Shown here: positions 1 through 64,000 of the stretch, in pieces
Layout: every line of letters starts with the position of its first letter
Position numbering within the stretch: the first letter of the stretch is position 1
Assembly (NCBI RefSeq): GCF_006345805.1
Contig: NC_042998.1
Coordinates: 147,498,001 to 147,562,000 of the forward strand
Length of the DNA stretch: 64,000 bases
From: Octopus sinensis
Lineage: Eukaryota
Direction of reading: 5' to 3'
Translations under genes and position numbers: made by a program
The notes under the pieces: model-generated
What the model was told of the DNA's origin: nothing
The model's input: only the letters and a program-made list of their open reading frames with translations
Databases searched by the model: none

Positions 1-632
1 ACACACACATACACACACACACACACATACACACACAAACATATATGTATATATCATCATCATCCATCATCCTTTTATGTCTGCTTTCCATGCCAGCATG
101 AGTTAGAGTGGTCATCACCGTCCAAGTCATTTCTTAGTGAAACTGGTTCAGACTGGAACAAGCTGTCTAACCCATACTGGTATGGAAAGCAGACATTATA
201 TACATGTATATATACACATACACATGCATATACATATGCCTATATACAAATATATATCTCTATGTATCTTTACGTTTATCTCTGTCTATCTATCTATACA
301 TACTAATACACATCTACCATTTAATCCAAGTTCTGCTTCTTTATGCAATGATTAGTGTGCATCACAGTGTTCTGTGGTAAATGCAACACGTACACTTACA
401 CACAGACATGCACTCAAATACTCTCCAAGTGTTTGTATTTTCACTTGACTCACATAAATTCCACAACAAATACATCATCACCATTATCATTTTAACATTA
501 ATACACACACGCGCGCACGCATACACACACACACACACACACACATGCACATATATGTGTGTACTAATTGTTTTGAAATACAGACAGCATTTAAGCCTTA
601 ATGTCAAATACCACTTTGTGTAAAACTATAGC

Positions 633-671
<39 letters not shown>

Positions 672-1254
672 TATGTATGTATGTATATATATATATATAT
701 GTGTGTGTATGTATGTATGTATGTATATATGTATATATATAAATGTATGTGTGTGTGTAGAGTGCAAGAAGAATGAAAGAGAGAGGAAACAACATGGTCA
801 AATGGAAACAATACTAGATTGTCAACTCATTGCTTGTGAGTTCAAATTCTCAACAAGTATATATATACACATTTTATTTCTAGGTTAGGAATTCAAAACC
901 ACTTAATGCTGATGTTTATATAAAATGGATATCAGACCTTCTAGTAGCTATTTCCTGCAAGAGAGAAGTATATCTTATTCAGTGAGAGAACACAGCTAAC
1001 TGCCATTCTTTCCTATTGCTCCTAAATCTGCAACACTTTTTACTTACTTTGTTATCATTTTTTTTTCATTTATTATATGCATGAATATGAGTATAACTAT
1101 GTGTATATAAATATATATATACATGTCTACCTGTAACGTGGGGCTTTCATTGCCCCTGTTTTAATAGCCATATTTTGTTTGCCTGTGTATATATATGTGT
1201 GTGTGTGTGTATTATATTATATATAATATATATATTACATATTATATATATAAG

Positions 1255-1410
1255 GGATGGCTGTGTGGTAAGAAGCTTGCTTCCAACTACAAGGTTCCAG
1301 GTTCAGTCCCACTGTGTGGCATCTTGCGTAAGTGTCTTCTGCTATATCTTCAGTCAACCAAAGGTTTGTGAGTGGATTTGGTAGACGGAAACTGAAAGAA
1401 GCTTGTTGTG
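1255..1410 (+). mobile_element. tRNA-derived SINE family A (partial)
   Basis: A-box tggctgtgtggtaag, B-box-like ggttcagtccc, body gtgagtggatttggtagacggaaactgaaagaagc. Other copies ~4950-5110(-), 6478-6795(+), 37845-38205(-), 38900-39090(-), 42420-42600(-), 43440-43812(-), 45345-45720(-), 47960-48110(-), 51530-51885(+), 53120-53250(+), 59085-59280(-). Confidence 0.85.
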
Positions 1411-1483
<73 letters not shown>

Positions 1484-1596
1484 GTATATATATATGTATG
1501 TATGTATATGTATATATTTGTGTGTCTGTGTCTGTGTCTGCGTCTGCAACAAGTAAAAGAATAGAAGAATATATATATATATATATTATATATATA

Positions 1597-1690
<94 letters not shown>

Positions 1691-3940
1691 CTAATTGATG
1701 AGAATATATTCTGTTGTGCCCATAAATTGCAGTCTGCCCTTGAACTGACAAAACAAATACTTGTGTATGTGTGTGTGATATATATATATATATATCTACT
1801 TACACATACATGTCTTATATATATGTGCACACATATATATACGAGTGTGTGTGTTTGTAAATGTATATGTGTGTGTGTGTGTGGGTGGGTGCATGTTTGT
1901 AATGGGATGGCACTCTAAAAACCATTCAAAAACTGCCAGAGAGAGAAACTATAAGAAAATGAAAAAGAAACAGGAATACAAGTGGGTTGCTTTAAATAGC
2001 AACCAACTGGTTTTAAATAGTATAAACACCTCCGCAATATTCATAGTGTGTTATATTTATGCATAAAGGAAGATGGGGAGGGAGAAAAGAGGGCAAGTGA
2101 GGAACTGTAATGCTTTTGAAATAGTCTTAAGGTACCTTTCAGCAACTTGCTTGTACATGAAGCTTGAAATATCATATTTGGCTTGTATATATATAGAGCC
2201 AGTGTGATATATAGATATATATAAATATATATGTAGGGCAAAGGAGAGAGTGAAGTGTTGTGGCATTCATTCCTTTCTCCTGTAACATTAAATCTAAAAA
2301 TATATGTGTGTGCATATGTATGTATATGTATGCTTGCATATATTATATGTCTATTTGTGTGTGTGTGTGTGTATGCCTTAAGTGTATGTATGTATATATG
2401 CATGTATGTATATGTATTCATGTGTATATTATATATGTATGTGTATGCATATATGCCTTATGTGTGTATGTACTCTTATATGGTTCTTTGCATAGCCATG
2501 ACATTTTGAATTTATTGTAGATGCCAATGAGAGAGTGAGATACTGTGGCTTATATCCTTTCCTGAAATGACTCTAAAATGCTTTTTTTATGACAGTTTAT
2601 CTGACAGCAGTTGTACAATTATTTCACTCTGTTCCATGGTGTTGGTCACCAGTGGATTGTTTCAGCTAACATTTCTTCAGTGCAGAGTGTTGGCTAATCT
2701 TGCTGATCTCTTACATCTTAAACTCTAGTCCTAACCCACAGCTAATTATAGGGCACCATCTCATAAATGTGTCTTGATGTTAAGAATGTCATCAAGTTTT
2801 TGTTGATGGAGATGATAAACAGGTGAAGGTTTAATGATAAAGGTGAGGTGTGTGAGTATTTTTTCTTTTTGTTATAAAAAGGGCAACCGTACGTTGCTAG
2901 AGGTGGGATGTGTGCATCTTTGATATAAGGGGCAAAATATTGATAGAGGTGGGGTGTGTGATTTTTATCTGATTATAAGGGCAAAATAAATATTCATCAC
3001 CATAACATAGGGCAATTTTATATTTCATTCCCACTCCCCACCAAAAATTATATTTTCTAAAAATTTAAATATAAAAATGAAAGTATTTTTTTTCCTTCCT
3101 ACATACTGTGTCTGTTCCCATTGATCCGTTCTTAAATACAGTGACTCCACAAACACACATACCTTGTTTATTAAACTCTCACCTACTTTCTGGAAGGGAG
3201 CAGATCTGTTAGTCAAGAGATTTACCCCACATCATTATATCACTATCTAAACCCCAGTACCATACGCCAAGAACCCAAATAATTGGGTATTAAATCTGCC
3301 CTGGTACAGTAAAATATCTAAATATATCCTAGTCAAACTTACTAATTTCTTCCAACAATTCCACTACATTCAGTGGTATCTTAACCAATTTTTTTTTCTC
3401 TTTTGCCTATATTTTAAAGGGCTGTGTAGTGGCTTTGCAGAACAAGTGTCATTGACCCTAATATTACTGATGTTCTTTTTTGGGGATTTCTTTTCCTTTC
3501 TTGGAGGCCCATCAAGCTCAATGCCATGAGGTATATAGTCAGTCCCTTTGTTTCCCCACTCTCTCCTCAAGTCCATCAATGCCATCCTTGGAATACTATT
3601 ACCACAAACCTATGGCATGGAGATTAACTGGTTCTGACTCTTTGGAATAAACTTAGTTGGTCAGTTTAGATTGAATTCAGTATGTTATTGTGGGACAAGG
3701 ATGTTGTGATTTTCCCCCCCTTTTGCTAGGTACCCAATGCAACACCGGTGACAAGATACAAACCTACCTTTGACCCTCACACTCTTAGGCCATTCCTTTA
3801 CTCACTGTTCAAGAACTTATATGAAAATAAATTCTTCAATGATTCCATTGTGACTAATTTCACTACAACAAAATTGACATCCTTGTCTTACAACTGAGTG
3901 CGATACAACTATAATGTAAAAAAAGGGGAAAAAAATTTCT

Positions 3941-4015
3941 CGAAGCCCAGATTTGAACCAGTGACCTCATATGTCAGTAAGCCAATGACCTTAACCACTA
4001 AGCCACCTTGCAGCC
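3941..4015 (-). pseudogene. Decayed tRNA-like sequence / solitary SINE head
   Basis: TGGCTTAGTGG (A box) and GGTTCAAATC (B box) followed by T-runs; acceptor and anticodon stems pair poorly, so not a functional tRNA. Confidence 0.45.
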
Positions 4016-4254
4016 TTAGTTTCTATTGTTTTTGGTATTGTATTTCTAAATATTTTTATTAATTACATTCTATGTCTAATTGTTGACAATCAAAGTTATG
4101 GATATCTGATACAGTCAAGCAATCATTTCAGTAAATCAGTTAATCAATAATTCAAACACATTTTATTAAATAATGATTAATGTATATATCCCAATACATT
4201 TGCGATTGGATTAAAATTCCAAATTGGCAATTTTAAAAGAATTGTCCGAGTTCT

Positions 4255-4334
4255 TACAACAACAGCAGCAGCAGCAGCAGCAGCAGCAGTAGCAGTAGCA
4301 GTAGCAGTAGTAGTAGTAGTAGTAGTAGTAGTAG
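4255..4334. repeat. Compound (CAG)n/(TAG)n microsatellite
   Basis: Direct reading; source of the poly-Leu ORF 4254-4487. Confidence 0.95.
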
Positions 4335-4775
4335 GTTTGTGAAAAAAGTTGTCAAAGCAACAGTGATTATAGTTATTATCATGATATCAAGTGCAAACAA
4401 CTGTGATGATGGTAATTGTAGTGATAATGTTTGTAAAGTTGTAGTAAAAGAGGCAGCAATTGTTTGTTTGGGCAAGACTTCCAACATAAAGGACTGCTGA
4501 CTTAACTGTTTAGGGGCTACAAATAAGGCCCACCATTATAATAAATTCAGTATATCAGTATATTGGTTTGGTATGGAACCCTTCAAAGAATATTTTATTT
4601 TGGTTTATAGAACTGTAGTTGTTAAACAGTGCAGAGTGACTCATACATGAGTCACAAGCAGTATATATATATTTATATGCAGTTAAGTATATATCTGGTC
4701 ATAGAATGACCATTGGTTTCACATTCATAAAGAGCATAACTTTAAGGACAGCTCATCAGACTCTAATGGTGAAGG

Positions 4776-4819
<44 letters not shown>

Positions 4820-5279
4820 TATAATATATATATATATTATATATATATATATACATATATATAGATATATATATACATATATATATATATACATATATAT
4901 AGATAGATAGATTGATAGATAGATAGATAGATAGATAGATATAAAATGGGCTTCCACACAGCTTCTGTCATCAAATTCACTTCCAAGACATTGGTCTGCT
5001 CAAGGTTGCAGTACTAAACACTTGACCAAGGTGCCATGGCAGATGGACTGAACTTAATTAAAACCATGTGGTTGGGAAGCAAATTTCCTAATCAGATAGG
5101 CAGACTTTCACACAGCAGATATCTATCTATCTATCTATACATATGTACATGTGTGTGTGTGTATAGACACACATACATTCATCTATGTATCAAGATGATA
5201 CATCTCCATGTGGATAGTCTATAACAGGTAACTATCCTATACACACCCTTGTACTTATTTGGTCTTGACTTCTTGCTCT

Positions 5280-5498
5280 TTAACTCTTTATCATTCAAAT
5301 TACTGCCAAATGTAATGCTTATTCATTCACAATGTTTTGAATTAATCATGCATTATTTTATAGTTTTAAGATTTTCATAATGTGACTGTTTATTTGACAG
5401 TGTAGGGTAGGTACGTGAGGCTGAATCTAGCCAGTTTGAATATAAAACCAGTAGACTATTTGTGCTGGATAGGGCTGGTTTAAATACAACACTGTTAA
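5280..5498. mobile_element. piggyBac-like (TTAA-flanked) MITE, decayed
   Basis: TTAA at both ends; homologous to the inverted copy at 37104-37430. Confidence 0.6.
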
Positions 5499-8400
5499 AG
5501 TGAATCTAAGTGTCTTGTCTACAGTCACAATGAAATCTTCACAGCTGTTAAGGCAGGGACATGTTATAACTGTTTCCAAAATTAATCACCCATAATTAAT
5601 GGCTTTACTTATTTAAAAAAAAAATTTAACTTAAGTTCTAAACCAGCCATGGGTTAGTTTTGTAAATTCAGTAAGTTTTTTTTTAAGAACTTCTTAAACT
5701 CTGGCACAAATACTGCATAATAATGTAATTTTTTCCCTCTCTAATTGAAAAATAAAATCCCAAGACATCTTTTTACTGTAGAAAATAGATTTAAAAATTC
5801 ATAGAAACTTTTTAAAAAATAATAATCAGAAAAACGGGTAAAATTAATTTTTTTTTGTATACTTACTAGATCTTTCACATTTTTTAATATTGATAAAACA
5901 AAAATATTAAATTGTATTAGTGATAAATACATTCATAGTATTACATACAGTATTATAGTAATACATTTAGAATGTAATACTATTCCACTCATCACCATGA
6001 CATCATCATCATCATCATTATCATCATCATCATCATCATCATTATCATTATTATTGACAGAATTGTTAGCATGCCAGACAAAATGCTTAGCAGCATTTCA
6101 TCTATTTTCATGCTCTGAGTTCAAATTCCACCGTGGTCGACTTTTATTATTATTATTTGGTAATATTGTTATCGTATATACTCACACACAAATGGCTCAC
6201 AAGACTTCTTCACTGAAATCTGTTCATAAATGGAAACTGTTTTTCTTTTTTCCCTGAAAATAATGGTATGGGCTCCAACTGTAGATTGAAACTAGACTGC
6301 AAGCATACAATACCCAGAAGGTTTAAATATTTTCCATAAATCTTAACAAATCAATAACATTATGGGTTGAGAGGTTTTATTATTTTTATATTTTTAGCAA
6401 TGGTATGACTTCACAAATGCTTAGTTTTCTCTTCTTTTTAATTCATTGCAGTATGGTGAGAATGAGAAATTGTAATAACTGTGTGGTAAGAAGTTAGCTT
6501 CCCAACCATATGGTTCTGAGTTCAGTTCCAATGCGTGGCACCTTGGGCAAGTGTCATCTACTATAGCTTCAGGCCAACCAAAGCCTTGAGAGTGGATTTG
6601 GAAGACAGAAACTGAAAGAAGCCTGTCATATATGCGTGTGTGTGTGTATGTATTTGCATGTGTGTCTGTTTGTCCCCTCTGCCATCACTTGACAACCAGT
6701 GCTGGCATGTCCTGGGGTCGATTTCTTTGACTAAAACCGTTTAAGGTGGTGCTCCAACATGGTCAGTCAAATGACTAAAACAAGTATAAAAATAAAACAT
6801 AAAAATATTAAAGCAATTGAAGGATTTCCATTCAAATTTATATATTCAATTATTCAATTTGTAATTTAAAATTTAATAGACTTGAATTCATTTTTATAAA
6901 CTTGAAATCAAAAGTTCATCAGAAAAAATTATTTTATCAATTAGAATTTCATTTCTGTTTAATTTAGATTCCTTCTCCTTTCTCTCTCTTTCTTTACTAT
7001 CTCAACTACAATGACTTCTGACCCAGTGATTTCTGATGCATGTTGTCCTCTCTTTCTTTCATTCTTTCCCTTCTCTCTCTCACTCTCTTTCTCTTTCTCT
7101 CTCTCTCTCTCTCTCTCACTCACTCTCTCCCTCTCTCTCTCGAATTTGACTTTATCTCAGTTAAATATTTGTGAAACTTCAATGTGAAAGAATTGCAACC
7201 AAAGCTGTGGTCTCTGATTAGAAATTGTGGAATCATGCTAAAGTAATTTTGAAAAATATTTTCTCTCAAATCCTGATACTTATGTTTCTCCAATTGACCA
7301 TGTTTTGCTTTAACTTTTTGTTGACATTATTTTTAATGAATGGCCATAAATGATGCATCATCCACCTCTCCTCCTCCTCATCGATTTGTGTTTGATAATC
7401 TGGTTCCAATGCACACTGATTTGAGCATTTACAGACCTGGATTACCCAACGCATGCAAATAGCCACATGAAATTAATTTCATAATTTCCAGCTTCAATAT
7501 CAAAAATTGTCAAACGCACAAATATTATTGAACACATTCATGTCATTACTTAAGCCTTAATTTTATTTAACAACTCCCTTTGCCTTTAGAAAGATATTGT
7601 TTACACTACAAACAAGAACTGGTGACACACATTCATGTCCCCATTGAACACATACACACACACATACACCAACAAACTTAGAAACACAGAAAGAGACACA
7701 CATACATGCACACATATTTCTCCCAAAATACAGATTATTTCAATTATGAAAAGCACTCTTAAGATATAATAGTCAAAGTAAACTGAATTTTGGAAAGAAA
7801 TTCTGAATAAATTCAGTATTATCTCCCAGAAAATTGCATTAAATTTTAGAGAATTGTTGATTTTGTAGTTTATGAATTAGCTTTTTCTAAATCATATGTG
7901 TGTGTATATATATATATATATATAGCATAAAATGTCAGAATATGAGAGATGAATATATTCACTTAACCACTTGTACATGGATGAATATGATCTGCTTCTT
8001 TTTATTTATTTTTGTGGAAATGCATGCGCACCTACATGCAAGCACACATACACATATCTACACACCAAAGCAATCATATATACATTGAAAAAAGACTAGA
8101 CTTTGATGGATGACATATATATATATATATATATATATTACATATATACATATTTGTGTGTGTGTGTGTATGTGTGTATAAAGTGTATAAAGAAATTTCA
8201 AATTTTGTCTGATGTGTGTATATTTGTGCATGCTTATATATACATATGTATGTTTGTGCGCATGAGCATGCCTACGCACAATTAAACAACAGCTTCAACA
8301 CCACATAGACCATATGTGAAGCAGTGAGTGAAACAGAAGAATGTCTGGTAAAAATGTTCAGCTATTTTCTCTGGTGCTGTGTGTCAATGACAAAAGTTAC

Positions 8401-8741
8401 ATTAACAACAACAACACTATTACAGAAAAAAAACCCTGTGAAACTAAATGCTTTGGCTGTGTCTTGCCAAATAACCTATTCAAATACAAAGTATTTTAAT
8501 TGCCAGTATTAGTTTGGAAATGAAAAAAATCTTCAGATTCCCATGTATTATTATTATTAAATATTTTAACATTTTTTTTTTAAAAAAAGATTTTTTTCTT
8601 GAGGAAAATTACAAAAAATAATAAAAATATTCAAAAAGGAAAATAAAGAAATTCTTAAATTTTAAATGGGTTTGTCTGTCTCTCTTTTGAATTTTAAATT
8701 TTATTTTGTATACATGTTTATTATTATTATTATTATTATTG

Positions 8742-9463
8742 TTTTACTTCTCAGAGTGCTCGGTCTTGTTTGCTCTTGTTGATTTTGTAAGAGCGGACAG
8801 CAACCTGTTGTCAGAGGTCTCACATGGTCTCTTTCTGTACATTATAATGTTTGATAATTGCTTGTTAATTATTGTGGAAAACATTCAACACCCAAGTACT
8901 AGTCTCAAAATCCTAGCTGTCCCCAGCAGTGCAGTTTTTGGGGCTTGTTCTGTTCTCATATCAATTCCAATTTCTGTGACATGTTTCTCAAACTAGATTG
9001 TTAGTCTCCAAGTGCCCCAACAACTACTGGGATGACAGATACTCTCCTCATAGCCCACATTCTTGCAATTTCATCTTTTAGTAGTCTGTACTTTTCCATC
9101 TTTTCTAGTTCTTTGTCACCTATGCGTGCATCCTCAGATATTGCAATATCTATAATCTTGGTTTCCTTTTTTACCTTTATCTACCATAATGATGTCTGGT
9201 CTCTGAGCATAGATTAGGGAATCACATTGGATTGTAAAATCCTACAGTATCTTATATTCATTGTTCTTGGTGACTCCTTCTGGTTCATATTTGTACCATT
9301 TCCATGCTCTGTCCAGGCCATACTTTTCCCATAGTCTCCAGTGCACAAACTTAGTCACATTATTGCGCCTCCTTTTGTAGTGCTTTTGGGCCAACTTGCT
9401 ACAAGTGTTCACAATATGTAAGATTGTTTCGTTTTTTGTACCACACATCCTACAAAGAGGCAA
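8742..9463 (-). mobile_element. R4/Dong-type RLE LINE, 5'-truncated (copy D1)
   Basis: CCHC-type LCRMCGTKNETILHIVNTC plus C-terminal RLE-region remnants; (TAA)n on both sides. Confidence 0.85.
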
Positions 9464-9483
9464 TATTATTATTATTATCATTA

Positions 9484-9968
9484 TTGAGTGAGCGAGCAGT
9501 GCATGCCATCAAAGTGACACTGGGGTAAAATATACGAAGCCCAGTATACCCATCATGACTACCCGTCTGATAAGGGTACACCAGGCACATGCATCACAAC
9601 CATATGTGCGCGACATGATGATCTCATATCAAGATAAACAGCACATGACCTTGCAGGTGGAGCCCAGTTAGAATTTTCTTCAGATCGAGTAACCCATCCC
9701 GCTCAAAAGGTCCCGAATAAGGGTTGTTTAAGGACGTTGAACAAAACACCCATGTTTCCAGAGGTGAATTATTCAAACCCCAAAGAATCCTTCTCAACAC
9801 ATGGCTATGATGCTCCCCCACTACTTCTGCTCGTGATCAGAGATGCACATATCGTCAGCCACTAAGGGACATGCTCAACTGGTTATGGTCAAACAACTGA
9901 CAAGCAAATCTGTGGTATTGAGCAGAATATTTGCTGTAGCCCATCTTTTATACCAAGACAAAACAATG
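9484..9968 (-). mobile_element. ~550 bp non-autonomous (TAA)n-associated element, 5'-truncated
   Basis: Near-identical to 18294-18845; 3' end cactgctcgctcactc(aat)n. Confidence 0.85.
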
Positions 9969-9991
9969 TTTATTATTATTATTATTATTAC

Positions 9992-10027
<36 letters not shown>

Positions 10028-10044
10028 CATTATTATTATTATTA

Positions 10045-10084
<40 letters not shown>

Positions 10085-10119
10085 CATTATTATTATTATT
10101 ATCATTATTATTATTATTA

Positions 10120-10185
<66 letters not shown>

Positions 10186-10190
10186 CATCC
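9969..10190. repeat. (ATT)n microsatellite, ~220 bp
   Basis: Direct reading. Confidence 0.97.
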
Positions 10191-10214
10191 TCATCATGAT
10201 TATTTTCTTTAAAA

Positions 10215-10400
10215 GGGCAGTGAGCTGGCAGAATTGTTAACAGATCTACAAAAATAGTGAGTGGCATTTCATGTTTTTATGTTCTGAGTTCAAATTTTGT
10301 GGAGGTCAACTTTGCCTTTCCTCCTTTTGGAGTGTATAAAATAGGTACCAGTTGCATACAAAGGTTAATGAAATCAACTAGCCTCTTCCCCCATTGTCTT
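10215..10400 (+). mobile_element. tRNA-derived SINE family B
   Basis: gagctggcagaa...gagttcaaatt...ggtcaactttgcctttc. Other copies ~14842-15040(+), 16470-16760 (back-to-back pair), 27420-27560(-), 27879-28297(-), 32310-32510(+), 46510-46690(-), 48493-48689(-), 49300-49620(-), 52128-52300(+), 54830-55010(+), 55570-55780(-), 55840-56040(-). The central ccttcatcctttcggggtcgataaa segment resembles the Meta-SINE domain (from memory, unverified). Confidence 0.85.
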
Positions 10401-10404
10401 CTTA

Positions 10405-10743
10405 AAATTCCATTTCAAAAGGAAGGAAAGAGTTGAGGGATAGTTGCTGCCCACTAGTAAATTTGTTGTAAGGTTGATGACTGAGTGGGCATTCTCTAAC
10501 TGTAGGCTGAGGAATACAAAGAAAAGTAGGGCATTTGGTGGTACTCGTCATGAGGAGTGTTGATAAGGATCTGTGGGGTTCCTTGGTTGCCCCTTGATGA
10601 TGTTTTCCCCTACTGGGGAATTTGTTAGAATTTATTTTTTTTAATTGTTATTGTCTTCTTTTTGTTGTTTACACAATTCTATATAAATCCCCACTGTATT
10701 GTCCTAAATGTTTTGTGACCCTTGTGGCCAATAAGGAAAAAAA
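10405..10743 (+). mobile_element. Tx1/L1-type LINE 3' end (copy T1)
   Basis: Homologous to ~14340-14744; ends ccttgtggccaataaggaaaaaaa. Confidence 0.65.
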
Positions 10744-10744
10744 T

Positions 10745-13700
10745 AGCTGGACGTTTAAAAGGTTCTATACTGTATTTGTTGCTTAAATCGTTTTGTAAGC
10801 CAGCTGCCCTTCTGGGGGTGAGGTGGGTGGGGGGGCTGGCGTTTGTTAATCAAAGCCCCATTTAGTGGGGGGTGATACAAATCTTTTTGTTTTCAAATTT
10901 CTTCGAAAATTTGCCTCGAAGAAAATAAACATTGAAGATGGTGATGAAAAGCAGGAGTGAATAAGGAAGGTGGTGCAGCAATTTGCACCAGGACTTGCCC
11001 GTCCTCCCCACCATGATTTGCAGTAGACAGCAAGAAAAGAAGAAGAAGAAGAAGAAGAAGAAGGAAGAGGAGGAGGAGGAGCAGGAGAAGTGCGAGTCAA
11101 ATGAAGAAAGAAGGCGAGAAGAAGGAAGGAGTAAAGTCTTCCTCACTACATGGAAATTGTAGTAGCACGAAGAACAACATTGAAAGCAACTGTTGCTACG
11201 AAGAGACTAACAAAAAGGGAGTTAGCAGTGGGAAAGAGACTTTTGCAAATATCACGGTAGCTAAGATTTTGGTTAACATCTCATTGGACAACAAAATAGA
11301 AAAACTAAACAAGGCAGCAAAATGTATGAAAATGAATAGAAGGAGGGCAGAATTGACGCCTCTAAACGAGGTGCTTGAAGCAACAGCCAAACGGACAGTT
11401 GTCTACAGGTGCGTGAATACAAAGACAAGGAAACTTGAAAACGCTAAACGCGATCAGGTGGAAAGAGCTTTGAATGACATATGGCAGGACATCCACCACA
11501 TTGCGAGAGCGAGGCAGTATGGCGGAGTAGAGGTCCTTTTTAAGACCGAGGAGCAGGCGATACAGAGCTCAGTGACTACACGTCGCACCGAAGAAATCGC
11601 CTTCTTCCCATCATACATGGGAAGAAGGCCGGTACGAATTACAGTACCAAGTGTCCCACCAGACCTGGATTTATGGTGGATTCTCATCTGTTTTCGTACG
11701 GACGAGGGAAAGGATCTCCTGGATGTTAAAAAATCGAGGAGGGAGAATTGGGGTTGGACTACCTTGGAGGTTCTTTACGTGAATCCAAAGCAGTTGGAGA
11801 AAGTCCCAGACCTGATTTCCCACTCAAACGTAGTGAACGTGGAGGGCAGATAGCCGAGGTGCCACGATTGTGGTTCAAAGGACCACTTACGGTTTTTCTG
11901 CCCACGGAACCAGAAGAGAAGGACAGAAAGAAATGTCCAAACGAAAGTACCACAACCCATGAGTCGACAAAAACAAGAAGAAGAAGAACAACAACAACAG
12001 AGAGGCAGGGGAATAGAAACAGAAATTGAACCCAAGGAGACAAAACAGGCAGTGGAGACAAAAGGTGGCAGTGGAAGTAGCACAAGCAGTAGTGGCGGAA
12101 GCTACAGTAGCAGGAGCAACAACAACATCAACTACAAGAGAACCAGAACAAATAACACCAGAAGAAAACATACAAGACACGGACTCCTCCACGCATCAAA
12201 GTGATGGTGAAGGGGAAGCCCAAAAGGCAAAAAATACATGAAAGAGACACAAAAGGGAGAAATCCAAGAAACGGCAAACACAAACACATTAATGACAACA
12301 CTAACACTACAAGCATCACACCCACCACCACCACCATCACAAACACCCACAACAGGAGGCGCAATGGCCCAATGGTTAAGGTAGCGGACTCGCGGTCGGA
12401 GGATCGCGGTTTCGATTCCCAGACCGGGCGTTGTGTGTGTTTATTGAGCGAAAACACCTAAAGCTTCACGAGGCTCCGGCAGGGGGTGGTGGCGACCCCT
12501 GTTGTACTCTTTCTCTCACTCTTTCTTCCTGTTTCTTGTCCCCGACTTCCTACGCAACCGCTGAGCCTGGATGCGCATTCATCCATCCGTCGATGCTCTC
12601 GGTGTCGGGGGTTGACCTGCTCTCTCTTCTATGGGTCTTACGAATAGCAAAGGACCACGTTGCGGACTTCTCCCAATGGGACGAAGACCGCTTTGCTCAA
12701 CAAACAAACAAACATCCACAACAGAATCAAAAACACAATAAACTTTAAAAAGAAAAATATTACAACAACAACAACCATCCGCGCAGCAGCGGAATTTCGT
12801 GCTAGTGAGACAGGGTGGATCGTCACTATCTGGTGTCTGTCCTTAAAGCTGTCGGTTTCGGTCCCGTCTTCGGAGGCTGGATCACCACTCTGTTGTCAAA
12901 TTGAATGGTCGCCCCCTCAGAACTTTTCAGTATTGAACATTCGGTACGCCAAGGATATCCCCTTTCCCTGTTTTTATATATTTTAGCTTTAGAACCCTTG
13001 CAGCGAAGGATGGAGAATTTGAAGGGTATCCCGTTGGAACTAGGTCACAGGAAAGCTGTGTCTGCATACGCGGACGACGTTACTGTCATGGTGTCGGACT
13101 CTTCGCACATAGAAAAGATAGACACTATACTGGAAGAATGTCAGGAATGCACAGGAGCACTCATAAACCAAGACAAGTCAGTAGATCTGAAACTAGGCTC
13201 TTGGAGCGGCAAGTCGACTAGCTGCGATTTCTGTCGCTGGACGGAGGGTCTGGTGAAAGTGTTAGGAGTCTGGTTCGGACCAGATCTCCTGGCAGATAGG
13301 AACTGGGAAAGAGGTCATGACTTGGGTGGCCAAGCTCACCCAGAAATGGGCAGAAAGGAAGCTGTCTCTGAAAGGCCGGATGGAAGTAGTGAATGCATAT
13401 ATCGCCTTAGTAGTGCACTACTGCCTAGCCGTCGTGCCTTATCCTAAGAAAACTCTGACCAGATTGGAACGTTTGTTTTTCTTATGGAAGGGCCAGGTTC
13501 CGCTGGTCAGAAAATTCACCTGCTGTTTACCCCCACACCGTGGTGGTCTTGGGATACCTTCCTTAATGATGTGGCGCCACGCTTTGAGGCTGTCACACCT
13601 ACAGAATTATCTAAATCACTGCGACGATGTGGACAATGACGACGACGAAAATAAGGGTGAACTTGTGTGGGCGTCTTTCATGCGACATGTCTTTTCGCAG

Positions 13701-14740
13701 CTCATTTCATTGACAGAGCTGCAGTCATGTGTCAAACGTTGACCCAGGTTGGGTGTTTGGCATCTAGAATGTTGTCAGGTGCTCACTGTATTGTACAAGC
13801 TGCACAAAACTGTTAGTGGGAAAACAACTCAAGATTTCCATAGGGGATTAGTTGAGGATATGAGTGATGATGGCCTAGCATTGAATCTAGGCATCGACAA
13901 GAACAGTTTGAGCAGTCTCTTCCAGAGGACCTTCGGGCCAAAGATCATGGACAATTTCCAAAAGTCTTTGGCTTAGCAGTGCTACCGAAAGGCATTGTCC
14001 ATCTGAGACAAGCTCTTCAAGCATGGAAGGGCCAACAGCCTAACCTGCCCGAGATACTGAGGGAGGAAACTACCTGGCATGCAATAATTTAGTGTCCGTG
14101 CATTAGAGAGTTATGAGATTGTGTGGAGCAGCTGTTGTCGCGTGTAAGACGAATTCAGCTGTCTGCTGAGTGCATTGTGAAGATCAAAGCACCACCTTCC
14201 CTTAGCAGAGAAAGAAGGCATGTCTTTTCCCGCTTAGTAGCGGTGGCAAAAGAGGCTGTGTCGTGGACCCGTCTGAAAGGTTTGAAGACAAGCACATTCC
14301 TATCTGGTCAAGCTCTCATCAATTTCTTTAACTATCATTTGAAGAGGAAGGTGAGGATAGAGAGAGAGGTGCCGCCTTCTGGTGTGTTTATCAAAGGTGG
14401 TTGACAGTTGCAAGACTGGTGAGACTGTATGATCTACTCTGAATATGCTTTTCTAAGCAGGAGGAAAGAAACTAGAAGAGGGCACTTCCCTTGCCTTGGA
14501 GATGGCAGAGTAATCCGGGAATTTTGTGAGAGGTTTACCCCAGATTACCTTAAATGGACTGCCCCGCTATTGGGGATTCTATTATTTATTTATTTCTCTA
14601 CCTTCTATTACATATCTTCTGTTATATCTTTTAATGTAATAGTATCTCCCTTTAATTGATGTTAAATCTACATGCTTTTGTGCTGTAACTCGTCCTTCGA
14701 TATTGTCCTCCATGTTTTGGGTCCCTGTGGCCAATAAAAG

Positions 14741-14744
<4 letters not shown>
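10745..14744 (+). mobile_element. Tx1/L1-type LINE, decayed with internal deletion (copy T2)
   Basis: ORF1-like 11101-11853 (PSYMGRRPVRITVPSVPP); RT fragments SVRQGYPLS..LYILALEP, SAYADDVTV, KVLGVWFG, RGGLGIP over 12905-13742; frameshifts and stops; no endonuclease region; 3' end followed by (CAT)n. 5' boundary uncertain. Confidence 0.85.
12356..12709 (+). mobile_element. tRNA(Arg)-like SINE inserted in T2, with 15 bp TSD
   Basis: Head ggcgcaatggcccaatggttaagg...gactcgcg...ggtttcgattccc; (CAAA)n tail; TSD aaacacccacaacag (12341-12355) / aaacatccacaacag (12710-12724). Confidence 0.9.
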
Positions 14745-14783
<39 letters not shown>

Positions 14784-15046
14784 TATTATTATTATTATTA
14801 TTATCATCATTATTATTATCATCATCATCATTATCATCAAGATGGTGAGCTGGCGGAATCATTAGCATGTCAGGCAAAATGCTTAGCGGTATTTCGTGTC
14901 TTTACTTCTGAGTTCAAATTCCGCCGAGGTCAACTTTGCCATTCATCTTTTCGGGGTCGATAAAATAAGTACCAGTGAAAAACTGGGGTTGATGTAATCG
15001 ACTAGCTCCGTCCCCCAAAATTTCAGGCCATGTGCCTTTAGAAGAA

Positions 15047-15545
15047 AGTGACACTGGGTTAAAATATACGAAGCCCAGTATACTCATCATGACAACCCAT
15101 CTGATAATATACCAGGCATATGCATCACAACAATATGTGCGTGACATGGTGATCTCATATCAAGATAAACAACGCATGATCTTGCAGGTGGGGCCCAGTT
15201 AGAATTTTCTTCAGGTTGAGTAACCCATCCCGCTCAAAAGGTCCCTGAATAAGGTTTGTTTAAGGATGTTGAACAAAACACCCATATTTCCAAAGGTGAA
15301 TTATTCAAACCCCAAAGAATTCCTCTCAACACATGACTATGATGCTCCCCCACTACTTCTGCTCGTGATGAGGGATGCCCATATCGTCAGCCACTAAGGG
15401 ACATGCTCAACTGGTTATGGTCAAACAATTGACAAGCAAATCTGTGGTATTGAGCAGACTATTTGCTGTAGCCCATCTTTTATACCAAGACAAAACAATG
15501 TACATGATAACACTTATGAGAGCCACTACCATGTACTACATCTGA
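15047..15545 (-). mobile_element. ~550 bp (TAA)n-associated element, decayed copy
   Basis: Homologous to 18294-18845; (TAA)n at its 5' side. Confidence 0.8.
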
Positions 15546-15546
15546 G

Positions 15547-15621
<75 letters not shown>

Positions 15622-15631
15622 TATTATTATT

Positions 15632-16440
15632 ATAGACTTCGCACAGTATACACTATCGCGAGGTTGTTGTTTGAAGATATTGTGTACGTTTTGTTAAGTC
15701 ACAACAAAGACCTAAGGCAGACTACTTTACGCAATATGCGTGCCGTTCCAAGTAATGCTAATTTTTGCAATACACCTAGATTGTAGGGTATTTCTAAAGT
15801 TTTCAAATGTTTTTTTTTTTTTAGATTGGGTGGTATTGAACCCAATGCTCTGATGACAATAGGGATATACTTTATGTTTAACTCTCGTAGATGCCACGTC
15901 TTAGCGATTTCAATTCTCAGGTCTCCATACTTATCAAACTTTTCTCTTTCTTTCATGATGATATGTTGATCTGCTAGAACTGCCACGTCAATTATTAGAC
16001 ACACTTGTTTTTCCCACCTGAAGGTTACTATACCCAACCTTCGGTGCTCTAATACCTTGTCTGTCTGGAAATCAAAGTCCCAGGGGATTTTTGCCATCCT
16101 CTTTTCGTCCATTACCTTTTCCGGTGTATGCTGGTACCAAGCACCCGTAACTTCATATCCATACTTACGGCATAGTAGCCAGAGGAGGTTTTGGGCTACC
16201 TTTTCGCGTCTACGCTTGTACTCTTTCTGTACAAGACTTTCCCAAGCATTAAAAATGTGAGTCACGCTTTCGATCCTCTTCCCACACATTCTGCAGAGGT
16301 CCGTAGCACGTATGTGGTATATATTCTTTTTCACTGAGTTGGTATTCAATGCCTGGTTCTGGGCGGTGATGATTAGGCTTCCAGTACTCTTTTTTAGGTC
16401 ACCCTTGTTAAGCCATCTCCATGATGCTTCCTGGTCTTTT
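15632..16440 (-). mobile_element. R4/Dong-type RLE LINE fragment (D2)
   Basis: ORF 15699-16652: LIITAQNQAL, LCRMCGKRIESVTH, WDFDFQTD..LEHRRLGI, CLIIDVAV, IPIVIRALG. Confidence 0.88.
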
Positions 16441-17344
16441 AATTCGTTGGTTTCAGCAATTTTATTGATCCCCGAAGGATGAAAGGTAAAGCTGACCTCG
16501 GTAGAATTTGAACTCACAACGTAATGCGGGATGAAATACCACTGAGCATTTTGCCTGGCATTGTTAACATGCTGGTTAAAATGCATAGCAGCATTTTGTT
16601 CATCCTCACATCCTGAGTTAAAAATTCCACCGAGGGTGACTTTGCCTCTCATCTTTTTGTGGTCGATAAAATAAGTACCAGTTGAGTACTGGGGTTGATT
16701 TAATCGACTTACTCTCCCCTCTGAAATTGCTTGTCCTGGGGCCTTGTACTAAAATATGAAACCATTATTATTATGAAAGTGGCGAGCTGGCACACCATTA
16801 GTGCTTTAGCTCAATTCTGCTATCTGTGTAATAGAGATGTTCGTATTTTGATTCAGCCACCCCGCTGAACAAAATGTAAAGTGTAGTATATACTAACATG
16901 AAGTGATCAACTAATTTAAAACATTTATACTGTCCAGAGATTCTTCCTCTCAACCAAATGTCATGGGAAAAATAAGTTTCTTTTCACCCCACTCCTACTC
17001 TACACTACCCCATTATTTCCTCTCTTCTTCTGTCTTTCTCTCCTCCTCTTTCTCTCCCCCTCTCTCTCTTTCTTCCCCCCTCTCTCACTTTTTATTTTCT
17101 AAATTGCCTTTATTGTTCTGTATCTTTTCACAAATTTAGACATTTGTTTGTTATTCCAGCCACTGTTTTTACAGCTGGATTTTCCTTCTGTTACAAACCA
17201 CTCAATCATAAAAATGGCAAGGGTGTGAGGTGGAGGGAGGAGTTGGGGGTTGAACCTGTTATCAAGTGAGGCAAATTCATTTGAGTAGGGAACTAGAGCT
17301 TTACATAAAATTCAATAACAACAACAACAACAACAGCAGCAGCA

Positions 17345-18231
17345 ATAACAGACTGCAAAAAAGAACGAACAGAAACAAATTGAGGAGCAGTGGAGACGGA
17401 AGCCTCTGCGTGGACAGTATATACTTCGAAGCCGAAATGCTGATGTAGACCAAGCAACAACCCATCAGTGACTTAGAAGCTCAAGATTGAAAGTAGAGAC
17501 TGAAGTTTCATATTGGTGGCACAAGACCAAAGCTTCCAGGCTAATGTTCCTCGAAACGGTTCTGACTCTAAATGCAGATTCTGCGATACATTTGACGAAG
17601 CAATGGACCATCTCGTCTAGGATGTCCTGACACCAAACGAATACAAAAATCACCACGATACGGTAGGACAGTATTTACATTGGGAAATATGTAAACACTT
17701 CAAAATTAACACTCCTACCTACAAGTATGAACATCCTGAGCCAATCGTTGAAGGTTAAAATGTCACTATCCTTTGGGATTTTCCAGTCAACAGACAGAAC
17801 GAACCAGGCTAATCGACCAGACATAGTCGTTAAAGACAAGGAACAAAATACTTGTAGACTAATAAATGTAAGTTTATTGATAGAAATTGATAAAAATATA
17901 TCTGTAAAGGATTTTGACAAATCAAGTAAATATAAGGACCTGGAAATTTAAACACAAAAGATGTGGCTTCTTAAAGCGAGAACTGTTCCTGTTATTGTGG
18001 GCGCCCTAGGTATGATAAAAAAGGGATGTCAAAAATATCTAGATAATATCCCAGCAGAACTATACCTCACAGAAATTAAAAAGATTGTGCTAACAAGTAC
18101 TGCCCACATCCTTAGAAAACTTCCCCTCCCCAAGCTTTCAGTCATACTGTAAAATCTTTTATCCTTCATTCACTTTAGAACGCTGGGTGTGTCTCAGCAA
18201 GTGATTGTAACAAACATGCAGATTAAAAGTA

Positions 18232-18232
<1 letters not shown>
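17345..18232 (+). mobile_element. R4/Dong-type RLE LINE fragment (D3)
   Basis: NQANRPDIVVKDK..CRLINVS, KYKDLEI, VPVIVGALG; followed by (TAA)n. Confidence 0.85.
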
Positions 18233-18292
<60 letters not shown>

Positions 18293-18293
18293 T

Positions 18294-18845
18294 TGCCCTG
18301 ATGAAGTACCAGGCAGTGGCTCTCATGGCTTCTGATCTTAACTGATTGGAAGTGTTATCATGTACATTGTTTTGTCTTGGTATAAAAGATGGGCTACAGC
18401 AAATATTCTGCTCAATACCACAGATTTGCTTGTCAGTTGTTTGACCTTAACCAGTTGAGCATGTCCCTTAGTGGCTGACGATATGTGCATCTCTGATCAC
18501 GAGCAGAAGTAGTGGGGGAGCATCATAGCCATGTGTTGAGAGGGATTCTTTGGGGTTTGAATAGTTCACCTCTGGAAACATGGTGGTTCTTTCAACATCC
18601 TAAACAACCCTTATTCAGGGACCGTTTGAGCGGGATGGGCTACTCAACCTGAAGAAAATTCTAACTGGGCCCCACCTGCAGGTCATGTGCTGTTTATCTT
18701 GATATGAGATCACCATGTCGCGCACATATGGTTGTGATGCATGTGCCTGGTGTACCTTTATCAGACGGGTAGTCATGATGGGTATATTGGGCTTCGTATA
18801 TTTTACCCCAGTGTCACTTTGATGGCATGAACTGCTCTCTCACTC
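18294..18845 (+). mobile_element. ~550 bp non-autonomous element, full length
   Basis: tgccctgatg..gtaccaggcagtggctctc...cactgctctctcactc; (AAT)n on both sides; no ORF. Confidence 0.9.
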
Positions 18846-18919
<74 letters not shown>

Positions 18920-18921
18920 TA

Positions 18922-19474
18922 TGCCCTGATGCAGTACCAGGCAGTGGCTCTCATGGCTTCTGATCTTAACTGATTGGAAGTGTTATCATGTACATTGTTT
19001 TGTCTTGGTATAAAAGATGGGCTACAGCAAATATTCTGCTCAATACCACAGATTTGCTTGTCAGTTGTTTGACCTTAACCAGTTGAGCATGTCCTTAGTG
19101 GCTGACGATATGTGCATATCTGATCACGAGCAGAATAGTGGGGGAGCATCATAGCCATGTGTTGAGAGGGATTCTTTGGGGTTTGAATAGTTCACCTCTG
19201 GAAACATGGGTGGTTCTTTCAACATCCTTAAACAACCCTTATTCAGGGACCGTTTGAGCGGGATGGGCTACTCAACCTGAAGAAAATTCTAACTGGGCCC
19301 CACCTGCAAGGTCATGTGCTGTTTATCTTGATATGAGATCACCATGTCGCGCACATATGGTTGTGATGCATGTGCCTGGTGTACCTTTATTAGACGGGTA
19401 GTCATGATGGGTATACTGGGCTTCGTATATTTTACCCCAGTGTCACTTTGATGGCATGAACTGCTCTCTCACTC
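18922..19474 (+). mobile_element. ~550 bp non-autonomous element, tandem second copy
   Basis: Separated from the previous copy only by ~75 bp of (AAT)n. Confidence 0.9.
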
Positions 19475-19556
19475 AATGATAATAATAATAATACAGTTCT
19501 ACATTATTTACATTATTTACAATCGACGGATATTTGTCATCATCTTGTTTGTTGTT

Positions 19557-19602
19557 AACACAACGTTTCGGCTGATATACCCGCCAGACTTCTTCAGGTG
19601 TC
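19557..19602 (-). ncRNA. Minimal type-I hammerhead-like motif (Penelope-type) in a short repeat
   Basis: GACAC CUGAAGA a-gucug..cagcc GAAAC GUU GUGUU; palindromic ACGU stem III; stem II has an extra A and one mismatch. Confidence 0.55.
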
Positions 19603-19680
19603 TTTGGGAAATTTCGAACCTGGGTTCTCATTCCTAAGGTATTTTTCGATGTTGTTATTATTAAAATTATTATTATTATT

Positions 19681-20262
19681 CAGTAGTTTTATTTTTATAT
19701 CGTGCTTTCACTTCATTACCGAGCGCAGCTCTATGTGCCTTGGGTATGTGCTGTGGTTTGTTGTGATGCTCTTCTGGTTACTGCATTGAAAGTGTTTTGC
19801 GTAGGATGTGTGCAGTGCCCAGTAGTGCAATTTTCTGTATGTTGTATGTGTTTGTAAGTCCTGGTGTTTTTGTTATGTAGTTGTCTGAATATTTTTTTAT
19901 CATACCTAATGCGCTTACTATGATAGGAATTGTTTCTGTTTTTAGATTTCACATTCGAGTTACCTCTATTTCTAGGTCTTTGTATTTTGAAAGTTTCTCC
20001 ATTTCTTATAGAGAAACGTTGTCATCTGCTGGTATTGATACATTAATTAGAGAGAATTTTTCTTCATTATCTCTGACAACTATATCTGGCCTATTGGCAT
20101 TAATTTCTCTATCTGTGTGTTTTGGCATATCCCAGAATATGGTTGCTTTCTCGTTTTCTGTGACCTTTCCTGGTGTGTGCCTATACCATCTTTTTCTGTT
20201 GTTATTCCATTGTGTTGGCATAACTTCCAGTGTATGTAGGTCCCAACTCTGTCGCGTCTGTG
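19681..20262 (-). mobile_element. R4/Dong-type RLE LINE fragment (D4)
   Basis: IFWDMPKHTDREINANRPDIVVRDNEE; (TAA)n at the 3' end. Confidence 0.85.
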
Positions 20263-20296
20263 AATATATTCCTTCTTCTTCTTCTTCTTCTTCTTC

Positions 20297-22478
<2,182 letters not shown>

Positions 22479-22498
22479 ATAATAATAATAATAATAAA

Positions 22499-23053
22499 TG
22501 CCCTGATGCAGTACCAGGCAGTGGCTCTCATGGCTTCTGATCTTAACTGATTGGAAGTGTTATCATGTACATTGTTTTGTCTTGGTATAAAAGATGGGCT
22601 ACAGCAAATATTCTGCTCAATACCACAGATTTGCTTGTCAGTTGTTTGACCATAACCAGTTGAGCATGTCCCTTAGTGGCTGACGATATGTGCATCTCTG
22701 ATCACGAGCAGAAGTAGTGGGGGAGCATTATAGCCATGTGTTGAGAGGGATTCTTTGGGGTTTGAATAATTCACCTCTGAAAACTAGGGTGGTTCTTTCA
22801 ACATCCTTAAACAACCCTTATTCAGGGACCTTTTGAGCGGGATGGGCTACTCAACCTGAAAAAAATTCTAACTGGGCCCCACCTGCAAGGTCATGTGCTG
22901 TTTATCTTGATATGAGATCACCATGTCGCGCACATATGGTTGTGATGCATGTGCCTGGTGTACCCTTATCAGACGGGTAGTCATGATGGGTATATTGGGC
23001 TTCGTATATTTTACCCCAGTGTCACTTTGATGGCATGCACTGCTCTCTCACTC
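22499..23053 (+). mobile_element. ~550 bp non-autonomous element, full length
   Basis: Directly after D5 and its (AAT)n; (AAT)n at its 3' end. Confidence 0.9.
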
Positions 23054-23095
<42 letters not shown>

Positions 23096-23096
<1 letters not shown>

Positions 23097-23500
23097 GTAA
23101 ATTCTAATTTGACAAGATTAGTAAATATAAAGACCTGCTAATGGAAATTGAAAAAATGTGGCATCTCAATGCGACTACAGTACCAGTGATTGTAGGATCT
23201 CTAGGAATGTTAAAAAAAGGTACTGAAACCTATTTGAAAATGATTCCAGGCTTACCATTCCTACAGGAAGTGCAAAACATCGTATGAACTGGAACGGCTC
23301 ATGTACTGAGAAGAGCACTATCGCTGTGAAAATAACATCCATCCATGAATTTATTTATTTATTAATTTTTAAATACATATTTTATCTGTGAATTTGCGCG
23401 TGTAATCTGGGAATGCATACAATGCCCTTCTCTGCCCTAGGTGTATGGAAAACACTCGGCGAGAAACGGAAGAAAACTTGAAGAAAGAAGGAAAAAACAT
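23096..23500 (+). mobile_element. R4/Dong-type RLE LINE 3' fragment (D6)
   Basis: MEIEKMWHLNATTVPVIVGSLGML...TAHVLRRALSL*; (AAT)n on both sides. Confidence 0.8.
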
Positions 23501-23516
23501 AATAAAATAATAATAA

Positions 23517-23517
<1 letters not shown>

Positions 23518-23547
<30 letters not shown>

Positions 23548-23700
23548 AAGAAGAAGAAGAAGAAGAAGAAGAAGAAGAAGAAGAAGAAGAAGAAGAAGAA
23601 GAAGAAGAAGAAGAAGAGAAGAAGAAGAAAAGAAGAAGAAGAAGAAGAAGAAGAGAAGAAGAAGAAGAAGAAAAGAAGAGAAGAAAAGAAGAAGAAGAAG
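23518..23700. repeat. (GAA)n pure-purine tract, ~180 bp
   Basis: Direct reading; source of the poly-Arg and poly-Leu ORFs. Confidence 0.97.
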
Positions 23701-23729
23701 AATATTGTTGTTGTTGTTGTTGTTACTAC

Positions 23730-25490
23730 TGCTGCCAGAGACTTGCAAGAATTCGTGTCCAGCAGGTGCTGCCAGATATAGCCATTTCGTGGCTAACTGC
23801 TGTGGTCATGTTAGACATCAAGGAAAATGCAAAAATCCCCAAAGTCTACCAGACAAAAAATGAGAACTGGTTAAGAATAAACTTAGAATTCCTCATCCAA
23901 ATCAATCAAATGTGGATGCACTCCCAGACCAAATACATCTCCTGGTAGCCTCATCATACCTGTTAAGTGGAAGGAAGGGAGGAAGGAAGGAAGGAAGGAA
24001 GGAAGGAAGGAAGGAAGGAAGGAAGGAAGGAAGGAAGGAAAGAAGGCCAAGTGTCACATCTGCCTTTCGACCACCTAAAAGCCTTCTGCCTAAATTGAAG
24101 GAGAAGGAAAAGAAACCCCCTCTTCTCCTTATATCAAGGAATCCATTAACAACAGCCATCAAGGCTCAAAAAGTTACAACAGCACCATCACCAACAAAAC
24201 GAATTGCAGCATCAACAGAAACAACAGAAAATCCGACAAAAACCACTGCAACACCAGTTTCCACCATAGCAATTATGGTAACTCCAATACATGACATGCC
24301 ACTTCCCAATTCCAAGTGGTTTAGATATGTGGTGAGTTTGATTAGGACGGGGAGTGGAAAACAAAAAACTAAAAGGAGAAAGGACTAAAAGAAAATCAAT
24401 CAACAACAAAGAACAAACCTTGTCCACACAAAAATTGGAGGGGAAAATAAAAGCCACAAAGCAAAAAGCACAAGAAACAAGCACTACATCATGACCACTG
24501 CTGTAAACACCACCGCAACCACCAACACTACAAACACAACTCAGCCCACATACACAACAACAGCAGTAGCAACAACAACAAAAGCAAACACAAAGTAAAA
24601 AAAACAATTTTAAAATCTACATAACAGTAAACTCAAAAAATGCAAATTTCATGAATTACATAAAAACATACACCAACATAACATAAGCAGATTTTATAAC
24701 ACCCACAGTCCCCATAACAAGACGCAAATCATTCCAACAACACAAGACACATATCTAAAAACTAAATTCTCAAAGGAGATTGGTGACTTTCAAGGGAACA
24801 ACATCACGTGGATATTTGGTGATCGGTTGGTGGAAACATTCCAATCAAACTCCAGACAAGCTACATGACAGTAAACGAAATCAAGTAAGCTTTCCTTTTC
24901 ACTTTTCTTCCTATCCCAGTAATGTGGCCTTGCTCAGAATAGTCAATGTGAATGTACATAGCATTGGTTGCCTTGGAAGTCATCTGCTCAACGACTTCAT
25001 GTCACTGAACATTGATGTGGTGGCCATCAGTGAGACCAAAATTTCTGCGCCCTGAGACTGTGAATCCATTTTCAGAGACTATGAGTTATTTGCATCTCCA
25101 AGTCATCTGGGAGCGGGAGGTGGAGTCGCTATATTGTTTCGGAAGAACCTGGATCTCATGATAGGGACCATCTTCCTGGATCTGGAAGGTAAGTCAGTGG
25201 TGTTGGACGTGACCGGCAGTAAAGGACATGCTTTCAGGATAGTTGCCATCTATGCCATAGCAGGGAGTTAACACCCGCTGTATGGTGGATTGGGCATGCC
25301 ATGGCTGACGATGCACAAACATGTGACAGTGAACAAGTGCGGTTGCAGTTTGCCAAATTCGTTTCCCCAGCTCATCTCCTTGAAAGAGTTGACGTCCTGA
25401 GTCAAACAGAGATAAAGAGAAAGTACTTGGAAAGTGGAATGTCTTCAAGTGCTGACAGCCCTCAGCCAGTTGGGCACTGCAATGGGTAGA
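23730..25490 (+). mobile_element. Tx1/L1-type LINE fragment (ORF1 end + APE endonuclease start; T3)
   Basis: VQQVLPDIAISWL resembles the T2 ORF1 segment; IVNVNVHSIG...IDVVAISETK is an APE N-terminus; interrupted by (GGAA)n. Confidence 0.7.
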
Positions 25491-26385
25491 AAATCCACTT
25501 TAACATTCTATAGTGTGTTAATGCCCAGAAAAGCAATATATTTATGGTAAGGTGACTGAGAGGGGGTATTCATCTGCAAGCATGACTTTGGATAGCTTCC
25601 AGAATATCGTATTCTAGACAAGAAAGTTAACTAATAATGATTAACACCAATAGCATGTTTAAAATATTTTTAAATGATATACGCTAGCCATGTTTTCATA
25701 CAAGTGATGAAGGGAAGCATCCTAAAACATTTAGTATTTATGAAATTTCAAGTTTAAAAATGTAATTGATATTTATGAAGTTTGAATTCTGAAAAGAAAA
25801 AATTTAAAAAGGAAGCCATTATTTGTTAAGAACTTAAGTATTTTTAGGGTCCTGATTACAAATTGAAAGTAGAAGGATTAAGGCTAAGTAATCAGCAACA
25901 AAATTCTGAAAAAAGAAATTTCAGAATCATAAACTTCGTATTTTTAAACATTTTAAAATACGAAGATTATGATAATGATTTTCGTTCTTTTTTTCTTTTT
26001 CCTAACAGTGGAAAATTTAAAAAGAAAATTTTTTTAAAATAGTCTTAGAAAAGAATATTTGTGGCTTTCAGTAGAAAAGAGCGAGGTTGGAGCAGCATTC
26101 ATTGCAATGACGACCAACTACATGTTTGTTTAGTAAGTCTAATAACTTTATTTCCCAATGGAATTGTTGAAGTACAAATGAAGTAGACACACTTTAAACA
26201 GTTCAGCGATGGCAAAACGGGAATATTTATAAAGACTCCGAGCAAGCTAATACACTGAGGCCTATGACATTTATTAACGGCAAGCTACAGCATCTATAGA
26301 TTATTAACTTCCTGGACCTGTAGGAGCCACGAATAACTGTTTCAATAGGTGAATACCTTAAAACGATACCTACTATAACACCTTT

Positions 26386-27268
26386 AACGAGGAGGTACCC
26401 CAAAGTGACCAGAAACGTTCTCTGTGGGACAAGCCCGTTGTAGTTCGGGCTTCCACCGCTAGAAGCCACTTGATGCGACCTTCAGGCATCAGTCTGCCGA
26501 CCGACGGGGTCGTTCTGCCACGTGGTGCACCTTTGTTTTGCAGTACTTCTCCCCTCTTCGTCGATTTTTGCGATGGCTGAAACGAAGGAATTGCGTGCTT
26601 CTATGAAATTCTGTTTTCTGCTGGGGAAAATGGCGGCCTAAACAGTTATACTTCAAACAGCTTAAAAGGACGCTGCCATAAGCAAAACACAAGTTTACGA
26701 GTGGTTTTCACACTTTAGTAATGGTCACTTGTCACTTGAAAACCAACCTCGTTCAGGTCAACCGTCGACTTCCCGAACGAATGAAAACATGAAAATTCAG
26801 GAACTGATCTTGGAGGACTGTCACTGAACATTTGACGAACTTGTTGATATGATTGGTGTATCCTGGAACTCCTGTCAATGACTCTTGAGTGAGGAATTGT
26901 GAATGAAAAGAGTTGCAGCAGAATTTGTGCCTCGCTTCAAAAACGGTCACGACTGAATGTGTGTCGTGAATTGAAAGAACAGTTTGAAGTTGATCCGGCC
27001 TTTTTTCCGAAGGTCATCACTGGTGATGAAAGCTGGTGCTACGGAATTTCCAGATGTGAGAGGGGAAGGAAAAAAAAAACGAGAGAGGGGTTAAAAAACA
27101 TCACTGCACAAGAGTTCCAGCACTGCTTCGAATAGTGGAAAACGCGTCTGGACCGAAGCATTGTTTCGAATGGAGAATACTTTGAAGGTGATAAAAGTAT
27201 AAACATATAAAACTAAGTAGATAAAATAACTTTGCAAAATTCCAGTTTCTTTTGGGTTCCGCTTCGTA
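26386..27268 (+). mobile_element. Mariner transposon, internally deleted
   Basis: HTH remnants (VYEWF..., PRSGQPSTS), AAEFVP, ITGDESW, NGEYFEGD; degenerate ~28 bp TIRs. Confidence 0.85.
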
Positions 27269-27878
27269 CGTAGTTTATTTTGGGAAAAGTGGGAAACGAG
27301 GAAGAAAATTTGAAATAGAATAAAGGATATCAGCTTCCAAGGTAAGTAACTCTGTAAGATAATTAGTTATCTCCCTTGATTATCAATTCCCAGCGGCAAA
27401 ATTTTTTTCATTTCTGAATTAGACGCAGGGCCAAGTCGATTACATCGAGGCCAGTCTTGATCGGTACTATATTTTTATTGATTTCGAAAGGATGAAAGGC
27501 TAAGTTTCCTTCTGCAAGATTTAAAAGTCAGGATAGATACCGCAAAACATTAATTGCCATGTTCAAATTACCAAGAATAAGCAATAAATGAAATTTGCAT
27601 AACAAGCGATAAGTTACTATGTTTCAATATAATATAATGTGTTGTGGCTGTGATATAAATGTATGATTATGTAAGAATAAACGAGTTTGCTAATTTGCAA
27701 TACTTTCGTGCATTCATTATATTCCACTCAACAAATTTGTCGATATGCAGGTCGTTTGATTAAATAAACATAAATTACACACACACAAACTATATATATA
27801 TATATATTTAAACAATGATGCAAATAAGCAAATAAAACTGCTTGGGTTTGGTTTATTTGCATCATTGTCTCCATATCT

Positions 27879-28297
27879 TATTTCTTTATTGCCCACAAGG
27901 GGCTAAATAGAGAGGGGACAAACAAGGACAGACAAACGGATTAAGTCGATTGCATCAACCCCAGTGCGTAACTGGTACTTATTTAATCGACCCCGAAAAG
28001 ATGAAAGGCAAAGTCGACCTCGGCGGAATTTGAACTCAGAACGTAGTGGCAGACGAAATACCTATTTCTTTACTACCAACAAGGGGCTAAACACAGAGAG
28101 GACAAACAAAGACAGACAAAGGTATTAAGTTGATTATATCGACCCCAGTGCGTAACTGGTACTTAATTTATCGACCCTGAAAGGATGAAAGGCAAAGTCG
28201 ACCTCCGTGGAATTTGAACTCAGAACGTAGCCGCTGACGAAATACTGCTAAGCATTTCGCCCGGCGTGCTAACGTTTCTACCAGCTCGCCGCCTTTT
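27879..28297 (-). mobile_element. SINE B with internal tandem duplication, 16 bp TSD
   Basis: TSD cattgtctccatatct at 27863-27878 and 28298-28313; body and tail duplicated at junction ~28062. Confidence 0.9.
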
Positions 28298-28470
28298 CAT
28301 TGTCTCCATATCTGCTAACATGGATTCCTCTTATGACCACTCTTTATCCCACTGACCAGGTCCTCGGTAACGGTTTCGGAGTGTAAGTTCAAATCATTTG
28401 AACGCTACTATGTGTTTTCTACATTGAAAATCTCTGGATCTCCTCCGTTCACTCTATAAACACACACACA

Positions 28471-28546
<76 letters not shown>

Positions 28547-28603
28547 TACACACATACACATATTAATCGAAGTGTACAGTACTATATATCCATTATAGAC
28601 GAT

Positions 28604-28688
28604 GATACTACTAGGTTTCGCGCTAGGGATTCAACGGAGTGTTAGGTAACAATCCAATTATGTAATCCTACGCTCATCAGGGATAGCC
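28604..28688 (-). ncRNA. Hammerhead-like motif in the left arm of a fold-back
   Basis: CUGAUGA gcguagg...ccuagcgc GAAAC cua GUA; stem II supported, stem I weak. Confidence 0.5.
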
Positions 28689-28762
28689 GTTAAGATTACC
28701 TCTGATAAGCGCAGGGTTATATAATCGGACTGTTACCTAACACTCCGTTGAACCCCTAGCGC
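28620..28762. repeat. Inverted repeat, ~62 bp arms, ~20 nt spacer
   Basis: gcgctagggattcaacggagtgttaggtaac... / ...gttacctaacactccgttgaacccctagcgc; arm differences are almost all transitions. Confidence 0.93.
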
Positions 28763-28875
28763 AAGATCGGCCGTAATGACAGATATGCGAGTGCATATTT
28801 TCCTGACTTATGGACTTTTAGACGACTTATACTTATATACATACATACATACATACATACATACACATACATACA

Positions 28876-28907
<32 letters not shown>

Positions 28908-29041
28908 ACACAAACACGTGTGTGTGTATGTGTTCGCGCGTGTATATACTATTAATCTATTAAAGAAATTCGTTGCCAAATTCAAAATGAGATAAAATTT
29001 CACTGGAATCTGAACTTCAATAGTTTTTTATTCGTTGAAAT

Positions 29042-29248
29042 CAGTAGTTCCCAACCTTTGTTATCCTCCGCACCTCTAAAACCTTTTGATATGTTCTCAC
29101 ACCCCGCAAAGTAATAATTTATATAAGAATAAAGGTGCCTGGGGTAAGTGCTCTCTTTGACCCCGTATAAATCTAGCCCTGCTCGCACCTCCTGGAATGC
29201 TATCTCGCATCCCTAAGGGGTGCGAGTACCTCTGTTCGGGATGCCCTG
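29042..29248. mobile_element. hAT-type MITE
   Basis: TIRs cagtagttcccaac / gttcgggatgccctg; 8 bp TSD gttgaaat / gtttaaat (7/8). Confidence 0.75.
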
Positions 29249-30320
29249 GTTTAAATGGAAAGAAAATTTGACATCGGTTGTTTGTAGACATAAAGTACCA
29301 ACTACTGTAATTTTAGCTCGGTTTGAAAACAGCCGTTTCTAGAATTACTTCAATCATATCAAATGATCAGTTTTAAGCTTCATTTTGTCTATTTTTATAT
29401 TCAAACTCGAGGAGGAAGGACGTGGGAAGAAAGCATATGCAATTAACTGAAATCACTTTATTTCCACTTAACCGGTCAATTTTACATTGATTAAACTGTT
29501 AATGATTAAATATATATTTTTAGATAGCTGCAATTACTTGAATTATGCAAGTCTTTTGAATAAATTGCCCTTGAGCCCTTTATATCATTGACGTCGCTTT
29601 TGTATTTGTTAAAACATTGTTGATAGGAAATAATGTCTCTAAACAGGTGTGTGTGTGTGTGTGTGTGTGACATTCACCATAGTGGTACTGGTTAAACTCT
29701 AATGCAGTTTCTCTTGTAGCCATTAAATTTTCGAATAACGATCACTAATAGCAAACTAAATGTAATGTACAAACGCTACAATAACAAAAAAATTATCTAA
29801 ATAAACGGATGTCCCATCATCAGTTGTTGTATTAGAAATCGTTGTGGTTGTTACAAACGCTCACACGCATTTACACACGTACGTATTTTTCTACATGAAT
29901 TTTACCAGCTTCCTCATCGTGATCATCTTTTTACCTTTGCGGATATTTTTCAGTTTTTTATCATCTCCTTGACATTCCAACAAATACTCTGGACCTTTTA
30001 CAACTTTTCGCTTTTCAGTATTCATAGCTTTTTTCTCTTTTTTTCCAAATTTTAATCGAAACCTTCCTCCTTTGTTACAAAAACATTTCATTTCACACCT
30101 TACGTAATTTTGTCATACATTTTCATTCGTATCAAAAATGTCTTCTACATTGTTCGAGCCATCTCATTTGTTTCACAAATTTCCTTTTCTCTCACACTCG
30201 CACCTGCTCTCCCCTTCTCATATGCACACTTTCACACCACCCACCTAATGTTTACAGCAACATGCACATCACATACTACACTATATTTACACACACAAAC
30301 ACACACACATAATTATATTA

Positions 30321-30379
<59 letters not shown>

Positions 30380-30384
<5 letters not shown>

Positions 30385-30870
30385 ACAAAGATGGGACAAG
30401 AACGCAAAACATCCAGATAGACGATACAAAGAAAACAAGGACGGGTCATTCGGAGTTTTCTTTCCTCAGTCGAGTTCCAGGTTATCTTTGCAGTTTCAGC
30501 TGGTTATACTCGAGATTGCTCCAATCTGGCCAGCCCCAAGGAAAAACTAAGCTAAGAGCATTAGATTCCTTGGAAGAAAGCAGTGAATGTGTACGAAAAC
30601 AAGGACGGAAAAACGGAGAAAGTTATACAAATACAAATAACAGGACATAACAACAGATGTCTTTCGACTAAGGACAAATTAAATTAAACTGGCGTGTGTG
30701 GAAGTAAAGCCTTACGGCGGGGATACAAGATTTCACAAGCACAGGGAAGAATATAGATGTTGCACGGACGGAATCAAATTTAAATAATCAGAAAATGGAG
30801 AAAACTTTTGATCAACAAGCAAACAAATTGAACCACGTCGGTAGATTATTTTTTAATACAAAACATGACA
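30380..30870. repeat. Unclassified interspersed repeat (possibly a Penelope-like pLTR)
   Basis: First ~170 bp shared with 51120-51292; both copies abut dinucleotide microsatellites. Confidence 0.55.
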
Positions 30871-30997
30871 TAATATTTCCTATGGCCGTCTTCGCTTCCA
30901 ATGTTAGTCGGTGCTTACGAAAGAAATTCTGAAAATAATATTCATCATCTTCATAGCACATTCCATCTAGTACAAGGAGCTAGTTAATATTAATATT

Positions 30998-31111
30998 TAG
31001 GGCTAGTTAATATTTATCCAAAAGCAAAACCGTAGGGTTCTTATAATGGTGTACTTACTGAAATATAAGAACCCTACGGTTTTGTTTTAGGATAAATATT
31101 AACTAGCCCTA
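30998..31111. mobile_element. Tc1/mariner-type hairpin MITE
   Basis: 48 bp arms with 2 mismatches, 18 nt loop, TA at both ends. Confidence 0.75.
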
Positions 31112-32863
31112 TTTACGATATCATAAGTACTATTCTTTTTCTAGACATGTTGGTAATTCTTGTCTTATTTTAATACTAACTTCATTTCACTACTATTCAA
31201 ACACCCTGGTTCCCCCTTTATATAGAAATAACCCGTAAATATTACCCTAGACCACTGCTAGTTCACTCTTTTGTCTATCGACTTCAAAGCTCCACACTGC
31301 AAGATAGTATGATTTTAAAATATTGAACCTTCTGGCCTCTTCTTGAGGCCCTGTTCTTTCCTGTTCCCTCTTCCCTTCCTTTATTTTATTTTACGCAGTT
31401 GTATTCACTCTGATGAAGCTCCATGTACTAGATGGAATCAAAGAATGGATGCGAGACATGAACATTACTGCAATAACCAACGAGAAGTCCAGATTTCAAC
31501 ATAATTGAAAATATGTGAGAAATGTTGGCACAGCATGTAGACTATTGGAAATTGGTTTTAGGAGCCAAAGAAGACTGATAGAAACAAAAAGAGATGTTAT
31601 AGTGAACATGTTTGTCTGGTACAACGAACGAATAGTGCAAATGAGCGAAAAGAAAGGCAAGTGTTTGGACTTCTGAAGTTGAGTGGTGCTGTCCAAAAAA
31701 TATTGTAGCATGATTTTAATAAAATTTTCACAAAATACTACTAAGATTTTTAAATACACCCAGAGTTGAATCACAACAGGAATATTTTACTCTACAAGTG
31801 TATTTATCGCGAAGTGTCCAGAAAATGTGTTGACCCCTTGTAGATTCACAAGAGAGAGAGCGTGCTCTGCTGGCTGTATAGTGGCAGCATACATAAACGA
31901 CGTAATAAAAAGGAGTTGAGAATAAACAAAAAGGGGGCTCGGAGAAATCAGTTGTAATGCGCAAGAGGGAAAACTGCGCTGGTAAGAACTTGTGATGAGT
32001 AGAAAGGATAACAGTTGGGGGAAGAAGTTAAAGTAATTTAAGAATGCTTCTAGAATCTGTCCTGGTGGTCACCGAGAAAGGAGAACAACTAAAATTACTG
32101 AAGGAACTGTCTTTTTTTCACAAAAATTTCTCTCTTTTGACATATTGAAAATGGGAAAGATAAAGTAATTGATAATATTGCAGAAGTTGCTATTCTTTGA
32201 AAAAGGAGGATACATCATCATATGGTTCATAAATTGGCTACATTCCTGTTGGAAGATAAAAATTAAATGGTGATTTGCGTATTTATTCTTAATATGTTCC
32301 AGCAGATTAAGGTGACGAGCTGGCAGAATGCTTAGCAGCATTTCGCCTGTCTTTACGTTCTGTGTTCAAATTCCGTCGAGGTCGACTTTGCCTTTCTTTC
32401 TTTCGGGGTCGATAAAATAAGTGCCAGTTGATCACTGGGATCGATGTAATCGATTTATCCCCTCCACCGAAATTGTTGGTTTTGTATCAAAGTTTGAAAC
32501 CAATATGTTCTAGCAGATTCGAACTCAAAATATGCTAGTCGCTGTTGTGTATGTCACAGGAAAATAGCTCTCCCCTTTACAACGACAGTGTGTTCATAAC
32601 ATATTCGGCTCATTAGCGCAAGGATTCGGGGACTTGGTGATAATAGATGGTTCTGGAACACAGTAGTTGAAGATGCTGACTGAATCGCCGACATTACACA
32701 GACGTTTTACACTAGATGTCATTCAATGTAGTTCATTTTTTTGTATCTTTGTGACAGTGTATGACGTAGAAAAACAGATATAAGGGAGAAGTGGTGGGGA
32801 AAGGGGAAGTTGTGTGTGCGGAGTAGAATTAAAAGCGAAACTGTGGCGGACAGTAATAGAAGT

Positions 32864-32902
<39 letters not shown>

Positions 32903-35900
32903 TACAGAGAGAGAGAGAGAGAGAGTCAGTAGCAAAGAGAGGGGGAAATAAAAGAAGACCATAGCACAAAGGAAAGCGTGTATGTGAAGGAAAGATAGGG
33001 AAGGGGAGAGAGGGAGAGACAGAGACAGACAGCTGGATATTTATAGAGATGTAAAAAGAGAAGGAGGGGAGAAAGAAGAAAATTAAGTTAGCGTGTTTTC
33101 CTACATTTTCCGTATTTCTACAGACAATTCTTAAACCATTTTTCAAATTGTTGACTACGATTTCTACAAACAAATTATTTCTCCACGTCCATTCGACCAT
33201 CCAGTTTCCGTTGTTTGACAATGCAAGTAATTTGTATTGCCAAGATAGGTTTCATCTTTCAGATTCTTGACATCAGTAATGGCACCCTCAGGAAGTTCTG
33301 TTCAATTGAAATACAAACTTTTCAAGACAGCTGCACCACTTCGAAGAATTTATGTCGACGAATCTAAATGTTGATGCAATAATTTGGTGTAATATAAGAC
33401 AGACGTACATAAGCTGATGTAACATTAGACATATGAACACACGTTAGGGTGGATAGGGTTGCTTTGCTCAAGATATATTTGCTGTGTTAAATAAATGTCG
33501 ATCTTGTAGCTTAAAAAAAGACGTTTCAATTGTGACCAACACAACTTTTTCACAGACGTTTTACACTACATATTACTCAATGTGTACTCTATTTTTCTAA
33601 GACGGTAAGGTATGATTTGGGGAATATTTGGCTGCTGTTTCTACAGTAAAGTGTAAGAATCCCTCATTGGCCTATTCTACTTTGTATGATGTGATATGAG
33701 AGAGGAGACCCACCCGTCTCATTTCCCCACCTACAGTTCTGCTCACCCCACTCACCGAGTCCTGAACTAATCCTTCCTTCCCAGAACATCTACCCCCTGG
33801 AATTCATTCCATACTCATGTCTTTCCCCACAAGTGTTGACTTACAAAGGTTCGGGAGAAACATAAATGACATCAGTTTTACCATTCAAAGAAAATCTACA
33901 AAGCCAGAGGCATTGACCCTAACGGCAGTCCCATCAAGAATAAGACCCTGTCTCAACAGTCAAGTTATTTTTGTGCAAAAGCATAGAGTTTCTAATGATG
34001 GAGTGTGGACTGTAAAGTAAGAACATATCGTCGTTGTAAGTAGAGAGAACACTACACATAGTGCCAAATGTTTAGTCGACCTGCAGTACAGAGTTCGGTT
34101 CCTCTTGTGGCCTAAAGACGACAATGGTTAGCCACCGCAATACATAACACTTTCCTTGAATCCCTATATCAAGATTGAATTGGTTATAAAATTATTCACT
34201 ATTATGATGTGACATAGTGTTATGGCCAGTATAGGAGGGAGTTGTCTGTGAAGATTGACTAAAAAAGTGGTAGGATGGGAGTTTGATAAAATTTCAATCG
34301 TTTCAAACTTTTTAAACTTGTTCACCGCCATCAGGAATAGAGAAGAATTAATTATACAGGAGTAAATAAAACTATTCTAGTTCATGACATGCATGCAGAA
34401 CCCCGAAAATCCAAACAATATTGTATCTATTTATTCCTAATATCTTCTAGTAGATTCGAACATGAATATGTTGATTGCTTTTGCATTTCATCATTGGAGA
34501 ATGTCTCATTTTAGACAATATGTGGTCATAACGTATGCAAGATTCACTTAAGTTAGAGGACTTTAAAACAACGAGGTGTTTCGACCTTACTGTGTATCCC
34601 TTCAGTCAAAGCTACTCCAACAGACCGACGAATCTAACAAGAATACAGGCTCTTGATTATAGAAATCAGCAAACAAAACATTTGTTGATCGGTGCTGATG
34701 TCTTCCAAACAGATGGGGTCCACAGAAAATAGTAAGTATCCAAGCAGTAACGTATCTATTCGTTCCCAATACCTTCGAATCTGTCAGAACTTACTGACAA
34801 TCAATAGATACAAAACTATTTAGTTTTCTAAAGAGTGGAGGGAGGAAGAAGTGCACAAAATATTTTCATTAACATCGGGAGTTGGGTGATATTTCTCGGC
34901 TTGTCTTTTCTTAATGTATTACATTGGAGGATGGTACTATTACTGTTGTTTAGCCCAAGGACGGCCCCAATCAAGCAATGTTAAAATCACAGGTATTCCA
35001 GTCGTCTTTTTTAAGCATGTAGGATTGCATTATTTAATTCGTCTTTTATTTAAGTAGAAATATGATTAGCGAGAGATTTGGTTGTTATTTCTAACTGGCC
35101 GAGCGACTATGTAGAACATCATTGGCTGGTTAAAATATAGCTGTATGATGTGATAACATAAACGAGTGCATAGAACGGTATGTATGCGTTGTATGTGTGT
35201 CCCCTTATACAGAAAGTTTATGATATAGTGGATATATCATATATATATATGGGTCTGTACACAATAGTATGTGGGACGTGTGTATCTTGGTTCTGTTATA
35301 CGAATATCCACATGATATAGTGGCTCTGGTTTACGTAGATATGTGGATATTTTGAAATGTAGATTATGGTATAAATAATTGGTAACCTCCATGAATGATA
35401 ACATAAAACAGTAGCACTGTTAAAAAGAGGTTGTTATCGCTATTTAACCAGAGGTCAGCTTTAATTGAACAGATTTGTGATCGTATGTACATTTTTCAGA
35501 CCAATTTCTGTGTCAACTGCTTAATTTGTACCGAGAAACGTTGTCTAGAACCAACATGTTAACTTTTCCGCTTGCTTACGGTAGGTCTCGGCCTCGACCT
35601 TATTTTTCTGTTGTTCTTATTGCTCTCAACCATGTCATCAACTTTTCATTTACGATGAAAACAAGAGACCAACTTTTAAACGTTCTGTTCGGCTTTTATT
35701 ACTTCTGTCTCATTAAAGCTACTACTTAACTGCACAATATAAGTATAAACGAAGAGTTCGTTTCAACAGTTTGCGTTCTACTTTTCAATTGAACCACATC
35801 AAAAACAATAGAAAGTTTAACCCGGTTTAGGTCTTCAACTGATCTACGAAAACGCTGAGCCAAAGTGACCTACATTATATCACAATGAGCAGCAGCTATA

Positions 35901-35929
35901 ATCGGTGACTATCAAAGTAATTGACTACT

Positions 35930-36495
35930 ACTGGCTCTTTGTCATTTACGACGATCAGGGTTCCAGTTAATCCGATCAACCAGCTCGTGAAATTTATGCG
36001 CAAAGCGCTCCACAGGCATGCTTACCCTTAACGTAGTTCTCAAGGAGATACAGTGTGACAAGGTTAGCCCTTTGAAACCAGTTGGGTAAACTGGAGCAAC
36101 GTGAAAGAAAGTGTCACGATGTGCCGCCAGTAATCGAACTCACGAACTTACGATAGTGAACCGAATATCCTAGCCACTAAGTTACACGCCTTCATTTCCT
36201 TAGTGCTTAGGGTATTCAGTTCATGATCGTAAGGTCGTGAGTTCGATTACAAGCAGCGAGTTGAGTCCTTGAGCAAGATACTTTATTTCATACTGCCCCA
36301 GTCCACTCAGCTGGCAAAAATGAGTAGTATCTGTACTTCAAAGGTCTAGCCTTGTCACACTGTGTCGAGCTAGATTCCCCCGCGAACTACGTTAAGGGTA
36401 CACGTGCTTGTGGAATGCTCAGCCAGTCGCTCGTTAATTTCACGAGCAGGCTGTTCCGTTGATCGGATCAACTAGGACGCTCGTCATCGTAATTG
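35930..36495. mobile_element. Head-to-head pair of SINE family C copies
   Basis: Minus copy ~35930-36190, plus copy ~36198-36495; tRNA head gagttcgatt; CORE-like gtccttgagcaagatactt segment. Confidence 0.8.
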
Positions 36496-37103
36496 ATTAC
36501 TAGTAACTGACCAACTGCCTAAATCATTTGACTAAGGTCTGTTACTTGTATGATCTGTTCAAGATTGCTTTCTTTTCTTTTTGTTTTATTTTATTTAAAT
36601 TGTAGGATAAGGATAATGGGAGATTTGGCTGCTCTTTTTAGCAGGCCGAACAATAGCTCAAAGACTCCTGGTTTGACATATTACACAACAGACAGTAGTT
36701 ATTTAACCTGAGGACAATGCTGATCAAGTAGACTTATGCCCACAGACTTTCCAACCGAAACCATCTCGTTTTTTAGAATATGTAAGAACACATTCCTTAA
36801 TATCTCATTTCCTTGTTAAAGACTATTTCAGATTGTATACCACTTCTACCCACTTGTCTCACCAATCTAGGGGTCTATCCATCACACATAAACCTTTGGA
36901 CAAAATCCCTATTTTACTTACTGACAGATTCTATTTTTTACAAATGATACATCTTACCTCCTCCTCCTCCTCATCATCATCTATTTTTCCATGTTTGTGT
37001 GGATCAAACAGGAGTATTTTAGGGCTGCTTTTTTATGGCTAGATGTCTTTCCTAATTCCTTAATTCTCATTTGTTTCCAAGATGATAATAATATCCCAAT
37101 CTT

Positions 37104-37430
37104 TTAAACCTTTAGCATTTAAACCCTGCCAAAACAGACACAGTAGCCTGGTGTAGTCTTCTACCTAGCTGGCTCCTATCAACCATCCTACCCATGCATG
37201 ATTGGAAGACAAACGTTAAGTGATGATGATGATATCAGGCACAAATATCCTATCTGCTTTATGTTCAAACTGGCCAGATCTGGCCTATCTCACCTACCCT
37301 ATAAAGACATTCTAAAATAAAGTCACATCATCGAAATCTCAAAGCTATGACATAATGCAGGATAAATTCAAAACAATGTGAATAAATAAGCATTACATTT
37401 AACAGAGTAATCTGAATGCTAAAGAGTTAA
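37104..37430. mobile_element. piggyBac-like MITE with nested RTE-tail fragment
   Basis: ttaa-acctttagcattt ... aatgctaaagag-ttaa; insert ~37135-37235. Confidence 0.75.
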
Positions 37431-39700
37431 ACAGTCCAGGCATAGCAATGCACCAGAGAATTGGAAACAAACGACACTATATCAATGATATTTTTGTTTA
37501 CAAACATCATGTAACATGTCAAGACATGCATTATATAATAAAACATTTTTGATAGATTTGCAGTTAAGAAAACAGTCTAATTAGAAGACAATGATTATCA
37601 ACTAGACGCTCTCTTGGAAGACACCAGCAATTATTGTATCATAATGAATAGTTTAACTGAGATGTAATGATGGTTTTAAGAGACCATTAAATAAAACCTA
37701 ATTAGAGTTTAATTGCTATTAACATACTCTCCCACCACTTCTATAGCAAAACATTATCAATGGTAATTATGTATTAAAACAATATTAACCCAATGGGAAC
37801 TGTTTAATGATATAACTGAAGTTTACGGTAGACTACTTATCTTTTATCTTTTACTTGTTTCAGTCATTAGACTGTGGCCATACCGGGGCACCACCTTGAA
37901 GAAATTTTAGTTGAATGAACTGGCCCCAGTACTGATTTTTTAAAAGCCTGGTGCTTATTCTGTTGGTCACTTTTGCCAAACTGTTAAGTTAAGGACATAA
38001 GCACATTAAAACCAGTTGTCAAGCAGTGGTGGGGGACAGACACACACACACTACGGGCTTCTTCCAGTTTTTGTCTACCAAATCTTCTCACAAGGCTTTG
38101 GTCGGCTTAAGGCTATAGTAGAAGACACTTGCCAAGGTGCCAAGCAGTGAAACTGAACCTGGGATCATATGGTTGGGAAGTAAGCTTCTTACCACACAGA
38201 CATGTCTGTGCCTACTTAGGTCTTAGTTTAGCTAACAGAAGCCTTAAGTCACCACCATTATCATCATCATCGTCACTGTCACTTTTTTCTGTCTGCCTTG
38301 CATACTGCTGTGTGTTGGATCTTTGACAGGATCCAACAGGCAGAACTACACCATGCTCTTGGTATGGTTTCTATTGTTGAATGCCCTTCCTAATGCCAAT
38401 TATTTTGCAGTGTTTTAAGTGAGTTTTTTTCTTTTCCATAGAGACTGAGAGAGTGGTGACTTTAGGTGAGATTCTGAGAAGTGAAAGTATGACAGAGGAA
38501 CAGGTTTACTGTGATGAGGAGAATAACAGAAACAGGGCCAGGGACGGGAGTAATAGAAAGGAAATAGAAAGAGTAGCATTAGTGGGTTAGTGAGAGAGTG
38601 ATAAGGAGTGCAGTGGAGTAAGAGATTCAGGGTTACCCCCTGTTGTATAGGGTGAGGCATCATCATTTAACATCCACTTTTCAGTGCTAGCATGAGTTAG
38701 ACATAATTTGTTGAGGCAGATTTTCTATGTTTGGATGTCCTTTCTACTCTAACCCTTGCCTCTTTCTAAACAAGGTTATATTTCCAATGGTAAAATGTGG
38801 GATGAAGTGATTAGAAAGGATCTACAGACATTGGGACTCACAGCAAGGATGACAGGAGACTGAGACTCCTGGTGGTTTGTTGTGCTTGTAACTATCAGAT
38901 GATGCCAAGACATGGGAACACACACATTATACACCCCTACACACTGGGCTTCTTTCAGTTTCTGCCAACCAAATCCACTCAAAAGGTATTGAATGACCGG
39001 GAATTATTGTAGAAGACACTTACCTGAGATGCTACACAGTAGGACTGAACCTGAGGCCATATGATCGGAAACCAAGCTTCTCAACCATACATTTTAAAAT
39101 CAATCACCAAGATTAATTACAAGTCAAACAATTATTGACCAACAAATTCCTAATCATAGTAAAACAGTCATCATCATTTTAATGTCTACTTTCCAGTTTG
39201 CATGGATCAGATGGAATTCGCTAAACAGTGTTGGTTACTAATAGAAACTGAACAAAGATTATACTTAGACTTTTCATTTATTTTATCATCATTTTCATTG
39301 CCATATCTCTAGTGTTGAAGTCATAATAAAATACATCCAGTAAATTCTGTAAAGTGTGAGATCAAGAGGACCCTCTAAATCAGTTGACAACAATCCCTAC
39401 AGCAATGGTACCAAGAGAAAAATCACTCAGTACATCCTGTAAAGAGGTTGGCATTAGGAAGAGCATTCTGCCATAGAAACCAGATCAAAAATTTAACATA
39501 AGCGAGATGAAGTCGTCCAACCTAGGGGGCAGTAACTCTGAATAGGAACCAATACTGATTGCAATGACTCATCTAACCCATGCCTGCATAAAAAGGTAAC
39601 ATAAATAAAATGATAGTGATGACACCGTTAGAAAAGGATTGACCTGTAAGCTGGAACCAAATAAATCAACAAACAAGACATAAATAATATTTAAAATAGT

Positions 39701-39706
39701 TTTATT
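39701..39706 (-). terminator. Candidate polyadenylation signal AATAAA
   Basis: AATAAA on the minus strand ~540 nt after the stop codon; common in AT-rich DNA, so weak evidence. Confidence 0.35.
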
Positions 39707-39944
39707 TCATTGCCATTTGGTTTCTTGTATATTTTATGATAATAGATGTATATGTTTACATGTAATATATAAGTAACTGAATAAAGTAGTTTCTGTGGGG
39801 TGATACTGTTTTTATCTGTCGTGGAAATATGAATGAGAAGTAGAATAAGGGAAAGAGAGATTGATATAAAAGAAAGAAGAATGAAGATTAAAAGGAGACA
39901 AATATAAACAAAAGATAGATAAGTAGGTAGGTAGATAGATGATG

Positions 39945-40000
<56 letters not shown>

Positions 40001-40244
40001 AAGAGAAACTGAAAAAGAGAGAGGCAGACAGACAAGAAGTGCTCTCATTACCAACACTGTTTACTCTCTTGCAAATGTAATGCAATGACAACAGCCAGAA
40101 GAAAAACAAAGATCAAGAATGGAAATTTCATAGATTTTGGTAAATTCAGTTGACATTAAAGCAGGCAACAATGCCATTCCTTGGAAGAATATACCCAAAA
40201 CTGTTTTTATGGATAGTGCTCTAAAACATTGCCACAGGATGGTT

Positions 40245-40307
40245 CTAACCAAAGTATTCCTCAAGGTATGCAACCCACTCTTTGACAGAAGCATCCGTGT
40301 TGGTAGG
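40245..40307 (-). CDS. Exon 13, terminal coding part (PTNTDASVKEWVAYLEEYFG*)
   Basis: tctcctttccattgcag|CCT ... GGT TAG; phase 0. Confidence 0.88.
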   Translation of the reverse strand, partial: PTNTDASVKEWVAYLEEYFG

Positions 40308-40337
40308 CTGCAATGGAAAGGAGACTGTGGTTATTTA

Positions 40338-40376
<39 letters not shown>

Positions 40377-43300
40377 CAGCAGCAGTAGCAGCCCAACACT
40401 CTCACTTTAAAACTAACTGTATTGATTGAAGTCAGTTGGATTGACTTACCTACAGACTGAAGTTGGGTTCTTGCATAAAGAATGAAGTTATGTCTCTTAT
40501 GTACAGATTGAAGTAATCAGGGCATCTTACCTACAGACCTATGTCGGGTGACTTGCCTACAGATCAAAGTAAGTTGGGTATCTTGCCTACATACTGAGGT
40601 AAATTGGGTCTCTTACCTACATACTGAGGTAAATTGGGTCTCTTACCTGTAAATTGAATTAAGTTGGGTATCTTATTTATAGAATGAAATATGTTGGGTC
40701 TCTGACCTATAGACTGAAGTAAGTTGGGTACCTTATCTATAGACTGAAGTAAGTTAGGTGTCTTGTCAATGGAACCAACAAGAGTGAGTTACACATAATA
40801 ACTACTCAAATTAGTTACAAATGTGTAGTTTGACCTGGTCACTTTGTGATACACAAATATTCATGGCAACCCCATACTCTGAAATGTGGTAAAATCTATA
40901 ACAAATAATATTTAAAAAACAACAAAAACTCACCGAAATATTGCCCTTCATTTTCACGTCTCCACCTCTCAAAGAAAGAAGTGCAATATTTGGATGGTCA
41001 GCAGATGACAGCTGCAATGTGCATATAATGTTAGCATTCTTGCCAACAACAACACGTAGTCTGTTTAAGTGCTGCATCCAATCAGCTGGAAGTCTAAATA
41101 AAATAGAAGCCTCACACATTACAACAGTAAACAAGGCATGAGATTAATGCGATTAATCAATCATCATCTGTTTAACACCCACATTTCCAAGCTTGCATTT
41201 GTCAGATAAGGTTGACTGAGACAGACTTTCTACAACTCAATGTCCTTCCTGTCACCAACCCTCACCAACTTTTCCAAGTAAAGTAATGTTGGCAAGGCAG
41301 GTTTTTCAAAGAGGGGAAATGAAAAGACATCACTTGAATAATGCTGACAAATCAAATCACAAATCTCACACAATATCAAGACAAGGATACACAAACATTC
41401 ATATATGCTGTATATATATATTTACACTATGATATGAATATCTATTTAAATTTTACCACAGCTGTTGTCTTTGTGTTTCAGAGCAAAAGTAGATAACTCT
41501 GCTCATTCCACTTTGCCTGGCTGACTCAAAAGTAGATCACTCTTATTTGAGTGGTTAAGAAGGACATCCAGAGCAATGATAGAAATGGTGGGTATGCAGG
41601 GAACGAGGGATGACGGTGGTGAAATTTCCCTACTCTTCAGGTTATGGAGGTTGGGAGCTTATAGCATTTAGCCTCCCACCTTGTCCAATATCAGTATCAT
41701 GGGTCTTGCTGTGCCCCTTGTTCCCTGAAACCACATCCTATCATTGAGCCAGGTATGAAAACAAGTTCACCAATCCAATAAAATCATTCATGTCATTCAT
41801 CCATGCACGGAAAATGGATGTAAAAAAAAAACAGCAGACATCAGAATAACAGGGAAAGTACAGAGTTAGTTTAAATAATAACACAAGAGTACATAGGTTG
41901 TTTAACCTTCTAGAAATAACAGCCAAATTTCCCTCAAATCACATTATAACACGAAAATAACTTTACAAAGCCTGAATTGAAGGTAAATGATAAGAGATGG
42001 GGAAAAGGAAAAATAACGAAGAAATGAGTTAGAGATGTAAAAGGAGTTTATGATAAGAGAGAGGCAGAAGGAGGAAGAGAAGAACTAAAGGGAGAGGGAA
42101 TGTCTTCTTTAAGTCTTTATTCTTTTGTCTTTTATTATCAGACTGCAAGCATGCTGGAAAAATCACTGTCATGAAGCATTTAATTAGATAGATTCATCAA
42201 CATTTTAATGTCCTCTTTTCTATGTTGGACAGAGTTTATTGATGCTGACTTTCTATGGCTGGATGCCTTTGCTATCACCAACCCTCACCTGTTTCCAAGA
42301 AAGGTAATATTTTCCCATGGCTAGACATGTTTTCAGAGAACATTGAGAATGAATGATACTGCCTATATGACAGTGGCACTCATTTACGACTATAATGCAG
42401 AGAGAAGACAAAAAGACATAAACACACACACAAACAGGCTTCTCTCACTTTCCATCTACCAAATTCACTCACAAGGCTCCAGTTGTCTCAGAGCTGTGGT
42501 AAAAGACATTTGTCTAAAGTGCCACACAATGGGACTGAACACAAAACCATGTAGTTGGGAGAAAAACTTCTTAGCTACACAGCCACACCTGCATCAAGTA
42601 AAAAAGAAATAGAATATCTAACATCTGATGGCTAAACACACAGTAAACTATTTAAAATGTGAAAGTGAACAGACAGTAAATTGCTTGTAAAGTGTTTTAT
42701 ATATGCATACACATAGACACATACACACAAAACAAGGTGGAAAATATAGTACTGAAATACCAAAGGTAGAGTAATATACTTTTTATTAAAGCCAAAAAAA
42801 TCTTCATAAACTGTTACTTAGTTTCATGTTACCGTTCATCAGACAGTTGTGATCATACCAAAATAAAAAATGATATAATATGATATGATCATATATTACA
42901 TTACATGTACCATCACAATTTTTATTTTAGTATGATCACAACTATCAGTGTTCTCGTAAAACAGTTAAGTCAAATAAGCAAATACAATCATTCATCAACA
43001 GATGCTTGCGTAGTATACTTAAAATTAGATGGCCCGAACACATAAGTAATATGGAGCTATGGCAAAGAACAAATCAAGTTTCGATTAGGAAGCAAATATT
43101 TAAGAAAAAGTGGAAGTGGATTGGTAGCACAATTAGAAAAGAAACACCAAATGTAACGAAAAGTGCTTTACAGTGGAAACTGGATGGATATAGAAAGAAA
43201 GGTAGGCCTAAGAACTCGTGGCGTAGGTCAACACAAAAGGAACTAGAGAAAGGGAGACATTCATGGTAGAGTATAAGTACAGAAACCAAAAATTATACGA

Positions 43301-46300
43301 CATGGAATTCAACTATAAGCGGCCTATAATCAGCATTGGAGGGTTAAAGGCAGGAAAAAATAATGATCACAACTATCCAGCGAATGGTAACGTGAAACCT
43401 TGAGTAACAGTTTGTAAAGATTTTTTTCAGCTTTTATATATATGTTTTCTTTTATTCTTTTACTTGTTTCAGTCATTTGACTGCAGCCATGCTGGGGCAC
43501 CACCTTAAAGAGATTTTTAGTCAAAGAAATCGACCTCAGGACTTATTCTTTGTAAGCCTAATACTTATTCTATTGGTCTCTTTTCCCAAACTGCTAAGTT
43601 ACAGAGATGTAAGCACACCATCGATTGTCAAGCGATGGTGAGGGGACAAACACAGATACACACATACACACATATATGACTGGCTTCTTTCAGTTTCCGT
43701 CTACCAAATCCACTCACAAGACTTTGGTCAACCTGATGCTATAGTAGAAGACACTTGCCCAAGGTACCATACAGTGGAACTGAACCCAGAACCATATGGT
43801 TGGAGAAGCTTAAAAAGCAGCCAATGAAATTACAAAAATGAGGTGCAGGAGACTGTCTACACAATGTAGAGGGAAATGGGAATAAAGATGAGTTTTTAGG
43901 GCAATGAAGGGAAATCATGGTTAATAAGCAACTTTACCTGTTCTGAATATCATTGATCTGTTCCTTCAAACTGGAATAATAGTGCCATCGACTTATGATG
44001 TTCTTCACACAAGAGGGTAAATTCTGGAGTTTCTGAACATGTTCAATGCAATCAGTTATATAAACATCAGAATTGTTCACCTGTTGTGGCAAGAAGAAAT
44101 AAAATTAAAGACATTTAAAACAAAAATAACTAAATGAATTCATTGAACAGGTTATAATTTTCCAGTTTGTCAATCTTTAACTTCATCTTTAGTATTGCTT
44201 AGGTGGAGTACGAGAGCATGGGAGTCAGTTCACTCTGGGTAACACTTTTATGGTAGGACAGCAATTTTGGGTCTGCTGTATAAATTTGTATAACAGTGGG
44301 TTAGTAGGGGTCTCAAGAGCTGCTCCAGGTGCCATTTCAATTATGCCATTAACTTCATTATTAGATTATAAGTCATATTTACATACATTTAACCCATGCC
44401 AGCATGGATTAGATGAATGCATTCGTAAAGCATTGTTTTTCAGCCAGATGTCATTCCTGTTACTAACCTTTACTTATTTTTTAAGTAAAGGATCACCCAT
44501 TCTCCATGTCTTTGATAGTGCAAATCCAGCAGATGAGTTGTTGACTGGAGAAATTATGGCAACATTACTGATTGTAGCTCAGTGATGTTCAGAGAAATAA
44601 ATAAATAAGGTCATGCACACAGACATCATCATCATCATCCTTTAATGTTTGTTTTTCATGCTGCCATGGGTTGGACAGTTTGACCAGAGCTGGCCAGCCA
44701 GAGAGCTGCACCAAGTTCTAGTCTGATTTCACTTGCTTTCTACAGCTGGACACCCTTCCTAATGCCAACCACTTTACAATGTGTCTGGGTGCTTTCAATG
44801 AGGCACCAGCATGAATACTTTTACATGGCACCGACACAGGTGCTTTTTATGTGACACTGGCACAGGACACTTGCAGACCAATCCTCTTCATCAGGGGATG
44901 TGGTCTTAACACTTCTGCTGTGGAGGAGTACAGTAAGACACCAGGTATCTTGGTCCTTTGTCATCTTGTCTGAAAGGTTCACATACATCAAATACATTAT
45001 AAATTGTTCTATTGTAATATAGCTACCCAATATCTTATCTGAAACCTTTGGGATTAAGTATGTTTTGGAATCCAGAATTTTTCAGATTTTGGAAATGATA
45101 AATACATGATATTCATTTGGTATATTCTTGGTTATAAATCATGACTCCAAGGAATAAGCTTACATCCAGCCTACCACCAACTTTGAAAGTAAAATTTTGA
45201 TTTGTATATTTCTTGACTGCAGGCTGGACTTAAGTTTTGAGTCCATAGAAATACTGTTACTGAATATTGATAGACCTGGCCTAGTAGCAGAGCAATTTTG
45301 AGGAAAATAGCTTTTATTCCTGTCTTTCTTTACTTTACTTGTATCTTTCATCTTTTACTTGTTTCAGTCATTAGACTGCAGCCATGCTGCGGCACTGCCT
45401 TGAAGAATTTTTAGTTGAATGAATCAACCTCAATACTTATTTTTTTTAAAGCTTGGCACTTATTCCATCGTCCCCATTTGCTGAAGCACTAAGTTACAGA
45501 GACATAAACACACCAACACCAGCTGTCAAGTAGTGGTGGAGAACAAAAACACATACACATAATATAACAGGCTTCTTTCAGTTTCTGTCTACTAAGTCCA
45601 CTCACAAAGCTTTGGTCAGCCTAAAGCAACAGTAGAAGACACTTAGCCAAGGTGCCACACAGTGGGACTGAACCATGTGGTTGAGAAGCAAGCTTCTTAC
45701 CAGACAGACACACCTGCACCTATATGTCAAGCAACAACTTATAAGCCTTTCTTTTAACCTTTTCTGATGAGTTGTTGTGCACCTGACCACTATTATACAA
45801 TAAGTTCATTATTATTACATCAGTGGCTACCTAAGAATAATGTAAAAATACAGATTAAACAAAACACCTACATACCAAACACCTAAGAAAGTTATGTAAA
45901 CACACTCTAGTGAAAGTAATTCACCTTATTGTTCATTTCAATTGTGAATAAATACTTTAAATAATATAGTTTATTTATATAATAATAAACTGGTAAATGA
46001 AGTGAGATAAAGATAGATTATAAAATTACTAGCGTAATGTCTAAGTTTGTTTAATGGCAAACATGATTTTTGGAGTGCAGATGACTTCCATTCGGAATTT
46101 TGGATAAGAGATTGTGTACCTGAATTTTTTAACAACAAGAGATTTACCTGAACGTCTGACACCAGCATGTTACCACTGTTTGATTGTTTGAAGAAGAAAG
46201 TAACAAGGAGAGATGTACCACCATCCTGAGGTGCTTTCAGTTCAATTTGAACAGAATTCTTGTCATATTTTTTTAAACTGACACCTGTGAATGATTCATA

Positions 46301-49300
46301 CACCTGATACAGCTGTTGACTTCTGTGTAAAGATGGAGCAAGTGGAAAGTATTAAGTCAGAGACAGTAAGGCAAAAATTACAATGGAGACAGTGTGATGT
46401 ATAAAGTAAACATGACAAAGGTGAATGAAAAATATATCAAAAGAAGAAGGTTTTATGACCAAAATTTTGTTTGCTTCAGAGATAAAATCCAATAGCATTA
46501 GCTTTGAAATATAATTGTTTTTAAATCAAGCACAGCCAGAAATGTAGAGGAAAGAGCAAGGTGATTATATCAATTCCAATAGTTGACTGGTACATTATCA
46601 ACCTCAGAAGAGTGGAAGGCAAACTTAACCTCAGCAGGATTTGAACTCAGTTCACTGATAACCAGAATTAATATGCAAGGTTGTCTATCTGATACTCTGT
46701 GCCAAATCACCAAAACACTTTTGTTAACATATTCCTGTTAAGGTACATTCTGTTTGTTTTGGTTATGTGAAAATAATGAAGACTTTATGCAGATAATTTT
46801 TTATGCCAATCTGCCTGAGACTGCCCTTGGTTCTGATACGAACGTCTTGTTAAAGTGATCTCAAATAAAACCTTCCACAAAATTTCACATTAATATCTTA
46901 AACCCCAGATTAATAATGAAAGTGTTTTACTAAATTCTTCATTATTATCAAAATTAATTGAAATAAAAAAAAGTTTATGTTAACATAAATATGGCAACAA
47001 AAGGGTTAAGCTGGTGTTTGGCACATGAAATTTTGATAGGAGGTTTTAATTTAGATCACTTTAAAAACAGGAACTTTGCAACAGGGAACTAGAGTTGGCC
47101 TTAGACAGGTTTGTATCAAAAACAATAAAGTTACATCTAGACAAGGATACAATTCTGAAAAGTCTTAAAAAGAAAAGGAAAAAAAAAACGATACGTATAA
47201 GGCTCTGGATTAGTAAATTCCGAAAAATATTTAAAAATAAGCAAAATATATTTCTAAGAAGAATTTTGGAAAGATAAAGTTAAAATTTAAACCTACAAAT
47301 TTAATTGCTTTTCCAATTTTTGATTCTGCGTTTGATATAGGTTTTCTTTCTGTGATAAAGTTTCTGAAAGTTGTTCACAGGATCCCTTCATATCTTCCAG
47401 TTTTATCTGGAGTTTACTCAAATTTTCCTTGCCATTCTGGCATGCCGTTTTGGCCATCTCAATCTTGGAGAGCTGAACAACAACAATAAACAAAAACAGA
47501 GATACACAACAAAAGCCAAACAATTCTTCAGATGATACTAAATATTTGCTCTAATGAGAATGCCTTTGGGAGACTAGGGGTGGCCCACAATAACTCTGCC
47601 AGTGCAAGGCCCTAGAAAAAAAATACACACGTACACACACATGTAGACACATAGTTGTAAAACAAAGTGGAAGAAAAAACACTTGACTATCAAAGGGTGG
47701 ATTAAATAAAGTCTTACTGAAGCTGAAACTCTTCACAAACTGTTACTCAGAGTTTCATACAACTGATCAGCCAACTTTAATGCCACTTCCCCATGTTTGT
47801 AGCTAGATGCCCTTCTTGTTTCCACATAAGACAGCCAGTCATGTTTCCACAAAATATTGGAAATGAACGGCACTGCTTCTATAACAGTGACATTCATTTT
47901 CAACTATCATGCAAAGCCAAGACATGAAGGCATAAACATACACACACATATATACATACACACATATACATATACAACAGGATCTTTTCAATTTCGATCT
48001 ACCAAATCCACTCACAAGGCTTTGGTCAGCCAAGGGCTATAGTAGAATGCACTTGTCCAAGGTGCCTGAACCCAAAACCATGTGTTTGGGAAGAAAACTT
48101 AATCTTCAAAGCCATGCCTATGCCTCACATCTCTCTCATTCATATTTTTTTGTTTCAGTCATTTGACTGTGGCCACGCTGGAGCCCTATCTTGATATATA
48201 TATATATATAAAACATCCATTTTCCATGCTGGCATAGGTTTGATAGTTTGACAGGAGCTGGCAAGTCAAAAGACTATGCCAAGTTCTACTGTCTGCTTTG
48301 GCATGGTTTTTACAGCGGGATGGCTTTCCTAATGCCAATCACTTTATAGAGTGTGTATTGGGTGCTTTTAACATGGAGTGGAAGCACTCCGTCGGTTATG
48401 ACAACAAGGTTTCCGGTTGATCCGAATCAACGGAACAGCCTGCTCATGAAATTAACGTGTAAGTGGCTGAGCACTCCACAGACACATGTACCTATTCCTT
48501 TATTACCCACAAGGGGCTAAACATAGATGGGACAAACATAAACAGACATAGGTATTAAGTCGATTATATCGACCCCGAAAGGATGAAAGGCAAAGTCGAC
48601 CTCGGCGGAATTTGAACTCACAACGTAACGGCAGCCGAAATACCGCTAAGCATTTCGCCCGATGTGCTAACGATTCTGCTAGCTCACCGCACATGTACCC
48701 TTAACGTAGTTCTTGGGGATATTCAGCGTGACACAGAGAGTGACAAGGCCAGCCCTTTGAAATACAGGTACAACAGAAACAGGAAGTAAGAGTGAGAGAA
48801 AGTTGTGGTGAAAGAATACAGCAGGGATCACCACCATCCCCTGCCGAAGCCTCATGGAGCTTTTAGGTGTTTTCGCTCAATAAACACTCACAACACCCGG
48901 TCTGGGAATCGAAATCGCGATCCTATGATCGCGAGTCCGCTGCCCTAACCACTGGGCCATTGCGCCTCCACACATTTTACATAACACTAGCAGCATTGAG
49001 GTCACCAAATGATTTACAAGACAAGACCCCTCAATTGAGGGAGTAGCATTAAGGAAAGTGGCTTTGTGCCAGAGGAGGGTAGTGTGAGCAGAAGGCTAGA
49101 TATATAACTAATTTTACAATTTTTCCAAATGTATACATACCAAATCCTCATGGAGATAGAAATCACTGACAGGAAGATGTTGTTCAAAGATTTCTTGAAT
49201 TTTATCAACTTTTTCTCGTTTCAACTTGCTGTACTGCTGAGACTAGGAGAGAAGAAAATATGAAACAACATTATAACTGTGGTAAATATGGTTTCAAATT

Positions 49301-52300
49301 TTTGCACAAGGCCAGTGATTTCGGAGGGAGGAAGTAAGTTGATTACACCAACCTTCAACCTCAGTGTTCAACTGGTACTTTATCGACTCTGAAAGAATGA
49401 AATGCAAAATAGACTTTGGTGGAATTTGAATGACAGATAGCATACAATAAAAGTAACGGTAACAACAATAATCCTTTCTACGATAGGCATAAGGCTTGAA
49501 ATTCTGGGTTGGAGGAAGGCTAGACGATTGCATTGACCTCAGTGTTCAGCTGGTACATATTTCAGCAATCCCCGAATGGATGAAAAGCAAAGTTGATCTC
49601 AAATTGTAATAACAAGAATGGTTTTCCAACATACAGATGAGGGCAGAAACGTGGTGTGGATGGGAGGGAGAACAATGAATTAAATTAACCCGAGTACTTA
49701 GTGCTTATTGTATTGACTTTTCAACGGTGAAAAGTAATGTAGACATTGTTGATAGCATTTAAGTTCAGAACGTAAAGAGGCATCTAAATAACACGAAGAA
49801 TTTTGTGTGGTTGTTTCTCATTGCCTTTAAAAGTAATTAAAGCAAAAGAAAAAGCTTGAAAGAATTAAGAAAAATAACTCTGTGAATATTTATTCTGAAT
49901 TACCTCCCCTGAAGTTTTTTTTTTTTACTTTCGTTCCTAAAGATAATTTGTGAAGGGAACCTACTTCTCATCGACAACTGTGATTGTCACACGCCGATGA
50001 CGGATCAATACTCAGAAACTCGAGTCCGTTTGTATCATAAGTTGAAGACGGGAAGGATGGCTTCCCTTTGTAAATACTGATAGGGCACAGAAAGTGTGTC
50101 TATAGCCAGCTGGAGGAGGTGTCCTCCTGGGGCTACAAACTAAAATAGCATCCACCCTTAGGGGTTAGCCATATTTAAATGGCAAATTATACGTCACGAT
50201 GTGTTGTAGCTACTGTTTATAACTCGCTCTGAGATTTAATATCATCATCATCATCGTTTAACGTCCGCTTTCCGCGCTAGCACGGGTTGGACGGTTCGAC
50301 CGGGTCTGGGAAGCCAGGGGCCGCTCCAGGCTCCAGTCTGAATCTGGCAGAGTTTCTACGGCTGGATGCCCTTCCTAACGCTAACCACTCCGTGAGTGGA
50401 TTGGGTGCTTTTTACGTGCCACCTGCACAGGGGCCGGAGGGTCCGGCATCGTCACGATCGGTTCGAGCATTTTAACGTGTCAGCGGCACGGGGGCAACGA
50501 GGTCCGGGGTACTTTGGGGATCGGGGTACTTTGGGGATCCAGGGTACTTTGGGGATCCGGGGTACTTAGAATGGGTAGGGGGTATGTGGAATTGCTGCAG
50601 AAAGCAGCCCGGGTCTTTGTAGTCACAGCATATCTCCAGAGATCTCGGTCCTTCGCCATTGCCTCAGTGAGGCCCAATGCTCTGAGGTCATGCTTGACCA
50701 CCTCATCCCATGTCTTCCTGGGTCTACCTCTCCCCCTGATACCTTCAACTGTTTGGGAGTGGCACTTCTTCACACATCTCTCTTCATCCATCCGCAGCAC
50801 ATGACCATACCATCGCAAGCGTCGCTCTTGCACACCACATCTGATGCTTCTTATATCCAGCATTTCTCTCAGGATACTTACACTCTGTTTTGCGTGCACA
50901 CTGACACTACACATCCAGCGGATCATGCTAGCTTCATTTCTTTCAAGTCTACGCATGTCTTCTGCAGTCACAGCCCATGTTTCATTACCGTGAAGCATGG
51001 CAGTTCGCACACATGCATCATACAATCTACCTTTTGCTCTGAGGGAGAGACCTTTTGTTGCCAGTAGGGGTAGGAGCTTTCTGAACTTTGCCCAGGCTAT
51101 ATATATATATATATATATATACAAACTGGGACAAGAACGCAAAACATTTAGAAGACGATACAAAAAACACAGACGGGTCATTCGAAGCCTTCAATCTTCA
51201 GTCAAGAACTGGATCATCCTCGCAATTTCAGCTGACTAATTTTGAGATTGCTCCAATCTGGCCAGCCCCAAGGAAAAACTAAGCTAAGCGCATTGTACCC
51301 TCTCTCTTATATGTAAGTACACATTTATATATATACATATATACATACATATATACAGTGATGAGTTTTTGTGTTTATCAAAAATAGTTTACTTTAACAT
51401 TAAGAAATAATTTCACTTCAAAAAAGAGAGTACAGTCCTTTGGAAGTTTGTCTCTAGAAAAGCAGGGAAAAGATATAAATTAAAATATCTAAATATTTGC
51501 AGTAAAATTTAGGAAACCTCCAGAAACTGGCTGTGTGGGAAGAAGCTTGCTTCTCAACCACATGGTTCTGGGTTCAGTCACACTGCGTGACACCTTGGTT
51601 AAGTGTCTGCTATTATAGCCTTGGGCTGACCAAATCCTTGTCAGTGGATTTGGTAGACGAAAACTGAAAGAAGCCTGTCGTATGTGTGTGTGTTTGTCCC
51701 CCCACCATCACTTGATAACCAATGTTGGTGTGTTTACGTCCCCGTAACTTAGTGGTTCAGCAACAGACACTGATACAATAAGTACTAGGCTTACAAAGAA
51801 TAAGTGCTGGGATCGATTTGCTCACCTAAAGCCAGTGCTCCAACATAGCCACAGTCAAATGACTGAAACAAGTAAAAGAGTAAAATCTCAAATGTACAGT
51901 TACAAAAAGATGTGCTAAGTATTTGGATTGATGAAGGATGGGAATTTCATTACTTACAATGGATGGATAGGTGTCCTCACCTTGTTGTTACCACAGACAA
52001 GGTGAGGACACTTATCTGTTCATTTTAAATAATGTACATAATTCCTCATCTCAAAAATGTAGAATAGTAATGCGAGTTTCATTTTTACAATAAGGAACGC
52101 TCTGGTTCTGTTTCACAGCTGGCAGAATCACTAGTGCATTGGACAAAATGCTAGATAACATATCACCGGCTCTTTACGTTCTAAGTTCAAATCTTACTGA
52201 GGTCAACTGTGCCTTTCATTCTTTTAGGGTCAATAAAATAAAGTACCAGTCAAGTACTAGGGTTGTACTAAAATTGCTGGCCTCATGCCAAAATTTGAAC

Positions 52301-55300
52301 CAATTATTATTATTGTTGTTGTTGTTGTTATTAGTGAACAAGTTAGTCAATTAACCAATCATCAGCAAAATGCTCTCCACCAACAATACATCTCTTTCAA
52401 TATGATGTGCTTTATAAGAATCTTGAAAAACAACTGAAAAAAAAAACCCCAACTCACTCTCCATATCCAGTAGATTGAATTTGTAGGTCAACAAAGTTCT
52501 AGGGAAAAATTCACTGTTACCCACCAGGGAAAAAACTGAAATATATTTATAAGTGGACATCTTACCATAGCTTTCACTGCAGTCACTTTGTCTGCAAGAA
52601 TTCTTATTTTTTCCTGAAGGTTGGCAAATCCTGAAAGAAAGGAGAAAAAAAAACACAAGGAAAAAAAATGTATGTGTGTATGTGTATTACTGTTATCATC
52701 ATTATCATTTTAAGCATCCACTTTTCCATGCTTCTATAGGTTATACAGAGTTTAGTGAGGCAGATTTTCTATGGGCAGATGCCCTTCCTATTGCCAGCCT
52801 CCATCTACTTCCAAGCAACGTAATATTTCCCCATGGCCAGACATGCTTACACAGAAGATTGGAAATGAATGACTCCACTTATATGACAGTGACACTCATT
52901 TACAACTATAATGTAAATGTCAAGGTAAAAAACACACACACAGAAGCTTCTTGGTCAGTCCAAGGCTTTAGCAGAAGAAATTTTCCAAAGGCGTCAAGTA
53001 GAAGGACTGAACCAGAAACAATGTAGTTGGGAAGCAAACATCTCAATCATGCACCCATTCCTGTGCCTATATATATCATCATCATTTAATGTCTATTTTC
53101 CATTTTTCTATATATAGGCTCAGGTGTGGCTGAGTTTGCTTCCCATCCACATGGTTCCAAGTTCAGTCTCACTGCATAGCACTATTATAGCCTCAGGCCA
53201 ACCAAAGCCTTGTGAGTAGATTTGGTAGACAGAAACTGAAAAAGAAGCTCATTATATATATCATCAACATCATCATCATTTAACGTTCATTTTCCATGCT
53301 AGCATGGGTTGGACGGTTCGACCGGGGTCTGGTAAGCCATGGATGCTGCACCAGGCTCTAGTCTGATTAGGCAGTGTTTCTATAGCTGGATGCCCTTCCT
53401 AACGCCAATTACTCTGTGAGTGTAGTGGGTGTTTTTTTATGTGCCACCGGCACAGGGGCCAGAGCAGGCTGGCAAACAGCCATGTAATTGGGAAATAGAT
53501 TTCTCAAGTATACAACTATGTATATATATATATATGTGTGTATATATATATATATATATACACACATACACACAGAGTGCGATGGGTAAATTGTCGTCAT
53601 TTTATTTTAAAAATTTTGTGCATGATTTGGTTTTGATTTTGTCAACTACATAGTATAATAGGGTCAGTTGGGCACCATCTGTAAGAAAAACAGCACCATG
53701 ATGCTATTCACTCTGCTAGAAATTTGGAAGCAACATGCTGTATTGCTTGGCATTCATGCTGAAAGCTCCAGTACGAGCATTTCAGAGTGTTTTGATGTCA
53801 ATATGGGGACATGTACAAGACTGGTGGGAATGAGGGAGGAAGGGATCCTGAAACTGGACACCCAGACTAAATGCTTGCAACAGAGGGGACTCAACAAAAG
53901 GCACTAGAATATGGTGTTAAACAAGATGATAGGTTAAGTCTATCAACCAAGTAGTCCAAGGTGGGATTTGAACTTAGAATGCTGAGAACCAGAACAGATA
54001 CCACTAAATATCTGAAGTGACATTGAGGCAGATTTTCTGTGGCTAGATGCCTTTCCTGTCACTAAACCTCACCTGTTTCTAAGCAAGGTACTATTTTCCT
54101 CTTGGTGGGAAACATTTAATGGAAGACCAGAAATGAATGACACCTGTTGTATGATGGTGGCACTTGCTTAGAACAATCACACAATAAGCTTCTTTCAGTT
54201 TCCATCTATGAGATCTGCTTGGTCAGCCTTGAACAGAAGCCATTATCTGCTGCACAGTGGGACTGAACTTGAAATCACATGATAAAGAAAAGAAGTTTCT
54301 TAACCACAAAGATGCTTTTATATTTTAGAATTCTTGGTTGGTCCATGGTGGAAAGTAATCCTGACCTTTTTAAAACCCTCCCTGTCCCACCTTCTGCAAA
54401 GTAAGATAGCAACATTGCAGAATCATTAATTAGAGAGTTAGATGAAAGGTTTGGCAGTATTTGTTTTAGATCTCTGTAGTCTGAAATTCAAATCCTACCA
54501 TGGGCAACTTTACCTTTTATCATTTCAGGGACCAATAAATAAAATAAAATAAAGCACTGGTCCAAGCCATAGATTAGCAGATCCAAAGTGTCAAACAAAA
54601 GAGCTTTCTGGTGTATGTTCAGGGATTAGATGATTAAATTGACCCCAGTATAAAACTGGTACTGTATTTTATCAACTCCGAAACAACGAAAGGCAAAACT
54701 GATCTTGGGAGGATTTCAATTCAAAACAAAATGACCAAGAAGAAATACCACAGGGCATTTTTTTATTTCCGATTTGTAAAGATTCTTAGAAAAAAAAAAA
54801 TTTTTTTTCAATGTTGTAATGACTCTTAAAGTGGCAAGCTGAGCAAAATGCTCAGTGGCATTTCATCCATCTTAACGTTCTGAGTTCAAACTCTGTTGAG
54901 GTTGACTTTACCTTTCATCCTTTCAGGGTCGATAAACTAAGTATCAGTTGATGTAATTGACTTACCTCCTCCCCCGAAAATACTGGCCTTGTGCCAAAAT
55001 TTAAAACCGATGATGTACTGATTCTGCCAACCCACCACCCTAGAAGTAGTAACAGTAGCAGTAGTAGTAGTGATAGTAGCAGTAGTAGTATTGCAATAAT
55101 ACATGAAGAGAGATAGTGACTGAGAAAGTGAAAGATGAGACAGAGAGAGAGTAAGAGGAAGAGAGAGAGAAAGAAAGATGAAAATGAGAGTACTAGAAAA
55201 GAAGAAAGAGAAAGAATGAGGAAATGATTGGCCAATAAACATTAAAGGATATTAATTAAAGGTGTGAAATGAAAGAGTTGCCAATCTGGTAAAAATGTAT

Positions 55301-58300
55301 GATCAATAAATAAATACAAAAATGAATTGGTAAAAATATTTACTTTGATTTAGTTCAGGAATAAGGATATTGATTTTCTCTACCAAATTTTCACTCAATT
55401 CTTTCAGCTCTGAGAGTTTGGTTCCATCTGAAATTGAAGAAAAAAAGAGGAAAAATCCTTTTGAATTAAGGATTTCTTCTTGAGTAAATATAAGAGGATT
55501 TTTGAGCACGCACAGAAGTAGTTTTGAGCAAGTACAAGAATATTTTTCTACATACTTAAAAATACAGATGCAATGCATCTATCCTGGACTGGTGCTTATT
55601 TATTGACCTTAAAAAGAATAAAAGAAGTTGACTTTGGCAGAATTTGAATCCAGAACAGCAAATGTCAGTACAAACACTAACAAATATCTTAACTGAATCT
55701 ACAAAGTTGCCATTAATGACAGCGGCAGCACTACTTAGAGAATCAGACAAAATATGATCTTTGTCTTTCATTGCTTCACGGTCAATAAAAAATATTAAAC
55801 TAATTCAGTGGTTTCTAAGAATGTTTAACAATCTTGGCACAGGGCCAGCAGTTTTTGAAGGGAAGGGGAAGTCAATTACAACAACCCCAGTATTCAGCTG
55901 GTACTTATTTTATTGATTCCGTAAAAATGAAAGGCAAAATCAACCTGGGACGAATTTGAACTCAGAACATAAGGACGGATGAAATGCCATTAAACATTTT
56001 ATCCTGATGTGCAAATGATTCTGCCAGCTCATCACTTTAGTGGCTTGTAAGAATGTCACACTAAATGCCTTGTAACATTTGTTCTAGAGCTTTGTGTTCT
56101 GAGTTCAAATACCACCATAACCCACTTTATCAGACACCAAGTTTTTACTGCCACCACCTAGCACCTTGGGTGTCTTTGGTGGACCCTACTTTGTTGCAAG
56201 CATTTTGGTCAGGGATCCAGTTTTCAAGATACTTTCTTCCCTCCCTCCCTCTCACCCAACAATCTCAAAGACCCTATAAAGGGTCATCAACACCAGCATC
56301 CCATCTGACTCATCATCATCATTACCATTTAGTGTAACATCTATTAAGCTGACATAAGTAGGATAGCTTGACAGGGTCTGATGGGGTTACAGCATTGCAT
56401 CAAGCTCCAATGTCTGCTCCAATGACATGATTTCTGCAGCTGGATGTTTTTCCTAACACTGATACCAGAGCTTTTGTCATGGCACCAGCATAAGTGGGAT
56501 CATTATGCAGTATACAAGATTAAGATCACCTTCAACTGAGTGGGTGGCTCTATGCAAGGCAATGAGAGGTTAAAGTTTGAAAGAAGGGGCTGGAAGAGGT
56601 TTCTTGCAGTAAAGGAGATGCATGGCTTCTTACATTATAGAAGAGTGGATAGGAGTTATTGGGGTGGATGTGGAAGGAGAGATAAAGATGGTGGTGATTA
56701 GGTGTCTGGGTGGACCTTAAGAAGAATAGGAAAGGTGGGGTGAGGTTACAAGAGTATATGGGGAAAGTGAGGGGTAGTTAAAGATGGGGTAAGAGTGGGG
56801 TGAGCACTATACTGAATGATAAACAAGTGTTGGATGGGGGAGAGAGGTGATGGTAAATATGAATTAGAGGGAAGGTGGGAGAGAGAGAGAGTAAAAGATT
56901 AAATAAATAAAACTCCATCATTAACACTGCAAAACATCAATAAAGTTTGAATTTTTCTAAGTTACCAGCAGTTTTCTATCTTACCATAGCAAATTGGATC
57001 CAGTAATTCTTTGTCTTTGGTAGTCAGGAACTTCAAAAGAAGGAGTCGTGCCTCGAGTTGAGAAACAAGCTTCTTTGATGCACTCCTCTTGTCCTGAACA
57101 ACAAAATCAATAGAAATATTACATTTGTTTCCATAGGTGAGGGGATGAAGAGGTGAAAGAGAGAGAGAGAAGGATAATACTTAACCAATACTCTCACCAT
57201 GTTATCTCCCCTCTTTTTTGTTCATTCATTTTTCCATGTCAGCATGAGTTAGAGCAGTGGTTCTCAAACAGGGTCCATATAAGATTTTTGGGGGTCCACA
57301 CAACAAAATAGTAAATTGGGGATCCACAAAAATGTTTTAAGGAGCTCTGAAAAATTTTGCTTTTGATTTATGTATTGGTATATACTGCAAAAAACAGCTA
57401 GATTTCTTTCTCTAACATTTTACACAATTCAACCTACACAAATTAATGTGTGAAAATATTAATAAATACCATTCTATAAAACTAGTTTTTAAACATTGAA
57501 TGGCAATAGGGGTCCACCATAATAAAATAGCAATCAAAGGGATTCATAGATAGAAAATGGTTGAGAACCCCTGAGAGGAATACACACATTATTGAGGCAT
57601 GAGATATATATATATATATAATCATCATAATTTTAACATTCACTTTTCCATACTTGCATGGGTTCAACAAAGTTTGTTGAAGCAGATTTTCTATAGCTGA
57701 ATGTCTCTTCCCATTACCAACCCTTAATTATTCCAAGCAAGGTAATATTCCCCTTAGTCCTTCAAACATGAACAGCACAATTGCCAGACATGTTTTCATG
57801 GAACATTGCAAATGAATGATACCACTTGTATGACAGTGACATTTATTTACAAGTAGTGTGCAATGTCAAGACAATGAGTCATGAACGCATTCTCACACAA
57901 ACACGTACTCGCATTCGTACACACACACACAAGTAATATATACAAAGAGGGTTTTTTTTGAGATACTTTGAAAATTTTTGAGATTTTGTGAATTGTTCCA
58001 GAAACATTTTCTTTGAGATTTTCTTTTGAAGTTTATTAAGCTTTTAAAAATCTTCCCTTCAAGCAATTTTAATATCTGTTTACCTTAATCTCCAAAACAC
58101 TTGTGTTAGATATTCCACAATCAACATGGAGCTCCTTAAATAGAAGCTCTTCTGACATCAACTGCTTCATTAGTCTGAAAGACAAAAATCAAAACTGTGA
58201 GAGTGAGGGGGAATTAGGAAATGTGTCACATTATTGTACTATTGTTTATCACAACTAATGGAAGACTAAGTGATTATAATGTAGATGATGAAAACTATGA

Positions 58301-59512
58301 TTATAGTGATGGTACGGATAACACTAACCAGAAAACTTATTACCATAAAATTGATGATGATAAGGAAGGTGATAATGATGAAAGACAGGAGAACTATGAT
58401 GAATGGAATTTGTTGAAGCAGATTTTCTACAGCTGGATGCCTTTCCCATTGCCAATCCACAATTGTTTCCAAACAAGGTAATATTTCGCTCATTTCAAAA
58501 ATGAGCTAAGAGAATGACTCAGAGTGGCTAGTGGCATGTATTTGAACAACATAGACAAATGCAGGTACATCAAATACCATACAACATGAAATTTTGATTT
58601 ATTAGAATTATCTCTGCCTCCAAAGGATATGTCATAATTACTAAAAGATATTTAAGACCAGCTTCACTTCAAAAAGGGAGATAATCTTAAGAATCAAGAA
58701 TTCTTAATGGCATGCTATTTAAGGAAAAGGACAGGTTTTCTACTCTTTTTTGTATAAGTCTAGGTTCCTTGAGTACTGCAGATAAGACCAAGCAATTGTC
58801 AAGGTGATGATGGCTATTGAGCCAGAAACAAGTGGTTACTAACTGTCCTCTTATCTACAGACAGTAAGCCTGTCCTTTTCTTCAATGACATATCAACTTT
58901 GGAGAATTCTTGACTCTTGAGGTTATCTCTTCTGTGGAGGTGGTCATAATTGCTATTTGATAATTATGATACATCCTCCAGAGTTGGAGATAATTTTAAC
59001 AAAGCAAAAATTTATGTTGTATGGTATTTGATATATGTTTAGTTTTATATATACATACACACATGTATATATATATTCTTTTATTCTTTTACTTGTTTCA
59101 CTCATTTGACTGCAGCCCTACTGGGGCACCACCTTGAAGTGTTTTAGTTGAGCAAATCGATTCCAGGGCTTTTTTGAGCCTAGCACTTATCCTATTGGTT
59201 TCTTTGGCTGAACCATTAAGTAACAGGGATGTAAATACACAAACACCAGTTGTCAAGCAGTGATGGGGGGGGGGCTAAACAGGGTTACAAAGACTCACAC
59301 AGATATGTAGTTCAAGTTTACTGAAAACAAAAGATGAGAGGTGAAGGAACAACAAGCAGGTGTATTAGTTTAAAACTCAGGCAAAATGGGAAAATGTTTG
59401 ACATTTTAAGCCTCTGCTCTTTGACAAAATGGATTAAGAGGAACAAAAAAAAAAACAAAGATAAAAAATGTGTAGGGATTAACGGTTCAACATGATGAAT
59501 ACAGATCTATAC

Positions 59513-59559
<47 letters not shown>

Positions 59560-61109
59560 CTAGCAGTATCGCCCGGCGTTGCTCGGGTTTGTAAGGGAAA
59601 TAACTATATAGCATTTTTAGAGAGTTATAGCCAAAAAATAGCAAAAAATGCATTAAAAATGGAAAAAAAATGATGGTAATTTTTTTAAATCGTTGACTCA
59701 TCGTAGACATTTTTAGAGAGTTATTCCCTTATATAATAGCGAAAAAATGCATTAAAAATGGAAAAAAAATGATGGTAAATTTTTTTTTAAATCGTTGACT
59801 CATGTAGACGCTTTCTTAGCCATTTCTGTTTTGGTGTCTTCAAGCCATGAAGTCGTTGTTCTAAAAGAACGCTGGTCTCCTTGACAACGCATTACGACGT
59901 TGATTTCCTTACACTCCCTTCCCCACAGGTGCAGGTGTGAGCGTGGACGCCAACTCCGCCGCCATCGACACACGAAAAATTATGCATTAAAATGGAATAA
60001 AAAATGATGTTAAATTATTTTTAAAATCGTAGACTCATCGTTGACGCGCGCTAATAGTCAGACGGGCTCGATATGAATCACGACTATAAGCTACCCGAAT
60101 TTGGTTAAACTGCACCGCAAAATGTGGGAGTAGTTAGGAATCTAAATCGAAGGGGACAGACACTCACACAACTACAGTTTTATATATATAGATATACATA
60201 GCGCAGTAGTGGTGAGATGTGACAGCAAAGAAAAGCATACATTCACTCTCTGCATGCAATTAGACTCGGAAAGTTCGTGAGGAACCCATTGACCCAATTT
60301 GCTGACTTTTCCGATAGCACACAGGTCTCAATGAATGGTTGAATGACCAAATCCAAGCTTCTCTGCTAGTTCCTCAACAGTTACGATGAGATTTTGTTCC
60401 ACCAGGGTTTTCAGGATGTCCTTGTCGAGTTCTACAGATCTTTCAGGATGAGGCTCGTCTTCTAGGCTGTAGTTTATGGCTCGGAATTTCTGGAACCACC
60501 ATTGACACTGCCTTACGCTTATTGTCCAATCCCCATATACTGCATTAATATTTCTTGTACTTTCCGTTGCGTTGTTGTCTTTATTGAACTCATAAAGCAA
60601 AATATGCCAAATATGCTCCTTTGTTACTTCCAATATAGCTTTGAAAAAAATAGCTGTTAAAATCGAAATTCACTCTTCAAAACTTGCACTATGAATAAGG
60701 ACAAGATAAAATTACTACCTGCTTTTATAGCAAGTTAATATAAGTAGTTTATCCCATTCCCCTCTGACATTTAGTTCAAGCTGTTGAAAAAACCGCATTA
60801 TTATATATATATATACATACATACATACATACATATACACACACACTCTCTCTCTCACACACATGCACACATTTATATTCTGTTATTGTTTTATACGTTT
60901 CAGCCTTGAGGTTGTGGCCATGCTGGATCATGTGTGTGTGTGTGTGTGTGTCTATCTGTCTGTCTCTCTGTATGTATATATGTATATGTATGTGTGTAAA
61001 CAATAATATTTTCAACAGATGTGTTGCAGATGTATCTGATTGTTCTCAAGCTTCAATACTGTGTGTGTGTGTATGTGTGTGTGTGTGTATGTATGTATAT
61101 GTATGTATG

Positions 61110-61140
<31 letters not shown>

Positions 61141-62461
61141 GTGTGTATGTATGTGTGTGTGTGTGTATGTATGTGTGTATGTATGTATGTATGTATGTAT
61201 GTATGTATGTATGTATGTATGTATGAGTGTATGTTTACTTTATTACTCTCTGGCTATTTACTCTCTTCCAAGAACATTTTCACTCACTCTTATGTGTTAG
61301 CTTCCCATACATTTTACTCATGTATCTATCAGTCATCAGTCGTCATAGCATTCTATTGTCTACCTGTCAACACACTGAATTAGTTTCACTTTATTCGTAG
61401 CACACTGTGTGTGTGCGTTTGCGTGTGGTGTAAACCAGACTAAGAAAAGCATTTGACACACACACCAGAATGTGAGTTTTCTGTAAATTTTGCTTAATTG
61501 GAGTTTAAATTTTAAAAACTGGACCTGGCATGACGCGATGCATTGTACTCTTAAAAATGCTAGGTAAATTGTAATTGAAGAAATCCTATATTGTAGATTT
61601 GTATAACTCCCAAAGGGAGGCAGATAAAATCTGCCTTTTATAATAAGAGATATATATATATCTCTTATTATAAAAGGCAGATTTTATCTGCCTCCCTTTG
61701 GGAGTTATACAAATCTACAATATAGCATTTCTTCAATTACAATTTACCTACCATTTTTAAGAGTACAATGCATCGCGTCATGCCAGGTCCCGTTTTTAAA
61801 ATTTAAACTCCAATTAAGCAAAATTTACAGAAAACTCACATTCTGGTGTGTGTGTCAAATGCTTTTCTTAGTCTGGTTTACACCACACGCAAACGCACAC
61901 ACACAGTGTGCAATGAATAAACTGAAACTAATTCACTGTGTGTTGACAGGTAGAAAATAGAATGCGATGGCGATGGCTATGGCGATGGCGATGGCTATGG
62001 CGATGGCGATGGCGATGGCTATGGCGATGGCGATGGCTATGGCGATGGCGATGGCTATGGCGATGGCGATGTAATATTTGTTTCTCTCTATGACGCTCAT
62101 AAAAGCATTGATGTACATGTGTGCGTGCGTGAGTGTGTGTGTGTCATTCCTCACACACACGCATACACATACATATATGAGAGTGGCAAACACAAACGTT
62201 TCAAACAACTACATACAAACACGTGTGTGTTTGTTATTAGTAAAAAAATGCGCCAAAACACAACTCACTTATCATTCCAACACATTTGCAAAGACACACG
62301 GATGGTCGAATAACAATACAGAAAAGGTAAATAGGTTTTTTTTACTCTGTATATATTTTATTATATAATATTATATATAGATATATGTTATATAATTGCA
62401 CCAAACCGCCCGAAAAAAATTTTGGTTAATGTGACCAAGCCGCCCGAATTTACCTATTCAT
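40245..62461 (-). CDS. 13-exon gene, 425 aa: coiled coil + tandem-RWD-like C-terminus (Zwint-1-like/kinetochore RWD protein candidate)
   Basis: Hand-spliced exons with GT-AG boundaries and matching phases total 1278 nt, open to TAG at 40245-40247: MNRLMKQLMSEELLFKEL...KLEKQLNLSQQLYQVYESFTGVSL...QINDIQNRLPADWMQHLNRLRVVVGKNANIICTLQL...SVKEWVAYLEEYFG*. Exons 1 and 7 are the least certain. Family identity is inference. Confidence 0.85.
40420..40770. repeat. 30 bp minisatellite (~11-12 units) in intron 12
   Basis: Unit tcttacctacatactgaggtaaattgggtc; period of 30 is visible in the register of the text. Confidence 0.9.
40934..41093 (-). CDS. Exon 12 (LPADWMQHLNRLRVVVGKNANIICTLQL...KGNIS)
   Basis: ttctattttatttag|A ... 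TCG|gtgagt; 160 nt, phase 2 to 0. Confidence 0.92.
42809..42848 (-). ncRNA. Minimal type-I hammerhead ribozyme, near intact, in the sense strand of intron 11
   Basis: AACUGU CUGAUGA ACG guaa CAU GAAAC uaa GUA ACAGUU: 6 bp stem I, intact core, one C-A mismatch in stem II. Confidence 0.7.
43000..43350 (+). mobile_element. RTE-clade LINE 3' fragment
   Basis: LRSILKIRWPEHISNMELWQRT...WKWIG..RK..GRPKNSWRR. Confidence 0.85.
43371..43412 (+). ncRNA. Degenerate inverted copy of the 42809-42848 hammerhead
   Basis: aactat CCAGCGA atg gtaa cgt GAAAC cttga GTA acagtt; core mutated. Confidence 0.5.
43938..44080 (-). CDS. Exon 11 (VNNSDVYITDCIEHVQ...KEQINDIQN)
   Basis: ttcttcttgccacaacag|GTG ... ACAG|gtaaag; 143 nt, phase 0 to 2; missed by the ORF track. 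Confidence 0.92.
46148..46322 (-). CDS. Exon 10 (SQQLYQVYESFTGVSLKKYDKNSVQIELK...MLVSDVQ)
   Basis: ctccatctttacacag|A ... CAG|gtaaat; 175 nt, phase 2 to 0. Confidence 0.92.
46720..47010. mobile_element. piggyBac-like MITE remnant
   Basis: Ends aaatatggcaacaaaagggttaa; related right end aaatatagtaacgaaagggttaa at ~63190-63214; left end decayed. Confidence 0.45.
47297..47472 (-). CDS. Exon 9 (coiled coil LSKIEMAK...QKLEKQLN)
   Basis: ttgttgttgttcag|CTC ... AATTT|gtaggt; 176 nt, phase 0 to 2; lies inside track ORF 47293-47523. Confidence 0.92.
48375..48970 (-). mobile_element. tRNA(Arg)-head SINE with family-C tail, interrupted by a SINE B copy
   Basis: Head matches 12356-12540; tail matches ~36320-36495; SINE B at 48493-48689 with TSD cacatgtacc. 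Confidence 0.85.
49141..49242 (-). CDS. Exon 8 (SQQYSKLKREKVDKIQEIFEQHLPVSDFYLHEDL)
   Basis: ttttcttctctcctag|TCT ... TTG|gtatgt; 102 nt, phase 0 to 0. Confidence 0.9.
49991..50029 (+). ncRNA. Degenerate minimal hammerhead motif (different family)
   Basis: acg CCGAUGA cgg..uca GAAAC ucga GUC cgu; perfect palindrome ACUCGAGU in stem III; U4 and stem II mutated. Confidence 0.45.
50243..51090 (-). mobile_element. RTE-clade LINE, 5'-truncated, with complete 3' UTR and (GAT)n tail
   Basis: ORF 50480-51181: KGRLYDACVRTAMLHG.ETW, RLRWYGHVLR, GRGRPRKTW; 18 nt in-frame tandem (STPDPQ) near the C-terminus. Its 3' UTR is the source of many short fragments (~55-130, 41140-41340, 42190-42420, 44580-44850, 52690-52920, 53270-53480, 57610-57870, 63760-64000). 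Confidence 0.92.
51393..51453 (-). CDS. Exon 7 (DKLPKDCTLFFEVKLFLNVK)
   Basis: cttttccctgcttttctag|A ... AAA|gtaaac; phase 2 to 0; an alternative in-frame donor GAA|gtgaaa would start the intron at 51416. Confidence 0.6.
51966..52016. repeat. 20 bp-stem hairpin in intron 6
   Basis: GATAGGTGTCCTCACCTTGT / 11 nt loop / ACAAGGTGAGGACACTTATC: 19 Watson-Crick pairs + 1 G-U on plus. Confidence 0.9.
52458..52498 (-). CDS. Exon 6 (NFVDLQIQSTGYG)
   Basis: atttttccctag|AAC ... GGAGA|gtgagt; 41 nt, phase 0 to 2; follows a 67 nt intron. Confidence 0.75.
52566..52630 (-). CDS. Exon 5 (FANLQEKIRILADKVTAVKAM)
   Basis: ttctcctttctttcag|GA ... ATG|gtaaga; 65 nt, phase 1 to 0. Confidence 0.9.
55344..55427 (-). 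CDS. Exon 4 (GTKLSELKELSENLVEKINILIPELNQ)
   Basis: ttcttcaatttcag|AT ... CAAA|gtaaat; 84 nt, phase 1 to 1. Confidence 0.9.
56985..57093 (-). CDS. Exon 3 (DKRSASKKLVSQLEARLLLLKFLTTKDKELLDPICY)
   Basis: ttttgttgttcag|GAC ... TATG|gtaaga; 109 nt, phase 0 to 1. Confidence 0.9.
57255..57573. mobile_element. hAT-type MITE
   Basis: TIRs cagtggttctcaaac / ggttgagaacccctg; TSD not recognisable. Confidence 0.7.
58084..58174 (-). CDS. Exon 2 (LMKQLMSEELLFKELHVDCGISNTSVLEIK)
   Basis: tttttgtctttcag|A ... AAG|gtaaac; 91 nt, phase 2 to 0. Confidence 0.85.
58568..59033. mobile_element. Old fold-back MITE (TA-flanked)
   Basis: ~190 bp diverged inverted arms (atcaaataccatacaacat.../...atgttgtatggtatttgat) around a ~100 bp spacer. 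Confidence 0.75.
59559..60193 (-). mobile_element. Non-autonomous Helitron-like element (H1)
   Basis: 5' a|TCTATATATA; 3' cccgagcaacgccgggcg...CTAG|t; internal tandem subunits; ~160 bp extra segment absent from H2. Confidence 0.75.
60235..60700 (-). mobile_element. Mariner transposase 5' fragment
   Basis: ORF 60328-60633 (HILLYEF..WFQKFR...EELAEKLG..HSTI) continuing after a break into WVPHEL. Confidence 0.9.
61348..61965. repeat. ~620 bp near-perfect palindrome centred on (TA)n at ~61655
   Basis: Two ~300 bp arms with few mismatches and no loop; each arm has the hairpin aggcagat-aaa-atctgcct near the centre. Confidence 0.95.
61660..62381 (-). mobile_element. Helitron/Helentron-like non-autonomous element with internal (GCGATG)n
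   Basis: 5' a|TCTATATATAAT at ~62381, hexamer microsatellite 61962-62071, terminal hairpin; classification is inference. Confidence 0.5.
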
Positions 62462-62640
62462 ATTTAAATGAGAATATCAGAGTAAATCTCTTTAGTACAT
62501 TCGTGAAAATACGTATTATACTTCGTAAACACTTCAAATACAGTTTTGTACAAAAATCGAAGTGTAATTTTAATTCCGTGATTATGGGAGATTTTTTTTC
62601 CGAAATTTGTTCCTATTGTGTTTTCAAAATTTGTAATTCT
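62400..62640 (-). promoter_or_regulatory. Candidate promoter-proximal region of the minus-strand gene
   Basis: CpGs retained; two CCGCCC GC-box-like motifs (62406-62411, 62440-62445) beside the putative exon-1 donor. Confidence 0.35.
62454..62461 (-). CDS. Exon 1 coding part (ATG AAT AG; M-N-R)
   Basis: aaatATG AAT AG|gtaaat; phase-2 donor matches the phase-2 acceptor of exon 2; CpG-containing local context. Other candidates exist (see findings). Confidence 0.5.
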
Positions 62641-63321
62641 GACAAAAATGGATACGAATTTCATTATATCAAGCAGCGAGTCAGAATTCGAAGGATTTTC
62701 TACTGAAGACCTTCATAAATCTAACTCTATGACTGAAAAAAAAAAGCATGTGGTATTTGATCTCAACCTAAACAAAGCGAAAGAAACGATAGTTTGTTAT
62801 TTCCCACAACCTTAAATGAAATTAAGGCCTATTTTGCCATAAATATTATTATGGGTATTAGAAAGTTACCCAGAATAACAAATTCTATCGTAAAATTTTG
62901 TTGTATACCCATTGAATATTAGCTAATAACCCATTTTCTATAGCGATGTTTGAACAAAATTTTAATAATTTTATATATTGTTGAATTTACCTGTATCTAC
63001 CTGCAATTAGAGTCACTTTGTGACAAAAATTATAGTATAGAATTGGTTGAGAACATTTCACTAAATTATCTTCCAAAAATCAGATTAATGTATTCATAAA
63101 TAAAAAAGTTATAGTTGTTTAATGAAACCAGACTAAATTTATGATTACGTTAGAAATTAATTGAAACACATAAGGGGTGTATTTTGGTCAGAAATATAGT
63201 AACGAAAGGGTTAAGAAAAACCAAAAAATATTTTATTCTTTGTAAATGTTGTGTTCAAAATAACATTTCCTTTTAAGAATGTGTATATAACAAAGTATGT
63301 GTATATAACTACGTGGCTTAT

Positions 63322-63718
63322 ATCTTTATATATAAGAGTGAAGTTGTGTGTCTGTCTCCTACGATTTAGATTCGTAACTACTCCCACATTTTGCGGTGTA
63401 GTTTAACCAAAAGCGGGTATCTTATAGTCGTGATTCACATCGAGCCCTTCTGGGTATTAGCGCGCGTCTACGATGAGTCTACGATTTAAAAAAATTTACC
63501 ATCATATTTTTCCATTTTAATGCATATTTTTCGTTATTATATAAGGGAAGTAACTCTCTAAAAATATCTACGATGTGTCAACGATTTAAAAAAAAAATTA
63601 CCTTAATTTTTTTTCAATTTTTAATGCATTTTTTTGCTATTTTTTGGCTATAACTCTCTAAAAATGCTTATATAGTTATTTCCCTTACAAACCCGAGCAA
63701 CGCCGGGCGATACTGCTA

Positions 63719-63720
<2 letters not shown>
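63322..63720 (+). mobile_element. Non-autonomous Helitron-like element (H2), inverted relative to H1
   Basis: a|TCTTTATATATAA ... acccgagcaacgccgggcgatactgCTAG|t. Confidence 0.8.
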
Positions 63721-63756
<36 letters not shown>

Positions 63757-63759
63757 TCA

Positions 63760-64000
63760 TCATCATCATCATCATTTAGCGTCCGTTTTCCATGCTAGCA
63801 TGGGTTGGACGGTTCTACTGGGGTCTGTGAAGCCAGAAGGCTTCATCAGGCCCAGTCAAATCTGGCAGTGTTTCTACGGCTGGGTGCCCTTCCTAACGCC
63901 AACCACTCCGTGAGTGTAGTGGGTGCTTTTTACGTGCCACCCGCACTGGTGCCAGACAGAGCTGGCAAACGGCCACGAACGGATGGTGCTTTTTATGTGC
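63760..64000 (-). mobile_element. RTE 3' end/UTR running off the window
   Basis: Matches 50243-50460; (GAT)n tail. Confidence 0.85.

What the first reader, a model, noticed from the sequence alone, without database searches (positions are those of the whole stretch)
40245..62461. Probably unnamed coiled-coil + tandem-RWD-like protein: candidate full-length cephalopod Zwint-1-type kinetochore subunit
The ORF track hides this gene. Splicing gives 425 aa: ~245 aa helical/coiled coil, then YESFTGVSL followed by beta-strands and a helix, then a second unit (QINDIQNRLPADW..RLRVVV..IICTLQL..HP..SVKEWVAYL). That layout matches the coiled-coil + double-RWD kinetochore proteins (Zwint-1/Knl1 C-terminus, CENP-O/P). 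The second unit recalls, from memory and unverified, uncharacterised fish proteins with F-A-I-D-W...V-C-x-L...Y-P and a terminal S-L-x-x-W-L motif. Mammalian ZWINT is shorter, so a long invertebrate form would be informative.
Basis: partly seen in the sequence, partly recalled or inferred. Interest (0 to 1): 0.7.

Follow-up and report, generated by a model that had tools for sequence, protein, structure and literature searches.

The report
Octopus ZWINT kinetochore gene, unannotated
The region holds 10 of the 11 coding exons of a real octopus gene, labelled "uncharacterized" in databases, that is the octopus version of the kinetochore protein ZWINT (Zwint-1) in its ancestral long form; that long form is already described in frogs, chickens and plants, so this fixes an annotation and is not a new kind of protein.

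Summary
The gene model and the novelty claim need correcting.

**Gene model.** On the minus strand, ten exons with canonical splice sites (58174..40245) encode residues 11-399 of Octopus sinensis XP_029658144.1 (LOC115232421, "uncharacterized", 399 aa) at 100% identity. The proposed start (ATG at 62461) and the 425-aa length are not. The annotated first coding exons lie 47 kb (isoform X1) and 13 kb (X2) beyond the window edge, and isoform X3 starts at 58170.

**Identity.**
- A cephalopod profile searched against 1.84 billion proteins finds a ~400-aa family across Metazoa. It includes echidna "ZW10 interactor", which matches Pfam Zwint at 1.3e-43.
- An invertebrate-only profile aligns with named long-form vertebrate ZWINT at hhalign probability 99.9%, E = 1.9e-32.
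- The globular C-terminus alone gives E = 6.9e-27.
- An AlphaFold2 model (pLDDT about 80, about 90 in the C-terminus) shows long helices plus two RWD units.
- The top-ranked Foldseek hits are mostly kinetochore RWD proteins (SPC25, CENP-O/P, Spc24).
- No family member hits the Pfam CENP-O or CENP-P models.

**Novelty.** Low. Tandem-RWD Zwint-1 is already published as the ancestral state, lost in humans.

The parts
58084..58174 (-). Coding exon 2 (91 nt; residues 11-41, RLMKQLMSEELLFKELHVDCGISNTSVLEIK). It contains the ATG at 58170 that isoform X3 uses as its start.
   Evidence: Acceptor tttgtctttcag|A, donor AAG|gtaaac. 100% identical to XP_029658144.1. Isoform X3 sequence.
56985..57093 (-). 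Coding exon 3 (109 nt; residues 42-77 plus the first base of codon 78). Holds the conserved N-terminal motif KDKRSASKKLVSQLEARLLLLKFL.
   Evidence: KDK..LEAR..L.K is invariant in four cephalopods. It aligns with the RKKDKLLCSQL region of echidna ZWINT in the MAFFT alignment.
55344..55427 (-). Coding exon 4 (84 nt; residues 78-105, partial codon at each end); helical region.
52566..52630 (-). Coding exon 5 (65 nt; residues 106-127); helical region.
49141..49242 (-). Coding exon 6 (102 nt; residues 128-161). Includes the break between the two long helices (low pLDDT at 148-154).
47297..47472 (-). Coding exon 7 (176 nt; residues 162-219 plus two bases of codon 220); second long helix.
   Evidence: Donor TTT|gtaggt.
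46148..46322 (-). Coding exon 8 (175 nt; residues 220-278). End of the coiled coil and the four beta-strands of the first RWD unit (YESFTGVSL...).
43938..44080 (-). Coding exon 9 (143 nt; residues 279-326). Helices of the first RWD unit and the linker helix (RWHYYSSLKEQINDIQNR).
40934..41093 (-). Coding exon 10 (160 nt; residues 326-379). Beta-strands of the second RWD unit (LPADW..LRVVVGKNANIICTLQL..HP). The annotated donor is TCG|gtgagt, not the upstream GAC|gtgaaa that I first chose.
   Evidence: VGKNANIICTLQL is invariant in four cephalopods.
40245..40307 (-). Coding exon 11 (63 nt; residues 380-399 plus stop TAG at 40247-40245). Terminal helix with the family motif SVKEWVAYLEEYFG.
   Evidence: W390 and L394 are invariant across 39 metazoan family members.

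Best explanation
The region carries coding exons 2-11 of Octopus sinensis LOC115232421. This gene is the cephalopod orthologue of the outer-kinetochore protein Zwint-1 (ZWINT in vertebrates, Kre28/Sos7 in fungi) in its ancestral long form: about 227 residues of long helices followed by two RWD domains.

**Shown here:** the gene structure, membership of a metazoan-wide ~400-aa family that includes proteins named ZWINT, and a confidently predicted tandem-RWD C-terminus.

**Inferred from published work on the family:** its helices form a parallel coiled coil with the C-terminal helical region of KNL1. Its two RWDs pair with KNL1's two RWDs, as CENP-O pairs with CENP-P. The resulting Knl1 complex docks on the Mis12 complex, stabilising KNL1 at the kinetochore and so supporting spindle-checkpoint signalling and error correction.
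For: **Gene model**
- Ten canonical exons are 100% identical to XP_029658144.1 residues 11-399.
- The window is collinear with the O. sinensis chromosome.
- Orthologues of 391-410 aa exist in O. bimaculoides, O. vulgaris, Argonauta and Acanthosepion.
- The decapodiform orthologue sits as an uninterrupted ORF on a 1,486-nt contig from sequencing run SRR27666072. I read that contig as an assembled transcript.

**Family**
- The cephalopod-only profile, searched against 1.84e9 representatives, gave 57 hits at E <= 1e-3. Most are 380-440 aa and match nearly full length.
- One hit is echidna ZW10 interactor XP_038604199.1 (E = 8.7e-8). It carries Pfam Zwint at 1.3e-43. A second Zwint-positive hit is P0060.
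- hhalign of the invertebrate-only profile against named long-form ZWINT of monotremes, turtles and a gecko: probability 99.9%, E = 1.9e-32, 295 collinear columns.
- C-terminus only: E = 6.9e-27. Crossed controls: E = 0.46-0.9.
- Pfam over 39 members: Sos7 in 5, Zwint in 1, Knl1_RWD_C in 1, CENP-O/P in none.
- The PDB profile search lists Spc25, yeast Spc105/KNL1 and human ZWINT (8ppr_Z, 2.7e-4, collinear 23-210 with 24-214).

**Fold**
- AF2 model with 39 sequences: pLDDT 79.6, and about 85-94 over residues 230-399. Each of the two units has four strands plus helices.
- Foldseek hits: SPC25 3.4e-4, CENP-O 8.7e-4 over 200 columns, then Spc24/25, CENP-P, Ctf19/Mcm21, FANCL, a Mediator chain and Mad1.

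**Mechanism (literature)**
- Zwint-1 has double-RWD similarity and is proposed to pair with Knl1 as CENP-O pairs with CENP-P (10.1101/514885).
- AF2 models of frog and chicken ZWINT have tandem RWDs, which humans have lost. ZWINT and KNL1 are paralogues. The ZWINT/KNL1 coiled coil was validated by mutants (PMC11189300).
- Arabidopsis Zwint1 has two RWDs, yeast one, human none (PMC12595034).
Against: - The octopus protein does not match Pfam Zwint (PF15556) or Sos7 directly, even at E <= 1.
- The helical halves alone are only weakly similar between invertebrates and vertebrates: hhalign E = 6.6e-4, probability 27%. The link to the part of ZWINT that mammals retain is therefore indirect. It goes through long-form vertebrate proteins that carry both parts.
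- KNL1's own RWD structures are not among the top 50 Foldseek hits.
- The search from echidna ZWINT returned only vertebrates, but that tool depends on shared words. No proteome-level reciprocal best-hit test was possible.
- There are no binding, localisation or expression data for octopus.
- The model is a monomer. The pairing with KNL1 was not modelled.
Confidence: 0.9

Rival explanations
1. It is the cephalopod orthologue of CENP-O or CENP-P. These inner-kinetochore proteins also have an N-terminal coil plus tandem RWDs, and they dimerise within the CENP-OPQUR complex.
For: CENP-O and CENP-P chains are among the best Foldseek matches, and they are the ones that cover both RWD units: 7qoo_O 8.7e-4 over 200 columns, plus 7pkn_O, 7pb8_O/P and 7qoo_P.
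Against: - None of the 39 family members hits the Pfam CENP-O or CENP-P models at E <= 0.01. Several hit Sos7, Zwint or Knl1_RWD_C.
- Profile-profile homology to named ZWINT is E = 1.9e-32.
- The exhaustive search brought in named ZW10 interactor proteins and no protein named CENP-O or CENP-P among those looked up.
- The Foldseek identities are only 9-17%, as expected for fold-level paralogy.
Confidence: 0.03
2. It is homologous to Zwint-1, but in cephalopods it has drifted to another role. One version is a generic coiled-coil scaffold that no longer binds KNL1. Another is one of two paralogues, with the other acting as the kinetochore subunit.
For: - The N-terminal helical half is poorly conserved beyond molluscs.
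- There is no direct Pfam hit.
- No functional data exist.
Against: - Only one cephalopod lineage of this family appears among the hits, with one gene per species looked up.
- The RWD module is strongly conserved from octopus to cuttlefish, with VGKNANIICTLQL invariant.
- The family-wide invariant residues D330, W390 and L394 are kept. That argues for purifying selection on the ancestral interface.
Confidence: 0.05
3. The exon chain is a prediction artefact or pseudogene, and no such protein is made.
For: The O. sinensis models are automated (Gnomon XP_ records) with three alternative 5' ends, and I saw no octopus RNA evidence directly.
Against: - All ten exons have intact frames and canonical splice sites.
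- The O. vulgaris annotation contains proteins of the same lengths, 396 and 399 aa.
- Orthologues are conserved across cephalopods.
- The decapodiform orthologue is assembled as an uninterrupted ORF on a 1.5-kb contig from a sequencing run, which I read as a transcript.
Confidence: 0.01

Closest known systems
Long-form vertebrate ZWINT / ZW10 interactor (monotremes, turtles, gecko; frog and chicken in the literature)
   Same: - Similar length: 365-397 aa against 399 aa.
- Same order of parts: helical N-terminus, long coiled coil, two RWD units, terminal L..W..YL helix.
- Profile-profile E = 1.9e-32 over 295 collinear columns.
- Tandem RWDs are predicted for frog and chicken ZWINT (PMC11189300).
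   Different: - Only about 18% identity.
- The octopus N-terminal helical half is too diverged for Pfam Zwint.
- Octopus has HP where most members have YP in the second RWD, and it has a KDKRS..SQLEAR version of the N-terminal motif.
Human/therian ZWINT (277 aa; PDB 8PPR chain Z)
   Same: Weak collinear similarity of the helical region (8ppr_Z, E = 2.7e-4, 23-210 with 24-214). The role in the Knl1 complex is presumed to be the same.
   Different: Therian ZWINT lacks the tandem RWD module altogether (about 280 aa; PMC11189300). That module is the most conserved part of the octopus protein.
Fungal Kre28 / Sos7 and plant Zwint1
   Same: [quoted passage not shown] Five metazoan family members give sub-threshold Pfam Sos7 hits. 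Arabidopsis Zwint1 also has two RWDs (PMC12595034).
   Different: Kre28 has a single RWD. The octopus protein has no direct Sos7 hit. I did not align plant or fungal sequences here.
CENP-O/CENP-P (Mcm21/Ctf19) and KNL1 C-terminus
   Same: Coil plus tandem-RWD architecture. CENP-O/P are the best two-domain structural matches. One family member hits Pfam Knl1_RWD_C at 4.9e-5.
   Different: These are paralogous families. There are no CENP-O/P Pfam hits. KNL1 is a very large protein with a long disordered N-terminal part (PMC11189300), whereas this protein is 399 aa.

Membership tests
Zwint-1 (ZWINT / Kre28 / Sos7) | Direct match of the protein to the curated family model (Pfam PF15556 Zwint or PF20882 Sos7) | tested here: not met
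   No Zwint or Sos7 hit for any of the four cephalopod proteins at E <= 1. The Pfam Zwint model covers only the helical part and is matched here only by vertebrate sequences.
Zwint-1 (ZWINT / Kre28 / Sos7) | Profile-level sequence homology to proteins named and modelled as ZWINT | tested here: met
   - The cephalopod profile hits echidna ZW10 interactor (E = 8.7e-8, Pfam Zwint 1.3e-43) and P0060 (Pfam Zwint 1.3e-17).
- hhalign of the invertebrate-only profile against named long ZWINT: 99.9%, E = 1.9e-32.
- C-terminus only: 6.9e-27. Controls are null.
Zwint-1 (ZWINT / Kre28 / Sos7) | Ancestral architecture: helical N-terminus, long coiled coil, C-terminal tandem RWD | tested here: met
   AF2 model with pLDDT 79.6. 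Helices at 35-66, 79-146 and 155-232, then two units of four strands plus helices at 234-326 and 329-398. Foldseek hits are to kinetochore RWD proteins.
Zwint-1 (ZWINT / Kre28 / Sos7) | One-to-one orthology (reciprocal best hit within the octopus proteome) | tested here: inconclusive
   Only one cephalopod lineage appears among the 57 hits. The reverse search from echidna ZWINT returned vertebrates only, because that tool depends on shared words. No O. sinensis proteome was available to search.
Zwint-1 (ZWINT / Kre28 / Sos7) | Binds the KNL1 C-terminal region and localises to kinetochores | not testable with these tools
   Only monomer prediction is offered, and no octopus KNL1 sequence was in hand.
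Kinetochore-type RWD fold (UBC-like superfamily) | Alpha/beta RWD topology recognised by structure comparison | tested here: met
   Single-RWD matches: chicken Spc24/Spc25 globular-domain chains 3vz9_B (TM by target 0.76, rmsd 3.2 A) and 3vza_A (0.71, 3.5 A), and SPC25 8ppr_G (0.65). Two-domain matches: CENP-O/P.
CENP-O / CENP-P | Match to the family models (Pfam CENP-O, CENP-P) | tested here: not met
   No hit in any of 39 family members at E <= 0.01, nor in the four cephalopod proteins at E <= 1. The similarity is at fold level only.
KNL1 (Spc105/Spc7) | Very large scaffold with a long disordered N-terminal part followed by C-terminal coil and RWDs | tested here: not met
   The protein is 399 aa with no long disordered N-terminal part. 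Only 1 of 39 members touches Pfam Knl1_RWD_C (4.9e-5), consistent with the paralogy proposed in PMC11189300.

The most novel reading that the evidence does not exclude
The octopus protein is a working example, in an animal, of the ancestral Knl1 complex. Zwint-1's two RWDs pair with KNL1's two RWDs and give the complex an extra contact with the Mis12 complex, as predicted for Arabidopsis, and therian mammals have lost that contact. The survey here also suggests the loss happened on the therian stem. Monotreme, turtle and gecko ZWINT keep the RWD module, while every placental ZWINT retrieved is about 280 aa. That dates the loss more finely than "lost in humans".
Probability: 0.5. Interest if true: 0.35.

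Novelty: new member of a known kind. Interest (0 to 1): 0.2.

Why it matters
The main value is in annotation. LOC115232421 and its orthologues across molluscs, annelids, brachiopods, echinoderms, cnidarians, placozoans, tunicates and lamprey are labelled "uncharacterized". Some carry misleading names: myosin-11-like, cingulin-like, paramyosin, myosin heavy chain, centromere protein F-like, reticulocyte-binding protein homolog 2a-like. Calling them Zwint-1 would complete the outer-kinetochore parts list for these animals. It also shows that the current Pfam Zwint model misses every non-vertebrate member tested here and does not cover the RWD module. A model built on that module would find them.

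It does not change the understanding of kinetochores. The coiled-coil plus tandem-RWD form of Zwint-1, and its paralogy with KNL1, are already published.

Tried and rejected
1. **My first splice chain** included a candidate exon at 59207-59133 and a short donor for the 41.0k exon. Both were wrong once the annotated protein was mapped.
2. **Searches for the first coding exon** (METKEIAEVY) inside the window, by six-frame strings and by degenerate DNA patterns, found nothing. It lies outside the window.
I could not reproduce 425 aa, and no isoform uses this start.
4. **Pfam and PDB sequence searches** with the single octopus protein gave only coiled-coil noise.
5. **The first AF2 model**, from four sequences, was too weak to use (pLDDT 58.9). 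I did not submit it to a fold search.
6. **Two non-family hits** of the HMMER search were set aside as repeat or composition artefacts: P0052 (ankyrin repeats) and P0053.
7. **My recollection** that the octopus KDK..SQL motif resembles human ZWINT's KKDKLLCSQL was only weakly borne out. The two align in MAFFT, but the helical halves alone score E = 6.6e-4.

Full report
**1. What is in the sequence**

The finding frames 40245-62461.

Reading the DNA around them shows canonical acceptor and donor sites with matching codon phases. A first eight-exon chain gave a continuous 300-aa frame.

A word-indexed search of 5.8 billion proteins with that model returned four cephalopod proteins of 391-410 aa, all unnamed:
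- Octopus sinensis LOC115232421 isoform X1 (XP_029658144.1, 399 aa)
- O. bimaculoides LOC106868412
- Argonauta hians
- Acanthosepion pharaonis

Mapping the O. sinensis protein back onto the window corrected my model. It uses three exons I had missed (58.1k, 57.1k, 49.2k) and the longer donor of the 41.0k exon. It does not use my candidate at 59207-59133.

The final table has ten exons:

| Exon | Window coordinates (minus strand) |
|---|---|
| 2 | 58174-58084 |
| 3 | 57093-56985 |
| 4 | 55427-55344 |
| 5 | 52630-52566 |
| 6 | 49242-49141 |
| 7 | 47472-47297 |
| 8 | 46322-46148 |
| 9 | 44080-43938 |
| 10 | 41093-40934 |
| 11 | 40307-40245 |

All have AG/GT boundaries. Together they translate to residues 11-399 with no mismatch.

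**2.

- The first ten residues (METKEIAEVY) are not encoded anywhere in the window.
- The locus fetched from the O. sinensis assembly (GCA_006345805.1, CM016860.1) is collinear with the window, without indels. It places that first coding exon 46,969 bp beyond position 64000.
- The first intron is therefore about 52.8 kb, and the annotated gene spans 70.7 kb.
- Isoform X2 (396 aa) has an alternative first coding exon (MVACREA) about 13 kb beyond the window. Isoform X3 (387 aa) starts at the ATG at 58170 inside exon 2.
No isoform uses it, and I could not reproduce 425 aa.

The N-terminal exon of isoform X1 is conserved in O. bimaculoides X1, Argonauta and Acanthosepion, which supports that model.

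**3. What the protein is: sequence evidence**

The octopus protein alone matches no Pfam family and no PDB sequence above coiled-coil noise.

A profile of the four cephalopod proteins was searched exhaustively with HMMER against 1.84 billion cluster representatives. It found 57 proteins at E <= 1e-3, and 28 at E <= 1e-10. Most are 380-440 aa and match over nearly their whole length.

Source names show a metazoan-wide family:
- gastropods, bivalves, annelids
- a brachiopod, a hemichordate, a starfish
- Nematostella, Trichoplax, a tunicate, lamprey

Most are unnamed or carry misleading coiled-coil names.

One hit, P0042 (E = 8.7e-8), is "ZW10 interactor isoform X2" of the echidna. It matches Pfam Zwint (PF15556) at 1.3e-43 over residues 43-250, and it also carries the C-terminal module that the cephalopod profile recognised. 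A second hit, P0060, is also Zwint-positive at 1.3e-17.

Searching from the echidna protein gave named ZWINTs of two kinds:
- long forms of 365-397 aa in monotremes, turtles and a gecko
- short forms of about 280 aa in placental mammals

I then built two profiles: an invertebrate-only profile (37 sequences, no echidna, no lamprey) and a profile of ten named long-form vertebrate ZWINTs. The hhalign results:

| Comparison | Probability | E-value | Columns |
|---|---|---|---|
| Full length | 99.9% | 1.9e-32 | 295, collinear to the terminal W..YL helix |
| Globular C-terminus only | 99.7% | 6.9e-27 | 152 |
| Helical halves only | 27% | 6.6e-4 | 54 |
| Crossed controls | about 0% | 0.46 and 0.9 | 7-16 |

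Coiled coils can inflate such scores, which is why I repeated the comparison on parts. The homology rests on the RWD module.

Across all 39 aligned members, Pfam gives Sos7 in five (sub-threshold; Sos7 is the fission-yeast Zwint-1), Zwint in one, Knl1_RWD_C in one, and CENP-O or CENP-P in none.

A PDB profile search lists Spc25, yeast Spc105/KNL1 and human ZWINT (8ppr_Z, 2.7e-4, collinear) among coiled-coil noise.

**4. Fold evidence**

With four sequences AlphaFold2 gave a poor model (pLDDT 58.9). With the 39-sequence alignment it gave pLDDT 79.6, and about 85-94 over residues 230-399.

The model has helices at 35-66, 79-146 and 155-232, followed by two units:
- Unit 1: strands 234-239, 243-248, 258-266, 272-279, then helices 287-296 and 299-326.
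- Unit 2: strands 329-332, 337-342, 348-353, 363-369, then helix 387-398.

Foldseek against the PDB returns mostly kinetochore RWD proteins at the top:
- SPC25 (8ppr_G, 3.4e-4)
- CENP-O (7qoo_O, 8.7e-4, 200 columns spanning both units; also 7pkn_O and 7pb8_O)
- chicken Spc24/Spc25 globular-domain chains (3vz9_B, TM by target 0.76, rmsd 3.2 A)
- CENP-P and yeast Ctf19/Mcm21
- FANCL, a Mediator chain and the Mad1 C-terminal domain

KNL1's own RWD structures are not in the top 50. I note that but do not consider it decisive.

**5. Mechanism**

Shown here: the gene, the family and the fold.

Inferred from the literature:
- Zwint-1 was linked to double RWDs by profile-profile searches and proposed to pair with Knl1 as CENP-O pairs with CENP-P (10.1101/514885).
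- In the human KMN work, ZWINT 76-220 and KNL1 1960-2133 are modelled as a parallel coiled coil ending at KNL1's RWDs, with N-terminal segments forming a four-helix bundle. Interface mutants weaken KNL1 binding and kinetochore localisation.
- AF3 models give Zwint1 two RWDs in Arabidopsis, one in yeast and none in human. The first Arabidopsis RWD is predicted to touch the C-terminal helix of Mis12 (PMC12595034).

By homology, the octopus protein most likely forms the Knl1 complex with octopus KNL1 through coil-coil and RWD-RWD pairing, and docks on the Mis12 complex. I could not model the complex.

**6. Rivals**

- **CENP-O/P.** Fold-level similarity only. There are no family-model hits, and the sequence link to ZWINT is strong.
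- **A diverged, non-kinetochore role.** This cannot be excluded without experiments. It is disfavoured by the strict conservation of the RWD module and of the family-invariant residues D330, W390 and L394.
- **Prediction artefact.** Disfavoured by intact frames, conservation across cephalopods, and an uninterrupted ORF for the decapodiform orthologue on a 1.5-kb contig from run SRR27666072, which I read as a transcript.

**7. Novelty and verdict**

The idea that a long invertebrate Zwint would be newly informative is overtaken by published work, because the tandem-RWD form is already regarded as ancestral.

What is new is modest:
- Cephalopod LOC115232421 and a large set of unnamed or misnamed invertebrate proteins can be called Zwint-1.
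- The RWD module is a much better family signature than the current Pfam Zwint model.
- The vertebrate survey hints that the RWD loss is therian, since monotremes keep the module. No marsupial sequence was seen.

Novelty class: new member of a known kind. Interest: 0.2.

**8. Surroundings**

The introns and the flank below 40 kb hold ordinary repeats:
- non-LTR reverse-transcriptase fragments at 12905-13447 and 20458-21162
- a zf-RVT ORF at 21233-22249
- a Mos1/mariner HTH remnant at 60328-60633 inside the first intron
- several microsatellites

I saw no second host gene in the window. I did not attempt spliced-gene prediction for 1-40000.

Noticed in passing
beyond window position 64000 (L001 10001-10032 and 43979-44001): Both annotated alternative first coding exons of the gene lie outside the window: isoform X1 (METKEIAEVY) about 47 kb beyond the edge and isoform X2 (MVACREA) about 13 kb beyond. 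The first intron of isoform X1 is about 52.8 kb, while the other nine introns are 0.6-3.3 kb.
   Followed up: yes
window 60328-60633 (-): A 101-aa ORF inside the first intron matches the HTH domain of Mos1/mariner transposase (Pfam HTH_48, 3.2e-20). It is a transposon remnant in the same orientation as the gene.
   Followed up: partly
window 12905-13447 (+), 20458-21162 (+), 21233-22249 (+), 15699-16652 (-): The first three ORFs are retrotransposon fragments (RVT_1 3.2e-8 and 5.5e-14; zf-RVT 7.9e-6). The 317-aa ORF at 15699-16652 has no Pfam hit, but by eye its C-terminal part resembles that of the 21233-22249 ORF. I did not look for spliced host genes in 1-40000.
   Followed up: partly
window 50480-51181 (-) and 43006-43269 (+): These are intronic ORFs of 233 aa and 87 aa with no Pfam hit. 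Their motifs (GRGRPRKTWDEVV / KKGRPKNSWRRS) look, from my own knowledge, like the C-terminal tails of LINE-type reverse transcriptases. GC content rises to 0.45 around 50-52 kb.
   Followed up: partly
window 39.8-40.05k, 40.34-40.40k, 60.8-61.3k, 61.96-62.08k: Microsatellites and low-complexity runs flank the gene parts, judged from the repetitive ORF translations.
   Followed up: no
family members P0006, P0009, P0011, P0016, P0017, P0025: Orthologues in other invertebrates carry misleading automated names: myosin-11-like (Ylistrum), cingulin-like (Mytilus), paramyosin (Nematostella), centromere protein F-like (Saccoglossus), myosin heavy chain (Lingula), and reticulocyte-binding protein homolog 2a-like (Saccostrea).
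   Followed up: yes
vertebrate ZWINT hits (P0042, P0070, P0073-P0083 versus P0084-P0160): Monotreme, turtle and gecko ZWINT are long (365-397 aa) and keep the C-terminal RWD-type module. Placental ZWINTs are about 280 aa. This suggests the RWD loss happened on the therian stem. No marsupial sequence was seen.
   Followed up: partly
residues 356-359 of the protein (window exon 10, 41093-40934): Most family members have a YP dipeptide after the CTL strand of the second RWD (consensus CTLxxPxxYPxxG), reminiscent of the YPxxxP motif of canonical RWD/UBC domains. Octopus species have HP, and Argonauta and Acanthosepion differ again (QP, QS).
   Followed up: no
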